A DNA stretch of 63,995 nucleotides, the filler included, from Perkinsus chesapeaki ATCC PRA-425 (Eukaryota; Protista; Perkinsozoa), in NCBI GenBank assembly GCA_013115145.1. It is 18 parts of 18 records of this genome, joined end to end, with 100 filler letters (N's around TTAATTAATTAA, not from the genome) between each part and the next. Parts side by side here need not be neighbours in the genome. Positions count along the whole stretch, not along the records: positions 1 to 2,453 come from JAAPAO010001599.1; positions 2,554 to 4,333 come from JAAPAO010001787.1; positions 4,434 to 6,289 come from JAAPAO010001757.1; positions 6,390 to 10,546 come from JAAPAO010001308.1; positions 10,647 to 11,664 come from JAAPAO010002275.1; positions 11,765 to 13,476 come from JAAPAO010001817.1; positions 13,577 to 16,396 come from JAAPAO010001520.1; positions 16,497 to 19,887 come from JAAPAO010001415.1; 10 more parts are not named here. The stretch is one strand, 5' to 3'. Under the pieces are notes generated by a model. The model had not been told where the DNA came from. It saw nothing but the letters and a program-made list of their open reading frames with translations, and did not search any database. Position 1 is the first letter of the stretch, and every line of letters starts with the position of its first letter. This document shows, in pieces, positions 1 through 63,995 of the stretch. The translations under genes and the position numbers were made by a program.

Positions 1-73
<73 letters not shown>
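1..73. repeat. (AT)n microsatellite
   Basis: Pure AT dinucleotide run at the window start. Confidence 0.98.
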
Positions 74-74
<1 letters not shown>

Positions 75-552
75 GCGTATTTACTCTACACACAACAAGT
101 TGTGCTCCGCAGAAAACTGCCTCTAAATAAGAGGCAATTTATCTTCTGATCCATTCCCCCTTGAACTCTTTCCCGACTTGAGTATATACGGAATTAACAA
201 AACTCAAATCAATAGTCGCATATAACTTATATGATATAAGTTAGCAAGAAATTAGACGGTAAGATGTTGTGTTAATACTAATAATCCTGCATTAGCCCAC
301 ACATCTTATAATACACATCTATTTCATCTGCCGCAGGGACTGTTGCAATGAAATTCTTGCGCATAAATAACAGAACTGCGGGATACGAGATCTGCCACAG
401 TATTGGCCACTCTGTTCACATGCATAGCTTTGGCTGATTCAGTAGTAGTGTCTGGGCGAAGTACCATGAAAACCTTCTCGCCAGGGCGGCCATCGATTGA
501 GCCTTCGCACGATGGTGACAGACTGCTTGCACAGCTGCACTATTATCCGACA

Positions 553-1623
553 TCACAAGACAAGAAGCAAAAGGCGGCAATGACAATATACCAAGGAGGC
601 AAGCGAGGAGGCAAGCGAGGCAAGGCGGCCAATATATACTGCCGCCTGCTCGAGTGCCTTCCCGATCCACATTCGTTTAAGGTTCTTCTTTCTGGCAACC
701 TTGATTGTGCTGAAGAACGGGCGTAGATGACAACGCAGGCGGCAAAAGGATTCTAACCAGAGCAGCGTGGAACCATCACCACGTGCCTGAGCGTCCAATA
801 GACAGTGTTGTGCCGTTCGAGCTACAGATCTTGTAGTAGGTAGCACCAAGGTCTGTGAGAGATGTGGATCACTAACACTATTCATACCACTCCGACGAAA
901 ATCATCGACCAATCTCACTTTCTTCAACCTACAAGCGTCATCATACGTTGGAATACAAGCTAGGCGATTGACCGCCTGTATGCGGTGCACCTCATTAGAG
1001 CCAATCATTCGCATCCTGCCCAAGGACACTTCGCGTGTCAGCGCAGACTTAACTTAAGTAGCAAAGTCTTCAGCTGAAGTATAGTTTGTCCATTATGGAC
1101 AAACTATACTTCAGCTATATGGACAGTCCATACCTCACGCGTGATGGGGAACCATGTATGCTTCGAAGGCTCGGATCTATCCTTCCAGCACTTTGTTGGT
1201 GGAACATCACAAGTAGTCCCCAACGTTATACCCGAATCCACCAGATCCATAAAGGGGTAAAACAGGTTGATCCGTTTCTTCTTGCATAGCTTGCAATACT
1301 GCTTTCATTAGCGGGGCTCGAATATCCCAACCAACATTGGCCTTCCGATCACTGACTTTCAAGATCTGGGCCCACTCGCGTCTCAGGGAATCGGTATAAG
1401 AGTGGAGTTCTGACTTCACATCCTCCCACATGTGGGATTGAGCTTGCTGATCCCTGGACAAGGATATCCAGTTCCTTATTTTATCGCCCACATGGGATGA
1501 CGATATCAACCCAACCACCCTTTTGATGGCTTCACCTAAGGCCTCAACCTTAGAAGACCGATTGGCCACCGGGCTTTGGTTAACCACAGAGTCAACACCC
1601 ATGCCGTCCACTAAAGTCAGCAA
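553..1623 (-). CDS. Probable exons of an unidentified spliced gene
   Basis: Two minus-strand ORFs (1207-1623, 553-1029) and a GTATGG donor-like site near 1133. No recognisable motif. Confidence 0.25.
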
Positions 1624-1942
1624 CTCCTCTGCCTGTTTTCTTCAGACTCTTTGAGAGTTTTAGAAGCCAAGCCCCACATGTAGCTAATAATAGAGGGTTG
1701 GCCAGGCGAAACGGAGGGTACCAGCCTGACAAGAATACGGCTTGCCTAATGCAAAGCTGCGATGAAAGAGACGATGAGTAGAAGAATACACATTTGTAAC
1801 AAGTTTAACTCTAACAATGTTGGACTAATAAACCCCCCTGCAAGATAATGGAACATACCCATTTTTTTCGATTATTCCTTCAATATTGCGTGTTGGCTCA
1901 TGATTTTTTGTGAGTTTACTAACTATAACATACGAAATAGAG

Positions 1943-2177
1943 TAGTCATACCAGTTGATGTGTTTTCGCTCGCCCAATCAAATTTTTCTGAAACCGTCGA
2001 AAAATTGCGCGCAGCGAAATTATACAACATTCATTTTTTGCACAAAAACCAAGGGAAATCCCCACGGGAATGCGGCAAATTTGGCTCTCACAGTAGCTAG
2101 TTCTAAGTCTATTAGAACACTATACCATCCTAAGTGGCATTAATCTCATTTGAGAGCTAAATTAGAGCACTAATAGT
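1943..2177 (+). repeat. Diverged dispersed non-coding repeat, copy 1
   Basis: Collinear with 20660-20889 (tagtcata..tgatgtgtt..tcgctcgcc..gaaaccgt..tgcgcgcagc..tagctagttc..tctcatttg..agcact.atagt). Confidence 0.8.
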
Positions 2178-3562
2178 CCTCAACTATCCTCAACTAGAAG
2201 GTCGCCACGATCACAATGATATTGAACTAGTTCGTAAGCACCCGCTGACAGAGGCATAAAATTAAAGTGACTATTAACTCAACTGAAACGAACCAAATCC
2301 CTTCCTTCCAGGCTTTGATTGAACAACTCAAACCAAATTTGACAAGTAGAAACCGCGCACGCCCAAAACACACCATGTACGGGTAATGGTCCCGATCCAA
2401 GCATCAGTGGTAGGTGTCAAGCAAGCATGAGTCGCTCGCCCGGGTTGTAATTTNNNNNNNNNNNNNNNNNNNNNNNNNNNNNNNNNNNNNNNNNNNNTTA
2501 ATTAATTAANNNNNNNNNNNNNNNNNNNNNNNNNNNNNNNNNNNNNNNNNNNNCGCGTGTTGGATCGGACATGACCGGGCCGGCCACATGAAAGTATCCG
2601 AGTTCTTTGGATCATTTCCATAAACAGGCCTAACAACATCGTGGCTCGCATTAAGTTATACATTAAGTTATACCGAGTCCACTTCAGGGCCTGTAGTGCA
2701 GACAGTTTCCCTTCCAATCTCATTTCAGTGACCGAACCCCGGTCACCGACTACGAAACTGCTGTGACGTGGATTTGGACTGGATCATTTAGTTAAACCAA
2801 GCTTGTCTTTGTTCCACGTGTTTTCGCTGCTCGGATGCTAAACTTCGGAAGTGGTTTCAAGAGTGAAGTTTTCCACATAATAGCATTATTGTTTCTTGAC
2901 ATGTTACATATGGCTCGTTTGGTTAATAGTCAATGACATATCCGACACATGTTCTCTACAAGCCAAATAAACTAAGCCATGTAATTCTTAATAACTTCCG
3001 ATATCCCAACCTGTTCATAGTTAATACTTAACCAAATACGCGCTTCAGGTATGAACGAAATTCGTTCAACGAATGGTCCCAGACAATGGAACATGTCGGC
3101 ATTCACTGTTATCTCTAGTCATTGAGCTGTATTCAAAGAATAGCGGTCACGGTGACGCATTTTGGGCGAAGCCCATTGTGGCCCCCTTGGGATAACTATA
3201 GCGGGACCGAGTTGACGGACGTATGAAATTGGTTGCATCCATTCCCGGGAACCTGTGGCTTATTGCAGGTATGAACCTGACTCGTGAGACTTTATTACGA
3301 TAGTGCTACTATGAGCCATTCAAGTAGGGAGACAATGTGGCTGTCACAGACGGTTTCATCGAGCCCATGCGAGAGATTCTTCATGATGGCAAACATCACA
3401 TCATTGGTATGTTCCCATTGAATGGTTCTTGAGTCACGACGATTGACACGAGATACTTAAGGGTAGAGACTCATCCCATTTTGTCATATATAGATACATT
3501 TCTGCTTCTCATTTACCCTCGAGGACTTCGAAGATATTGGCGATAGTTAACCGGGACTTCTA

Positions 3563-3998
3563 ATGGCCAACGTGAGAAGACGCGCTGGGAGGTTTGGGAA
3601 AGGAAAGGCCTACGCTGATGACAAAAAAAATGTCCTCCGGAAATTGGAATCACTAAAAAAGAGCGAAGGTATCAAGCTTGATGATCACGAATATACAATT
3701 ATGAAGTGCTTGCCGCCTCATGCTCTGATGGAGGTCTGTAAGCGTTGGATTAACCTGATCGAGCACAACCAAGCAACCCTTCCTCTGGGAGTAGCTCTCA
3801 GACAAAAGGGTCTTCGTCAAGCCAAGGCAGCTGCTATCGGTTTGGGAAGGGAGTATGTCACTTGGTTCGAGCTGAAAGCAAAAATTTGCGATACCCCTAT
3901 TAAGCAGAATGGCCATTCTTGCCTGATGCAAAATGAGAACGAGTCACTTAGGCCCCCAGAAGTCCAGCTCGATGTTAATGAGCATTCCAACAATTCAG
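3563..3998 (+). CDS. Hypothetical protein exon
   Basis: Plausible coding ORF ending at a CAG|GTGAG donor near 3998. No confident family. Confidence 0.3.
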
Positions 3999-4433
3999 GT
4001 GAGACGCTAAGATCATTTGGAAAAGATTTAGTATTATCAGCAATGAATGTCTAGTATTTTTATTCATGACAGATGAGGAATGGTTATCATAACTATTGGT
4101 TATGGCTATATCGCATATAATAGGTTATTTCGCTTTATCATCGGATTTACATCATCAATTCTTCCGACTCGTCTAGAAAAGTGTCTAGTAAAAAAATGAA
4201 TGTCTTAGTGCTTAGCATTCAGTATGAGTCTATAGTAGTATAAACGTGTAACGCAGCACTGACCGAAACTTGCTTAGAAGAGCTTTCGTAAGTTCGCTCT
4301 ACAAACTCTATTGATTCAATTCAGGTCCAAGTANNNNNNNNNNNNNNNNNNNNNNNNNNNNNNNNNNNNNNNNNNNNTTAATTAATTAANNNNNNNNNNN
4401 NNNNNNNNNNNNNNNNNNNNNNNNNNNNNNNNN

Positions 4434-6169
4434 CTCTTGGCCGTCTTCTTGGGGCAGTCTGCCGCCTTATGCCCCTTAAGATGACAGTCGAAACACCTGC
4501 CCTCCCGGAAGTCCATCACCTTCTTAGGGTCCTTCTTGATGGCATCAGGCTCATTCTTCCCTGAGGTGAGAAGCTTTGACGAGGGTTGCTTACCAGATAT
4601 AGGTTTAGATTTCTTCCTTTTCGCCTTGCCCTGGCGAGACGTCTGTTCATTAGTGGAAACAGGTTTTGGCAGACCGCTAGGTGCATGAGGATCATCATTA
4701 GGATCACCCCCTGGGCAATAGTACAGCTCAGGTCCAACCCCACACTGCTCCACAGCTTTAGACTTCAAGGCACAAGCCTCGTTTCTAGGTAGCATGCGGA
4801 GTGCAATGCCGGACTCCCTCATGAGCCTAATGATATCAGTGAAGGCGTTGTAGTCACCGGCATTCGAGAGTTTGTCCCACCAAGTGGACATAAGACGCCG
4901 CCAAGAGGCGTGGGATAGCATGGCACTCAACAGCCTTTCACGGCGTTGGTCCCATGAGATATAAGGAGACGCCGTACCGGCATCAGCCTGTGCAGCCTCG
5001 TCCTTCGCCTTTGAGCTGTTAGTCATTAAAACCCACAGCTCATCCTCTCTGCTCAGGAAAGAGCTCAGCGTGTCATTCTCGACAACGCTTATCGACGACC
5101 ATCCAGCCATGACCTTGGCTATGGATATGCGAGGTCGCTCGTCGTCGATAGCCTTCCGGACCAGCTTAGTCCATGCACGGATCACAGCCTGGTACGCAAG
5201 GTAATCAGTTTGAAACTCAGAGCGCACATCTTCTTCGGCCTTGGCCATGTCACGGCCAAACCATTTATGCCAGCCAATAGCAGCCACTTGCTGAGATTCA
5301 CCACCCGAGCAGATAGATATTAGGGATCGGCGTAGATTGGAGCCAACCGATAGGGGGAAAAGGTAGACCAGAGTAAGTAACTCGACACTGGGATTGGCTC
5401 TCGACACCGAGAGCGACCTGTCAAGTTTGTCACAGAAGTCGCCAAACTCCTTGGACCTGCTGTTGGCTTCGACCTGGTGAACGCCGCCCTTCCCCTTCTT
5501 CAACGCCTGCGAGCATGGTGAGTTAGCTAAGCAGCCAATATTCCAGCTTTCAGCAAACTTGATGATGTTGGTCCCCAAGACCTCGCCACCGCGACCAATC
5601 AGTGAAGTACTAGGTGGCATCCATGGGTTCTTACCAACTCCCAAGATGACCGTCAGAAGTTCATATGTGCTCATCATCATTGCATTTTCGAGCCGTGGCA
5701 ATATCGGCTCTTGAGATTGTGTAGCAGAGTCTGCTTCGAGCAGTAGTTCCTCAATGGTAGCCAGATTGCGCTTAGTGTGATTCGCCACACCGAGCGGTGG
5801 GACCATCATGTCCGATAGTGATGTGGAGTGGCGGGCATTCCGCCTGCCACCACGACCGCTCACAGATTCATTTTCATCAGAGCTCGACGTGTCGCCGTCG
5901 TCGTCGTCATCACCACCACCATTGTCGTTACCACCGTCTTCGTTAGCACTCGCATACTCAAACTCTTGTCCACTGCCTGTCCTTGTAATGACAGCCGAAA
6001 TTAGGGTCTCAGGGCCGGGGCTGGATAGCCGCTCATCCAACGAGCTGCCACTTCCAGCCCCACGGTGGGTGCCAATTGTAACTCTGGAACAATTCTCTGC
6101 GCCAGGGATACGTAAGAGATCTTCTCCCAATACTTCCGGACTCAAGTCACAGTCGTTAACAGATGCCAT
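4434..6169 (-). CDS. gag: Retrotransposon gag-like protein with CCHC zinc knuckle (3' truncated by contig end)
   Basis: Intronless ORF of about 580 aa from ATG 6169. CX2CX4HX4C motif CFDCHLKGHKAADC near the end, preceded by a basic linker; acidic low-complexity N-terminus. Confidence 0.75.
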
Positions 6170-6390
6170 ATTAAACAGGCAGAGTAGTAGAGATAATCGA
6201 GTGATCATCAGATACAATGAGCAACGGCGTGACGCCCTGCTTATTGGAGACAGCACGCATGTCATTGCGCGGAGGTCACCGATAACAATNNNNNNNNNNN
6301 NNNNNNNNNNNNNNNNNNNNNNNNNNNNNNNNNTTAATTAATTAANNNNNNNNNNNNNNNNNNNNNNNNNNNNNNNNNNNNNNNNNNNNC

Positions 6391-6471
6391 TGGAGTGGGA
6401 AAGGCTATGGTAAAGGTGGTGCTCGAGGTAAAGGAGGGGGCAAGAACGAGGCCCCTCAGAAGGATAACTAG
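6391..6471 (+). CDS. C-terminal tail of ORF1 (gag-like) of the YR retrotransposon
   Basis: Reads WSGKGYGKGGARGKGGGKNEAPQKDN* from the contig start, directly upstream of pol. Confidence 0.5.
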   Translation, partial: WSGKGYGKGGARGKGGGKNEAPQKDN

Positions 6472-6691
6472 CTAGAATAGATGTCTAAGTTTCTAATGGT
6501 TGTGAGTAGTACTAGTGGTTATCTATAGGAGAGGTGATATAGGGCGTCGATCTGAGGCGTTCATCACGGTTAGAGTTAACCGTGTATTAGTAAGTGTTAT
6601 TTGATTTAACTTAGCTAAATGTGTTGCGTTTATAAATTATGTGTCGAGGTATTGTCATGTGAGTAGTTTTCATTGTTTTTATTTGGCGGGT

Positions 6692-8965
6692 ATGCCGCAT
6701 AAGCGGAGTCGTGACTGTAAAGCCAGTGCTCGTAGGGCTTATCGTAACAAGAAGAAGTTGAAACGATCCGAGGGATCAATTAACGAGGGTCTGTCTCGTG
6801 AGACCTTCGAAAGCGGGCCCTGGCGGAGGTACTGGGATTTGGCTCTAAAGTGTTGGAGGGAAGAGAAAGAAAAAGTGAAAGCGGCTTATATCGATGGCTC
6901 AGGAGTACCTGAAGTGACCTCACCATTGTCGAATTCTTGCGATATTGACGGTTGGAGAGCACAGCCATTGGTTAAGTGCATTTTAGAGACTGAAGTAGTG
7001 AAGGAGGCAATTGAAAAATTGAAATTGGGAACTAGCCCTCAGGATATTGAAAATATCTTTCATAAGGATGGTAGTGGCATTATATCAAAGATTACGACGG
7101 TATGCGAGAGGTTTTTCAATGTTAATAGAAACAAAAATGATGAGGCTAAGTTCAATTCGAAGTTCGAATTAACGGATCATTGCTGACCAGAGGTTCGAAT
7201 TTCGAACCTCTGGTCAGCAATGATCCGTTATTTCGGTGTCCGTGATGAGGAATTCATTCAGCAGGGAGCTAGGTATGGTTTTCCGGTCGGGATTCTACAA
7301 CCTCTTCCATCCAGTGGGGGTATACATCCTTTGGCAGATGAGGAACAGATTGTGTCTTATGTAGAAGACGGTCCTGAGTGGTCAGGGAATTACCCTTCCG
7401 AGGTGGAAGGATCAGAGGAGATACTTCATAAGTTAATAGAGGGAGAGATAAGTAGAGGGTGGATGGAGATAGTAGACCGGTTTGAATCCGGAGCAAAGCC
7501 GGCTAAGCTGGCTTTGATTCCTAAGAAGAATTTTGATGAAGGGGTTAATGATTGGGCCGATCAGCCTGAGGATGTGTTGAGGAAGTCCTTCAGGGTAATA
7601 GAGGACTATAGAAGGAATGCCTGTAATAATAAGGTTTCCATGAAGGAAACCAACGCGCTGCCGAGCTATCAGAGTTTAGTTCGTTTGTTGGAGCATATAG
7701 TGCAGTTGGAGGCGAAAACTGGCAGTAGTTATATCATCTTCGAAAGCGATATTCAATCGGCGTATAGAACGGTGCCTGTGATTGCGGCAGAGAGAGGATT
7801 TCTTGTTGCGGAGGTGAATTCGGTTAAAGTCAGGCACACCCGATTGCCTATGGGGCTGCGGTCTGGTGCTTACGTTTTCTCGCGGATTTTCTCAACTTTG
7901 CATCGAGTATTAAGGAAAATAATGGACCCGTTGGGGACTGGCGGGTTAAGTTATCTCGATGATAATTGCTGGTTTATCCCAAAATGTATAAAAGAAGAAG
8001 CTATTTGTATTTTGCTTCTTGTGCCAGGGGCATGTGGGGTAGATTACGCCTGGGAGAAAATACATGTCGATGGAAATAATACCTTTGGGGGGTTCACCAT
8101 AACAAGAATGAATCTCGGAGGGTTTGTGATTAGGGTACCGCCGCGTAAGGAGGAGAAAGTGGTGCAGCAGATAACGTCCATTTTGGAGAGCGGGATGGTG
8201 AAGGCCGAGACGCTACAGAGTCTCATTGGTCGTCTCTTGTTTTATACGCAGATGTGTCCTATTTATAGAGAGGGACTATCTCATTTATATGGTCTATCTA
8301 CAGTTATGAATAAAAAGGGCTTGTACAAGGTCAAATGTTCCGAGAGGACTGCTGACTGTTTGACGAGATGGCTGCAAGTAGTATCATCTAACTTCGAGAG
8401 GGTGATAAAGGCTGTGGAGTGTGGGGGCCGTTCCGGGCGTCAAGAGGATTTGGAAGGTTTGATCCTAGCTGACGCCTCCACTATCGCCTTAGGGTGTATC
8501 GTTATTCGTGTGACTGGTACGAGTGAGCCGGGTGCGTATAGTAGACTGCTAATTGAGGAATTGAAAGAGATCGAAGAGACCAATGTACATGCAAGAACGA
8601 GCAGTAATATGGTATCGTTGGAACTTACTGCAACACTTATGGGTGTATTGCTAGCAAAGAAGATGGGCATGAATCCCTCAAAAATGTTAGTCCTATCGGA
8701 TTCGAAGTCGGGTATCGGCGCTCTGAAGAAAGGTTTTTCAGCGAAGATTGGCCCAGCTAGACTGGTTGCTGTGATTACACAAATAATGAGCGATGGAATA
8801 CAGGTGTCAGATTTGCCCAATGACAGGGCATATCACATTAAAGGGTTGTTAAATGTCGATGCTGATAAGATCTCTCGTGATGTGGGCTATGCACCACCTG
8901 GGCTGAAGAGAATGTATGTTTCTGTCGCAGAAGTGAAAGAAGTGTTAAATGGAGGGAAGTTCTAA
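6692..8965 (+). pseudogene. pol: pol (reverse transcriptase + RNase H) interrupted by one in-frame TGA inside a 45-bp palindromic insertion
   Basis: RT motifs DIQSAYRTVPV, LPMGLRSG, YLDD. RNase H motifs ADAS, LELTA, LSDS, HIKGLLNVDADKISR. ORFs 6641-7186 and 7220-8965 share a frame and are separated only by TGA 7184-7186. Confidence 0.85.
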
Positions 8966-9131
8966 GCTAGATATCTCACTTAGCGGTAGTTGGCAACCAC
9001 TTATCACAGATAATAGTCACTCAGTTATGAATGGAGTGTTGCGTTTGTAAAGGGAATAAATTGGTGCTCGGCTACTTCTGGAGATTTAGGTTTATTTGAA
9101 ATCTTTTCAATATCTTGTTTCACCGCTGCAA

Positions 9132-10235
9132 ATGGCTAAAGGCGGAAAAGGTAGAAAGGGTGGGAAAGGAGGAAAAGGAGGGAAAGAAGGAAAAGGAAAG
9201 AAGGGGAGAAATAAAGGCAATAACCGCGAGCAGCAGATAAAAAACTTCATGAGCGCACAACCACCCGAAGGGTCTGAAGAGGAGTCCCAATTAAACCAAC
9301 GTTTGAGGGAGAGTTCCATTAGAGCGTCGACAATGCAACAATATACGACGGCGGAGAAGTTGTTTCTTGAGGTCAGCACGTATCCCATCAATGCCGATAA
9401 AGTTCAGCTGTTTATATGGGCGTTACTATCACTAGAACCGAAGCTAACTAGTAATACTATCTCCCAATATGTGACGAGTATCAAGACATTATCTGAAATT
9501 AAGGGTTACCCGCCTCTGAGCACTAGAGGCGAACAACTAGTGAAGAGGGCTCTAGCGGGGGCGCGTAAAACTAGGGAATCGGTGGGTGTCGAGTCGAAGG
9601 AGGCGCCTGTAATCACGGATAGGGCGGTAAGGGCGATCGCGGGGATCGCGACCACCATGGGATCTATGAGTGACCAGATAAAAGTACTAACATTGATGAG
9701 CATTGGGATTGTCAGTCGGTTAGACGAAACTTGGAATTTACGAGGAAAAGATGTTCACGTTGTGAAGACAGGGAGCCATTTAAGGGTAATAATCGATATA
9801 TGGAACCCTAAGACCGTGGACGGATTGACACAGAAGACAGTCGACTGTACTGAAAGAATAAAAGGGGAGGGGTGTAGAGCACTGTGGTGCGTAGCACATG
9901 AAATGCAAGAAAGGAAAGAGAACTTGGCGTCGGATGAGATGAGGTTTTTTCCGGGTATATGTAAAACTACCTATGCTCGAGAGTTGAAGAAGCTTATGAA
10001 GAAACAGTATCCAGCCGAATACGAACTGTTTGAAATGGACAAGGTTAGTGGACATAGTCTGAGGAGGACGGGAACAACGCGTTTGGCGCAGCAAAACGTT
10101 CCCCACCAGGAAATTATGGCGAGTGGCTCTTGGCGTAGTGATTGTTGGAGAATCTATGCTACTCGAGCTATAGCAGAAAGGACTACGAAACACTCTGGGA
10201 TCATTTTTGGGCAACCGACCTCGAGCGGGCCATAG
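9132..10235 (+). CDS. Tyrosine recombinase of the retrotransposon
   Basis: Catalytic set R (SRLDE), K (WNPKT), HxxR (GHSLRR), W (GSW), Y (WRIY). SAM-like N-terminal helix RASTMQQY; Gly/Lys-rich N-terminus. Confidence 0.88.
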   Translation: MAKGGKGRKGGKGGKGGKEGKGKKGRNKGNNREQQIKNFMSAQPPEGSEEESQLNQRLRESSIRASTMQQYTTAEKLFLEVSTYPINADKVQLFIWALLSLEPKLTSNTISQYVTSIKTLSEIKGYPPLSTRGEQLVKRALAGARKTRESVGVESKEAPVITDRAVRAIAGIATTMGSMSDQIKVLTLMSIGIVSRLDETWNLRGKDVHVVKTGSHLRVIIDIWNPKTVDGLTQKTVDCTERIKGEGCRALWCVAHEMQERKENLASDEMRFFPGICKTTYARELKKLMKKQYPAEYELFEMDKVSGHSLRRTGTTRLAQQNVPHQEIMASGSWRSDCWRIYATRAIAERTTKHSGIIFGQPTSSGP

Positions 10236-11346
10236 TCGCATTCAGATGGCGATGAATGAGTGACTACAACACTTGAGATATATAGCGATTCCTTAAGGCT
10301 AAAATAATTACCTTGCGTTGTATAGTTGGATGTCGTGTGAATAGAAAGTGGAGTTCGTTTAGTGGACTAATGGAAAGTTGATCTCGGGTAACTCGAGTCG
10401 GATTTGTGGTATTTTCGTAAGAATCTAGGAATTTATGGTAAAACAGTTTGGTGTATGTTGGGTATTTGGGATGGGGAGGCGCGATATAGGCTTTCAGATA
10501 TGAGATGTTAGAAGCATACTCAATTGCTATCACTAAGGTAAAGGTANNNNNNNNNNNNNNNNNNNNNNNNNNNNNNNNNNNNNNNNNNNNTTAATTAATT
10601 AANNNNNNNNNNNNNNNNNNNNNNNNNNNNNNNNNNNNNNNNNNNNGTGAAGAGTACTTTGAGAAGTTCTTTGCTAATCTTGTTAACCAGATTGATAATA
10701 GCTTCCAAAAGCTTGTTGATGAGGCCAACTAACTGACTACTACCAAGTGAATGTTTAGGGTGAAGGCCAGTAATTGTTATAATGATATATAGATAATAAT
10801 TGTTATTGCTTATAGTATAACAAGTATTATCTATCAACACTGCTGATGTATTTGATGATGTAATCAATACTGGCTGATACTAATGATGATGCTAGAGGTG
10901 ATTTTTTCCTAGTGTTTCACCCCACCACCACTACTACACCGTAAAGGTTGTTGTTGTTATCATTATTCGATTATTGGCCTTATTCACAAGTCTACCCCTC
11001 AACAACGACATCATCAAGAGCAGCTTGTCACTTTTTTCTTCCTATACAACAGCATAAGGAGTATTGATTATTATACTATCAATCATTATTGATTGATATT
11101 ACATAATAATCATTTACTACTACTACAGTTATCTGGGTGATGATTCCTTTAAGTGATAGAGATGGTATATGGTTATAATGACAAGTGTGTGTTACAAGGG
11201 ATTTTATGAATTCCTATGCCTACTACTGCTAATAACAATGTTATTACTCATTATTACCGTTAATGCTATCTCGAGTACATTTTCTTCAATCATAGAATAA
11301 TGCGAGTTTGAGTTTTAGTAATGTAACAAGACATCAGTATGGCGAC

Positions 11347-11664
11347 GTATATATATAATAGTGTCTTTAATATGGTATATATACTTATAATAGTGTCTTT
11401 AATATGGTATATATACTTATAATAGTGTCTCTAATATGGTATATATACTTATAATAGTGTCTCTAATATGGTATATATACTTATAATAGTGTCTCTAATA
11501 TGGTATATATACTTATAATAGTGTCTCTAATATGGTATATATACTTATAATAGTGTCTCTAATATGGTATATATACTTATAATAGTGTCTTTAATATGGT
11601 ATATATACTTATAATAGTGTCTCTAATATGGTATATATACTTATAATAGTGTCTCTAATATGGT
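11347..11664. repeat. 32-bp minisatellite, about 9.5 copies, runs into the gap
   Basis: Unit gtatatatacttataatagtgtct(c/t)taatatg. Confidence 0.95.
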
Positions 11665-11764
11665 NNNNNNNNNNNNNNNNNNNNNNNNNNNNNNNNNNNN
11701 NNNNNNNNTTAATTAATTAANNNNNNNNNNNNNNNNNNNNNNNNNNNNNNNNNNNNNNNNNNNN

Positions 11765-13476
11765 GTGATATAGCGACTAGATGTTCTAAGTGTGGCAATC
11801 CCAACCACTCTTCTGATCTGTGCGAGGTCCCCACTAAGTCCTTGAACTGTCAAAGATGTCTAAAGTCAGGACATCTAGCTTATGTGTGCCCGGCTTCTAA
11901 GCCTGTGGACCCCGACTTGATCAACCAGAAATCTAAGGGCAAGACTGCTAAGTCTAATAAGCAGAAGTTCAAGGCAGGTAATCGACACCGGCCTGGTAAA
12001 CCCTCTACTACCCGGCCTGGTCCATCGACACCTTCTACTAATGCTCAAGTGGTCGACGAGTCCAACAAGGCCAATACTATTGGATCATCTTCAGAGTCTG
12101 AAGTTCAGACCCTAACTCTACTATATGGGTCTCTCCCCTTAGTACTGCTGACCTCAACTCCAACTCTAATGCACTCCATACTGATAATGGTGTTCATTCT
12201 TCTAACACGTCGTCTAGATCCTCTAAGATCTCTATGGTCGTTGGCGATCTATCTGTTTGCGGTGTTGTGCGCCCTGTCCTCTATGACACTGGTGCTGACG
12301 TCTCTCTAATTGCCATTGGGACTCTCCGCAAGATCACCAATAAGCGTCTATGCTTTAATGACCCTTCTATTCAAGGACGTGTTAATGTTGCTAATGGTTC
12401 GAGTCTTTCTATCTTAGGGAAGGTCGAGCTAGAGGTTGGCTATGGCAATACGTTTACTAAGGATGCCTTTCTATTGGCTTCTGATGATTTGAGTACTCCT
12501 GTTATTGTTGGATGCTCTACTATGGCCAAGTTGCGTACCACTATATCTATATCGCCCGATGGGATCTATGTTAGACTAGGAGATCGCCCCCCTCAAGTCT
12601 CTACGGTCGAAGGCCCTGAGCCTCGTCTATCTCTGCGCGATATGGATTGGCTACGTAAGGTCGCTGTTATGCACGTGAGTCACGTTGTGTCTCTATCATC
12701 GGTATCTACTTCCAGACCTAGGCCATCGATATCTATCAAGCCTAGTAGCCTAGATTTCTCCTATGGCGTGGAAGGTGGGAGCTATGTGCTCTATGATACC
12801 TTCAATGATGATATGGCTATCCACCCTGATCTTCCGGTGTCTATAGCTATTAGCTCTACTACGTGCGTTAATACTGTTACTGACTCTGATACTATCTCTA
12901 CTTGTGATTTACTTCCACCTTGGCAAGCTATCTCTAGAGAGTGGGTCAGTGATAAGTCGGCTCCCCTAGGTCGCGTGTCTGTCGAAGTTCCGTGGCGGTC
13001 TCTAGAACGTCCTGCTTTCAACTTCCACTATGCGGCTAAACGTGGCCTGGCTTCTATAGCTCGCCTCGATTCTAAGCAGCAGTCAATGTTCGAGGACGCC
13101 CTCTCTCAACTGGTTGGCAAGGGCTTCTGCTCTATCGTCTGTGATCTGAGATCAACCGGTCTCAAGAAGCCCACCCGAGCTATGTGTCAACAAGCCTGGT
13201 CTACTCTTGTTAAGGGGACGGCCTCTGAAGGCTCTAGTGTCCCTCTAGCGGAGCACTATACTCCTTCCCATTTAGTGTACCGACCTTCTCATCCTACTAC
13301 GCCTTGTCGAATTGTTTTCGATTTTCGAGATCTCAATCGATTTTCTAATCGAGGTGGTTTTCCCCAAAACCATCTAGCTGGTTGTCTCCTAGCTATTAGA
13401 TCTTACCAGCACTTTATTGCTGGTGATCTCTCTAAGGCTTTCTGTAGGATGCAGTCTAATACTAGGGATGTTCCCT
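11765..13476 (+). mobile_element. LTR retrotransposon gag-pol fragment, BEL/Pao-like, with a frameshift near 12100
   Basis: Two knuckles (CSKCGNPNHSSDLC, CQRCLKSGHLAYVC) and aspartic protease LYDTGA. RT start HYTPSHLVYRPSHPTTPCRIVFD...GDLSKAF resembles the BEL/Pao YLPHHxV..TTKxRIVFD..ADIEKAF pattern. Confidence 0.75.
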
Positions 13477-13576
13477 NNNNNNNNNNNNNNNNNNNNNNNN
13501 NNNNNNNNNNNNNNNNNNNNTTAATTAATTAANNNNNNNNNNNNNNNNNNNNNNNNNNNNNNNNNNNNNNNNNNNN

Positions 13577-13707
13577 GTAGTTGTGGTGGTGGTTGTAGTT
13601 GTAGTTGTGGTGGTCGTAGTTGTTGTAGTTGTGGTCGTGGTAGTTGTAGTGGTGGTGGTGGTCGTTGTTGTTGTAGTTGTGGTTGTTGTAGTGGTAGTTG
13701 TGGTGGT
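13577..13707 (-). repeat. (ACN)n Thr-codon array, 3' flank of the LINE
   Basis: All triplets are NGT on the + strand, i.e. ACN on the minus strand. Confidence 0.9.
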
Positions 13708-16220
13708 TTGTTTGTTTGTTTGTTAGTAGTTTATGGTCCAGCGCCAGGTTAGGCTTCGCCAGACCTTATCATAGCCTTATATATACCATATCATATTAAA
13801 TTCAAATATTAACTCAGAAGCAAACGGTAGAGGGTATCCATTCTTCCTTCTCTTACCGTGAATTGACCCATTGTACCATCACCATCGACCCACGAGGGTC
13901 TGTCCCTTTTTGCACACCGCAGGGCTCTATGAGCCGGATCATCCTCTTCCACTTGGCACAACATACAAATTGGTGATATTGATCTCCCAATTCGGTACAT
14001 ATATAGACGGAAGGATCTAGAATGTCCCACCACCAGGGAAGCCATTCTTGGTAGTCTATTACATGCTCTCTGCAGAATATCCCTCTGTCTTTCCGACCGC
14101 ACCATATGGTATAAATCATATCTTAGTAGTTGCCTGTCATCAGCTAGACGCTTCCTCCGACGCTCCTTGCAGAGTCTAATCGTGCAGGATTTAGAGGCAG
14201 CTATTGATAGTTTAATGCCAGAATACCGTCCTTGATTTGCCAATGCATCAGCTCTGTCATTAAAGGGGATGCTGTTGGTATGGCTGGGTATCCAGTATAG
14301 GAATAAGTTTTCAGTATCATTGATTATATTGACAATTCTTCGCAGCCTATCATTAGTATGTCCTCGAGTCAAAGCCATGAGAAGGGACTTGGCGTCCACA
14401 AAGACTCGGCATGGCATATTAGTATTATATTGGCCATTCTTATAGTGCTCCAGTGCATATTGTAAGGCTACCTGCTCAGCTTGGTAAATAGTACAGTAGT
14501 GCGGTAGATTTCCACAAAAACTGTAGACCTCTACACCATTTTCCACCACTGTATAACCACATCCCGCTCGTTGATCTGGAGGTTCGCTATTTGCCACAGA
14601 GCCGTCGGTATAGATATTTATACCACTACCGCTCACCAGGCGCCATTCTTTGATGGCGTCTTCTGCTGTACCAGCAATGTGTATTTTGGTGACCACGTTC
14701 TCGGATGGTGGCGGACCGCAATAGCCTGTCTCAACTTCGTAATCCTCAGGGAATCTCTCTTTCATGATATCCACCCATTTACGTCTCATGGCCTTTGAAA
14801 AGCCAGTCACGTTAGGGAACACCTCGCCTTCCCTTGACCAGCTAGGAGCCTTATGCATCTCAATAACCAAATACCGATCCACCAGGCTGTCGGACAGGGG
14901 AAGTTCATTAGTTAGGGCCTCTATGAATAAGTTCGGCGAGTCTTTGGTCAGTCGATATGCCATCCTAAGCATCCTGCGATATCCAGCATCAATAAGCGAG
15001 CAAGTGGCTTTATTGGCTAGTGACCGTCCCCAAGCTTCAATAGCATAGCTCAGGGATGTGACCCACACAGTTTTGGCGAGAGTAAGAACCGCTTGCGGGG
15101 GTAGTCCAAAGGACTTACCCGCAAATCTCTGTATTCTCATGGTGGTATTGTGGCAACGGACAAGCTTCTCCTTAATGTGTTGAGTGAAGCTAAGAGCCTT
15201 CGAAATGAGGACACCCAATATCCTTATATGTTGATCACCATACAACGCACAATGGAAGCCACATAATATCTTGGTCTTTTCAATTGATAACTGGAAGTTG
15301 TAACCAGCCAGAAGGGAGCCAATTTCTTGGAGTAGCCTTCCCACCAAGCTTGCAATACCATCCTCCGTTGCATCTTTAGAAAAGGTGAGTACCAGATAGA
15401 AGTCATCTGCATAAGCATACCATTCGATATTATACTGCCGACCACTCATCTTTTGGTTCAAATCCATTATCATAACTGTAGTATAGGCAGCAAACAAAAT
15501 CGGTGAGAGCACACAGCCCTGACCGAGACCCTCATTATCGTCGCCCTGTCTGGATATGTTGACTCCATAAAATTCATTGTGGTACCACTTGGGAGTTAGC
15601 CACGCCTTAACCCATTCGATATCACCATCGTCTGCACCCAGGCTGCGGATCGCATCAAGAACTTTGGTATGAGTTACAGATCCAAAGGCGTTGCTGAAGT
15701 CCAGGCTTACTATAGACCACTTCTTCTTACATACCGTTTGTCGTCGTTGTAGATGACCAAGGAGGTCTCTAATCAGTAGGGCTGAGGATTTACCCGGAAG
15801 ATACGCATATTGAGAGCCTTCCTTTAAAATATTACACACCACTTTTGATAATCTTCTGGAAATAAGAGCCTCCATAAGTTTACCCAGTATACAGCTCAAA
15901 GTAATCGGTCGGACCCCCTTCAGCGTACCATACCCAGTAGGCTTGGGAAGATAAACAATTTGAGAGTTCCTCCAATGGGCCGGCATTGCTGCCGTATTAT
16001 ATGATAGTTGACATAATCTGCCCAATTCTGACAACAACCAGTCTGGTGCTTGTGCTAAGTGAGCCCATCGAATACCACAGGAGCCTGGGGAAGATGTGCC
16101 TTTCCTTTTAGAGACTTCTTCTTTGATCACCGTCACAGGAAATTCGCACCATCTTTCAGCCAAGTGCAGCACCTCCTGATTAAGCCGTGTCGGTAGTTGA
16201 TGCGGCTCGGTGGGGTATGG
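13708..16220 (-). mobile_element. 5'-truncated non-LTR retrotransposon (RT-RNaseH-CCHC; I/Tad/R1/Ingi-type architecture) with (AAAC)n tail
   Basis: Tail at 13708-13723. Candidate 12-bp TSD AGTTGTGGTGGT at 13696-13707 and 16221-16232. No endonuclease domain present. Confidence 0.85.
13809..16220 (-). CDS. Reverse transcriptase + RNase H + C-terminal zinc finger, open in frame with upstream poly-Thr
   Basis: RT motifs RPITL, LDFSNAF, GLGQGCVLSP, YADD. RNase H motifs IYTDGS, QAEQVA, FVDAKS, WIPSH, NDRADALA. Zinc finger CMLC...H...C. Confidence 0.9.
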   Translation of the reverse strand, partial: PYPTEPHQLPTRLNQEVLHLAERWCEFPVTVIKEEVSKRKGTSSPGSCGIRWAHLAQAPDWLLSELGRLCQLSYNTAAMPAHWRNSQIVYLPKPTGYGTLKGVRPITLSCILGKLMEALISRRLSKVVCNILKEGSQYAYLPGKSSALLIRDLLGHLQRRQTVCKKKWSIVSLDFSNAFGSVTHTKVLDAIRSLGADDGDIEWVKAWLTPKWYHNEFYGVNISRQGDDNEGLGQGCVLSPILFAAYTTVMIMDLNQKMSGRQYNIEWYAYADDFYLVLTFSKDATEDGIASLVGRLLQEIGSLLAGYNFQLSIEKTKILCGFHCALYGDQHIRILGVLISKALSFTQHIKEKLVRCHNTTMRIQRFAGKSFGLPPQAVLTLAKTVWVTSLSYAIEAWGRSLANKATCSLIDAGYRRMLRMAYRLTKDSPNLFIEALTNELPLSDSLVDRYLVIEMHKAPSWSREGEVFPNVTGFSKAMRRKWVDIMKERFPEDYEVETGYCGPPPSENVVTKIHIAGTAEDAIKEWRLVSGSGINIYTDGSVANSEPPDQRAGCGYTVVENGVEVYSFCGNLPHYCTIYQAEQVALQYALEHYKNGQYNTNMPCRVFVDAKSLLMALTRGHTNDRLRRIVNIINDTENLFLYWIPSHTNSIPFNDRADALANQGRYSGIKLSIAASKSCTIRLCKERRRKRLADDRQLLRYDLYHMVRSERQRDILQRACNRLPRMASLVVGHSRSFRLYMYRIGRSISPICMLCQVEEDDPAHRALRCAKRDRPSWVDGDGTMGQFTVREGRMDTLYRLLLS

Positions 16221-16396
16221 AGTTGTGGTGGTGGTCGTTGTTGTTGTAGTTGTGGTCGTGGTAGTTGTGGTGGTGGTCGTTGTTGTAGTTGTTGTAGTTG
16301 TGGTGGTCGTAGTTGTTGTAGTGGTAGTTGTGGTGGTGGTTGTAGTTGTAGTTGTGGTGGTCGTAGTTGTTGTAGTTGTGGTCGTGGTAGTTGTAG
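16221..16396 (-). repeat. (ACN)n Thr-codon array (58 codons), 5' flank of the LINE
   Basis: Uninterrupted ACN triplets in the same frame as the RT ORF. Confidence 0.9.
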
Positions 16397-16554
16397 NNNN
16401 NNNNNNNNNNNNNNNNNNNNNNNNNNNNNNNNNNNNNNNNTTAATTAATTAANNNNNNNNNNNNNNNNNNNNNNNNNNNNNNNNNNNNNNNNNNNNACAA
16501 AATTATCGTCCCACGAAGTCATCGCAGCTATACCTCTCATTAGCATAGTATCTT

Positions 16555-16569
16555 GGTCGTTTAGCTCAG
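16555..16569 (+). pseudogene. trnI-AAT: 5' piece of tRNA-Ile(AAT) split by the Dada insertion
   Basis: GGTCGTT+TAGCTCAG. GGTCGTT pairs 6/7 with the acceptor strand ATCGACC at 19355-19361. Confidence 0.8.
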
Positions 16570-19295
16570 GAGGTTCCGGGGGGTTGACACTCAAGGCCGG
16601 GTCCGCGGTTAACCTACGGGTCCGCGGTTGATTTTCCCGGGCTTTCCTTTATTGCTAGGTTTGCGCTGGTGTTTCAAACAGTGGGACTTGTGCGTCGCCT
16701 TCTCGAGGAGAGAGGGGGCGTGCGTCCTCTGAGCCCTGCCCTCCTCTCCTTGTTGCGATTTCTTCTTTTGTTTGTTACCGGGTGACCCACTACCTTATAC
16801 CCGGCTCTTTACCGGGGGGTCCGCGGTTGCCCCTTCCAGGCCCTTTTCCGCTCGGCAAACGCGACAAATACAATAGTTATGGTGTTAACACATCATCATG
16901 CTTTTGTTTATACTTCATTGATCTTCTGTTTTTTTCTTTTTCCTCCTCGAATTCTCGTGGGCTAACGTCTTCCGCCGGAATCCTCAAACCACATTTAATA
17001 CGTCCTCGCCTGTTGATTTTGTGAATAATCCACCAGAGCTTAAGGTCAAATAAACAGCTTCCCACCCGAGAGAACGAGTTAAAGCTACGCTGCATAATGG
17101 AATGAAAACATTCCACCCTCGACGTTCCTCTATTAGCACGATATACTGGGAATTGAATTGAGGATCCCCTATATCCAATGGTATTCACTTGGGACATGCA
17201 TGAGCCCAAATCGGAAACACAGTTCCGATCTATGTGAGTAAGCTGACACTTGTACGTTGAAAAAAAATCTTCCCCTAAGAGCGGCTGGTACCGACTTCCA
17301 ATCGGCGGTGATGAAAGCTGTGAGGTGCTGGGCTCACTTTCTCTCTGGCCCTTCTCCTTCTCCCATTCTTCGAGAGCCATTAGATCCGATTGATAGTATG
17401 CTTGGATCACCCTGTCCACTCTCGACCTGAGCTCGGTTCTCTCTGGGACATACCGGCGTATATGTTTTAATCTATCAGCCTTAGGGACTGCGCCCTGTAT
17501 TCCCAAAGAAACGCGGGCGCGTTCCAGGGCTTGGGCGTCACCAACATCTTGGGCCAGAAAGGCCCTCCCCAAGTCTTTGGATAGCCTACCTGATAGACTG
17601 TGGCTTTGGTTGGATGCTCGCAGGAGACGTGTTATGATATGAAATACATCCAGTCGTACCGCAGTAGCATCAGGTAAATGATTAGCCCAAGCAGACTCGC
17701 CGGATTCCGAGCAACAATTGCAATCGACATAGAATACTCGTGGTGGTGATATACCACCCTTATCATAACGACGAAATACTTCGCTGACAAGTGGTGCAGC
17801 ATAACGCACTGATGTGCTTGGTACTAATCCGCACGATAGCACTGCTCCGAAATCGGATATTATAGTGCATGTCTGCCCGGAAACGTGGGTCGCAGCTACT
17901 TTTCGAGCTACTTTCCTTTGACAATCGATCCCAAGTGAGCCGCCTTCGTTTCCGACAATCCCAGCTAGTTCCCGAGCCAGATACTTCTTTTCTAGTAAAA
18001 GATCTCGGAGCATCATTGCCAATAAGAAATCATAGCTCGGAAGCCATACATTGTCTGGTGGTGCCGGTGCCTCCTCTGGTTTACCTCAAAGCGGATTGGT
18101 TACTTACACACTGAGGATATGAAATCTATTACCTTTGATGAAAGGGTTCCTCATGTCGCTATCCCACTTTTCCACGAACCTTCTCCGCCGAAGTTCGTAT
18201 TCCCGATTTAACGATGCTCTAACATTGCCAACAACTTGACTCAAATTCCCTCCACCCATAAGAGCTCGCCGGGCATGATGTACAACTTCGTAATCCAGTC
18301 CTTTCCCACCACAAACAAACGGGATCATCATCTGGACTCTCAGAGGTAGCGTAATTATGTAGCTTTGATCCCATTTGTAGAATGTGCGTCCACAAGAAGA
18401 GCATACCACACGTGTTGTCTGGGCAACGTAAACCTTATTGAAGTTATAGATTATCTTCTCGTTGGACAACTTGCTAGTGTGCATTAGATTGGACGAATCA
18501 CAGCTGACACAGCGACCGCCTTCTGGGTTCCATAAGAATAAATCATTGCCAAATATAGTCTCAACACAGGGGAGCGGGCGGGCTAGTTCATCAAGCCATT
18601 GGTTTTGACGTATCCACTTGAAGGTGTTGAATGGTGGGGCATTGGCGAGAGACTTGTATGGCTGAGCCCTTGAAGTCGGTCTAGTTCGGTTGGCTAGGTC
18701 ATGAGTTTGTACTCCTACATCTAGAGTCTCTCGCCTGTGGTCGATGACTGACTCAGAACTTATGTTATCGATGCAACCGCTGCCTTTGGCTTCTCTCTCA
18801 TTGATACCATCTTCGATAACTGCCGTGGTTTCTCCATCAACACCAGCCTCAGTTACCAGCGAGGTTACCAGCGAGGCTGGTAGCATAGTACTCTGTTCGG
18901 AGGGATGTGACTTCTCGTCCGATTCAGCAGACTTGAAAAACTGAGCGAACTTCGCTATATTCCTCTCCTTCAGTCTTTCTTCAATTCTCTTCTTCTCTTT
19001 GACCACTTCCTCTGGCAGTTTGCCACTCCGCCTCAACTTGGGCCAAACGCCCGTTTTCTCATACGTAGTAAGGGCATTTCGGTAGATCGGGTCAGCTAAG
19101 GGTCTTTCAATTTTACGGTGGGATTTCGATTTCATTTAGAAATATGAACTACAGCTATGCATATTTATCATCCGTCGCTATACCTGGATACGCTACGCGC
19201 GCGCAGGCGAGCGACGTGGCGCGCTGGCGCGCGCCACTTTCGCTCTTTCGATTTTTTTCTTTTTCCCCCCTTGTGGCAAATTTTTCCCCCCGCCC
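16570..19295 (-). mobile_element. Complete Dada-superfamily DNA transposon inserted in the A-box of a tRNA-Ile gene
   Basis: Flanked by the direct repeat TAGCTCAG (16562-16569, 19296-19303) and by the two tRNA halves. Encodes a DDE/DxxH transposase. Confidence 0.87.
16877..19135 (-). CDS. Dada-type DDE transposase, two exons (19135-18133, 18084-16877), 736 aa
   Basis: A 48-nt GT-AG intron (18085-18132) joins the two ORFs in frame. Motifs: CxxC...CxxC N-domain, GIDCQRK (D), YVDCNCC (D), RLDVFH (DxxH), GTSRVECFH (E). Confidence 0.82.
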
Positions 19296-19362
19296 TAGCT
19301 CAGTCGGTTAGAGCATCGTGCTAATAACGCGAGGGTCGCAGGTTCGAGCCCTGCATCGACCA
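19296..19362 (+). pseudogene. trnI-AAT: 3' piece of tRNA-Ile(AAT), lacking its 5' acceptor strand
   Basis: D-arm, anticodon loop CTAATAA and T-arm are intact, but the 7 nt upstream (CCCGCCC) cannot pair with ATCGACC. Confidence 0.9.
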
Positions 19363-19611
19363 TTGTTGCTCTCGCAGTGAGTTTGTTGCTCTTGCGGTAG
19401 GTTTGCTTGATCGGATCCCACGTCGAAAATTTCTGTGATGATGAAGATTTTCATACAAGCGCGCGACCGAGCGCGTCACAACTGAAACTATGCGTCGCAA
19501 CTGGCGCACTCGACAAACCAAAGTCATAAGGCTAAGCATGCACACAGGGTAGAGCTTTTCACTCTATTTCTATTCAATTCCGGTTAATCTGGGCTTTCTA
19601 TTCTCTTGTAA

Positions 19612-19684
19612 GCGGCTTTGGCGCAGTAGGTAGCGCGTAGGTCTCATAATCCTAAGGTCGCGAGTTCGATCCTCGCAGGCCGCA
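19612..19684 (+). tRNA. trnM-CAT: tRNA-Met(CAT), elongator type
   Basis: Full cloverleaf GCGGCTT...AGGCCGC-A, anticodon loop CTCATAA, TTCGATC T-loop. Confidence 0.93.
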
Positions 19685-19868
19685 TTGTCAACTTTTAGCA
19701 CTCTTTTACGGATTGAAGCATTTGATTTACCGCTACGTGGTGATCGAGTCTCGATCGGCTTCGTACGCTATTCAATCTACAACATGGAGTCGCGGATCGG
19801 CTAGGCCGAATGGTCACTCAGTCCCGCGGCACTCGAAGAGCAGATTTCCAGTTTGTGCATCAGTTGTA

Positions 19869-19887
19869 GCCCGATTAGTTCAGCTGG
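19869..19887 (+). tRNA. Possible 5' start of a third tRNA, cut by the contig end
   Basis: GCCCGAT-TAGTTCAGCTGG resembles an acceptor strand plus A-box; only 19 nt visible. Confidence 0.35.
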
Positions 19888-20659
19888 NNNNNNNNNNNNN
19901 NNNNNNNNNNNNNNNNNNNNNNNNNNNNNNNTTAATTAATTAANNNNNNNNNNNNNNNNNNNNNNNNNNNNNNNNNNNNNNNNNNNNAACGGTTCTAGCT
20001 ACAGCTGTCACCAGGTGATTGCAGCGCCTCTCCCAACCCCAGCGTCTATGGGATTTCCCTATGATAGAATCAAATAATGCTCGTTCACAGCACATCAAAT
20101 CGCTTGAAGGAGATTTTTCTGATAGAGAAGAATGACTCTTTGAGAATCAGTGGACTCAGTCCACTGGACTGAGCCGGCTAACGGTGATGCCTAGTTGATC
20201 AGAATAACATGTTGTCCATGTTACCGAATCGGTCATATTGATCATATGATGAGACATAATCATGGGACTTCGTCAGACACGAAACAAATTGTATCGTGAA
20301 CTCTCGAGACTGTTGCGCGTTGTCTCCGAGACAACTGATCAACTGAGTTCTGCTCACACCTTTCAAATCACACTGTATGCGTTGTCTGTCACAAGAGAAT
20401 GCAGACGAGACCGAAGAGAGGAACGGCGAAGCGGAAGTATATTATGACTCACAATTTGTAAGTACGTCTTTAAGCTACGGTTTTTTGCCTTGTGAAATCG
20501 GTTACATACCTTTTAATTGATGTAGTAACTTACTGAACCCCATTAATACAACATACCGTATTTCTTCCGATTATCGAAGTTCGATATTACGTGTTTGATC
20601 ATTGTTTTTTGTCAGTTCAGTAACTGGGATACATAAAGTGCAGCAATCATATGGTATGA

Positions 20660-20889
20660 TAGTCATACAACTGATGTGTTTATCGCTCGCCTTGCTAACG
20701 CTTTGTGAAACCGTAAAAATGCGCGCAGCAAAATTATGGAACATTTATTTTTGGGAAGAAAACTAAAGAAAATCCTTATGGGCGTGTAGTAAGTTCGCCC
20801 CGCATACTAGCTAGTTCAACTACGCTATTTTAGTCTAGTTCCTAAACGGCGTTCCTCTCATTTGCGAGCCAAACTACAGCACTGATAGT
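20660..20889 (+). repeat. Diverged dispersed non-coding repeat, copy 2
   Basis: Collinear with 1943-2177. Confidence 0.8.
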
Positions 20890-23800
20890 ATGCCCTGAGA
20901 AAGCGTCAAAGGCGCGAAAATGGTGACTTGAGGAGAGCTTTCCGTGGGACAACGGGATGTTAGCTGGCTCGCACCATATGTATCAAAAAACGTAGGCAAG
21001 TTTAAGGAGACAAATAAAAATATGAAATATCGGAAATTTCCGGAAATGCTGTAGTTCGCAATAAGTCCACCCTATAATCAGGTTTACCGTTCCAAACTGA
21101 GTANNNNNNNNNNNNNNNNNNNNNNNNNNNNNNNNNNNNNNNNNNNNTTAATTAATTAANNNNNNNNNNNNNNNNNNNNNNNNNNNNNNNNNNNNNNNNN
21201 NNNACTCATGAAACTGTACGCACTATAAGCTTGTCTTTGCCTCCAGCTGACGGCGCTGATCGGCCTCTAGGACTTTGCGTAATTACTCTATCTCAAACAT
21301 TGATTGCTAATCCAAACAGTCTGCTGCTGCTACAAAACATCCTGCTACCGCTAACACTTAGCTGCTGCTAGCAGTCACCCTCCGGGTGATAACAGCTGCT
21401 TCGCAGCTGTTTCACGCATACGGTATGCGGTATACCTGCCGTGATCGGTATCGCCCCGGTTACGTAGTGAGCAATTAGTATTCACTATTACAGGGTCATA
21501 TTCTATCGCTACTTCTTCTCAAACTCTTTTCCCTTATTATAGTGACCGCATTATGAAGACCCGAGTTGTGATAGTAACCTTTCGCAGGTATTATTCAACA
21601 ACGCGTTAGCATGAAGCATTGCACGACCACTTACTCGCAACTTGTAAGTATTACCTTACTAGCTGCATAACTGTACGTTAAGCGTTATTTGTATACGCAT
21701 TGACACAACATACATTGACACAATACCGTACTGTTGGCACGAAACTTAAAATAAAGTGGCTTAATAAAATTGTCAATGCTCGTTGCTGAGGCTTTCATTT
21801 AGCGCTCCGTTATTCATTGGAACTTGAATTGTCGCATAAAAACCACGCTCGGTAACTGCAGCGTTCTCACTAGTGGCCTCAACTCGAATGTACTTGGCCC
21901 TAGGATTAGCTTCCAGGACCGTTCTAGGGAGTAGGACAGGTTTGCAACCATTAGGAGTGATACTGTCGCTGTAGAAGGGATCATTCCCGAGGTAGGCAGT
22001 GAACTTCTTGGTCTCTTCGAAGTTTGAGGTAAGCTTAATCATATGCGACCCGCGTGTCTTGCTGTAGCGAATGTAAACCAGCTTGAGTTTAGCCGAACGC
22101 GTACTACGCAAGGAAATATTGTGGGCTGTTTTACCTAAAAAGCAGGTCTAGAAAGTTACAGTTCACATGAAACCACATGGAACATACTGCCCTACTCTCA
22201 CCACTATATCTCGGTCCGGCCGGTGATTTCTTCGACCCTTTCAATTGGTTTTCGGGTGCCGGGCTTTGCTTTCCAGATTTTCTGGACTTGTCCGCCAGTA
22301 CCTTATCGTAAATCAAAAAGCACCAACAAGCTCACTACTTCTCGGTAATGTGATCTTATCACATTCTTTTTCTTGGCTTTTTCTTGGGGAATACAACTCT
22401 CTGGCAGCGTGGCACAAGAGTCCTATGTAGAAAGTTCATCGTCGTTTGACTTCTATCATTCCTACAGAATCCACGGACCGGCAAAACTCACTATCATCGG
22501 CATTGCTGTCGGTTTCGGAAGTTGACAAGCCGAAATCCTGTGAAACACTCCATCCGTAGTTTCACTACAAACGTACGCTCTCAGTTTGATTATTGTTCGA
22601 CTCTCTATCTTTTTTTATTAACTTTTTCAGGTCCACTATATCCTCCTCAAGGTTAGAGCGCATGCTGGCCTCAGCCACCGACTGAAGACGTAGTGAATAA
22701 TATTTCCGCTCATAATGAGGTGTATACTATCAATTAGTTGTTTACTATGGATTCCCCCCTTACATCCTCAAAATGCTGCCTGCTATCGGCTTCTAACCGC
22801 TCCAAGTCTGATTCTAGCCGGCTCACGTTATTTACCAGTTTCGTGTTGGTCTGCTTGAGTTTTTTGTTCGCATTGGTCTGAGCGACATCATGCTGATCTC
22901 CATCTCTGTTATAACCTACTAGTGTTGCACATTGGTCAATACTACTGTTGAGCATCTGTTTCACATCAGCAAGCTGAAGTGAAAGCGTGAAACCATTTGC
23001 TGCGTTCAACCGTATTACTTTGTTTTCCAAACTAGAAACTTTTTCTCGCAACTGGTTATTTTCTTCTCCCTAAAACCAAGATATTCCAAACATGGCTAGC
23101 AACCAAATCAAGACTTTGTTGATATTATTGAAATATAATATTTCAGATATTACCATTCTTTTCATAGCAGCACGCCTCTGTTTTCCCCGTGTATCATGCT
23201 TCTTGCGTTCTTCAATCATTATAACCGAGGAATAATTGACTGAAATATGCAGTAATGTAGTACACATCGTGTTACACGGCGAAGTGAGGCTCAGCTAACT
23301 TGCCTGGCCACCGTTGCCAGACGACGAACTCCGATCGATTATATGGGCGTGCGCTGCTTGCCACCGCTCATGATGCGTTGATTAACAAAAAATACTGCTT
23401 AATATACTACACCAAAATTAAATCGTTTTTCAATAAGCCTAGGGTGACGTTGAAAACGGATTCTATTTTTAAAACTCCTTCAATCGTTTTAAATACTTTT
23501 CAAATTTAAAAAACTTCACCGGGAAAATACTATAACCGGTGTAAATACTATAATTTGTATTAGTTTTTACTTATTACTTCGACTCTAACCATGTTGCGCC
23601 AAGTAGCGAATCGACATCTTTGGCACCGTGTTAATGCTACGCGCCATATAATATAGCTCATATCGACTTCGACTACGTGGTTTTACTCGTGGTGTCACCA
23701 ACTTGGTGGTTACACATCCGAAGCCGCCTGTTTCGTATACGGAGAAGCATTGTTGTACGAAGAGTCTGTAGGATGTGGATGGATACGAAGTCCGTATTAC

Positions 23801-24086
23801 GGAGTAATAGAGGAAAGCACAGTGAAGGTCCGGCTTATGTGACCAGACGTCACTGAACGCAAGCGTTTCGAAGCTTTTCTACTAGGGATTCCCTGGAAAC
23901 CCATGTATTATTACATCAATCTTCAATTAAAATGTAGTTACTAGATTTTAGACTTTTTCGTTTTGTGATGAGAAGCATGAATCGATTCTTAACACTGCTC
24001 TGTGCAAATGAATAGTATCAAATCAAATATCAAATCGTACATCGCTTCAATATTCTAGGCGGTATTCTGTCGTATCTACTGAGGTT

Positions 24087-24418
24087 CATCACCGTTGAAT
24101 ATACCAACTGGTGTTTTCCGTTGTATTTATATGACTGGTGTTCATCACCGTTGAATATACCAACTGGTGTTCATCACCGTTGAATATACCAACTGGTGTT
24201 TTCCGTTGTATTTATATGACTGGTGTTCATCACCGTTNNNNNNNNNNNNNNNNNNNNNNNNNNNNNNNNNNNNNNNNNNNNNNNNNNNNNNNNNNNNNNN
24301 NNNNNNNNNNNNNNNNNNNNNNNNNNNNNNNNNNNNCATCACCGTTGAATATACCAACTGGTGTTTTCCGTTGTATTTATATGACTGGTGTTCATCACCG
24401 TTGAATATAGCAACTGGT
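24087..24418. repeat. Composite minisatellite of two related monomers (29 bp and 27 bp) spanning a scaffold gap
   Basis: A=catcaccgttgaatataccaactggtgtt, B=ttccgttgtatttatatgactggtgtt; order ABAAB(A)-gap-ABA'. Confidence 0.9.
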
Positions 24419-25555
24419 TTGTCACCATATATTGTTGTATATTTTCCGAAGTCTATGTTGTGTTGTTACGCATATGACGAAGTTCACGCAGGTTTTCAGT
24501 TCAGCTTTATCTCTGTCATGCCGAGTTTAGAGCAGTGCCGGGCTGTCCCTGGCGGAGTGGGCCCCATCCGGTGGGAATCTCCCACTTGGAAGTGTAACCG
24601 CCATTTGTTACTGAGGATTGAAAAGGACGGACGATTGGCTGAAGTTCCGCTTTTTGACTGACTTGTCTGGAGCGGCTCCACTGGAGCCTTTCTTTGTGGC
24701 GCAGAATCTGCGCAACACGCATGCCCCTGCAAGCATGCCATGCACATCGACTAAGGAGATTGAATTTTTCACTGTACAGCATCGTCAGTAGCCGGAGAAG
24801 TTTGAAAAGTGTAAACCGCCAAAGGGGTGGTTCACGATGCTCAAGGGTCCTAGTCGGCGTGTATCACACGCATATAAGTTGCTGCCGTGCAACGTGCGAC
24901 AGCGAGGCCTCTGGTCATGAAACTTTTATCGACTATTATCTCAGCCAAAAATACAAAAACCGTGAAACATCGTGAAATGTAATTACATTCTTAGTAAAGT
25001 ATATATACTTACATAATATATTTGGAATATTTCGGCCTCCTCGTGATATCGAAATTATAATACTTAATATTCGTATTTAGCAACATACGGAATTATAATG
25101 GGAATTCAGCCAAGGCGCAATAGAGTCTATTGAATAGACGCTTTCGCAACTTGCGAATCGCAAGTTGCTCAACCTCATGTCACTGTCTCCTCAGGACTCA
25201 AATCCATTGCACACTGTTATTAACAGTTGGACTACGCCGAATCCGACAAGTTAAAAATTTAAACTTTAAATACGCGGTTAAAATTTTTAACCGCGTTAAA
25301 GGTAACTAAAGCTTAACCATTCCCATAGCAACAGGGAATTCTCAAACAAGCAGTGCGTGTCACGCACCTAAAATGCTGTGAAGTATCGGGGGTAACCGGA
25401 AGAGAACTGTAAAAAGGCTAAGTCGCCAAAAAAGTTGGGGTTCTTGCTAAGTTGCAAAGTCGGGGACCCCGACTCGGGGTGCTTCTCGATGTTGAAGAGT
25501 TCCAGTCGGCGTCTGATCCCAAAAAGAATCCAACGACGGTAATCAAAGAAATAAC

Positions 25556-25591
25556 CTTAAACCAAGATGGCTACCGTAGCCAGGCTACGGA
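25556..25591 (-). ncRNA. Degenerate Perkinsus/dinoflagellate-type spliced-leader sequence carrying a palindromic scar
   Basis: After collapsing the scar at 25568-25589 it reads TCCGTAGCCATCTTGGTTTAAG|GT. The Perkinsus SL as I recall it is ACCGTAGCCATCTTGGCTCAAG (19/22 match; positions 2-16 exact). Confidence 0.6.
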
Positions 25592-26164
25592 TTCACAATC
25601 TCAATGACTCACAATCACAGATCAATCGTTCAATTAGTAATACTAAGCTTGAACCCCCAAAAAATGAAACGGCTGGCACGCATACACATCATTGCGCGCG
25701 CGTCTCTCGTCAACAAACTAATGCAGATAAGTCTCTCCAAACGGCGGTTCTATGCACTATAGAACCCATTATTCCGTAAGGATAATGCTTGGGTTTCAAC
25801 TTCTAAATCGTCGAACATACTCATAACTACTATATCATAATAACAGGGATATCATCATAAGAATAAAGTCATCATAATTAGGCATGCTCATACAGATTAC
25901 CTAATACTTACGATTACAATAACATAGATACTTTTAGACGCAATATCTCTCTTAATACTTTCTCCGAGAGAGTCTCTCGTCTTCATCAATACCATCAAAA
26001 ATGTCATTAAAATACATATGGTCTTGTCACATGATCTATATGCACAGTATCTATATACTGCACAGTATCTATATACTGCACAGAGCTCAACTTGTTTTAG
26101 CTTGAATTGATGAGTAGGCTGCTGATACGTCACCGTGCTGTAGTTGGTCCTTTGTTTCCAAAAT

Positions 26165-29100
26165 ATGCCTTCCCGGTTACCCTGGGAGTTCACAAATAGA
26201 TTCCGCATTGAACCCGGCTGCGGTAATCCATTTGAAACCGCGTTGACGCGTCTAGAGCTCGGCTACGGAGTAGCAAATGTGGCTACAAGACCTGAGTATA
26301 ACGAGGCTCGTTATAAATGTGCCGTTCACGAAGAGTGCAAGAAGAAGTTCAAACTTGTTCTTATCGGGAACGAGGTGTTGGTGTATGAACACGGTAAGAA
26401 TTTTTCCTGCCTGCTTTCGAGAAGCAGGACTATCCAATGGATAGTATGCATGATGAGATCCTTCACGGACCGTCCTGCTTCTCGCAGGTGAGCATCAAAT
26501 GAATGATCGTTTCCCCGAATTCTCTATTAGGCTTATCTAGTCCAGCAGGTTACCACTGTGGCCAGGTGATGCATCGCATCCGTGCAAACCATCCACGTGA
26601 AGTGACTGCTTTCATCCTTCGAGAGGCGAGGCAGGGAGTGACTGCGAGCACGATCGTTACGCGCCTCTCATCGGCCTTTCCACAGTGTCGCGGTATTGTT
26701 AATCGTGCGCAAGTAATAAGGATGAATTGTATATTAGTGTGATCTACCTGCTCATAAACAATGTCTGCGTAGGTGCAGACAATCATTTCGTCATTATATC
26801 GTCGAGGAAGAGATGGCAGCCGCCATGTGACGAACTTTTTCGAACTGCAGATGGCATTCAGCAGGTTCCGTGTAACCGAGAGCATGCTTGATCATGTCAA
26901 ACAAGGGAGGTTACTCACGGAAGAATGCGTCTTCCTGGACGGCTTCTGGGAAGCAGAGCATTTTGCGTCCTTACTGACAAGTGGACGTAAGACTCATTGT
27001 CAACGGCATGACGATGAATAGTGTCAATTTTGTGATTTGCTCTAAGACTCCGCGCCCACTAAATTATAGTCTCGATAGCCATTTCTCTGTAGGGATGCTC
27101 GCGTCGTTGCTCTGGTATCTTGAGGCGCGCCCGGATGGTTTCCCATTATACATGGATGCTCAGAATAAGATCATTTTGGGCGATTTAAAAGTTGCTTGGT
27201 TAGGCACGACCCGAGTATGGTAAGAACCGCGACCGTCACTGACGAATTGCCAGGCGTCTTCCAACCGATGAAATCGCGGACTGGGATCGTAGTCCATTAG
27301 GTTCGATGCGGGGAGGAATGAGTATCGACATACTTTCGTACCGTTCATGCTTGCAATAATAGATGAAGAGTGCCAGGCAGCTTATGAGCATCTTCTCGAC
27401 GAGCTGGATAAACTTGTGCAGTTTTTTACTGACGGGCAACGGGAGCTGAGAAACTGCGTTAATCTGTGCGTCCATGATGCTCACCAGGGGGCAATCAGAG
27501 CTTGCCAGACATACCTCCCAGGAATAAGGAATGGTAGTGCATCAAAGAACCAGCGGCCCACTAGAGGGATATTCTCTTAGCTCGCTGCTACTATCACTTA
27601 TCCAAGAACCTCAAGGATAACAGGTCGAAGTTTGGTGTGGATGCTGCGCTGGTAAAAGCCTGCAAAGCTACTGCATTTCATAACGCGCTTTCCTCAGGTA
27701 GATCACTTGAAATACGCGCTCCACGCAAGCCCAACTGACGATTTGTTCTACTTGCTGTCGGTAGCACTCATCGAGGAGATCGATGAGGAATACCAAGTTG
27801 GGGCTGACTATTTGCGAAATACGTTAGACGTAGAACGATATGGATATCCAAATATCACTCTAACGTCTACGGGACTCGGAGCAACACAGGTTAGGTTTCA
27901 GGAGTCTAGTGATATTCCTAAAATACTCACTGTAGTAGGTATTGAATAATGTCGTCGAGGCTTTCCATCGAAATATATCGCGCATGTTGGGTCGTAGCCG
28001 AGTGTCACTCTCTGTTTTTGCAGAACGGATTGTAGAGGTAGTCCAATGCCGATGGGTTTTTACTGCCCTGCAGTAGGGCCCCTACTTAGTTTCGTCAGAT
28101 CAACCAAATATGAGTAGACTTACTGTGTGCCCGAATTTGTCATGCGAATTATCAATTGTAACTCAATTGAGAAAATTGAGTAGAACGCTTTGAGACGCTA
28201 ACGTTCCAACGTCCTTGCATTTTGACTAAGGGTACTCAATTACATTTCGATTAGCCGTTTCATTGGCTGTTTCCTTGTTATGTTTGGCACGAGGTAATTT
28301 CAGTCGTACCGTACGATTCGTACGTCCAGCCGGTAGCGTACATACGGAATTCGTTCGAGATATACGGTGTGTATGTCCAGATTATCCGGTCTCTGAGAAA
28401 CACCAGTCCTCAACATCTCGTGAGGCGTCCTGAAAGAATAGATTTCATAGAGTACAATGCCTCCATGATGGCGAAAGGCACTGGCTTGGTCACTCAGGGA
28501 TCCCTCAAAGAGGTGAGATACTTGGATCTAGACTTGATCATCTAGTAACTATCAGCTACCAGCTAATAACAAGTCGTTAGCCAAACTCGTTTTGGCGCCA
28601 CCTTCTTGCGCCATCACTAGTAGTTATCATACGTATATCGTTATTCATCTCAACCTGAGCTTCTCAGCTCAGTTTGCCGCCGAGCAATGACCGAGAAAAT
28701 TAGTAATCTGTGAGGTGTCAATATGTTTCTTCGTGTTTTCTTTAGGTCACGTCACTCGCTAACAGGATTCAGCGCCGACCGGACGATAACGTACAAGTCC
28801 GTTACTTTCTGGTCGAGTCTAATCGGATAGTTCCTGCGAATCTTGCTAGTACCACGAGCGATGATGAAGAGATCTATCTTAGAGGGCTTCTCGCATCAGA
28901 TTTTCCTAATGACGGTTAGACATACTACTTGACAAGTACTTAGGGTTATTTATTGTTCAGGTCTAAATATGTCTTTGGATGATGTTTTGTTTCATTATTA
29001 TCGTTTCCACCTCGTGACGCTGTCAAGAACGGCACTAGTTTGTACATGCAAAGGTTGGAGGGATTGGGGTTGCTGTGGCCATGCTTACGGAGTGGAGATT

Positions 29101-29307
29101 CTATGCGGAACGCAAGTGAGGTACGATTATCTACACGATAACCACAGTAAGTAAGATTATCACCGATCGTGTAGATACTACCCGCAAGATCGCCAGATCA
29201 GGAATGCGCGTAGAGGTCGCCCATCATCAAGGAGGAATCCGGCAGATGATAGATATAGACACCAGAATGGACGTGGTAGCATTCACAGATTGATTGAAAA
29301 AGTGTAA
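26165..29307 (+). CDS. Intron-rich Mutator-like (MULE) transposase with SWIM zinc finger; boundaries approximate
   Basis: N-terminal C-x4-C...H finger, PLYMDAQNK (D about 27155), VHDAHQGAIRAC..LPG (D about 27476), CYYH (27586-27597), SWIM CTCKGWRDWGCCGH (29041-29082), then RRGRP. Catalytic E not located. Confidence 0.72.
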
Positions 29308-30188
29308 TCGCCCATGCTGGTTGTAGGAAACGCTCTCAGTGACAGTGACGCATCCATCATTTCACATGCTTCGGATGACTCCCCAGCGGCCAATGACGCT
29401 AACTATGTTGACTCTATGAGCGAGTGACCAAATAATAGTTGGCAACTATGTCAGATTAATATTGACAATTACAGCATGCTTTTTACATACCAATCTAGTT
29501 ACGTCAAGTAACTTGGCATGGCCGTTTCTTGCTTACAGTCGACACGGTTGCGTACAGTTGTTAATATTAAGCTCGCTAGATAACGTACAGTAAGCTACGT
29601 ACTCACTCCTGAATCTCGTGAATTGGTGCGTAATTTCGGAATTCGAATGGTAGTACACACTCTTTACTGCACAGGTCGGGCCTCAGCCTTGCCACAGCGA
29701 AACTCTGAGTCAAGTCAGTACTTTGTATTGAATACCATAACAGTCATTTCATAACAGAGCTTGTTATGAACTTCATAATGTGAAGTTTATCCACAAGCAT
29801 ATCAATCGCGTTGATAAACCAACCTCCACGCTGCGCGTCACATTACTGTGAATGTCTCTCAAGGCCGCGAGTCGCAGCCCGGCTGCGTTCAGCTGCGAAG
29901 CAGCTGTCCTTAGAGGGGGAGAGCCAGCATTCGTTGCTGCAGTTTTTTTTTGGGTTAGCAACATATGTTTGGGTTAGCCATGTCACGCTAACGTCACGTG
30001 ACGCTGATGTCACGCTCAGAAGAGCTCTTATCGAATCTACGCTTCACAGAGTTCTTCAACTGTTTGAACATTCAATAAGTATATGCAGNNNNNNNNNNNN
30101 NNNNNNNNNNNNNNNNNNNNNNNNNNNNNNNNTTAATTAATTAANNNNNNNNNNNNNNNNNNNNNNNNNNNNNNNNNNNNNNNNNNNN

Positions 30189-31889
30189 CAGATTCTCACC
30201 AGCGATTCCGGACACCAAGAGCTTTTCAGACGCCCCAGTATTTTGGGCACGCCCTTCAAGTATAGTGTAAGACCGTCCTGTTGATGCTCACCACTTTGTA
30301 TCTTATTTTCTGGCATTTCTTCTGGTGGCACGTAAAAGTCCGACACTGCTGCGGCAAGCACAAGAGCTGCACGCCGGCCCAGTGGGTTAACAGCTCTAGC
30401 TATTTGCTCAAGGGAACTCAGATACCTACAGGAAAACGAGGCTTCGTGATAGCGAAATATATTCCAAGACACCAATGATCTGTATTACGCAACAGATTTG
30501 GATTGAACATTTTATCATTCTGGCACATACAATTATGAAGAGAGTTTCCCCCAACGTCGAGATGCGCTAGCAAATATGTGTAAACAAAATGAGGGATAAA
30601 TTCACATATGAGAAATGCTCCTCTTTGACTTCATGTAAGTAATTCACTTTCGATAACCGTGCTGAATTTCAAAGCTATGCATATGACTACAAACGCAGTG
30701 CGGTGTACCATAAGAAAGCCAATCGCCGGGTGACGCTGACTAAGTGACGGAAATAAGTACAGGAAACTAATTACACTACTGGTCCAGTAGTACTGGACAG
30801 AAAAAATTACGGGGACTCAGAATAATGCGATTAATCAACGTACATGACGCGGTTGCCCCACCTTAGCTTGTCATCCTACCTTACAATGGACTGTTGTATA
30901 GCGAAAACACAATAAGACCGTTCCGTGGGGAACCCTATTCCCACAGAATTGAGTAGTAAACGAATGCGACTTACTCTGTAACATTAGTAAAGTCGAGGCA
31001 AAGCAAATAACGACTCAGGACTTCCGGAGAGGGCGTCTCCTGGAACACGAGTGAAGTCCCGCAAGTATGAGGCAGCTGCTCACTTTAAGGTAATCGCTGA
31101 AATCTATCGATCGGTTGCCTTTGGAAAGAAGATCAAGCTGCTTAGGAGCGTCCGGCAGATGGCGAGCGAATGGCATAGCACAGCTTCCACCTGAGCGTTC
31201 GGTAGAACCACTTCCGGGGAAGCATTTACCTCGACGATGAAAGTAAACAACATAATACTTCACAGCCGACTGTTGATCTTGATCTCGCATTATGAAATTC
31301 TCGACTAGGCCAGCGCCTCTGTTGCCTGTTGAAAAGTTATCCAGAAATCTGACAAAACATAATTGACCGTTCACTTTTGTACTTCAAATTCGGTGGATTT
31401 GGATGTTTCAGAACACCCAGCTTTGAGGACGAAGCAACGATAACAATTTTTCCATCGCGGGTCGCTGGCGTGGAATCATGTGGAGTCAGGCGACTAGTTC
31501 GAGCTGTTCAGGAAACCAATACCGATATTCAGATTAGATTGCAGCTAAGAACATCATCTCGTGGAAAAAACTGTTTGCAGATCCTGGAATCCAGAATCAG
31601 CTCGAGAGTTCTGCTCGAACAAGCTTCTCACTAGGTGGAGCGGGCTCAGAGAAGCTCCATCCAACTTGAGATGAAGTCCCCTTGGGATTCCCAACATTCC
31701 TTGCATTCTGCTGCAGCAGGAGCGTACTTCAAGTACAAGAGCTTTCCAAACTGAATGTGAAAAAACTCACCTCACAGTACGACGCTCCAGCGACACTGTT
31801 GTGCCTCCACTACTAATAACAACTAGCCGGGATTGAGGATCTTCGGCGACTCTAGAAACGAAGTCCGAAAAACGTGAAGATTCCGCCAT
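30189..31889 (-). CDS. PPCS: Phosphopantothenate-cysteine ligase (multi-exon, 3' truncated by contig end)
   Basis: Exons encode VISSGGTTVSLE..TVR|FLDNFSTGNRG, LLCLDFTNVTE|YL and LAAAVSDFYVP..KIQS..LxGVPKIL, all eukaryotic CoaB/CAB2 signatures. Confidence 0.9.
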
Positions 31890-32607
31890 AGAAATCAGCC
31901 ACAATAAAACGACGGTAAAAACCATTTGAGAGCGAAGCTCTCTAAAGACTGAAAATGCCGGGGGCCTCGAGAAGCAAGCTTTCCCCCGCATTTCCAGAAA
32001 CACAAGTCGCAGTAATGGCAAACAATAGAAACAAGTGCGTTAATGACGACATCACCATGGGCGGTAGCGAGATCTGTATGATGAACCTTCAGACCGATCT
32101 CTGCTACGGTGAGAGCCAGCCCGATTTTGCGAGTGGTATCTGGAACTGCCGTAGCTTAGTCGATCGGTAGACGGAGAGGAACCTACTATGAATGATAAGA
32201 GACGATGTTTTAAATCGCTGATAAACGGCTATAACAGACATTGACATGACTGAGTATATGTTTGATTGTTTAGAAATTTCTGCTAGCCTTAAATACGCAT
32301 GTACACAGGAGAGGAGCAGCTACGGTCATAGTTAATAAGTATTAGATACTGGAACGGTAAGTAAATGTGATAATAATATATTTACAATAAATCGCATTTG
32401 AAACACAAGTTCCCATTCGGAAGCTAAAAATAGGATTAATTTATGCTAATTTAATTTAAATACCGATCCTTTGCAGTGCAAGAATCTCACAGCAAGATAC
32501 GTCGAACGAATTCCTCCAGAGAGCGCTCGGTGTTCTCTATGCGGATCAGCCTATGCCCTCATTCAGCCCACTGCTTACCTGATCGACCTTTCCCCGCACC
32601 ATCTCCC

Positions 32608-35600
32608 CTATAATGCCGGTTGGTCGCATACTGAAAGACATGTCGTATAACAGACCGACTCCGTCATATTTCCCACCCGTCTTGGTCGCACCGCAGCCTC
32701 GAGCTCCTCGCTAACAGGTTGGTTGTATTTTCTGAGGAATGCTATTAAAGCATCGCCGATCCTCCTGTCCTTGCTGGCTGGATTATAATACGCAATAGCT
32801 CGGCCTTGGTGACCTATTCGACCTGTCCTTCCTATTCGATGAGTGTATGTTTCAATGCCTGCAATAGGTTCCTCCACGCCTCAAGTCAGCGGGACCTACT
32901 TTCAGGCATATCGTAATTAATCACCAATGTGACATTAGGGAAGTCCAGGCCTCTAGCAGCCACGCTGGTTGATACCAAGACTTGATCCTCGTTGGCACGG
33001 AACCTGACTATAGTTCTCGAAAAGAGGCGAAGCGAGCAACTGCTCGGAAGGGCTGTTTGCACTTCTGTTGTGAAAATTTTTCCGCCAAAGAACTATACAC
33101 ACTATAGCCGATCTTCGGCACAATTTTAAATTATAAAGTGTCGACAAGTGTTGTAGGTGTTCTCTCCACTGGGGCGCCAAATCCAGATCTCCCTTCAACA
33201 ACTGGATCACCTCGTCGCCCTACAGTGCGTTCGCGTTTGCTCGGCGCCCCCAATTTGATTGACCAAATTGGGCTATATCCCACATTCTATCCCCCTTGCC
33301 TCTCGAGCTTTTAGCTAATACTCATCATCTCAACCTGGAATATTAAACTTTAATCAACCTTCCGCCCAGCAAACGCGAACGCACTGAATATATTCACTCA
33401 GCCAATTGCTGACATTCAGCGTCTCCTTTCTCCTCACCTCCTAACCACTTCCTCTCGAACAGTCTGGAGCTGCTTGCCTTGCAGAAGGCCACAGCATAGC
33501 TTCCCACTGGCACATATCCTCTTATGGAGATCCTTGCCTCTATCACGAGACGACACGAAAACGATGGCCTGAGTTGAATCACATTAAACTGTCCCCAATC
33601 ACACAATGACGTGAAATAGCACAGGATACCAAATACAACACGCACTGAGCCCTCAAAGCTCTCCTGAGCATCTCATCGGAAAACCGACTACGGCACAGAC
33701 CAAAGCGAAATAGCTAATAACCTCGGCCATCTGATGAATTGAATACATGGCTCAGAAAACAACTTGAATTCACGCAACTACCAAGAGGAAAGGTATGACT
33801 TCATCTTCTTGCCTGTTCTCCATTAACAACATCAAGATTCGCCAAATCTTCCCATAATGCTCCATCCTTGGCTTGGTCCGATCTCAACACTCGTACTGAC
33901 TGAGCCACATTGCAGCGCATCGCTCCGTCACCACCGCCCGACCCTCGGCCTCGCCCGACTGCAAGAGTCACTCTCTGCTTTCGAAGTAGTGTCTGAAAGA
34001 GTTTGCTTTTCACTCCTAGTCGACCTTCGGCCAACACCTCTCCTTCCAACCAGGGCTTTAGATTAGGGTTGTCGATGGTTGCCGAGAATAACAGCGTCTG
34101 ACGTTCGTTGGTATCGGTGAGGTCAGTGTCCGTGAGAATGTTATTAACATACGCCTAACACTTACAATGCTAGATAGCTGATCAATGCTTTCAGACAGGG
34201 TGTTTAGGATTGGTTACTGCTCAAGGATTCAATCATTACACGCTCCCACATGGGATATCGAGCACTGTCTAAGTAGAGTCACAAAAGGAATATTGAAGAC
34301 TGAAAGACTGTCCATGAATGATAAATTGAAGACATAGATGCTATAGAGGGGGTCAGGAGCAGCTGGTACGAGTTAGCACCAACCGCAAAATCTACTAAGA
34401 GAATTCTGAGTTCTATGATACGGATAACAAAAAGAATCCCTCATGCCTCCTTGCAATTAACAAATGGGTTACAGATCACAACATTATACACCCACTTGTA
34501 TAACACTTTAACCAACAACAGTTTTGACATACACCATCCCTAGATGATTCTCAAAGGGACCAACTTGATCACACCTTGATTACCTCTAACCCCATCGACA
34601 GCATCTGATCCGCCTCATCCAAGACTAAGAACTTCACGTAACCAAGTGAGACCTGTTCAAAAAAACCGCTGAAAACCGCCGAAGATCTCCTTACTCTTCC
34701 AGTCTCGTTAAATTCCAACAGCCTGCCAGGAGTTGCTACTAATACATCTAATTGCTCAGCACAGATACGATCGGCCTAATATGAAGCTGCTATTTATTCT
34801 ACCCGGGAGACTGACCTGTCGAGACGCCGTTTCCCCTCCATATGCAGCCAGCACACGACATCTGCTGCCTCCGCCGAGGCCAACTGCGCAGGACTACAAT
34901 AAAGAAAAAAATAATAAATGCTCATGCTACAATGAACTACGCAGCGACCATAGACATTCGACAGCGCCGTGACGATGAGCAATACTATCAGACAATGTAT
35001 TAGATACGCTATTCCGAAAAAATAGAAACATATCGGAAGTCACGCCAGGTAGTGCACGAGTTTAGGAATACCTCAAAATCCTTCACCAGCTGCATCGCCA
35101 GCTCTCGAGTGGGCGCCAGCACCGTACACAGTGGTGAAGCTTGAGCCATCCTGAAAAGATAGGCGAAACGAATTGGTCCTGATTAACACCAACATTCCCG
35201 CGGTATACCGAGATCAATATTTTAATGAAGCCAACCTACGAATACCATTTCGACACACTACGGTTCTGCTGCCGCTAATTACTTGTGAAAAGGCTGCGTA
35301 CTACACACGGATTCGCCGCCCTGTCACATTCGAAATGTGCTGGATTGATCAAAGTGAAATGTAGAATAGATCGCTTAAAACAGGGCAATGCAGATGTCCC
35401 AGAGGCTTACCTCCCAGAAAAGAAAGGACGAAGAACTGTTGAAGACATTTTGCCAACTTTCGATACTATAGGCGCAATAAATGCAAGACTCTTCCCTGAC
35501 ACGCCGGATAGTGTACATCTACTAGTACATTACAACTTACCTGTTCCTGTCTGAGCACTCGCCACTATATCGATGCCGCCAGCTATCAGAGGCATAGCAT

Positions 35601-35700
35601 GCTGCTGGATTGGGGTTGGACGCGACGCCTGAATCCCAAACATGAACCATGTTACATGGTAGCCAGTATTGAATATTCAAGAAAGGTGAATTGTTGTTCC
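32608..35700 (-). CDS. DEAD-box RNA helicase (multi-exon; may extend 5' to about 37400)
   Basis: PTPIQ and AQTGTG(K) (about 35540-35630), APTRELA (about 35110), ATPGRL, LVLDEAD (34608-34619), [21 protein letters not shown]. Resembles DDX3/Dbp-type helicases. Confidence 0.9.
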
Positions 35701-38700
35701 TACGCAATCTAGACGACGTGAGCCCTGTGTGACACGTTCTCAGTGGAAACTAAGAGTATATGCAATGGCAGCGAGCTGCCAGCTCCGGCATTGCTAGGAC
35801 CAACGGCCAATCATGAGCCAAACTCAACATGGATTGGTCACAAGAATGCGACAGCAAAGTGTGAAGGCCACTGTTCTAAGTCAGTGGCTAGTTACAGGTT
35901 TCTCTTTTTCGAGGAAACAGTGGTAGCGAGGGAAAAATTATCCCCGTACCGGGTTTTCGCGGAACCAAGGACTCTATTACACCACCAAGGCTCCGATTTC
36001 CGAGACGTTTTTGAAACGCTGCGTTTCAAACCCAATGGGTTAATTGAATCGACCCGAAATGACTCAATTCAGACTTCCATTTCTGGCAGACTCGGACTGA
36101 GTGGTAGGCGTCTTTCATGTCTATAACGGTTTAGCCGGTGCCCTTGCTGGGCATAGCGCTTAGGAAGCTGTCTAAAGTTGGGGTGAAATCAGTCCAACCA
36201 ATGGGAGCACCGTAACAAGTGCTTTCACTATGATCAAGGACCAGGCCAGCCCGTTGGTTCTTCCGCTGAGTTTGAACTAGTTGGATTTCCTCTTCCCGTT
36301 GAGGTATATGGATCCCTAGTGGCAGCTCCTTGTTACGGAAGAAAACTTCGGCATAACGGTAATAGTCTAGACAGAAGGCATATCGGATATAGCCAAGCTC
36401 TACGGCTATCCTAGCTTAGCTCAGCTCCATTCAGCTGAGCTAGGATGGAATACCTCCCTACACAGTGTGGAATTCATAAGTGCTTTCTTCGATCTCTGAA
36501 GATCCCCGTGTATCAGACTAATCGACTGATAGTATAGAGATGACATATTCTACCGAATCGAGTTGATGGGTAGAATCGCGAGACTCATAAGGCATGAAGT
36601 TCAGTTAGCCGAGTTCAGGTTACCGAACTGGATTACAAAATGGCCCGGCTCGTCGCCGACGAGTCGCCGGTCCATGGGTGACCGTCTTGAAGCACTCAAT
36701 GATCAGCAGCCGACTTCACTAGGCTTTATTAATGACGAAGGCGTCACTTTGATATCCAGTTTTCCAAGCTGTGAAAGAACGGTATATCACGACCGTTATG
36801 AAGAGCATTGCCTAGCTAGCTGCCATAGTTTGTACAAAGCCTAGTGAACCAAGATACCAAATAGATGAGGTTTTATATTATAAGTTGGAGGTGACTCACC
36901 CCCGACCCCTCCAATGCCTTGACAACACTACTCAATAATATTCCACGCTTCTCGGCTTCTTCCCAAGTACTCACGCGAGAGAGCCTAAAGTAAAGTCGTA
37001 ACCAACCTTACAGTATCCATCATTACTTCTCCTTCTCCTCATTAGTGAAAGAGTCTGTACCTTTCACTGTACAAGGGGCATCAAACTCCAGTAGTCCACC
37101 GGCCTCGCGCCGAATTACCTGACAAGAGTTGGCCTACAGAACGTACATTTCAGCTGGGGCCCCGCCTCGATTCCCAAATGCTCGGCTCTTCGGGATCCTC
37201 AGAACAGCCTGTTCAGATCACGGCTATACGAGATAACCCTGTTCTCAAAGAGAGAAGCTTCGATAGTAATAGGTCCGAGTCATCCGACACAGCATGATAA
37301 TTCAGAGGCGGATAGCTAGTCAAGTTCTGCCCTACCGGCTCCTCTGGAGTCACGGACTCGCTTTCTCGCTCCGAAGAACTGCCTTCGTCGTCTTCTGACC
37401 CCCGCACATCCTCGCTGCCATAATCTGGACTACGGCTGCGCCTTCGCGAGTACCTTCAGCAATCATCAGGCAAGATATTCGTGTGCATTCAAACTATTAG
37501 TTTATAGTACAGAAAGACTACGAAATACACATCCATGATTACGAAATACGCATCAATTTCTCATCACTAGAAATCATTCAATGTCCGCATGCTAAGGTCA
37601 TCGCAAAAGTATTTAGCCATTCTCAAGTATATCGAGACGACAGGCCATCTTATCTCGGACTATACCAAATAACCTTCATATCTACTCTGTCTTTACAAGA
37701 AGAGAGGCCCTATTTCGTTAGCAGATAGTTTAATAACCGTTTTGGTCGTGGTTAACAAGAATGGGAAAAGGCTTATTTTAGAGTAGTATTCTGAGAATAC
37801 AAAAGTGCTCGATATATCACATCCGCCTCACCTCGGACTGGATCGCGATCGTGACCGAGACCGCACACGTAATCGCACAGGGGTATCTTCTGCCTCTTCG
37901 GCCTGAACATCGGCCTGTCCTTCCGTCAACCAAGAAAAATGCCTACTTGATAGCCACCACGGCAATTCCAGCCGGTTCCCCATTCATCCCCGCGTATGGA
38001 CCATGCTGTGGTACTATTAGCATGGTCGAAACTCTGAAGAGGGAGGAAATCAGTTTGACTCTGAGGGAAAAATGAAGCCTCCTTGCTTCCTGCAGAGTTC
38101 GGCACCAAACGATAAAATTATAACATTTTTCCGTTTTGGCCTATCAAAACCGAACACACTGTACAGAGGTGCACGCTGTCTCTCTCCGTACTACTCCATC
38201 TTTCCAGTATTCCTCCCCAACCGTGCGCTGCCGCCGGTCGGGCTCCTGCTGCTGCTGTTGCTCTGGTCTATACGATCCCGTAACCCTGAGCGCAGCACAA
38301 TAGGACCTCAATCGTCGTCGATGGAACTATTACCGTGAAGAAGTAGATGTATCCGCTTTAAACTCATATCGGTTATCATCATCCTTTTTATACCTATCGG
38401 AGGCGCTAGTGAATACTATGAGCATAAACAGCAGTACCACAGTATGTATGCATACTATATTCTATAAATAGTAGTAGTCCATAAACTATGTTCGTAAACT
38501 ATAAATTATACATATATACTATAAAATACTAATAGATATCAGAAGCTAATAGATACAATACACTCATTTTCTAACAATCCGTGCGGTTTTTAGATGATTG
38601 AATGAAACAGCGATTTCTGCATTATCCCCACATTCGCTGTGGGCTCCACTCTGGGGACCCGTAGACCCACCCAACACACTCAAACCCACTCAAACACCAG

Positions 38701-40512
38701 CGACTACTAGTTGGCAGGCGCACAACGGGCGGTTGGAATTTGCGACAAAAAATGTTTATTCCAACAGTCCGAGTTAATGCGAGATTCGAGCATAGGAAAG
38801 CATTCAACGGTTCGATTTTTTGCACTAATGCTACTTGTAGCGCTCCTCCTCCCTTTCCTTCCAAACCGCTCCAGGGCATTGCTGAGACTGCTGGTCCCAT
38901 CCACCTCGACCACTACCGCCCGATTTCCAGGACATGACAAAACAACACCGACTACAGAACCAGGCAAAACCAGCCATTTCAAGTTGCCCAGCTATCGATG
39001 GATCGCACCAAACTGTTCATCGCGTTGCCCCGATATATAGCGGTACTGTCCGGAATTGTAATATCAGGTAACAGCCTGTTTCTCACCGATATACTCGACC
39101 CCACATCACCCTGCACAGACATATCCCCACTCTCTCCCCCAAATAGTCAGACTAACGCAAAACCAATGGTGCCCTTTTTAAAATCGCTTAAAAGCAATCT
39201 ACGAACATCGCTATAAAATATAAACCTCCGACACGTCCCCTAGGCGGCCTGCCCAGTCCCGCATCCCTCCCAATTCACCGACTTATACATATATATAAGA
39301 GCGCATCATATATACTCCTACTCGCCGATATGCTTACAATGCATTCGCTTGTTATATATATTCTACTAGTATGAATAAAAGATCAGACATCGCAGCGCCC
39401 CCTCCTGATCAGATGGAGTCCTGTACGGCCATCGTTGCGCAATCTGTTATGATTCCCTCCAGAGGCTTGTTGTCAAAGTCCCTATCACCAAATATCACAC
39501 CAATCTGGGATGCTTCACCCGGACCGCATACTCTCCTAGCCGATAGCACCGCCTAACAGAGAGGAGGAATCCAACTCTGCGATACGTGAAAGTGAAAGGA
39601 GAACAAGGGGCAGATCTTTCCATCGTTCCTGATGCCTCACTACCTGGTCTTTGAGACCTGCCGGAAACCTGCCCACTGCTGCCTCCGAACCGAGGATACC
39701 AGTTTCGCTGCCAAACTCGCAGCACCGCAGGAATACAGTACGGAGGACTCTGAAAAAACAGACTTCCAGACATTAGTTCAGGATTCAGGAAACGAGGTTA
39801 AGTGACGAAGATATAATTACAATATTAAAATACTAATACTGAAACACAAAGTTCATATCGTTACATTACAGGTGCGTCAGGTAGCGTATTATCTACATAA
39901 ATTAATACCGTAAAATTACTGCTGCCATGAATTCAGTGCTGAGTGTGTCAGGCGTTCGCAATTGAAGCACGAAGTTTCCAATGTTACAGAAAGCCAGACG
40001 AAACGAGGTCCTGTCACGTTTTGAAAACGCTGTAACTATTCACGTGACAATAATTATACGGCCAAATCTTCCATCGAACCAATTATCTTTTCAATTGCAT
40101 CAAGTTGATATTAAGTACGAACTTCAGATGCAATCAACACGAACATAAGTGTACGTAGCTCGTGGCTACTCCTCCCAACTTACTCGTATTTAGCAGAGTA
40201 TTCCAGTACCGCTGCCACCTTAGCGATTGAGCATCCCGATCGATCCCCACAACCAGCAGCAGACGCATAACTGGATAATACAAATAAGGGAATCAGAGGG
40301 GAAAGGTCCTACTGATGCCAGTGGTGCAAGCCAGCTTGAGATAGCAAGCGGTGAAGATAGTCGCACTCATCAGGAGTGTCTGATGGGCAGAACTATTTCA
40401 TGGGAAAGATCGAAAACGCTATTACTTGCTATGGGTAGCTGGTCTGTCACTTTCTTGAAGACTGTATGGCCGAGCTCTCGAATGATGTCCTGGGAAGAAA
40501 AAATGGAAAAAG

Positions 40513-40586
40513 TACTGGAACCGAGAATCGAACTCGGGACCTACTGCGTGTTAGGCAGTCGTCATAACCAACTAGACCATTCCAGC
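40513..40586 (-). tRNA. trnV-AAC: tRNA-Val(AAC)
   Basis: Cloverleaf GCTGGAA...TTCCAGT-A, anticodon loop CTAACAC, followed by a T5 Pol III terminator. Confidence 0.93.
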
Positions 40587-40879
40587 GATGACAAACACGC
40601 TTCTAGCCTACCGTTGATGGCAACGACTCCACCATGCTTCCTCCCTCCATCTCCAACACGGCCCTGATCGCCCGTCTCGTTTTGCTCTTCAACGCCCAAT
40701 GTCTCTCCGTGCAACTCAACTGTCTCGGGAACAACACCGGTATCTAACCAACCACATCAACTCCCCCCCCCACGGCAATAATGAAGAGACCGAAACTTTC
40801 TTAGCGGGACAAAAAACTCTGAACGATAGAATTAATTAATATTGAATAATCTATTCAGTGAAAGGGACGTGCACCACTG

Positions 40880-43860
40880 TGGGGCACACCTTACTCCGTC
40901 AATGAAGTCCCAAGACATCGCTCCCAAGAGGATAGTCACCGTTATACAAAATGGGGCAGTCAAAGCCGGTCCGCCATTTGGCAGAACCTACAATTAAGCA
41001 TTCGAAAAATCAACACAGTGCTTTCCTACCAGAAAATTGACAACACCTTGGAAGGCGATAACCGAGAGAATGCAGCCAAAAGTCATAATCGCGAACCCCT
41101 TGATGCTCGGTGCGATATAAAATCCACCGAGTGACAGAGCCACCAGTACTGGGTTGTAGCAAACCTGGAAAAAATGATCAAACCAGAACAAAACGGTATA
41201 AAAGTAAAAGTGTATACAACTGCGCAACATATTCCCAGCAATGCACGTAAAATCCACGTTAGATTCAGGGAGATATGTCAACACGAATCATAAAGAGATA
41301 TCATGCAAAAGCTCGTCCTTCCCACTAGTTGCGATACATTGAAGATTACAGTTAGCAGTACTCACCAAACCACTATCCAACATAGAGCGGAAATCAAGGC
41401 CAATGCCCATGCCAGTTAGAAGCCCGATGAGGGCTCCATAGACAGTTAATAATACGCAGTAGGGTGACCTGAAAATTACCAATAAATGACCTACAGTGCA
41501 TTCAAGGGTTAAGCGATATTTTCAGAAGGAACGTATTTGAGTGTAATCATTTCATATGTAGCCTAGAGCTCAGCAGGTTGTGCGGAGACATACTCCCGTT
41601 CTCATAGCATGCCTATCCCCATTATAGCAACAGACATTTAAGACGGTAATACCGATGCACAAATAAGCACAAGCGTAAGGTCTTACCCAGAAAGAATGCC
41701 GATCAGCAAGACCACTCCCGACCACAAATTGGGACCTAACAGAAGAGCTTCGACAAATAGTGACGAGAGTCACTACTGAAGACAACCTGAGATACTCCCC
41801 TGAGCCAGGCCTCTAAAAACCATGCAACTGTGTAGTCCCCCGCCACAGCCCTAGGAGTGGTGGCATTTGTGAACAAAGTATCTACCGGGAAGCAAATCCA
41901 CTCAGGTTCGATCCGCGCATACGGCAAATAATGTGCGAATTGAGATATTATGGGGCTTAATATTATACAGCGGCTAATTCCGAGATACATAGGTGTTATA
42001 TATAGCAAAAGCCAGTGTTCAAGCGAAGATCCGCAAATGTTAACTTAGCCATCTACATCATCAACTCATCATTTCATTTGCCCCGCTCCCTGGCGCCTCA
42101 AAAACGGCCCGCAAAAACGAGCTTTCCTTCTCGTCAGCCATGAATCATCCTCGACGAAGAAAAAGAGAAAACTCAGAATCGTATTTCCACTATGCACGCC
42201 ATTCATTGGATTTTCCCCTAAAGCTCACCATAATTTGTAGAGAGTGTCGCACATGCCATCCACATCAATAAGGCTATATTATACCTGATCCAACGATCAA
42301 CTCTTAAAGGTAGGAAGCGACCTACGGCCAAGTGAGCGGGGGTATCTTTGTAGACCTTGTGAAGCTTCTACTAATAACTACGTGAAGTATCCCAGTAAGC
42401 ATCTGAAGTGAGTCAAAAAACTAAACCGTACTTCACGCAGGCACGCAACAACAAAACATAGTCATTGTTTCCCCCTGTGAAGATATGATAGGAAGTCCGA
42501 TCTTGCAACAAATGGGAAAATATAGAAAAGAAATGAAGCGAATTAGTTTTCAATTTTTCAATATGCTAATCACAATTTATAATTAATATGATCCTTATTA
42601 AATTATTTACCTATTACTTGTATACAGTAGTACGAAATCACCGTTATTACGAATATTCTTGTCGATTGACACTATTACTGTTGATAGCCTAGGTGTCTAA
42701 ATCAAGGCCCTTCGAAGAAATCCAACATTATGAGATTACGCAATACTAGTCGCTCATTTCCCATATTACCCCTAGGAACAACAGTGCCGGGAATGCTCTC
42801 AATAAGGCTATGAGGCCCGAGCCGACTACAAGGGAACCGTACCACACTTCCTTCACTTCTCTATTACATGTATCAGCTTTTTGTATGGTATTATCAAATG
42901 TTGAATATCCCCATCCCAGCAGTACTCCATTAAAGCCGTAGAGTCCGCTTGCTACCAACCTAATAGATTCAAGGTCTTCTTATTTCTAACATAATAAATT
43001 TGATTTTTATATCGTGGAGTTCGCAGTTTTGACCGGCGCCTGTACTGGCTCGCAAAAGGGTCTTTAAGATAATATCACGGATGGTATCAGATTCCCTTCT
43101 AATACACGGAACTACTAGCCCACCTTTCGAAGTTCGGTTTCCGGGTTTTCTTTTCGGGTTTTGGGCTTTCTTCCCCCTCCCCTTAAACTTACCCTCGTGT
43201 TTCCGAAGGTTGTAGCAGTAAAGGGAATATAGTTGTAATTGCACCTGTAAGGGACCCTACAAAATCGACCAATACTCTTACTACATCCTAAAATACCCAT
43301 TACTGCTGTTGGCCAATGCGGCAGACCTCCAGCAACACATACGAACACGCCGGTCCCTGAGAAATATACCATCATCAATAGAGTGAATATAGCAATATGA
43401 TAAAGCGTATTAATAATATATTAAATAATTGATATTTACTGGGTGCGAAACAGGCCAATTAACAGCTGCTAGAGAACCTCTGCAGCTTGGAGCTTCCCGG
43501 CAGCGCTCATGTCAATTCTGCCCGGGTCGGTCAGAAGACCTCAGGAATGAAACCTAGATTTCGGATTTTCCGAATTGTCTCGGTTTTAAGGGCAATCGAT
43601 TGGGGAGAATTAAACAGAAAGAAATCAGATTTCCCACGGTGCCGATAAACGACAAAATATCTAGGATACCGAATAGCCTACATGGGTTGTCTTGAAACAC
43701 GACCTGACCGAAGCCCCTCAGTATCGACGACACCAGGAATATCTAGGAGACAGTTTGCACAATATAAACATGTTGTTGACTCACCAAAGCAGTGAATGCT
43801 CCGCTTGATGCTCGAGCTTTCTTCTCTGTCGATACAGGACAAGAGAACGGCTTTATTAAT
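40880..43860 (-). CDS. Urea transporter (UT/SLC14 family), multi-exon; boundaries approximate
   Basis: Both pseudo-repeat halves seen: GLYGFNGVLLG (about 42930), LRGVSQVVF (about 41790), YNPVLVALSLGG (about 41140), PALTAPF (about 40960). Confidence 0.78.
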
Positions 43861-46800
43861 CTAGCGTCGAGAAAAGTGGCTGATAGCCAACTGTTGCTGT
43901 CAACCAAATCAACCTAAGATACGTCCAATAATGATATATCAACCTGTATGGGGCTGTATACAGTGCTTCAACGGACACCGTGTCACATGAGAAGTCAAGA
44001 GAGATCCATGGTAAGTCTTTATTAATGGCGAATCAACAACCGTTATGATATTTTCTGCCCTCGGAGTTACACAAAGGGACACACACAGAACTATGGACTG
44101 CCGAACTTCCCAACTTCCGGACAGCACAAGTACAATATTACACCTTTTCAAGCGAAGATACTGCGGTAAGTATTACATGTATTACATTGCCGTGGTTCAT
44201 GATAAAACACCAAGCTTCAGTAGGCCCGTTATTTCGCAGCACCCTGGACTGCTATTATAGCGGAAATGCATCCAAACGAATTATTCAACAAAACGTACTA
44301 TCAAGGACATTGCTCGATTCTATATAGAAAAGAGTTTGATAAAAATAACACCCTTTATTCGGTTATTACCGCTCGTTCAATAATAGTCCTTTTTCCCTTA
44401 TCCATCAACTCTCTTTCAGCCTCGGTAATGGCATATCTTATATCATCAGCAACCTCCCTCATTTTAGCGTCATCAAAGGCAGTATCATTAGCCCAACCGT
44501 TTGCCATATCAATCGAATTGGGCATTAAAAAGTGTTATGAGAATCTACAGAAAATGATATCGAACGAGATAATTATAATAAGACGGGGAATGTGGGAAAG
44601 GCAACAAACTGAGCTAGGAAGAATCTTGCAAGGATCTAGCGACGTCCGAGTTGTTCAATAAACTCAACAATGACAGATATTTGAGGAACGAACCCTGAGA
44701 TTCAATTGAGACAGTCTCACAAGATACATGCGTTATTTGACCGCGCGCCGCAAAATTAAATCCCGCCTCCTCACCACCAAATACACGTCTTACGCTATTG
44801 CTGCTCTCTTTGGTACACTATGATTGCTCAACACGACTTCCTCATCGAAGCTGGCTACACTTATGATAAGAAAACTAGTAATAAGTGGGGATACTGAACG
44901 GCGTTATAGTTCCTATCATCAATTCCCATAGCAATGCAATATTATCGTTTAACAATTAATGATCAGAAAATAGCAGTATTAATGGAAATATTTACCTTAT
45001 TTATTAACGTGTTAGTTATTAGTACATATTTATACAGTATTAGTTTCACAGTACAGTTTTTATTTATTACATTATTAATTCACATCTCGAGTTATACTTG
45101 GATAGCTTTTCACAAAATGGTGGAGCCAATTTCGTAGATTGAATAATCGATCTTCACTGTTTTGCCGAGACAGATCGGCTGATAAATGGCTGAATGTATC
45201 ATCATTATAATGCATTGGTATTCCCAATGGGAACACCATATCAATACTCGAGTCGATGGTATCCACCAGCAGTAATGAGCGCCGCGATAAATCACATACC
45301 CCACTCTTCGTTGCAATACTCGGGGGCATGTCCCACTATGGCAGGCTCGAGTCATGAGCCCAGTTAAAGATAGATTTTAGCGACCTTGCGGTAGGGTACA
45401 GTATACATCCCGAAAAACTGTCATTGCTGTACTATCTTAGTGATAAATTTATGGTTGTATATTTCACTACATTCTAATATCATTTGAAAACATGCCATTA
45501 ACCATTCTAGTGAACTCGGTTTGCACACTCCACTCAGCCATGACTTTCTACTTTCATAACATGCTCCATTTTTACGCTTCCATCACCCGAACGCCTCAAT
45601 TAGTTCGTTAAATCGTTACTATTGTCAGACCGTTACTTCATGTCCGGTGAGCCTAGCTGGGAGCTCGACAACCAGAAGACCCGCGGTCGCTGGTAACACA
45701 CAACAGCTATATGATATACTATAGTAGTTGTGTCAGGCAAGGAGCCTTCCCTGCGTCCAATGTAGAGGAGTTCAAGCAGGAGGAGGATCGATGGGTTAAA
45801 GAGCAGATGGAAAAGGCCAAGGAGTAATATACGACAGTTTCTGTTTTGGGGAGGGATGTGAAATGAATAAACTAATGAAGTATCAAACCTTACCCCTTGC
45901 TTTTTACTTTTAAATCAATATGAACTCCCACGTTTCTAGGGCCTTCACCAGGCAGACGGGAAGGGCTTTATTATTTCGGTTTTTGTTATTAACAATTTCT
46001 TCTTACTTCACTTGACTAAGTCGACTGTTATGTATTATTAGGCGCAAGAATCACCACAAGTCGAAGACTGAGGAAAGTACTTAAGAATGCACCTTACTAA
46101 CCGTTAACGTCTCTTCCTTACCATACAGGAAACTTGTGTTGAAAAGTATCGGTTATTGACAAGCTTATCTGAACAAGCATCTTATACTAGCTTGCACCGC
46201 CGCCCGATAAAGTGGAAAAATATTCAAACTAAACTATTTTGTTCCGAAATTACGGCTGATGTAAGTAGATAAACGAACCGACTTAAGATGGGAAGGAAGT
46301 GCACTACAGTACGGCTGCAAGAGTCATGCTACAAGTGCTAGAAATGGTATGCTCGTTAAAAGATTGATTTATTAACTTGAAAGGCTAAGAAATGATGAAC
46401 GGATAGCAACGAGGTCATCATTTACAACTGGAGCGTCAAGAGGCACTTGTGACAGGAAACGATTAAATAATTACCAGCGACTAATAGAACTCGTGAGACT
46501 TGGTAGTGTCACATGTACGTGATTATTCGTATCATATCCGCTTCATCAGCACTATAGAGTTAAATTATTTAACGTATGGTTTACTATAGAAGCATTTATA
46601 TCTGATTAAATTATCTTTTTATATAATATAGTAAGATAGTATAATAAGATGCTGGTCCGTCGCAGTGACCAAACTATAACGCGAAACTCAGGGTGCTTCA
46701 CTGCTTACCTGGTAAGTTGGTAAGGCTTACCAACTGTTAGTCCAACAGCTCCTTACTGTTGTCTATATTGCAACCCACCTCCGCATCAATGGTTGATGCG

Positions 46801-47731
46801 TAAGGAGGATTGATGATCGATTCCACCCATTGCTAGCCTCATGATCAGCGCACCTGTACTATACAAATAAATATTTATTTCTACGTTTCTTCTGCGAAAA
46901 GAGAGGTCTTTTCGCATATTATGCGACTTGAGCGGTAACATAAGTTAATACATCGCAAGGAGATGCTTGCTTTTCTCACTGATCAGCACTAACATCATAC
47001 TCAGCCTAACTCGGAGTTAGTAACTCCATCGGTTTAACAGCATGGGTTGCGGAAGACACTGTACTAGATAGACGGCATACGGGTGAATCCTCCGGCCCCG
47101 AGGATTAAGTCTGAAAATCGTCCGGTAGGCCAGTTTTTTTGCAGTCCCGGGAGACCACTGTCCGGGTTTTTTACTATTTGCTGCAATATCCGATTCATTA
47201 GGAAATGTAGTTTACAGATGAGCTGGTAGGTTCTCGCATCTTCGCATCACACTCGTTAGTTAATGAGGGTTCAATGTTGGGCGTGCGTGTAAAAACTTTC
47301 ATTCGGATTTCGTGATACTCCTTCGCACCGAAGATCTAGTACAAACAATATGGAGTCTCTGATTATTACAGGCCGTAATATGCCTACTGCCACAATAAGT
47401 CTTAGACTTGAAGTCTACCCTTATCTGGACTACAGCATTTCCAGGTCAATTTAATTATTTACCCGTATTAGAAATAACTTGCTATGTGATCATGCGGTCA
47501 TAACCAAGAACGGTCACGCACGCAAGCGCACCTCTTCGTTGTCACGCTCATCGCTTTCCACGTTTGTCATTCCTGTGGTACGCTCTCGCCATTCTATCAT
47601 ATGATTAGTTCTCGCATGGAATTCATGGATTTAAGATCTGCACGTATTAAGCGTATTATACGCTGCGTATAGCCGAGCATTCTCGTTGTGATCATTTTTA
47701 GACTCGCTTCCACGTTGGTGTTTCCTGTGTA

Positions 47732-49376
47732 ATGAAGGTCATCGCGTGCACCATATTCACGGTTGCGTTGAGCGCCTCAAACGCCCCAGCTGAACCCGCT
47801 TGGTGTAACAGCCACGAAGCCAACGAAGTCTACCCACTACGAGCATATCTACCTACTAATGATCGTGGCGTCCGAACGATGGTCGACTTTGCCTCCGATG
47901 GCCGCGGTAACTGGTATGTATCCGGTCAATCGAGTTTAATCGGTTGGTACCGAGTTTGGTGTATAAACTTTTCGGGAAAAGAGAGCTACGTGGAATTCGA
48001 TGTGCACGCGGAAGCAATTGACGTATTCTACGCTCCGCCATCTGGAACATACGTCTTTGTCATTGTTAACAACGAGATTCGTATGTACGGGACCAGGGGC
48101 AATACCCTCCCTCCACTTTACCTTGAACATCGCGTTATCGAGAAAGGTGATGATGATCACAAGTTCACTGACCTCGCGTTTGATAATTATACCGAATCCC
48201 TTTCCGTAACTGATGAAAAGACTAATCAAGTATACCATTATTTTCCTTTTAGACCTCATGTTCCGAAAAAAACAGCTGCTGGGAACCTCGATGGTCTCGC
48301 TATTGATGATGAGACTCATCTGTACCGCCCATTAGCCGTTAAGTTTGCTGCGGGTGATCTCTACATTTTACAAGGCCCCGAGAGGGAAGCTCGACTCGTA
48401 CGCTGGACACCTTTCCAGCCAAATAGGACTTATATGTATGACTTCCCGGTGGAGGGTCGGCTAGGCTTTGAGGTGTCGGATGTAAGCCCGGACTACATCT
48501 ATTACAGGAGTGGTGGTGACTCCGTATATAAGCGCTGCTCTAACTGGTCCTGTAGTGATACCACTCTTATAGCCGGTGGTTGTGGTCGTTGCCATAATGA
48601 CAATCAGCTGGTCAACCGTGGGTCAGGTGCTCTCAAAATGGACGCATCTGGTAGGCTGATGATATGGGACTTCAAAGGTAACAGGTTCGTAATGTGGGAA
48701 GATAGGGCCTTAAATTGCTCTGCCTACTCGGGCCTCCCGGCCACTACAGCCCCGGGAAAAGTCACATGGAAGGACAAAGTATCGTACAATGCTGAATATG
48801 ATGTATGTACAATGGCTCCTACGGATATCGTTAATCTGCATATTTTTTACCGTTTTGGCGCTTGGGCTAAGTGCGGCCCTTCCAGAGATTTCGAGGAAGT
48901 AAACTACCTCCCAAGTAGTCTACCACTGTCCGAAATACACGACAAACAATTGTGTATCGAGTATTTCGAGAAATTGGGCTTCACTCCTGGAGAGTCAGTG
49001 GACTATGCAAGAAGAGCTATATGCAACCTTGAAACATGTAGGTGTGGAGCCGGTCTAAGTTGCAGCGCATTTTTTATAAACACTGTCGTGTGTGTTACCG
49101 GACTTGTGAACTTATCTTGACAGTTTTCTTTCTCAGTTCTCCAACATACAGGACCTACTACAACAACAACAACGATAACCGCTGCTCCTCCGACCACAAC
49201 AGAAGTGTCGAAGGAAGTTACGTGGGAGGACCGAGTCATATATAGTGCTCCCCTGTGTCTTCTTGTAACCACTGATAACATGGTTATCTTTATTCATCCC
49301 GTTAACCTATCTGTACCCGGTAAACATAACAAGGACTGGTGCATTGAGTATTTTAAACAGTGGAAATTAATTTCTT
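47732..49376 (+). CDS. Secreted protein: signal peptide, NHL/beta-propeller-like region, Cys-containing C-terminal domain and a downstream second copy
   Basis: Hydrophobic N-terminus MKVIACTIFTVALSA; blade-like segments (FTDLAFD..SLSVTD, LYRPLAVKF..GDLYIL). 3' structure beyond 49040 uncertain. Confidence 0.6.
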
Positions 49377-51466
49377 AGCAGTCGCTGGAATATATAAGGG
49401 AGGCTACTTGCGGCGCTAATTGATGTAAGTATGGACTCGGGCATAGTTGTACCGCTTCGTGGTAGTTCCTACGTTTTATGCTTGTCCAACTCGCACAAGC
49501 AATGATTTCTAACACACTTTCAAACTTACCATGATAATTGTCTGTCCCAGTCTCCCACACAACATAGCCGACCATCATAGCAGTTCCCATCTCTCACGAT
49601 GTTAAGTGATGATTGAGTGTGATACCTGTATCTCGCCGATTCCTTCGATGTTGCGGATTTGAAATCCGGGATTTTATATTACAGAATGTTCTTAAATAGT
49701 GTTATTTTAAATTCATTACACTAATAGAGTAATCTACTCTTATCAATCGGTTCAAGACAATCCTAATTACATTCTTGGATTGACAGTTTAACCGATAACG
49801 GTATTGAGATTGAGTTAAAAGAGTTGGTTTAAACAATGGGGTATCTAGTCCTATGAATACTCACTTCGCCTGGACCTTACATATCGCTACACAAATTGAG
49901 CTGTTCATTGACCAGCCCAAAGTTATTGATAGCAGCCTCATTCGTTGAGTAGATCCTGACGCGTCAATCGTGTCCAAAAGGGGAATACTACAGCATTTCC
50001 CGGTCATGTTTCCGACTCGCGCACTCTTATATCCGACTGGCGCGCATCAAATATCCGGANNNNNNNNNNNNNNNNNNNNNNNNNNNNNNNNNNNNNNNNN
50101 NNNTTAATTAATTAANNNNNNNNNNNNNNNNNNNNNNNNNNNNNNNNNNNNNNNNNNNNGTTCCTTTTCTGGCGTCGGCTTCAGAATCACGGTGTCAACT
50201 GTGGCCTTGCCACCATGGTGTCAAACCGTAAGGCTTTTTCGCTCCAATCGCGTCTTTTCTATATATGTCATATAAGTTTTATATGCTTCGGTGGAACCGC
50301 TAAAGTCTAATGTTCCTCGTATTGACGTCGATGTTGTGTACTGGCGATTACTTCACGAATGTTGGCTGTTGAGTTCATGAAGCTGAGTTAATGTATGAGA
50401 ACAGAGATTCTAACAGACACTTAACCTGCTTAAAATAGTAATTTCGAATCAGAACCTCTGATCATGGCACGATCAAGCCATTATCAGGAATACTCGAATC
50501 AAATTGAACGGCTTTTCAATACGTATCTAGTTCGTCCCTGAGAGCATCAAGCGGCGGCGACGAGCGAAGCTTTAACTCCGACTCCGCAACCGACGGATTT
50601 TTCTCGCGCTTGGGGAGCGCAAATTCGTCTCGGAACGTTCAGTTTCTTATATTTCGCCAGCTTGGAAACCTCGAAGGCGAACTAGATAATGGACTGGTGT
50701 AGATAGCACTCAGTATTTAACTACTGACTGCAGACTATAACGGCACGCATTGTGCAGCACACTAAAGAGGACGAATAAGAACTCCTAGAGGAAATATCTG
50801 CAGCATATCCCGCGGTGAAAAGGTAACGCAAGTGGTGCTGTATGATTGTAAACCTTATTTGCCTCGCGAACATAGCATTTCCGGCTAGATCAACTGGCTG
50901 CCCAGCTGTTAATTTCCCGCTGTTGCGATGCATGGCGTGTTTACGCCACGGTGCCACGTAAAGGGGCTCAGCGCGGCCCAAGGGATTGGGTTGTCCAATC
51001 TCAGATCCTTTCTGGATCCATTTCGTCAATGAATAAACTCAGAGCCAGTAGGATCTCATGGGAAAATCCCTCTCCAATATGCTGTCGAGTGCAACAAACC
51101 AAAGTACTCGAACCTAGTCATGAGGGCCAACCTACGACCCTAATGCTTGCTGTCGAGCGACGAACATAGCTCGGCAGCCGAGCAAAGCTCTCGGGCGCTT
51201 CGCCACGCTTGAAGATGAAGTGTCACAGAGACTCAGACAGACTACGTATTCACAGACTAGTGCACTGATCATCATCCAGAAAGCCTCGGAGGTTTAACCT
51301 CCTCGATGAGGGACGCTTAGGCCCACCAAGAAAAAGATACAAGGAAAAGGGTTACACTAAATATCATTTTCGCTTCTATTGTTTTAAAATTACTCAAAAT
51401 AGGTTTCGCAGTAATGCTGGACATTCTTGAGAGAGTGAAGAACACGTTGTATCATATCGATATAGC

Positions 51467-52146
51467 CTATCTTGCTATCACCTTCGCCACAGCTTTACCT
51501 GCATCTACTCGTCCGAATGGAAGGGCAAACTTTCGAGAGAAATCCTTGAGACCTTTCTGGGAAGTGCCCTTGAGGATCTTCTTGATATCACGAGGCTTTA
51601 GACCCGGATTTACACTGTAGAGCATGGCTGCCACACCAGCAACAATGGCAGACGCTGGAGACGTACCAAGCATTGTTGTAAAGCCACCATCATTCCCGGT
51701 CGTTATAATATTGCCTGGGGCAGCAATGTCCACGTAAGTCCCGAAGTTCGAGAAATAAGTCGTTGTCATTTTTGAATGTTCTGTCGCACCGATACACAAC
51801 ATTCCATCGCATTGTTGAGTGAGAGCACAAGGGTAACGCTTCTCCGTAGGAATATCTTTGCCTTCATTCCCAGCAGGTACAATTATAAGAATACCAGCTT
51901 GGTTTGTTTGCTTAATCTTGTCGGCCAAGTAGGGCTCAATCGTAGGTCCGGAGATAGCCATCAATATAACCTTTATATCTTCCGCTCCCCTGTTGCTAAT
52001 GACATAGTCTATGGCAGCCGTCAAAGTCGAATCGGAAGGATCATCACCCACGCAAATCGGCATGATATTAACGAGGTCCATAACACCTGCTATACCCAAC
52101 GTGTTGTTGATAGTAGCACCTAACACCCCGGCCATTTCAGTACCAT
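51467..52146 (-). CDS. Subtilisin-like serine protease (S8), C-terminal part
   Basis: (H)GTEMAG at the contig edge, oxyanion PAGNEG, VDIAAPG, catalytic GTSPAS. Confidence 0.92.
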
Positions 52147-55100
52147 NNNNNNNNNNNNNNNNNNNNNNNNNNNNNNNNNNNNNNNNNNNNTTAATTAATT
52201 AANNNNNNNNNNNNNNNNNNNNNNNNNNNNNNNNNNNNNNNNNNNNTAAACAGATGTACAGTCTACTCGAATCATTGAAATAGCATCATCATGGAATGCA
52301 ATCTTCATCTGATTCTACATGGCGTAACGCCACTGGCGTTGTCTTTTATTGGCATATGTTGGCAGATTCGTCATGCGAAGTGTGGTTTCTGGCTTAGTCA
52401 CAGGACCCGGCCAGCGCGCGGCGTGGCAACAAGCGAGGGCTTATCGAACTCGGGTAAGTACTAAGTGAGTACTGTATCCTAGACAGTGAGGCATGATCGC
52501 CAAGGTAGAGGGGTCCCCAACTGTGGCTGAACGCAACACGAGTTTCAAACTCGAAGTTTGTTTGTTCATACTGAATAGACCTACTACCCCCTACTACCTA
52601 TCAGACCTGAATACCGAACTATTCTGCAAACACTTCTACTAGCACATAATGTACAATATTACTATATAATATAAAGTATACATACATATAGTCGTGATTT
52701 GAACTCGGCGAATCCGCAGCAATTCATCCTCCCAACGGGACGAGGTCCCATGTGGAACACAAGCACACAAGAACTTCTTGCCAACAAGCTGTTTTTCCTG
52801 ATATGCTGCCGTTTTGACCCATTGCACCTGTCCTTGCTCCCTCTTGCTGTAAGTACTTCACGCTGCGCGGGACTGCACGCACCGATTCCAGGGCCCATCT
52901 CGACACCGAGGCTCTTTCATCAGATTACTGACTAAGCTTCAGGCCCTCAGACTGAGGGCCTCAGTGGCGAGGGCTTCTCAATATCGTACAATCTTGCGAA
53001 GGGCACGGTACTTTTCGTTGGAATAACCTATTCCTAATTGTAGTTGAACTCACCGAATCACGGCCCGTGATTCACGGGTATAGACGATGTATCGAGTACT
53101 AGTTCTGTACTTCCCCGACCGATGTATCACGCAATTTTCTAATCACCCACTCATTCTGCACTGTACCAGCGCCAGTGAGCTGCCTGCACAGTGTGTGCCT
53201 TATGTGGGTCACTGTGCACTCTGCATAGTACCTAGTCTATGCGAGCCGTTACTCGGTCGGTATGTCACTCGGTCGGTACTCAGTTCAATTCATGCTAGCG
53301 CCGCACGTTCTGCACAGTACCTAGCGCCCAGATCCTGGCCTGTATGAGCCACTTCATTGGTGTAGCCCTTTACGCATGCAGCGTAGTACTCTGAGAGTAC
53401 TGACTAGCCTCTCTGAGGAGCCCGCTTAGTTTGAGATCAAATCAATGCTATCAATTATGAGCTGGGTATCAGTCCCTCTACAGTGTAGAGTATAAACTCA
53501 GCCGCTGTGTCACAACTGGATTTAGGCCCGTGTCACGCTGCGTAGTCACAAAGTTTGTGACTAACTCCGTTTAACGGAGATTCAATCTTGTGGAAAAACT
53601 GCATCTGTTCTCAATCTGTCTCCGGCGACTCTTCTCAGTTTATCTGCGGCGGCCAGCTCAGACTATACACACAGGTCCGTACTGACGCTGCCACCGCGCA
53701 GATCTACTTGGGCTTACCGACCCTTAGGCATTCAGGCCTCCTCAAGCTATGAAGCGCCACCGCCGTTTCATCGTCGGACTCACGGTCCTGCTCATCGGCG
53801 TGAGTTGCGCAGGCTGAGCGCATAAAGCTGATACTCTTGACTCAAATAAACAGGTTCCGACCACTAGGCGCATGTTATTCACAAGGTCTATCCGAGGTCT
53901 ATGCGGCCTCTCGCTGGAAGAGTTATCAGTGATAAATGCATCAATCAATTGCCTCAAATTGAGGCCCTCAATTGAACTAAGCCAATATTAGCCTATCGTG
54001 ACTACGAGTCACTGACTAGCTGCCGGTCAAACGTCAGTTCGAACCAATTTGATCCTCCAGCTTCGAAATTCTCGGAGCTTATTGTTAATAAGTCATTTAG
54101 AAGACGATAGCAGGGTCTTCGAATAGCGTTAGGTTAAGCGCTACTGTGACAGTAGCATGCAGTATCTTCTATTCAACTCTCATTAGGGTGCTCCAACACA
54201 GAGGAAGTACCGTAGGGCAAATCCACGCACGTGATGGGCGCTGGTTAAAGTTATCACTACTCAGGTTAGACCATCATGGCCATCCTGCTATACTAGCACT
54301 ACTATAACTTTTTAAATACCCATCTCAAACGGTGCGAGACGATCTCTTGGCGGCTAGATAATGTTTGTATGAATGTTTGGGAACCCGTGAGTCAGATATC
54401 AGCACTCTCTTTTGTTCGAGAGTTTAATATTTCAATCGCTTTGGTGATTGTATGACGCAACCTGCGTCTACTGGACGATGTATGGCGACCAGCCCAGATC
54501 ATACACAGATCCGTACCGGTTCTCGCCAATTGCTCTCTTTTTGAGCCATAAAACTTCGATTCTTGTATCGATCCCCATCGCACAGGAGGCAAATCCTTCT
54601 CGACTCATTGCAGAGCCGTCAAGAGCTACCTGTCACTATTTGGTGACCTCATGGTCGAACCAGGCTCAGCTCGAGACTGGCCCGACCAACACATCGCATT
54701 TGTTATGAATCTTCAGTTAGAAGATGTCCCTATGGAGGGTGCTTAAATGTAGCGCAAATCCAATATCTTTGTGTCGTGCATCGTGTCTGAAATTATTTGG
54801 GGTGTGCGTGCCGGTGCAATCGAATTGAGCATCCAACGCCAAAGGGAGTCGCACGCATGCCCAACGGTCACTGATGTTTTTGTCAATAGTCTCACAGCGA
54901 ACAACCGTTTTACCGTTCTGCGGGCATTAAACGACTGTCGAGATCGTCAGTGATATCATGCATAATTTTCGTCAGCACGTGCAGCGTAGATCGAAAGATA
55001 TTTGCATTTTTGTGCGCAGATTTCCCAGAAGTTCTGATTTGTACAGATGTCTGTCACAGACTGCCTGTGGGAACTTGGCAAGTTCAACTTGCCATCAACC

Positions 55101-55352
55101 CGATGTGCATTTCACGTTAGCCCGGAGGGCCATTCCGGGTGGGACCAGACCCTCTGAGCGTGAGAAGGCGCCGTTGGCGGACAATCATGCTTTTAGTTGA
55201 GCAAGGTCGCGCCGGGAAAACTCACCGGATCAGTGTTGCGTTGTCAGGGAATGTTATCGTTGAAGTGTCACGGTGACAGCCTGGAGGTTAGGAGCTATCG
55301 TTGGTCTATTCGTTGCTAAACTTTTGATTGTCGATATCTATTCGGCCTAACA

Positions 55353-55469
55353 ATGCGTTCTTTGGCCAACATCCTCCTCTTCGCTATTGCGGCTTCTGAC
55401 AATGCCTGTAATGACGGAGACAAGGCGAAGATTGGGGGGAGCCTGTTCCCTGGTTTCCTGTGGCACTGT
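55353..55469 (+). CDS. N-terminus of a probable secreted Cys-containing protein (truncated)
   Basis: MRSLANILLFAIAASDNACNDGDKAKIGGSLFPGFLWHC; signal-peptide-like start, runs into the gap. Confidence 0.4.
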
Positions 55470-55757
55470 NNNNNNNNNNNNNNNNNNNNNNNNNNNNNNN
55501 NNNNNNNNNNNNNTTAATTAATTAANNNNNNNNNNNNNNNNNNNNNNNNNNNNNNNNNNNNNNNNNNNNATGAGTGGTATGTGAGATTTCTTGCCCCTCC
55601 GTGTTTTCCTCCTGTCTTGCGGTTTCTTGTAATTACAGGTTCTCATGCTTAGTTGGCTGTTAAGCAGCTTAACTTAAACGGGCTTCAGTCACTCTCAGCT
55701 GGGTATGGGTTTCATAGGTAAATTCACATTCCCATGTCGCGGGACACGCCTACCCTT

Positions 55758-57222
55758 TTACCTCGTCGGTAATACCGTCCACATGACGCCAGAGTAACTT
55801 CGAAGGGCTACAGTGGGTCGATGTCGATAGGGAGCCACTAAATTCCTTCCTTTCGGAAAAAGGCTACCCAAGTAGGCAAATTTATCTACTTCCTCGACTT
55901 CAGAGTCATGAACCTTCAAACGTAGATTGGAATCACCCAATCCCTCAGACAAAATCAAACATTTCGTCTTAGGTAAGGAAAGTTCCATTCCAAACCTAGC
56001 CAAAGATGCCGAGAGCCTATCTAAGTTCCGTTGAAGAGCTAAATCATCATCAGCCAGTAAAACGATGTCGTCTGCGAACAGGAGGCACGAGAGGTTTGCG
56101 GACTCAACACTATCCTTGCTTTCACAAAGAATGCTCAAACCAACCTCCAAATTGGCATCTCTTAGTACCATTTCCATGAAAATGATGAACAAGAGAGGAG
56201 CTACACGGCACCCTCGTCGAGTTCCCATCTCAGTAGGAAAGTTCAGAAATCCTGCTTTTACTTGAGCTACAGTGTTTCGGTGAAGCGATTCAACAGCTGA
56301 AATCAGCTTTTCATCGCAACCAGCCAACCTGAGGGCACGCCAGATGGCAGTACGAGGTACCTTGTCGAAGGCTGCTTTCAAACCCAGGAAGACAGCGGAG
56401 AGCCTGCCCCCATTAAAGTTGCAAGCTTCCTGGCATCGTCGAAGTACATCTACTGCATCTATGGTCCTTTTTGCCGACAAAAAGCCATACTGCTTTTCAC
56501 CAAAAAAACTCTCTGCCAGAGGTTTTAACCTATGCCCCAGTACACCCGCATAAACTTTGCCGATATGATCAAGCAGGTTTATACCGCCATAGTTTCCAGC
56601 ATCTTTCCTATCTCTTTTTTTATAGAAAGGGACTATAATGGAATGCACAAGGGCAGCCGGAATACTCGTTGGATTATTCGACCACTGCTGACATAGTTGG
56701 TGTAAAATCCCAAAAGTATGCTCACCACCTGCTTTTAGGGCAGATGTGAGCACTCCATTCGCACCTGGCGCTTTGCCATTGTCTATAGAGTTGAGAGATT
56801 CCTTCACCTCAGTCAAGTAGATGTCATCCCCTCCTTCACGCTCTAAGAAAAGGTTAGCTGGATCAAGAGGTGGGAGAGCACATTCCTTCAAAGCAAAAAG
56901 TTGCTTGAAGTGGTCTGCAAACTCCCACGGGGAGAGGGAATCATGTTGTTTGCGGTTCAGCGTGAAGCCCAGTCCTGGTTTCATTTCCCCTGATGAGTCT
57001 TTCAACGTCCCCGACAGCATGTTGAGCTTCCGCGTTCTCTATTTGAGCACACTTCAGCTCTATGAAATCAGCTTTGGCTTTTTTTCACTGCCACCACCAC
57101 TTTGCCGCGAGCTTCACGAAAAAGATCAAGAGCTTCCGGCGTCTTACTGCATAAGAACGCCTTCCACTTTGACCTCTTGCTGCTCAGCGCGGCTACAACA
57201 TGAGGTGCAGAGAGCCAGGGTT
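55758..57222 (-). pseudogene. Degenerate RTE-like LINE reverse transcriptase
   Basis: KAPGANG, YGGINLL, QYGF, FLGLKAAFD (Asp replaced by Gly), GTRRGC..PLLF, LFADD. Frameshift in the upstream linker at an A-run near 57080. Confidence 0.85.
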
Positions 57223-57645
57223 NNNNNNNNNNNNNNNNNNNNNNNNNNNNNNNNNNNNNNNNNNNNTTAATTAATTAANNNNNNNNNNNNNNNNNNNNNN
57301 NNNNNNNNNNNNNNNNNNNNNNAATCTGTGGGCGTTACTCACCTGGGCATCGAGCAGCATTGAGGCATAAATAAAGTTAGTGTGGTCCGCCTCCCACTTC
57401 CGCGCAGTCGAGAAGCCTAGCCTCGTATCAAGGACCTTCGAGCGAGAGCAACTAGGCAATTACATTCATCCACCCAAGGGAACCTATAGTGTCTATCTAG
57501 ATAGACTTAAACTTAGGAAAGAGATACTAAAGCGAGACACTACGCTGCAGCTGCGCAGCACTCTTGTCTACCAAACAGACATAAAAGCGAACAGACTAAA
57601 TACAGTAAGCGAATAGTAAGTCATAACAGACTTACGAACTTCGGT

Positions 57646-58594
57646 CTAAAACACGATGTTACTAACACTCACATTAACAATCCCATCAGCTCCAATAGTG
57701 ATAACGCTGCCCCCATCCTTGGTAACGTGAATGTCGCTGATAGCAGCTCCTTTGGCATGAAGACCTTCAAGACGATGTAGCGGACGACGGGTACTCGCAC
57801 GGGGATCCCATACGCACACTAGGCTGTCTTGTCCACCGGTAATGAGCAACCTGAAGACCCGGAGCAGACCCCCCCCGAGCGATGCGCACAAGAGAAGTAT
57901 CTTCACTTGTTTTCTCCAAGTGACGCCAATGCTGTAACATGACCTTTTGAATGACCTCGCGAACACGCGGCCTAATCAGGGATGCTACAGGAAGTGCGGG
58001 AGTATCATGTCTACTTCAGTGCCCCCCACGATGTCCCAGATACGGACTGTCGAATCCCGCCCACCGGAGACTATCCCATAATTTGGACAAATAATGAAGT
58101 CCAGAACCTGACGTCAATTCGGATGGAGACATGTGCCCATGACATAAAACAGGGAGACTGGTCGTGACTCGCCAGCATTCGAACAAAAAGTTACAAGTCT
58201 GGACAGAGGTATTGATATAGAAGAAGTGACATAGAGATATAATTACATTCACTGTAATGTGACTAAATAATAATGCTTCACTGTGAAGCATTATTATGAT
58301 ATGATGAGAATGATATATTGAAGAATACTAATGCTTAAGAAATATAAGCAAGTTGTAATGAAACGAAAATAGGGCAGGCTAATGTATTGGAAATCATTCA
58401 TACCAGGAAAATTTTCGGGTCCGAACTTTACAATACTCAATTCTCGTAGTCTCATGAAAGCGCATACTGACCGCTCCTGCATGCCCTCGGAGGACGGCGG
58501 AATTCGCAAAATTGTGACCGGCACACGGTCGCCAAATGTGTAGGGTCCGGTCGTAACTCGAGCTCACCAAGGCGGATCTGACAGAGAATTGCAA
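57646..58594 (-). CDS. WD40-repeat protein (possibly SNRNP40-like), multi-exon
   Basis: LVSSSYDRTLHIW...LRGHAGAV, LITGGQDSLVCVWD, VITIGADGIV. Confidence 0.65.
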
Positions 58595-58959
58595 AAAATC
58601 CTAGCATTTCGACGGAGGCGTTTGAGTCTGGGATAAGTAGCGTATCTCACCCATCTTTGAGAGCTCTAAGTCGTGAAATGGATCCAACGTGATCACACAA
58701 ATCGACGCATGCTGTCCCATTTTGCTTCCAGACGCAGATCTTGGAGTCCATCCCGCCTGAGACTACTCTGCCATCTGGCAAATGCGTTAGTGAAGTGACC
58801 TGCAAATTACTTCGATGGGATTAGAAGTTCTAATTTAGAGCACAGTTGAGACTCACCCACTCTGTGTGACCGAAACGCTTCGTGAATAACTCTCGAGTCT
58901 GTCGTCCTGTTCTTGCGTTAATTATCTTGATGCCGTGATCGGCACAGCCGATAGCAACT

Positions 58960-59943
58960 TCATTTTCTCTCACCTGACCAAACCGACTCAATGGAACCAA
59001 CTACTCTGAGTTTGATGCAAGATTGGGGAATGAGGGATGCCCACTGCGAATGTCGCAGTGGAACACGGGCTTTCAATGCCTTAATTCTATTCCCTACCGA
59101 TATGCAGAATAAGGGCCTATCAGATACATCAGTCTGGACCGGCTCGGCTTCAAAGCGCGATAACAACTTTGTGCTAGAGGTATCTTCAACCCCGCTCGCA
59201 TCAAACGTTTCGGCTCCGCAAGGTGCCTCCAGTTTGTCAGCTAGTTGTAGGTGTAATCCATCGTCTTTATTCGATGCATATGCATTGAGGAAAGGATCAT
59301 CATCTGTTGTCACTCCTTGGGCTTCCAAGGCATCTTTGAACGAGTTCATGTACGCGGTTGTCTTGTCAGTGGATTTTGCAGGTCGATGAAGATGTCGTAG
59401 AATCTCGCGCCCATCCGGACTCCTAAGGAGTAAAAAAAATCTGCCACTTCTGGGAGAGCCTAATATACGACGACGTCTATTATAGCTACCGAATAGCCAG
59501 GGCATCATCCACTATATATTCAAGCCCCAGCGTTTGCTTACCGGAGAGGGAGGTACAACCCATTTTTCACTCGAACGAAGTCAGAGTTATCTACGGGAAC
59601 CGCTTCGATGACTTCCGAATGCTTCACACAGCGACCGCGTGGATCCTTGGAATCGAAGCTCGGGCTTGTCCGGTATGCCACACCGCATCTCGGCAGAACC
59701 TCGTATGTCGCTGGCTGCACTGTCATGCACCTCAAAACTACTGGGTTCTATACGTGACGGACGGCCGTCTATGACTAGGCTCAAGTTACAATTTCCACTT
59801 GAAAAGCTCTGTAGATGCTGCAGCCACGAGAGAAACTGTTTGATGACAGCCACCAGCTCGAAGTTGTCAAATCCGAAGAGAACCACGCAGGACTCCAGGG
59901 GGGGTCTTATCCCATGTAGGCTCCGCCGCGCAGGGACACCCAA
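58960..59943 (-). CDS. Hypothetical protein, probably spliced; contains a possible SH3-like segment
   Basis: Three consecutive minus-strand ORFs; segment GVAYRTSPSF...FVRVKNGLYLP. No firm family. Confidence 0.35.
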
Positions 59944-60070
59944 TGTATATTAGCTGTGGCATGCTTGCAACAGTAGCAGCCTGCTATCGTCAGCAAATTG
60001 GTGACACTAATATCAGGTCGTTGAAAATTTTCGACCCCCACAAGTGCGAGAGAAAGTAATATTCTCATGG

Positions 60071-60138
60071 GCTCCGCTAGCTCAGTAGGCAGAGCGTGTG
60101 GCTGTTAACCACAAGGTCGGTGGTTCGAACCCATCGTG
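60071..60138 (+). tRNA. trnN-GTT: tRNA-Asn(GTT), last few nt cut by the contig end
   Basis: GCTCCGC-TAGCTCAG, anticodon loop CTGTTAA, T-arm GGTGG-TTCGAAC-CCATC. Confidence 0.9.
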
Positions 60139-60238
60139 NNNNNNNNNNNNNNNNNNNNNNNNNNNNNNNNNNNNNNNNNNNNTTAATTAATTAANNNNNN
60201 NNNNNNNNNNNNNNNNNNNNNNNNNNNNNNNNNNNNNN

Positions 60239-60291
60239 CTGCGCTTCTTATCACCTGCGGGCTTAGTAGCGGTAGCAGTTTTAGGAGCCAT
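60239..60291 (-). CDS. H2B: Probable histone H2B N-terminus (truncated)
   Basis: MAPKTATATKPAGDKKR directly downstream of H2A, sharing its upstream motif. The histone fold is not visible. Confidence 0.6.
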
Positions 60292-60367
60292 TATTCGATA
60301 ATTTATCGCGTAAACGTGAAGTATAGAAAAATGCCAAAGCTAGAAAGCTGCATGCATACGTGGGCAA

Positions 60368-60388
60368 TCTGATGGAAAAACCATAAAA
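60368..60388 (-). promoter_or_regulatory. 21-nt motif upstream of H2B, putative trans-splice acceptor
   Basis: TTTTATGGTTTTTCCATCAGA, identical to 61092-61112; the AG lies 77 nt before the ATG. Confidence 0.55.
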
Positions 60389-60526
60389 ACATAATTCAGT
60401 CTGATTTGAGTTCAGACCGATGCGCATCGCAACCTGTTACTCGAAACTCAGCAGGTTTATAGGTCTTTACACTACCACACTCTACAGACGTGGAAAATCC
60501 AACACATTCAACTGATTAGAAAGGAT

Positions 60527-60553
60527 GATGGCGTCGAATAACGCCTTGAAATG
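60527..60553 (-). promoter_or_regulatory. Histone 3' stem-loop-like element after H2A
   Basis: CATTTCAA-GGCGTT-ATTC-GACGCC-ATC; 6-bp stem, 4-nt loop, about 60 nt after the stop; identical copy at 61292-61318. Confidence 0.65.
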
Positions 60554-60604
60554 ATTAATGTACGCGCAATTCATCTGCAAGCAGAATGATGAAGATAGTT
60601 AAAT

Positions 60605-61018
60605 CTACATCTCCTGGGAAGCAGAGAAGCTCTTGCCTTTACTCTTCTTCGGGAGAAGGGTAGTGTGGATGTTAGGCAGAACTCCGCCGCTGGCGAGGGT
60701 AACACCGGCGAGGAATTTGTTCAGCTCCTCATCGTTGCGGACTGCAAGTTGGATGTGACGAGGGATGATCCTGGTCTTCTTGTGGTCACGAGCAGCGTTA
60801 CCCGCGAGCTCGAGAATCTCAGCAACGAGGTACTCAAGGACAGCAGCAAGGTAAACAGGAGCCCCGGAACCTACGCGCTTAGCGTAACGACCCTTCTTGA
60901 GGTATCTAGCGATACGACCAACGGGGAACTGTAAACCAGCCTTGGCAGAGCGGGACTTAGCTCCGCTGCCGCTCTTCTTGCCAGCCTTGCCACGACCACC
61001 TTTTCCTTTGCCAGACAT
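60605..61018 (-). CDS. H2A.X: Histone H2A with C-terminal SQEM (H2A.X-type), intronless, 137 aa
   Basis: [52 protein letters not shown]; terminal SQ-E-hydrophobic motif. Confidence 0.95.
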
Positions 61019-61091
61019 TATTATGCGAGTGTTTATAGAAGCTTGATAGGTCGGATTCCTCAAAGTTGGGCGAGTCTTTGGGCCAAGACAT

Positions 61092-61112
61092 TCTGATGGA
61101 AAAACCATAAAA
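61092..61112 (-). promoter_or_regulatory. 21-nt motif upstream of H2A, putative trans-splice acceptor
   Basis: Identical to 60368-60388; the AG lies 74 nt before the ATG. Confidence 0.55.
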
Positions 61113-61291
61113 CAGCAAAACAACACTACGTCTTTATTTGTCTTTTATTACCTTGTTTCAACGTCTATAGTACGAATGAGCTAAGAAGCAACGTCGAATT
61201 CACAAACAAAACAATCTGGGAATAGCAACATAAACATCAGAGACTTAAACCATGTAAACAAAGTGTACCATTTCCCGGAACTCGCAGTATA

Positions 61292-61318
61292 GATGGCGTC
61301 GAATAACGCCTTGAAATG
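61292..61318 (-). promoter_or_regulatory. Histone 3' stem-loop-like element after the putative H3
   Basis: Identical 27-mer to 60527-60553; the stem starts about 36 nt after TAA at 61347. Confidence 0.6.
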
Positions 61319-61346
61319 TGATGAGAATAATGTACCTCAGAGAGAC

Positions 61347-61358
61347 TTACGACCTCTC
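61347..61358 (-). CDS. H3: Last codons of a probable histone H3 (…ERS*)
   Basis: GAG AGG TCG TAA at the contig edge. ERS is the alveolate H3 C-terminus, and the same stem-loop as H2A follows. Only 3 residues are visible. Confidence 0.5.
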   Translation of the reverse strand, partial: ERS

Positions 61359-62305
61359 NNNNNNNNNNNNNNNNNNNNNNNNNNNNNNNNNNNNNNNNNN
61401 NNTTAATTAATTAANNNNNNNNNNNNNNNNNNNNNNNNNNNNNNNNNNNNNNNNNNNNATTAAGTTGAACTTGTTTAAGACTTGTTCACTTCGTTCCATT
61501 TGGCATTGAGTTGTCTATAGGAACATCAGATGACAACCGAGCATCAGCAAAAGGTGGTGCAGGCACCAAGCAAATCCCCATGAGTGTTTAAATTTCATTT
61601 TGAGCAGCCTCCCGTTTATGTTGTTGAGTTTAGCTGCTGAAATGCTACCTTTAGTCATATTATGTACCAAAGCTCCTTCGGCGCCTCGTCGACTGCTCTC
61701 GGCACGGAAGGTTCGAAGCTCCTACATGGCAGCTTCCTATCGTCAGGTCGGCATCATCAGTACAGTACAGACGCGAAGTCGCTGGATGAGGTTAGGTTGT
61801 TTATCGCGCTGGGGACTACCTATAGCTTCCTCAGATTGTTAATGGCTTCGATACGCCCGCCGAGAGTGCCAGGAAATTCGAGGCCTACTGTAGACAGCAG
61901 ACGTCTCTGGGCCGGGCAGGTAGGCGGCATTCGGGAGCGGGGCACGGAAAGGGTGACTGTCCTCAGGCACGACAAAGCTAAATGCTGAGATACTCAGCAA
62001 CCTACCGCAGATTCTGCTGTGCTTGTCAAGATGGCTTCGAGCTGAATCGAGTAACGATAGATAGATGACATTTGTCTTGTCACGGTTGTTGGCAGCAGGT
62101 ACGGTAGATGCTATGATCCTTAGAGTGTTCGATCCTAATGAGCCTTTCTTTGAGCTCATACGTTCACAGAGTGGCGCGCCAGGCCCGGCGGGTAGAGTGG
62201 TCACTGGTGGAAGTTTCAGGTAACTTTTGGGCTTGCAGGCTCATCTCAGCATTGATCGACTCAAAGTGAGGGTATTGGTGTCTTTACCTTCAATTAATGC
62301 GTATC

Positions 62306-62520
62306 ATTATAAATGTACAGTATCATCCTATTATAAATGTACAGTATCATTCTATTATAAATGTACAGTATCATTCTATTATAAATGTACAGTATCATTC
62401 TATTATAAATGTACAGTATCATCCTATTATAAATGTACAGTATCATTCTATTATAAATGTACAGTATCATTCTATTATAAATGTACAGTATCATCCTATT
62501 ATAAATGTACAGTATCATTC
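62306..62520. repeat. 24-bp minisatellite, about 9 copies, runs into the gap
   Basis: Unit attataaatgtacagtatcat(t/c)ct. Confidence 0.95.
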
Positions 62521-62838
62521 NNNNNNNNNNNNNNNNNNNNNNNNNNNNNNNNNNNNNNNNNNNNTTAATTAATTAANNNNNNNNNNNNNNNNNNNNNNNN
62601 NNNNNNNNNNNNNNNNNNNNGCTGAAACAGGGAGTTAGAACTTCGTATTCTACGGTACTGCCGGCCAGGGGCCTTAAGTTGCGTCAAATAACTAGCCAGG
62701 GGCCTCAAGCCTACGATCTCAAGTCGAAAACCTCACGAAGATGCTGAAAACTAACAGAGACGAGGCTGATGCTGTTCTTGGGAACCCGGCCCATGACGCG
62801 AGAAATGCCATAATACAGGCAAGCCAGGTTTTTCACTA

Positions 62839-63495
62839 GTGCCTCCCTGTAACATTTTTATGCCTGATAATGATGATTTAAACGTAGTTTTACATTCTCG
62901 TGTAGACCGAGGTTTAGTGCAAACAATTAATCGTAATGAAGCTCCTATTGCTTGGGTACCCCCAAGATCCTCTCGTCGTAGAAATAATGTACAATTATCA
63001 TCTTCTGCTTCGGCTTGTGCTCTGAATCGAACGGCAACAATTCTTCCATCTGATCAAACGGGCCCGTGTGAATCCCCCGCACCTTTCGATGACTGTGTGC
63101 GTCATAGCAGTGACTGTAGCCACGCGTCAATCATAGATGACGCTTCTTCTATGAGTAGTTTTCCAGAAAAGAAATCAAAAGAAAGTAAAAGAGGCCAAAC
63201 TTTTAAAAAGAAATGTAAAAGAAAATATAAAGAGGGGTATAAAAGGCCCAACTACGAGAATTTAGTAAACCCCCAAGTAGTAGTAGACAGTAGTATCAGC
63301 AGTAGTGGTAGTAGGAGTAGCTTCGGCGATTTTCTGCAAGATGGCACTGAAATATCTCCGAAAACAAATGCATCAGACGACCAATGCACTGAGAAATGTC
63401 CTATGCCCTTCTATGAAAAAAAGACGATAGAAGAAACGGTCCCAGCTCGAGAACAAACTCCGGTTCAACGACTAATATGGCACAACGCAAATTAA
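62839..63495 (+). CDS. Ser/Lys-rich ORF upstream of the LINE endonuclease (possible ORF1 or frameshifted 5' part)
   Basis: 218-aa intronless ORF whose end overlaps the APE frame. Confidence 0.35.
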   Translation: MPPCNIFMPDNDDLNVVLHSRVDRGLVQTINRNEAPIAWVPPRSSRRRNNVQLSSSASACALNRTATILPSDQTGPCESPAPFDDCVRHSSDCSHASIIDDASSMSSFPEKKSKESKRGQTFKKKCKRKYKEGYKRPNYENLVNPQVVVDSSISSSGSRSSFGDFLQDGTEISPKTNASDDQCTEKCPMPFYEKKTIEETVPAREQTPVQRLIWHNAN

Positions 63496-63995
63496 GAGGT
63501 ATGATGGGTACCCTAAGCTCTGGGATGGATATGAAGCTCACTGGTGGAGCCGAAACGACTAACAATGTATCTGCCAAGGAAGAGAAAGCCCGCACACGTC
63601 GCTGCACCGAGCGTAAGACTACGGGACTTCTGCATAAAGGTGAGAGGTTTTGGGTAGGATCGCTGAATATAAGGACAGCCGTAGATCTACACCAACAGAG
63701 CTCGCTCTGTGATGTTATTTGCTCCGAGAACCTGGATATAACTGTGATATGTGAATCAAAAACTGCTCTACCTTCGTTTCTAAGAGAGTTGAAAGTACTG
63801 AACTATGCGAATAAAGGGGTGAAAATTCTGCTTTCCAGAAAGGCACAGAATGCCTTGATAAACTGGGAAACGTTTGGCGAGCGCATAGCGTCATGTAGAT
63901 TGTGGTCTAATCATTTCCGTGTCACCGTCGTTGGGGTATACTGGCCAGCCATGAACCCCAAAACCCCTGAAGCAACATATGAAATCTTCTCCGAC
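63477..63995 (+). mobile_element. LINE APE-type endonuclease N-terminus, open to the window end (not in the ORF track)
   Basis: VGSLNIR, DITVICES, KGVKILL, RIASCRL, VTVVGVYWP; no stop from 63477 to 63995. Confidence 0.8.

Follow-up and report, generated by a model that had tools for sequence, protein, structure and literature searches.

Perkinsus is a shellfish parasite, and its lineage branches near the dinoflagellates and apicomplexans. The window analysed here (63,995 nucleotides in all) consists of 19 short contigs with N-linkers between them, and 62.4 kb of Perkinsus chesapeaki DNA was scanned. It contains many 22-bp units of the form S[1-7]+rc(S)+S[2-8], in which S is an 8-mer; we refer to these units as scars. 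The scan returned 15 perfect sites, 36 with at most one mismatch and 48 with at most two. After removal of 23123, which overlaps 23130, the working set comprised 47 scars at ≤ 2 mismatches (15, 21 and 11 sites with 0, 1 and 2 mismatches), none of which is assigned a strand. Their overall density of 0.75 per kb (0–3.4 per kb from contig to contig) is about three times that claimed in an earlier sequence-only reading of this DNA (about one scar per 3–4 kb). The added letters (47 × 14 bp) amount to ≈ 1% of the window DNA, a share that rises to at most ≈ 5% in the densest contig. That reading had listed 11 perfect sites, all of which we recovered, and the scan added four more (219, 12089, 47650 and 55071); six of its seven one-mismatch sites were confirmed as such, whereas 53998 has two mismatches.

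Distribution of the scars relative to genes

The formula scan located perfect scars at 219..240 (S = CATATAAG), 3053..3074 (S = GAACGAAT) and 12089..12110 (S = CTTCAGAC). The stretch 20150..20586 holds 20150 (perfect) and 20441 and 20565 (two mismatches each), and 21415..23804 holds 21415 and 23130 (one mismatch) and 23783 (two). On separate contigs lie 29764 (one mismatch) and 30776 (perfect; 29764..30797). Five scars were found at 47006..51302, two perfect (47006, 47650) and three with one mismatch (47396, 49654, 51281); the 472-codon ORF at 47702-49120 has no scar inside. Eleven lie at 52319..55092 (52944, 53057, 53951 and 55071 perfect; 52319, 52539 and 53379 with one mismatch; 52767, 53476, 53998 and 55048 with two), and nine of these fall in a repeat of ∼ 20–25 copies (52320-54811). 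The last three, at 55659..60011, are 55659 (two mismatches), 58820 (one; within a GT..AG stretch) and 59990 (two).

An intron-rich gene for a MULE-like transposase occupies 26165..29427 on the plus strand (PF10551, E 1e-5, just below the curated cut-off). Upstream of it are six scars at 24667..25480 (25118, 25143 and 25459 perfect; 24667, 25250 and 25346 with one mismatch), a perfect scar at 25568..25589 (S = TGGCTACG) and a one-mismatch scar at 25958..25979 (S = CTCTCTCG). Of the four scars within the gene (26430, 28065, 28303 and 28525; 26430..28546), none lies in an exon that the P. olseni and paralog proteins support, and a further one-mismatch scar (29428..29449, S = CCAACTAT) stands directly past the stop codon. 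In a DEAD-box helicase gene on the minus strand, four scars (35639..37800) occupy introns: 35639, 36013 and 36649 share an intron of ∼ 1.27 kb, and 37779 lies in one of ∼ 375 bp. Alignment of the helicase gave distant relatives only (28–38% identity), and these served as a negative control. In these two homolog-mapped genes, 8/8 scars fall outside homolog-supported exons.

The scars lie in introns and spacers, and the exon depletion anticipated by the sequence-only reading was borne out. Long ORFs (16.2 kb) hold one of the 47 scars against 12.2 expected, a measure that is partly circular because a scar itself breaks a frame. The single long-ORF scar, 12089, sits at the switch from a gag-like frame (11713-12309) to a protease frame (12102-13532); the offset between the two frames, 389, gives the same remainder modulo 3 as 14, namely 2. 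Six-frame Pfam scans of 1-2453, 2554-4333, 21204-24077 and 52247-55469 returned no family. No hAT domain was found in 15 ORFs, four six-frame regions and three proteins of the window, and no contig of the window contained a TIR pair with an 8-bp duplication. The MULE-like gene, itself scarred in its introns, is the only candidate enzyme class in the window.

Geometry of the scar unit

A sharp peak at n = 8, where n is the length of S, had been set as a check on the sequence-only reading. Perfect matches occurred at n = 8 only, with none at n = 5, 6, 7 or 9–14 in the same 62.4 kb, and the n = 9 form gave 0 sites in the window at ≤ 1 mismatch. Ten local shuffles of the window gave 0 sites at ≤ 1 mismatch and 0–1 at ≤ 2. 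Control DNA from 80 unrelated metagenome loci (721 kb) contained 0 perfect, one one-mismatch and six two-mismatch sites.

Palindromes with a 1-nt centre and arms ≥ 7 were enriched (75 versus ∼ 4), whereas those with 0-nt (5 versus ∼ 5) and 2-nt centres (2 versus ∼ 2) were not. No other centre size or arm length formed a separate class in the window, the even-centre counts tracing to a TA run at its start. Short Ac-type footprints showed no enrichment (p+q = 2: 3 versus 2.35 shuffled) in a test that sees short forms poorly. An excess at gap 0 (39 versus 15.8) is plain tandem duplication and was left unused. A perfect 20-bp core is present at 19 sites, and among these the two outer bases complement the far centre 15 and 18 times, respectively (chance ∼ 1 in 4 each); the centre rule, a trait of hairpin-type excision footprints, holds at both ends. 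The unit ends at 22 bp, since the next base outward agrees in just 7 and 7 of these 19 sites. Base composition is modestly biased, with T at s2 or A at s7 in 41/94 half-sites (44% versus 27% background, p = 5.5e-4). A C/G bias at s1/s8 (61/94 half-sites) is unexplained, and TA at s4-s5 occurs in only 3/47 scars.

The sequence-only reading had proposed one dominant repair outcome. The 22-mer does account for 59 of the 75 odd palindromes with arms ≥ 7, but it is not the sole product: three variants also fit n = 8 ends, and the same search at n = 6, 7, 9 and 10 and in five shuffles gave 0. These rarer scars retain the 8-bp ends, with hairpin arms that extend into the flank by as much as 30 bp. 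The variant at 1072..1132 (centres 1094 and 1125) has S = TGTCCATA at both ends and a left arm of 22 bp, 15 bp past S into the flank. That at 7154..7230 (centres 7162 and 7200) has S = ATTCGAAC at both ends, a right arm of 30 bp and a net gain of 45 bp; it sits within the RT frame of a DIRS-like retroelement, and its inverted part includes an in-frame TGA at 7184-7186. At 46703..46735 the centres (46710 and 46725) are separated by 15, the two inverted copies have both been retained, unannealed, and the ends match an 8-mer with one mismatch. The long-armed variants are as predicted for a flank hairpin.

Copies with and without the scars

Copies were compared at 25 of the 47 scar sites, in at most two samples, using contigs of five runs from two studies. 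The empty 8-mer allele and the net gain of 14 bp per scar, both proposed from the sequence, were found: paralogous copies of five scars lack exactly 14 bp and retain the plain 8-mer (two as listed deletions, three from contig ends and gap counts). At the 25958 scar, a 14-bp deletion at 25959 was present in 4/4 runs, with two different paralogs in two of them, and at the 29428 scar a 14-bp deletion at 29429 was likewise present in 4/4. For 25568, loose contig ends before 25583 in two runs (one and two contigs) represent the minus-14 form. Loose ends and 15-letter gap counts place the empty 8-mer at 52767 and 53951 in repeat-family copies. The 52944 scar is common to the repeat-family copies, as are, less firmly, 53379 and 53998. 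The 25958 and 52767 scars are missing from two separate paralog lineages, so that a gain in the copy within the window requires the simpler history. An S-element-S allele was absent among the matches listed (25/47 sites, at most two samples), and joints skipping 390, 740, 177 and 45 bp showed no TIR and no 8-bp duplication.

Presence or absence of the scars follows the paralog identically across all runs. Contigs of two runs span the six scars at 24667..25480 with 0 differences. Contigs of both studies bridge 13 of the 14 scars in 24430-30088, also with 0 differences; for the 14th, the sequence on one side extends just 23 letters. The sequence-only reading had asked for confirmation in raw reads of an independent library type; the comparison shows the scars unchanged in contigs of two studies.

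Self-comparison of the window revealed a diverged paralog pair (1846-2177 and 20544-20889, 69% identity), which has decayed too far to serve as a clean test for an empty site. The 20565 scar appears to be shared, in decayed form, with the copy near 1866. An old scar may account for a 15-bp gap near 20646, and 29 letters deleted in one comparison contig may correspond to scars 52319 and 52539, for which the arithmetic fits; both cases were left uncounted. No metagenome contig matched a 30-base pattern drawn from the 25.5-kb repeat.

Origin of the scars and what they may record

The 22-mer adds 14 bp to an 8-bp site and is probably the excision footprint of a hairpin-forming cut-and-paste transposon with an 8-bp TSD, probably a hAT element. 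The hairpin-type excision proposed in the sequence-only reading is supported, and hAT fits better than a Mutator-like element. The n = 8-only peak suggests the 8-bp target duplication that is a trait of hAT membership. Insertion would duplicate 8 bp to give S-element-S, and excision, as the geometry suggests, would seal the flanks as hairpins, each with a tip complementary to the element-adjacent base (the left hairpin running s1..s7-s8'-s7'.., the right one its mirror image). Host enzymes would then open or unwind the hairpins at least 8 nt from the tip, and the 3' tails, starting with rc(S) and S and complementary over 8 nt, would anneal, be trimmed and be ligated. Uniform scars would follow because any opening at least 8 nt from the tip yields the identical 22-mer. 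In the three variants, the tails appear to have been joined at another short match, with the 8-bp ends kept and the arms longer. The places in which scars persist, while point mutations erode them, are introns, spacers and dead repeats; since +14 shifts reading frames, selection would confine them there.

Hermes nicks one base into the flank. In the published descriptions of Hermes and TcBuster, both hAT, the first cut is on the non-transferred strand and leads to a flank hairpin, and the duplication is 8 bp (PMC6900584, PMC10368747, PMC3499496). The scars likewise imply an 8-bp duplication, and their modest T2/A7 lean runs in the same direction as the nTnnnnAn target preference described for Hermes (PMC10368747). 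They differ from the small, varied indels reported as TcBuster footprints in human cells (PMC3499496). Ac/Ds (hAT) footprints in plants, S. cerevisiae and C. albicans are described as palindromes centred on the complement of the element-adjacent base, and the scars share with them the centre rule and would share hairpin opening and microhomology at the joint, Ac/Ds arms reaching up to 20 nt in budding yeast (PMC5873905). In that account, however, products are spread at each site (28 types in 128 clones in Candida) and arms are mostly short (at most 3 nt in Candida; PMC5873905), whereas the Perkinsus scars are mainly one product with full 8-nt annealing (+14; 59/75), fixed at 0.75 per kb. P nucleotides of RAG V(D)J coding joints are also palindromic additions from opened flank hairpins; unlike the proposed enzyme, RAG is described as cutting exactly at the boundary, with no duplication to anneal (PMC6900584), so even palindromes would be expected, and these are unenriched in the window.

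In the literature hAT footprints vary and tend to be short, while short forms are unenriched here, which counts against the hAT reading. So do the negative results given above for an S-element-S allele, a hAT domain and a TIR pair, and the modest size of the T2/A7 bias. The sequence-only reading had called for an inventory of Ku70/80, LigIV, Artemis and Pol theta. The sister species P. marinus scores 3/3 for Ku70, Ku80 and Lig4, Artemis being outside that table (PMC6635534 Table S1), so an NHEJ deficit is unsupported, and NHEJ loss as the cause was rejected. Why classical joining would not dominate despite these genes is unexplained and also counts against the reading.

Alternatively, the enzyme on the same route could have been Mutator-like (MULE), or another DDE transposase of the C/DxxH type that duplicates 8 bp, instead of hAT; we consider this unlikely. 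The window does carry a MULE-like gene with Perkinsus homologs, and the MULE Muta1 is described as making flank hairpins (PMC5499845), its duplication steering repair to one main outcome (PMC5499845, PMC5225508). Muta1 duplications are 8 or 9 bp (PMC5225508), yet the n = 9 class is empty in the window at ≤ 1 mismatch. In yeast, Muta1 is reported mainly to excise precisely, with one copy lost (net 0; ∼ 90% of excisions when the TSD is present), and Muta1 is described as being without target preference (PMC5225508), whereas the scars show base bias. As for other DDE enzymes, Dada is also present; it was rejected as the enzyme, its duplications being 6–7 bp and at small RNA genes. Merlin (8–9-bp TSD) is reported from P. 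marinus, but the sections of its published account drawn on here describe no flank hairpin.

A forward-inverted-forward product is shaped like a micro inverted triplication. It could arise without any transposon, by a double template switch in replication or break repair, in which 8 nt are copied in reverse before synthesis resumes its course; none of the compared sites showed an element among the matches listed. We regard this as very unlikely: template switching depends on local homology and its products vary in length, whereas the scars are fixed at 8, sequence-independent and strict in their 1-nt tip, and the 8-bp ends are kept even in the long-armed forms. A shade less probable again is a domesticated hairpin-forming transposase or programmed excision system. 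The uniform product and high density would suit it, and a yeast study reportedly found a domesticated hAT that forms hairpins; but the scars are inherited, common to paralogs and of mixed age, and the 8-bp duplication must come first and requires integration. An artefact of library or assembly (fold-back chimeras) is extremely improbable and was rejected. The window may itself derive from any of the five comparison runs, which have no recorded library type and were compared as contigs, yet the bridged scars are unchanged across two studies, and the scars show point decay, avoid exons and keep the same paralog pattern in all runs.

The chemistry of hairpin excision is already known; the uniformity and density of the scars we did not find described in the literature. 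The evidence leaves evenly balanced whether Perkinsus, with Ku/Lig4 genes present, mends hairpin-capped breaks by a near-fixed route (opening far from the tip, then annealing of the inverted duplication), so that nearly every excision of an 8-bp transposon is stamped. Old DNA-transposon excisions are normally invisible because their footprints are short and varied. If the above is true, the genome would be a countable, datable fossil map of excisions, of the order of 10^4 were the window density general. The original 8-bp target can be read from each scar, and excision counts, target preference and age would therefore be measurable from sequence alone. Introns and spacers would also have grown by 14 bp with each stamp. 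Scars may be usable as polarised presence/absence markers for comparing Perkinsus strains or repeat copies, and they point to an unusual handling of hairpin ends in the Perkinsus lineage.

A uniform 22-bp scar

We counted the motif S[1..n-1]+rc(S)+S[2..n], S being an n-mer, for n = 3 to 14 over the window (62.4 kb of sequence in 19 short contigs, with N-linkers between). At n = 8, where the motif is a 22-mer, there were 15 perfect matches, 36 with at most one mismatch and 48 with at most two; the window held no perfect match at n = 5–7 or n = 9–14. One overlapping match was removed, leaving 47 sites for further counts. Ten shuffles of the window gave no site with at most one mismatch and zero or one with at most two, and 721 kb of unrelated loci gave 0, 1 and 6 sites with 0, 1 and 2 mismatches. 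The sequence-only reading had seen in these 22-mers a probable mass footprint of hairpin-type transposon excision and had named a peak at n = 8 against shuffled controls as support for it; such a peak was found here. Its 11 perfect sites were all correct; 53998, which it took for a one-mismatch site, has two on recount. The scar pattern is real.

The window had 75 palindromes with arms of at least 7 around a 1-nt centre, versus ≈ 4 expected, and the 22-mers account for 59 of them; those with 0-nt or 2-nt centres were at chance level in the window. The centre base was the complement of the far arm's outermost base in 15/19 and 18/19 core-perfect sites, and the match ended at that base. The only enriched total of palindromic letters per footprint was 8, the full 22-mer (14 in the window and 0 across 20 shuffles, after filtering out one low-complexity site). 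The short Ac-type form stood at chance level against shuffles (3 versus 2.35). Within the 8-mers, T2/A7 occurred in 41/94 half-sites (p = 5.5 × 10−4) and C/G at the ends in 61/94 (p = 9 × 10−5).

A search for pairs of odd palindromes spaced up to 150 bp apart, with outer ends fitting one n-mer, returned 21 standard sites and three other forms, all three with n = 8. No non-standard pair was found at n = 6, 7, 9 or 10, nor in five shuffles. Two forms are long-armed: one has centres at 1094/1125 and a left arm of 22 bp, the other is a perfect scar with centres at 7162/7200 and a right arm of 30 bp. In the third (centres 46710/46725), both inverted copies are retained side by side. Elsewhere, scars adjoin (1–3 bp apart) or share an arm, at 25250–25296, 52937–52965, 23123–23151, 25118–25164 and 55048–55092, and may reflect repeated insertion within or next to an existing scar. 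Lone odd palindromes with 9–15-bp arms and no matching second end (58267–58297, 53543–53579 and 26297–26315) are probably one-sided footprints.

Plain 8-mers and the question of artefact

Paralogous copies were compared with the window at 80% likeness, covering 25/47 sites. In four of four runs they left out 14 letters at 25959 and 29429, exactly the scars 25958 and 29428, and the remainder was S. Contig ends gave the same minus-14 form at 25568, and also at 52767 and 53951, where the contigs also fall 15 letters short of the window. A plain 8-mer becomes the scar by a +14-bp change, and the empty allele expected by the sequence-only reading exists in paralogs at each of these sites. Scar 25958 is missing from two different paralogs, and so is 52767 from two, which makes gain in the copy carried by the window the simpler history. 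Most scar sites lie in single-copy DNA without a second allele. The contig differences listed, for the 25/47 sites covered, included no allele with an element between two copies of S.

The region is present in five DNA runs from two studies, all five flagged as possible sources of the window and with library type not recorded. Contigs of both studies bridged 13/14 scars in 24430–30088 with zero differences, and scars 55048 and 55071 likewise. The 47 scars show point decay (15, 21 and 11 sites with 0, 1 and 2 mismatches), as would not be expected of a library chimera; an artefact is rejected.

Probable excision mechanism and enzyme

In hAT-type excision the first nick falls one base into the flank. 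If an element is flanked by S on each side, the opened left tail would begin with rc(S) and the right tail with S; annealing over 8 nt would then yield the 22-mer from any opening point beyond 8 nt. A covalently closed flank, when opened well away from its tip, gives arms that copy flank past S, here by up to 23 bp. As described, hAT enzymes make their first cut on the non-transferred strand, leaving the flank with a hairpin (PMC6900584), and Ac/Ds excision leaves palindromic footprints whose centre is the complement of the element-adjacent base, often with microhomology (PMC5873905). The scars behave like Ac/Ds footprints and carry their testable marks. Geometry, empty allele, long-armed minor forms and exon avoidance are direct observations, and we are highly confident that hairpin-type excision lies behind them.

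Given such excision, the enzyme was quite probably a hAT. One MULE-like gene and one Dada-like element lie in the window; the parts scanned contained no hAT domain, nor did a search for TIR pairs flanked by an 8-bp duplication find any. Muta1 also forms flank hairpins (PMC5499845), but is described as making 8- and 9-bp duplications with no target preference and as excising precisely in ≈ 90% of cases in yeast (PMC5225508), whereas the scars are strictly 8 with a base bias. We favour a hAT over a Muta1-like enzyme for this reason. Hermes is reported to make 8-bp duplications at nTnnnnAn (PMC10368747), and Dada to target small RNA genes, where it duplicates 6–7 bp (PMC3706591). P. marinus has Merlin ORFs, described without TIRs or TSDs (PMC8101967). 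Membership of the hAT superfamily is likely. The Dada-like element itself (16562–19301, minus strand; DUF6729, two frames) is flanked by TAGCTC on either side and lies inside a split tRNA-Ile-like gene, the arrangement described for Dada-tI of P. marinus (PMC3706591).

Ku70, Ku80 and Lig4 are scored present in P. marinus, as are MRE11, RAD50 and the POLA/POLQ group (PMC6635534, Table S1; Artemis is outside the table), so loss of classical end joining is not the obvious cause. The accessible part of PMC11936186 does not mention Perkinsus. A likelier cause, as a conjecture, would be that hairpins are opened slowly or at a distance from the tip. A literature search, with most subscription journals outside it, listed no paper describing such scars in Perkinsus or a single fixed footprint across a genome; older footprint tables or supplements may show the exact 22-bp product.

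Genes, repeats and the age of the scars

Long ORFs (16.2 kb) held 1/47 scars versus 12.2 expected, in a test that is partly circular; the sole one, 12089, lies where the reading frame switches, by an offset equal to 14 mod 3. In the two homolog-mapped genes, 8/8 scars were outside homolog-supported exons, in line with the exon depletion raised by the sequence-only reading. The four in the helicase gene are all in introns. Four more belong to the MULE-like gene, where the automatic model P0001 counts part of the stretch of 26430 as exon and other homologs do not. Two exons of the window match, with 94–100% identity across the exons mapped, proteins attributed to Perkinsus chesapeaki by their source, P0001 (MULE domain) and P0008 (DEAD-box helicase); relatives from P. 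olseni and P. marinus come next. The MULE-like transposase gene (26165–29427, plus strand) is intron-rich, mostly single-copy by depth and has homologs in P. olseni. Its scars lie in introns only, so that it may be a domesticated gene or one under selection.

A non-coding repeat at 52320–54811, with ≈ 20–25 near-identical copies elsewhere and no Pfam match, is a candidate for 8-bp duplications. Its right end (54623–54811), at ≈ 115 times single-copy depth, might be a terminal segment that non-autonomous elements have in common. A second repeat (25377–25710; up to ≈ 20 times single-copy depth) begins TGT at a sharp left boundary, 25376/25377. Short tandem arrays occupy contig ends at 11345–11664, 24078–24418 and 62306–62520.

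Scar 52944 is common to other copies of the ≈ 20–25-copy repeat (record 8 of sequencing run X5, no gap); less firmly, 53379 and 53998 also seem to be present in other copies. With some scars common to repeat copies and others not, scars arose both before and after the family spread. The DIRS-like retroelement at 6390–10546 (plus strand; RT, tyrosine recombinase) has its RT frame broken by the long-armed scar 7162/7200, which introduces a stop into an otherwise open frame. This scar being perfect, the scar-making process ran recently.

Follow-up and report, generated by a model that had tools for sequence, protein, structure and literature searches.

We have found that the pol gene of a retrotransposon from Perkinsus chesapeaki ATCC PRA-425 carries a 45-nt insertion (7162-7206) which is most likely the repair scar of an excised cut-and-paste transposon, probably of the hAT type, with ATTCGAAC as its target duplication; we put the probability of this reading at roughly 0.85. 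The whole stretch of DNA that was analysed, called here the window, is 63,995 nt long and is made of 18 short contigs and the spacers between them, and the scar lies on a contig of 4,157 bp (6390-10546).

Results

The host retrotransposon

The contig carries the following coding features:

6692-7186, plus strand: 5' part of the pol frame, from the ATG to a premature TGA; 53% identity over 285 columns to P0003 of Perkinsus olseni
7187-8965, plus strand: 3' part of pol, with a reverse transcriptase (Pfam RVT_1; YLDD) and an RNase H-like C-terminus, and no more stops
9132-10235, plus strand: tyrosine recombinase frame of the same element, unbroken (Pfam Phage_integrase; HxxR..W..Y motifs identified by eye)

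The Pfam matches to RVT_1 (E 1.1e-4) and to Phage_integrase (E 1.4e-3) are both under the curated cut-offs, and the RNase H motifs of pol were identified by eye. Because a reverse transcriptase-bearing pol and a separate tyrosine recombinase frame are found on one contig, the element is assigned by its sequence to the YR (DIRS-order) retrotransposons. No Pfam match to a methyltransferase domain was found after the RNase H, pol stopping soon past the RNase H-like motifs, and this points to an Ngaro/Viper type and not to a DIRS1-like element, Ngaro and Viper being described without methyltransferase in the part of PMC3266345 cited here. The order of a pol with reverse transcriptase and then a separate recombinase frame is shared with the DIRS-order elements of Ngaro/Viper kind in that same part of PMC3266345; in contrast to the elements described there, gag and terminal repeats are off the contig in our case, so that the superfamily placement is tentative. 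The contig starts 300 nt upstream of pol and no long repeats were found inside it. The public P. chesapeaki protein P0001 is 100% identical to the pol frame of this contig, and full-length pol relatives (P0004 and P0006) were recovered in the HMMER protein search described below.

We have also observed a near-repeat of 16 nt (6621-6636 and 9036-9051, 15/16 matching), whose copies lie 71 and 96 nt upstream of the start codons of pol and of the recombinase, respectively; it is possibly a common expression or trans-splicing signal.

Anatomy of the double palindrome

Two palindromes that share one base are found within the 5' part of pol:

7154-7170: left palindrome, 8-bp arms 7154-7161/7163-7170, centre G7162, the complement of the last base of S
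7170-7230: right palindrome, perfect 30-bp arms 7170-7199/7201-7230, centre T7200, the complement of the first base of S
7170: T common to both palindromes (arm overlap of 1), probable 1-nt microhomology at the repair joint
7155-7161, plus strand: left copy of S, the putative 8-bp target word, minus its last base (palindrome geometry, exact decomposition)
7201-7207, plus strand: right copy of S minus its first base (palindrome geometry, exact decomposition)
7162-7206, plus strand: 45-nt insertion, equal to the 15 codons missing in relatives (decomposition and protein alignments)
7184-7186, plus strand: in-frame TGA, mirroring the serine codon TCA at 7214-7216

When S is taken as ATTCGAAC and D as the 23 nt that follow, 7155-7230 decomposes exactly into S[1-7] + rc(S) + rc(D) + rc(S) + S[2-8] + D, a net gain of 45 nt, and S is recovered identically from the left and from the right sides. 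The right palindrome is the longest of the window, save a TA run at the window start, and the region around it has a strong predicted fold (-65.3 kcal/mol, z -9.4). The core of S, TTCGAA, is itself a self-complementary 6-bp palindrome, so that part of the match at 7154-7230 comes more easily, and the register of the insertion slides across it from 7156-7200 to 7162-7206. Among all the 45-nt removals with a direct repeat of at least 3 nt at their bounds (starts 7141-7190), only the seven TTCGAA registers were found, and their product is identical. From the ATG at 6692 to the stop at 8965 the TGA is the single internal stop, and removal of the 45 nt leaves an open frame of 742 codons.

The original prediction had described this site from the sequence, and its description held in full. 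The palindrome scan returned the 30-bp arms centred on 7200 and the 8-bp arms centred on 7162, the exact decomposition bore out an 8-bp word S with complementary centre bases, frame arithmetic agreed with a net +45 bp that keeps the frame and brings in the TGA, and the uninterrupted pol of 742 codons expected on collapse to one S was obtained by removing the 45 nt.

Protein relatives and direction of change

Word-index protein searches returned only P0001 and P0002, and neither of them spans the site. A HMMER search of 1.84 billion representative proteins gave 343 matches at E up to 0.001, of which we aligned the closest that span the site, nine distinct proteins in seven clusters that include P. 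olseni and P. chesapeaki. Exactly the 15 inserted residues are missing in all nine. The 15-residue gap is present in 5/5 relatives in one multiple alignment and in 7/7 in another, and P0003 of P. olseni has a single gap, of 15 residues, precisely at the insertion. In a blind pairwise check, both anchors were aligned in 21 of 155 proteins; their spacing was the expected 31 (46 minus 15) in eight of these and ranged from 26 to 65 in the other 13. One of the 13, P0004, has the 15-residue gap in the multiple alignment, and the remaining 12 are distant relatives, at or below about 30% identity. The spacing of P0127 (23% identity) is 46, the same as that of the window, but its letters are unlike the inserted peptide. 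These comparisons indicate that the 15 residues were inserted in this pol copy specifically, as polarised by the outgroups; the base-level placement of the junction comes from the DNA repeat and is beyond the reach of proteins. As the nine relatives lack the 15 residues, a family carrying the palindrome, which the original prediction had named as the result that would speak against it, was not observed at the protein level.

Reality of the sequence in sequencing runs

We compared 6390-9100 with 4 of 7 listed runs, which come from 2 samples and 2 studies (X4 and X1 are the same sample). One Logan contig covers 6747-9100 with zero differences in each of the four, the palindrome is carried in all of them with a mean word depth of 80-162, and no joint skips it. 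Because both samples may be the source of the window, this agreement shows that two data sets gave the same assembly, and is not confirmation by an unrelated isolate. No second close copy (at least 80% likeness) across the site was found in the four runs, where contigs show presence and not absence, and neither the occupied allele nor a DNA-level empty site was found in the same contigs, in which a rare allele could be missed. Runs X6 and X7 have next to none of the words of 6390-9100, and no RNA run is among the listed runs with words of this DNA.

In the stretch 6390-6776 the contig word depth is about twice that of the pol part, and past 6776 a branch into other sequence is present in the four runs examined; depth and branch show that a second copy or allele has only this 5' part in common. 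Run X5 also contains a diverged relative, which joins 6844 to 8649.

Scars of the same class across the window

We scanned 62,121 bases for the pattern S[1-7]+rc(S)+S[2-8], which adds 14 nt when S has 8 bases, with word lengths from 3 to 13 and without a low-complexity filter. For 8-base words we found 15 exact short scars (at 219, 3053, 12089, 20150, 25118, 25143, 25459, 25568, 30776, 47006, 47650, 52944, 53057, 53951, and 55071), clustered at 25.1-25.6 kb and 52.9-55.1 kb, and none for lengths 5-7 and 9-13, lengths 3-4 being background. No length-8 scar appeared in any of 20 Markov simulations. Allowing one mismatch added 20 more positions for length 8 as against 2 for length 7. Furthermore, 75 one-base-centred palindromes with arms of at least 7 were observed versus about 3 in Markov simulations, and this excess is not due to chance. 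Two scars of the window are described in full:

12089-12110, plus strand: short +14-nt scar of exact geometry in an LTR-retroelement, splitting the zinc-knuckle (gag) frame from the protease frame
1087-1132: second long scar, on another contig, with S = TGTCCATA, arms of 22 and 7, and one untemplated A; +38 nt

When the 14 nt at 12089 are removed, a zinc-knuckle frame of 180 codons extends to 565 codons, into the protease frame. Removal of the other 14 short scars gives no frame of more than 108 codons; 8/15 short scars gain fewer than 6 codons, as expected outside genes, and are thus silent on direction. The scar at 1087-1132, found in a wider scan, also has an 8-base word and is the mirror image of that at 7154-7230. 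The short side of both long scars consists of precisely one rc(S), which hints at a rule from two cases, and the joint is the one-base overlap T7170 (a single base, and hence weak) in one and one untemplated base in the other. The words of 17 scars have a weak bias towards nTnnnnAn (15/34 positions, p=0.027), and S itself fits. With respect to the common +14-nt scars, that at 7154-7230 has the same 8-bp geometry but is long-armed and is situated within a coding frame for which there are outgroup proteins.

Two lone one-base-centred palindromes (58267-58297 and 25272-25296, with 15- and 12-bp arms, respectively) have no matching partner, and are possibly scars minus one side.

Other elements in the window

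No Pfam match to the hAT family was found among the 79 frames of the 64-kb window. A scan for elements flanked by an 8- or 9-bp target duplication returned none with convincing terminal repeats: its 9 matches have just 7/10 bases matching and were taken as chance. The window does contain another transposase:

16880-19135: DDE transposase, Dada-like (DUF6729, CxC4, DxxH), in two frame pieces, 16880-18085 and 18107-19135

Its neighbours in the atlas are DUF6729 (0.95) and a cluster named MULE (0.92), and the only longer relative is a DUF6729 protein from a fish. It lies within a tRNA-Ile gene and has a copy of TAGCTCAG on both sides (16562 and 19296). An insertion in a tRNA-Ile gene is described for Dada-tIA_PMar of Perkinsus marinus in the cited part of PMC3706591. 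As this position and the flanking copies are those of a Dada element, we consider this transposase to be site-specific for tRNA-Ile genes like Dada-tIA_PMar, and we rejected it as the maker of the scars.

A tRNA-Met lies downstream of this insertion, at 19612. Two more reverse-transcriptase frames with strong RVT_1 matches are found on the minus strand, at 13812-16394 (with RNase H) and at 55761-57038.

Discussion

The original prediction that a DNA transposon had inserted into this retroelement and excised is supported here both by the outgroup polarity and by the flank-hairpin geometry of the footprint. As neither the occupied allele nor its transposase was found in the runs and window frames examined, we infer the passage of the transposon from the scar, and the hAT label likewise for want of the transposase. 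Insertion would duplicate S, and excision would then nick one base into each flank and seal both flanks as hairpins. A nick one base into the flank followed by a hairpin gives a palindrome centred on the complement of the base touching the element. The first nick of Hermes has a one-base offset, and we used this to work out the strands. A host nuclease would open both hairpins on the 3' side, at a distance of about 31 nt from the tip in the right one, and such opening of each flank hairpin would leave G as the left and T as the right centre base, as observed. The tails would finally join at the one-base overlap T7170 and be filled in. In this genome the tails would usually pair over the whole 8-base word, rc(S) with S, giving the common +14-nt scar, while end-to-end joining at one base would give the +45-nt product as a rarer long form. 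According to this, other copies of the retroelement would have the unscarred reading TTCAATTCGAACCTCTGG. On this reading, the stop codon arose by accident with the mirror copy, and the scar is without function.

Footprints of this kind have been described for Ac/Ds, a hAT system, in plants, Saccharomyces cerevisiae, and Candida albicans, consisting of deletions and of palindromic insertions whose centre is the complement of the element-adjacent base; both arise when hairpins are formed and opened and the ends are joined, in most cases at microhomologies (PMC5873905, in the part cited here, as throughout). The P-nucleotide palindromes, the centre-base rule, the microhomology at the joint, and the 8-bp duplication are all common to that system and to ours (PMC5873905). 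However, the arm of 30 nt exceeds the maxima stated there (20 nt for budding yeast, 3 for Candida); here each side retains the target word in inverted form and in full, and the element itself is not seen; and one +14-nt product dominates in place of the mixed short footprints of the Ac/Ds hosts (PMC5873905). Other hAT elements behave similarly in the portions of the papers considered. Eight-bp duplications and flank hairpins are hAT features (PMC4763223), TcBuster leaves the same type of footprint as Ac/Ds (PMC3499496), and Hermes prefers nTnnnnAn targets (PMC10368747). With Hermes, TcBuster, and Kat1 (PMC10368747; PMC3499496; PMC4763223) our case shares putative flank hairpins, an 8-bp duplication, and a word S that fits nTnnnnAn, but no enzyme of this kind was found among the window frames. 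In fact, the site at 7154-7230 has the 8-bp word on both sides, the centre-base rule, the microhomology at the joint, and, at the protein level, the empty site of the relatives, as a hAT footprint should.

The same scar could have been produced by the same hairpin route with a non-hAT transposon that duplicates 8 bp, such as a MULE, Merlin, or Zisupton/KDZ element. We regard this as unlikely, although it is a split inside the preferred explanation that takes about one in four of its weight. The lack of a hAT enzyme among the 79 window frames is in its favour, as are two published systems, in the parts of the papers cited here: the MULE Muta1 forms flank hairpin intermediates (PMC5499845), and Merlin has duplications of 8-9 bp and intact frames in P. 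marinus (PMC8101967). However, Muta1 differs in that its excision in yeast is mostly precise (>90%; PMC5499845), and the duplications of Merlin are of 8 or 9 bp whereas the scars have 8 only, with no P. marinus termini found in the cited part of PMC8101967. MULE and Merlin elements are possible candidates, but they fit the scars less well. The one DDE transposase of the window, Dada-like and located in a tRNA-Ile gene, is unable to account for scars whose words are arbitrary.

Template switching during replication, or snap-back synthesis at a DNA break, yields inverted copies of adjacent sequence. It could have acted here without a transposon, none being visible at the site, and with the aid of TTCGAA, the 6-bp palindrome at the core of S. 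We consider this improbable, because three switches would be required, two of them with the one-base-centre geometry of the 15 other sites, where the words are unrelated and mostly not self-complementary, and because nothing in such a route fixes the word at 8 bases. There is also very little to recommend a functional stop and hairpin signal for readthrough or regulation of pol. Its frame is kept by the insertion, both frames are otherwise intact, and the fold is strong, but any perfect palindrome folds strongly and the nine close relatives lack the insertion; moreover, the TGA mirrors a serine codon and lies inside the 5' arm instead of having the stem 3' of it, so that a ribosome at the stop would presumably have opened the stem already. 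Fold-back chimeras give perfect palindromes, and every run with the sequence is a possible source of the window. Even so, an assembly or library artefact is hardly credible when separate contig assembly spans the site without differences in all four runs (2 samples, 2 studies), at a mean word depth of 80-162 and with no skipping joint. Finally, the public gene model P0001 places the palindrome in an intron: it runs from about codon 127 directly into the sequence starting at nt 8027 and so bypasses the stop, treating about 7073-8026 as intron and dropping the reverse transcriptase domain. That an intron exists there is highly improbable, since the skipped stretch contains this domain and is coding in P0003, P0004, P0006, and P0153; the intron is most likely an error of the gene model that routes around the stop.

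The excision of a transposon thus remains the preferred explanation, and the flank-hairpin mechanism behind it is established, of which the present example is a clean case. We have found no paper on excision scars in Perkinsus, and no study of hairpin opening or end joining in its lineage, in a literature coverage that leaves out most subscription papers and the supplements. NHEJ is mentioned in general terms only in the cited part of the Perkinsus repair paper PMC8062965.

What is new in this case is an arm of 30 nt together with a direction fixed by outgroups inside a coding frame. The scar at 7154-7230 is a natural, outgroup-polarised flank-hairpin footprint whose arm is longer than the yeast maximum given in the cited part of PMC5873905, and the 8-bp scars of Perkinsus are true insertions that disrupt coding frames. 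The pol that was knocked out is the only close copy of the retroelement seen in the runs examined, and the scar accounts for the wrong public gene model P0001. A further suggestion, to which we give limited credence, is that the long scars expose how hairpin breaks are repaired in Perkinsus: the hairpins would be opened far from the tip (here at least 31 nt), pairing over the full word would give the fixed +14 nt, and in the long form the short side would be cut back during the same pairing and then slip to the end of the opposite, untrimmed tail. Repair of this sort would be dominated by microhomology, in contrast to plants and yeasts with their short and mixed footprints, and would have acted at thousands of sites in the genome, perhaps after excision by a transposon family with a chemistry that has not been described. 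The rare long scars are informative about how hairpins are opened and ends joined in the Perkinsus lineage.

Follow-up and report, generated by a model that had tools for sequence, protein, structure and literature searches.

A tRNA-Ile gene of Perkinsus chesapeaki split by a Dada-type transposon, most likely shortened by internal deletion

What has entered a tRNA gene on one contig of Perkinsus chesapeaki ATCC PRA-425, and is the inserted element whole? The contig, 3391 bp in its entirety and lying at 16497-19887 of the window (the whole 63,995-nucleotide stretch of DNA that was analysed, filler included), carries a tRNA-Ile(AAT) gene that on direct reading is interrupted after nt 15 by a 2726-bp insert, with TAGCTCAG on each side. 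The locus is explained, with considerable confidence, by a Dada-tI-type transposon that sits in antisense at nt 8-13 of the tRNA-Ile gene, is most likely an internal-deletion derivative, and encodes a 736-aa protein with a CCCC zinc finger and the full DDE core.

The interrupted gene escapes recognition as it stands, as ARAGORN called no tRNA-Ile on the native sequence and made a single call, the neighbouring tRNA-Met(CAT) (Table 1), which shows that the split gene lies in a tRNA-gene neighbourhood. Upon deletion in silico of the insert and one repeat, ARAGORN called a tRNA-Ile(aat) of 74 nt that folds as a normal cloverleaf, in which six of the seven acceptor-stem pairs form and a single mismatch, T6.T67, remains. 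Chance does not account for the 8-bp repeat, since removal of the insert restores the cloverleaf. The Rfam tRNA model, run on the 3' part alone, matched 19296-19354 at model positions 8-63 (43.1 bits, E 4e-7), and both the A-box (TAGCTCAGTCGG) and the B-box (GGTTCGAGCCC) sequences are retained in this downstream part. It is possible that these still bind TFIIIC and the Pol III machinery; a transcript arising from the downstream part would be without the 5' acceptor strand. The original prediction had described a tRNA-Ile split at its A box, with both junctions, the 2726-bp insert, the 74-nt rebuilt gene and both promoter boxes kept downstream, and sequence reading, ARAGORN and Rfam bear it out on each of these, to every coordinate of the split gene and its insert.

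Table 1. Features of the split tRNA-Ile gene and of the inserted element, in coordinates of the window
Feature	Position	Strand	Detail
5' tRNA-Ile(AAT) fragment, nt 1-15	16555..16569	+	GGTCGTT acceptor strand (16555-16561) and TAGCTCAG; cloverleaf closes with 19304-19362
Left TAGCTCAG copy	16562..16569	.	TAGCTC at 16562-16567 is tRNA nt 8-13; AG is nt 14-15
Inserted Dada element, 2726 bp	16570..19295	-	with TAGCTC (6 bp) as the duplication, 16568-19295 (2728 bp)
3' non-coding end, 307 bp	16570..16876	-	three direct CGGGTCCGCGGTT copies: 16598-16610, 16617-16629, 16816-16828
Final 22 codons and stop (EEEKEKNRRSMKYKQKHDDVLTP, then stop)	16877..16945	-	no homology to relatives; break at 16946
Exon 2, DDE catalytic core	16877..18084	-	phmmer, alignment of 49 relatives, AlphaFold, fold search
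48-nt GT..AG intron	18085..18132	-	in-frame TAA and TGA stops inside
Exon 1, N-terminal region with CCCC zinc finger	18133..19135	-	ATG 19135-19133; finger 18392-18511
5' non-coding end, 160 bp	19136..19295	-	G+C-rich near-palindrome 19197-19234
3' tRNA-Ile(AAT) part, nt 8-74	19296..19362	+	right TAGCTCAG 19296-19303, A box, anticodon AAT, B box
Intact neighbour tRNA-Met(CAT)	19612..19684	+	ARAGORN; Rfam 67.6 bits

The site and the ends of the insert are those expected of a known type of element. Dada elements are recognised by insertion at one specific site in a small-RNA gene present in many copies, with 6-7 bp duplicated, and Dada-tIA_PMar of P. marinus shows the same apparent TAGCTCAG repeat, which was read as a 6-bp TAGCTC duplication (Kojima & Jurka 2013, PMC3706591). 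For the tI, tY and tG families of Perkinsus, the insertion site is tRNA nt 8-13, "TAGCTC followed by AG" (Kojima 2022, PMC8869645). In the P. chesapeaki gene GGTCGTT is nt 1-7, TAGCTC nt 8-13 and AG nt 14-15, and therefore both the site, which is the published one of Dada-tIA_PMar and Dada-tIB_PMar, and the apparent 8 bp, as reported for Dada-tIA/tIB/tY_PMar, are those already in the literature. The view that an 8-bp duplication would depart from the 6-7 bp rule is thus not upheld, the same apparent repeat being present in both published accounts (PMC3706591; PMC8869645); with one copy read here, a true duplication of 6 bp and one of 8 bp would both be compatible with the locus. No terminal or sub-terminal inverted repeats were found when the left end was locally aligned with the reverse-complemented right end (score 15, shuffle median 16), in agreement with the reported absence of terminal inverted repeats from Dada elements (PMC3706591), and a search for sub-terminal repeats in common with the target found none except AG..GGTT at the left end.

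The long ORFs of the insert run on the minus strand, and the transposase is accordingly antisense to tRNA-Ile, as had been predicted. Two exons give the 736-aa product, and once the 48-nt intron is removed the 736-codon ORF is free of internal stops and frameshifts. The sole word-search match of exon 1, at 100% identity, was the GenBank hypothetical protein FOL47_001706 (partial, Perkinsus chesapeaki), whose model splices at the same junction, between ...NPFIKG and KPEEAP.... This spliced junction aligns gap-free with two P. olseni relatives, P0152 (KAF4743771.1) and P0158. An alternative splice donor, GTAAGT at 18107, was rejected because its use loses the reading frame. The GenBank model ends 43 residues into exon 2, so that the catalytic half of the protein has been left unannotated. 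The homology searches took the two exons separately, no spliced sequence other than the GenBank model being employed. Within the ORF, two words of 12 and 13 nt (17131-17142 and 18211-18223) are identical to tRNA sequence, which is nominally rare. As a possible guide to the target they were set aside, since they were noticed post hoc and encode amino acids that are not conserved in tIA or tIB, and chance is for these reasons their likelier origin; that they are more than chance would be a weaker addition to the idea, taken up below, of a naturally minimal element.

Membership of the Dada superfamily is carried by exon 2. With this exon as query, phmmer returned 357 matches, of which the top one was P. 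olseni KAF4743016.1 (P0002; 42% identity, E 1.2e-79); P. marinus XP_002784753.1 belongs to a cluster that matched at E 1.4e-76. The latter protein is encoded on a 493,656-bp P. marinus contig, and upon alignment its sequence reads the same as the Dada-tIA_PMar protein of Dataset S1 in the work that placed this element at NW_003214659 491397-486732 (PMC3706591). Since XP_002784753.1 is the Dada-tIA_PMar protein, the exon 2 protein is clearly homologous to a transposase already named as Dada. In tblastn against the 3391-bp contig, XP_002784753.1 gave E 7e-70 and KAF4743771.1 gave E 2.5e-126. The catalytic and motif residues, numbered along the 401-aa translation of 16877-18082, are D53 (17924-17926), D120 (17723-17725), D145xxH148 (17639-17650) and E324 (17111-17113); invariance among the 49 aligned relatives is complete for D120, C123, C124, D145 and H148 and nearly so for E324. 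The spacing from D53 to D120 is 67, and the corresponding spacing between the first and second D of Dada-U6_DR is 68 (PMC3706591). In exon 1 the CCCC zinc finger is formed by C209, C212, C245 and C248, which are invariant in the alignment with the P. olseni relatives and line up by eye with the finger cysteines of tIA and tIB.

Searches of general databases added little to this. Exon 1 matched Pfam DUF6729 at E 8e-6 and 26 bits, below the 27-bit cut-off, with a faint CxC4 match as well. Exon 2 had no match among the Pfam and NCBIfam family models, none in a word search, outside whose length window the full-length relatives fall, and no relative at the sequence level in the PDB. A metagenome scan gave five loci with only 27-31-aa motif matches and no tRNA in any of them; the one examined, L002, was phage-like, and the matches were rejected as spurious.

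The fold of the core is more telling. Exon 2 was modelled with AlphaFold from the alignment of 49 relatives, at pLDDT 93 and pTM 0.87, and the top structural match of the model was the transposase of ISCth4, of the IS256 family (Foldseek E 7e-5; Z 12.6 over 243 residues), followed by retroviral integrase cores (Z about 10, with a span of 8-10), Hermes of the hAT superfamily (9.4) and the P element transposase (8.9). ISCth4 (PDB 6xg8/6xgw), Hermes and the P element transposase share with the modelled core an RNase-H-like DDE fold with an alpha-helical insertion, in which the second D is followed by a C/DxxH motif; however, their sequence identity to the Dada core is just about 12%. Further, IS256 elements have inverted-repeat ends, move by copy-out/paste-in and do not target tRNA genes. 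A kinship of Dada with IS256, hAT, P and MuDR-type elements has been stated (PMC3706591), and the fold matches agree with it; the predicted structure thus confirms the Dada core as an IS256/hAT/P-like DDE fold. The assignment to Dada made in the original prediction stands, on homology to Dada-tIA, on the DDE and DxxH residues, on the CCCC finger and on the fold.

Whether the element is whole is a different matter, as the homology of its relatives breaks sharply at 16946. Eleven Perkinsus and diatom homologues were used as tblastn queries, and all of their alignments end within 16946-17240, ten of them at 16946 or 16952; the exception is P0158, whose own gene model is gapped there. The alignment is lost just past ...VSPREFE, where the relatives go on with (Y)PDFRLA...LPKxGYEY... 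and later with CCHC zinc fingers, extending 300-600 residues beyond the break by tblastn and alignment, whereas the P. chesapeaki ORF continues for 22 unrelated Lys/Glu-rich codons and then stops. Every frame of 16570-16945 (375 bp) was searched for remnants of the C-terminal domain and none was found. The copy therefore lacks the C-terminal 300-450 aa or so, about a third of the protein, and with them the CCHC fingers. A CCHC zinc finger at the C terminus has been stated for all Dada transposases, and complete Dada elements measure 4666-10979 bp (PMC3706591), so that at 2726 bp the present element falls about 2 kb under the shortest of them. The missing finger is read as a loss in this copy and not as evidence against Dada kinship, and the truncated but open ORF marks the end of the DDE core. 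The description of the element as complete is not sustained by these lengths or by the break at 16946. An intact ORF had likewise been proposed, which holds in so far as there is no internal stop after removal of the intron, but fails in that the frame ends 300-450 aa early and without the CCHC fingers. To call the product a candidate active transposase is doubtful, because the ORF ends before those of its relatives, carries no CCHC fingers and lies in an element of only 2.7 kb.

With the C-terminal third of its protein missing and its length some 2 kb below that of any complete Dada, the element is most likely an internal-deletion derivative, truncated with both ends kept, as judged from this sequence. 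The same observations weigh on the proposal, to which we give a low probability, that the element is instead a complete, autonomous and compact Dada, whose 736-aa transposase suffices for sequence-specific excision and insertion and whose true duplication is 8 bp. A perfect duplication at both junctions, distinct non-coding termini (160 and 307 bp), and an uninterrupted two-exon ORF with D, D, DxxH and E intact and a confidently predicted fold would all suit such an element. However, homology to both Perkinsus and diatom proteins ends where the relatives carry hundreds of further residues, the CCHC finger common to the superfamily is absent, the length falls far outside the complete range, and the 8-bp appearance had already been reported and interpreted as 6 bp. 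Truncation is itself not free of difficulty, as 736 open codons with all catalytic residues kept may fit a young or still-selected gene, and the comparison covers just this one copy. Since the ORF is open with all of its catalytic residues, a naturally short autonomous form is possible, and a small chance is accordingly given to a Dada that is short by nature and perhaps still active. Similarly small is the chance that this is a naturally minimal autonomous Dada, in which no more than the CCCC finger and DDE core is needed to find, and integrate at, tRNA-Ile nt 8-13; if true, no smaller sequence-specific DNA transposase would be known from eukaryotes.

It might also be supposed that the two halves were never one gene, and that the locus is a chimera of two tRNA loci, arising by one-ended transposition or recombination between elements, or a collapse in assembly. 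Copies of Dada-tL_DR with flanks from two genes have been described (PMC3706591), the contig is very short at about 3.4 kb, and the rebuilt acceptor stem does hold one T.T mismatch. Set against this, the halves rebuild a canonical 74-nt tRNA-Ile with six of seven acceptor pairs and an exact 8-bp repeat, and G+C is similar in the flanks and in the element, with nothing to mark a join; the supposition is highly improbable.

The internal-deletion reading can be placed among described elements. Dada-tIA_PMar, represented in part by protein XP_002784753.1, is the nearest in kind, being from the same genus, inserted at the same tRNA-Ile nt 8-13 with TAGCTC then AG, without terminal inverted repeats, and with a transposase 38-42% identical across the zinc-finger region and the DDE core (E about 1e-70). 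However, Dada-tIA_PMar is 4666 bp long and intronless, as P. marinus Dada elements are reported to be (PMC3706591), and its protein runs on for about 450 aa beyond the core with CCHC fingers, whereas the P. chesapeaki element has 2726 bp and a 48-nt intron and its protein ends 22 codons after the core. Protein identity is visibly lower to tIB than to Dada-tIA, and at only about 40% to the described tI families it falls short of family identity, so that the P. chesapeaki element forms a separate family with the same target. The best sequence matches, P. olseni KAF4743016.1 and KAF4743771.1, have the zinc finger and the DDE core in common with it but differ by a C-terminal extension of about 320 aa. 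A shortened element with both ends kept is known from zebrafish, where Dada-U6N1_DR has the same target site as its parent Dada-U6_DR (PMC3706591). However, Dada-U6N1_DR retains no more than 231 bp from one end and no longer has coding capacity, whereas the P. chesapeaki copy keeps an open 736-codon ORF and the whole catalytic core.

A model for the movement of such an element can be drawn from its family. The transposase would cut the element ends and join their 3'-OH termini to an A box cut with a stagger of 6 (or 8) bp, and by analogy with other Dada elements this staggered joining would produce the flanking duplication, with the target probably chosen by direct DNA recognition. Excision may proceed either by cut-and-paste, possibly via hairpins as in hAT, or by copy-out/paste-in as in IS256. 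Among cut-and-paste elements abortive gap repair commonly yields internally deleted copies. The P. chesapeaki copy is presumably non-autonomous, and its movement, if any, would rely on a full-length copy.

The Dada superfamily, the tRNA site and the apparent 8-bp repeat were already known, and what is new is the species and the family; since site, repeat and superfamily are all in the literature, the P. chesapeaki element opens no new question. It does correct GenBank model FOL47_001706, which ends short of the catalytic domain. The tRNA-Ile-targeting Dada lineage, published for P. marinus, now takes in P. chesapeaki as well and has relatives in P. olseni, and across Perkinsus the target has stayed at nt 8-13 while the protein has diverged to about 40% identity.

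Two words in the transposase ORF of the Dada-type element are identical to parts of the tRNA-Ile gene that the element splits (see table). After the second of these, ATCGTGCTAATA, and just upstream of the codon for catalytic E324, the ORF agrees with the variable-loop/T-stem region of the tRNA at 12 of 15 positions, the intervening spacer exceeding that of the tRNA by 6 nt. Two exact tRNA matches of at least 12 nt arose in 1 of 2000 dinucleotide shuffles, the best local score of the ORF against tRNA-Ile was reached by 2 of 500 shuffles, and a tRNA-Met control scored below tRNA-Ile in the same local-score comparison, all of these statistics being post hoc. Because of this post hoc character, and because the amino acids at the words are not conserved in Dada-tIA and Dada-tIB, the published tRNA-Ile-targeting families of P. 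marinus, the tRNA-identical words are probably the product of chance.

In the tRNA-Ile gene itself, as rebuilt by removing the insert and one repeat, acceptor pair 6:67 is a T.T mismatch (window 16560 / 19357). It is possible that this reflects decay after the gene was disrupted, a variant gene copy, or flanks that derive from two different genes. A tandem unit directly follows the gene, and no T4 run occurs for ~85 nt 3' of it.

Repeats and palindromes in and beside the Dada-type element
Feature	Position	Orientation or strand	Remarks
Word GTTAGAGCATCGT	18211-18223	minus, transposase sense strand	exact identity to tRNA-Ile nt 19-31
Word ATCGTGCTAATA	within 17107-17142	minus, transposase sense strand	exact identity to tRNA-Ile nt 27-38
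Tandem 20-nt unit TTGTTGCTCTCGCAGTGAGT / TTGTTGCTCTTGCGGTAGGT	19363-19402		80% identical; directly 3' of tRNA-Ile end
T-rich 18-mer TTTTTTTCTTTTTCC.CC, two copies	16928-16945, 19251-19268	direct	17/18 identical
CGGGTCCGCGGTT, three copies	16598-16610, 16617-16629, 16816-16828	direct	3' non-coding end of element
G+C-rich near-palindrome GCGCGCGC...GCGCGCGC	19197-19234		5' non-coding end of element

The element carries other repeats. One copy of the T-rich 18-mer lies exactly at the homology breakpoint, where alignments to relatives end, and the other 27 bp from the right end of the element; the pair scores 31 vs a shuffle maximum of 27. The 18-mer is of low complexity. The copies of CGGGTCCGCGGTT, whose core is the palindromic CCGCGG and which has no counterpart at the other end of the element, may constitute a protein-binding motif. 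A GCGCGC-rich word comparable to the near-palindrome occurs at 19459-19474, in the tRNA spacer beyond the element.

The GenBank model of the transposase (FOL47_001706; 377 aa, partial) stops 43 residues into exon 2 (16877-18084), and the whole catalytic core of the gene is therefore absent from the public protein set. The DDE core of Dada has no model in Pfam. Over the CCCC zinc-finger region, Pfam DUF6729 matches the exon 1 protein (18133-19135) and 6 of the 10 relatives scanned (P0005-P0010) at 16-26 bits, just below the cut-off of 27 bits. The N-terminal domain of Dada transposases seems to be DUF6729. Among the best matches (E 4.9e-41) is a 1248-aa protein of the diatom Thalassiosira exigua (P0005, KAL7553070.1), in which the DUF6729-like region is also present; diatoms therefore hold relatives of Dada.
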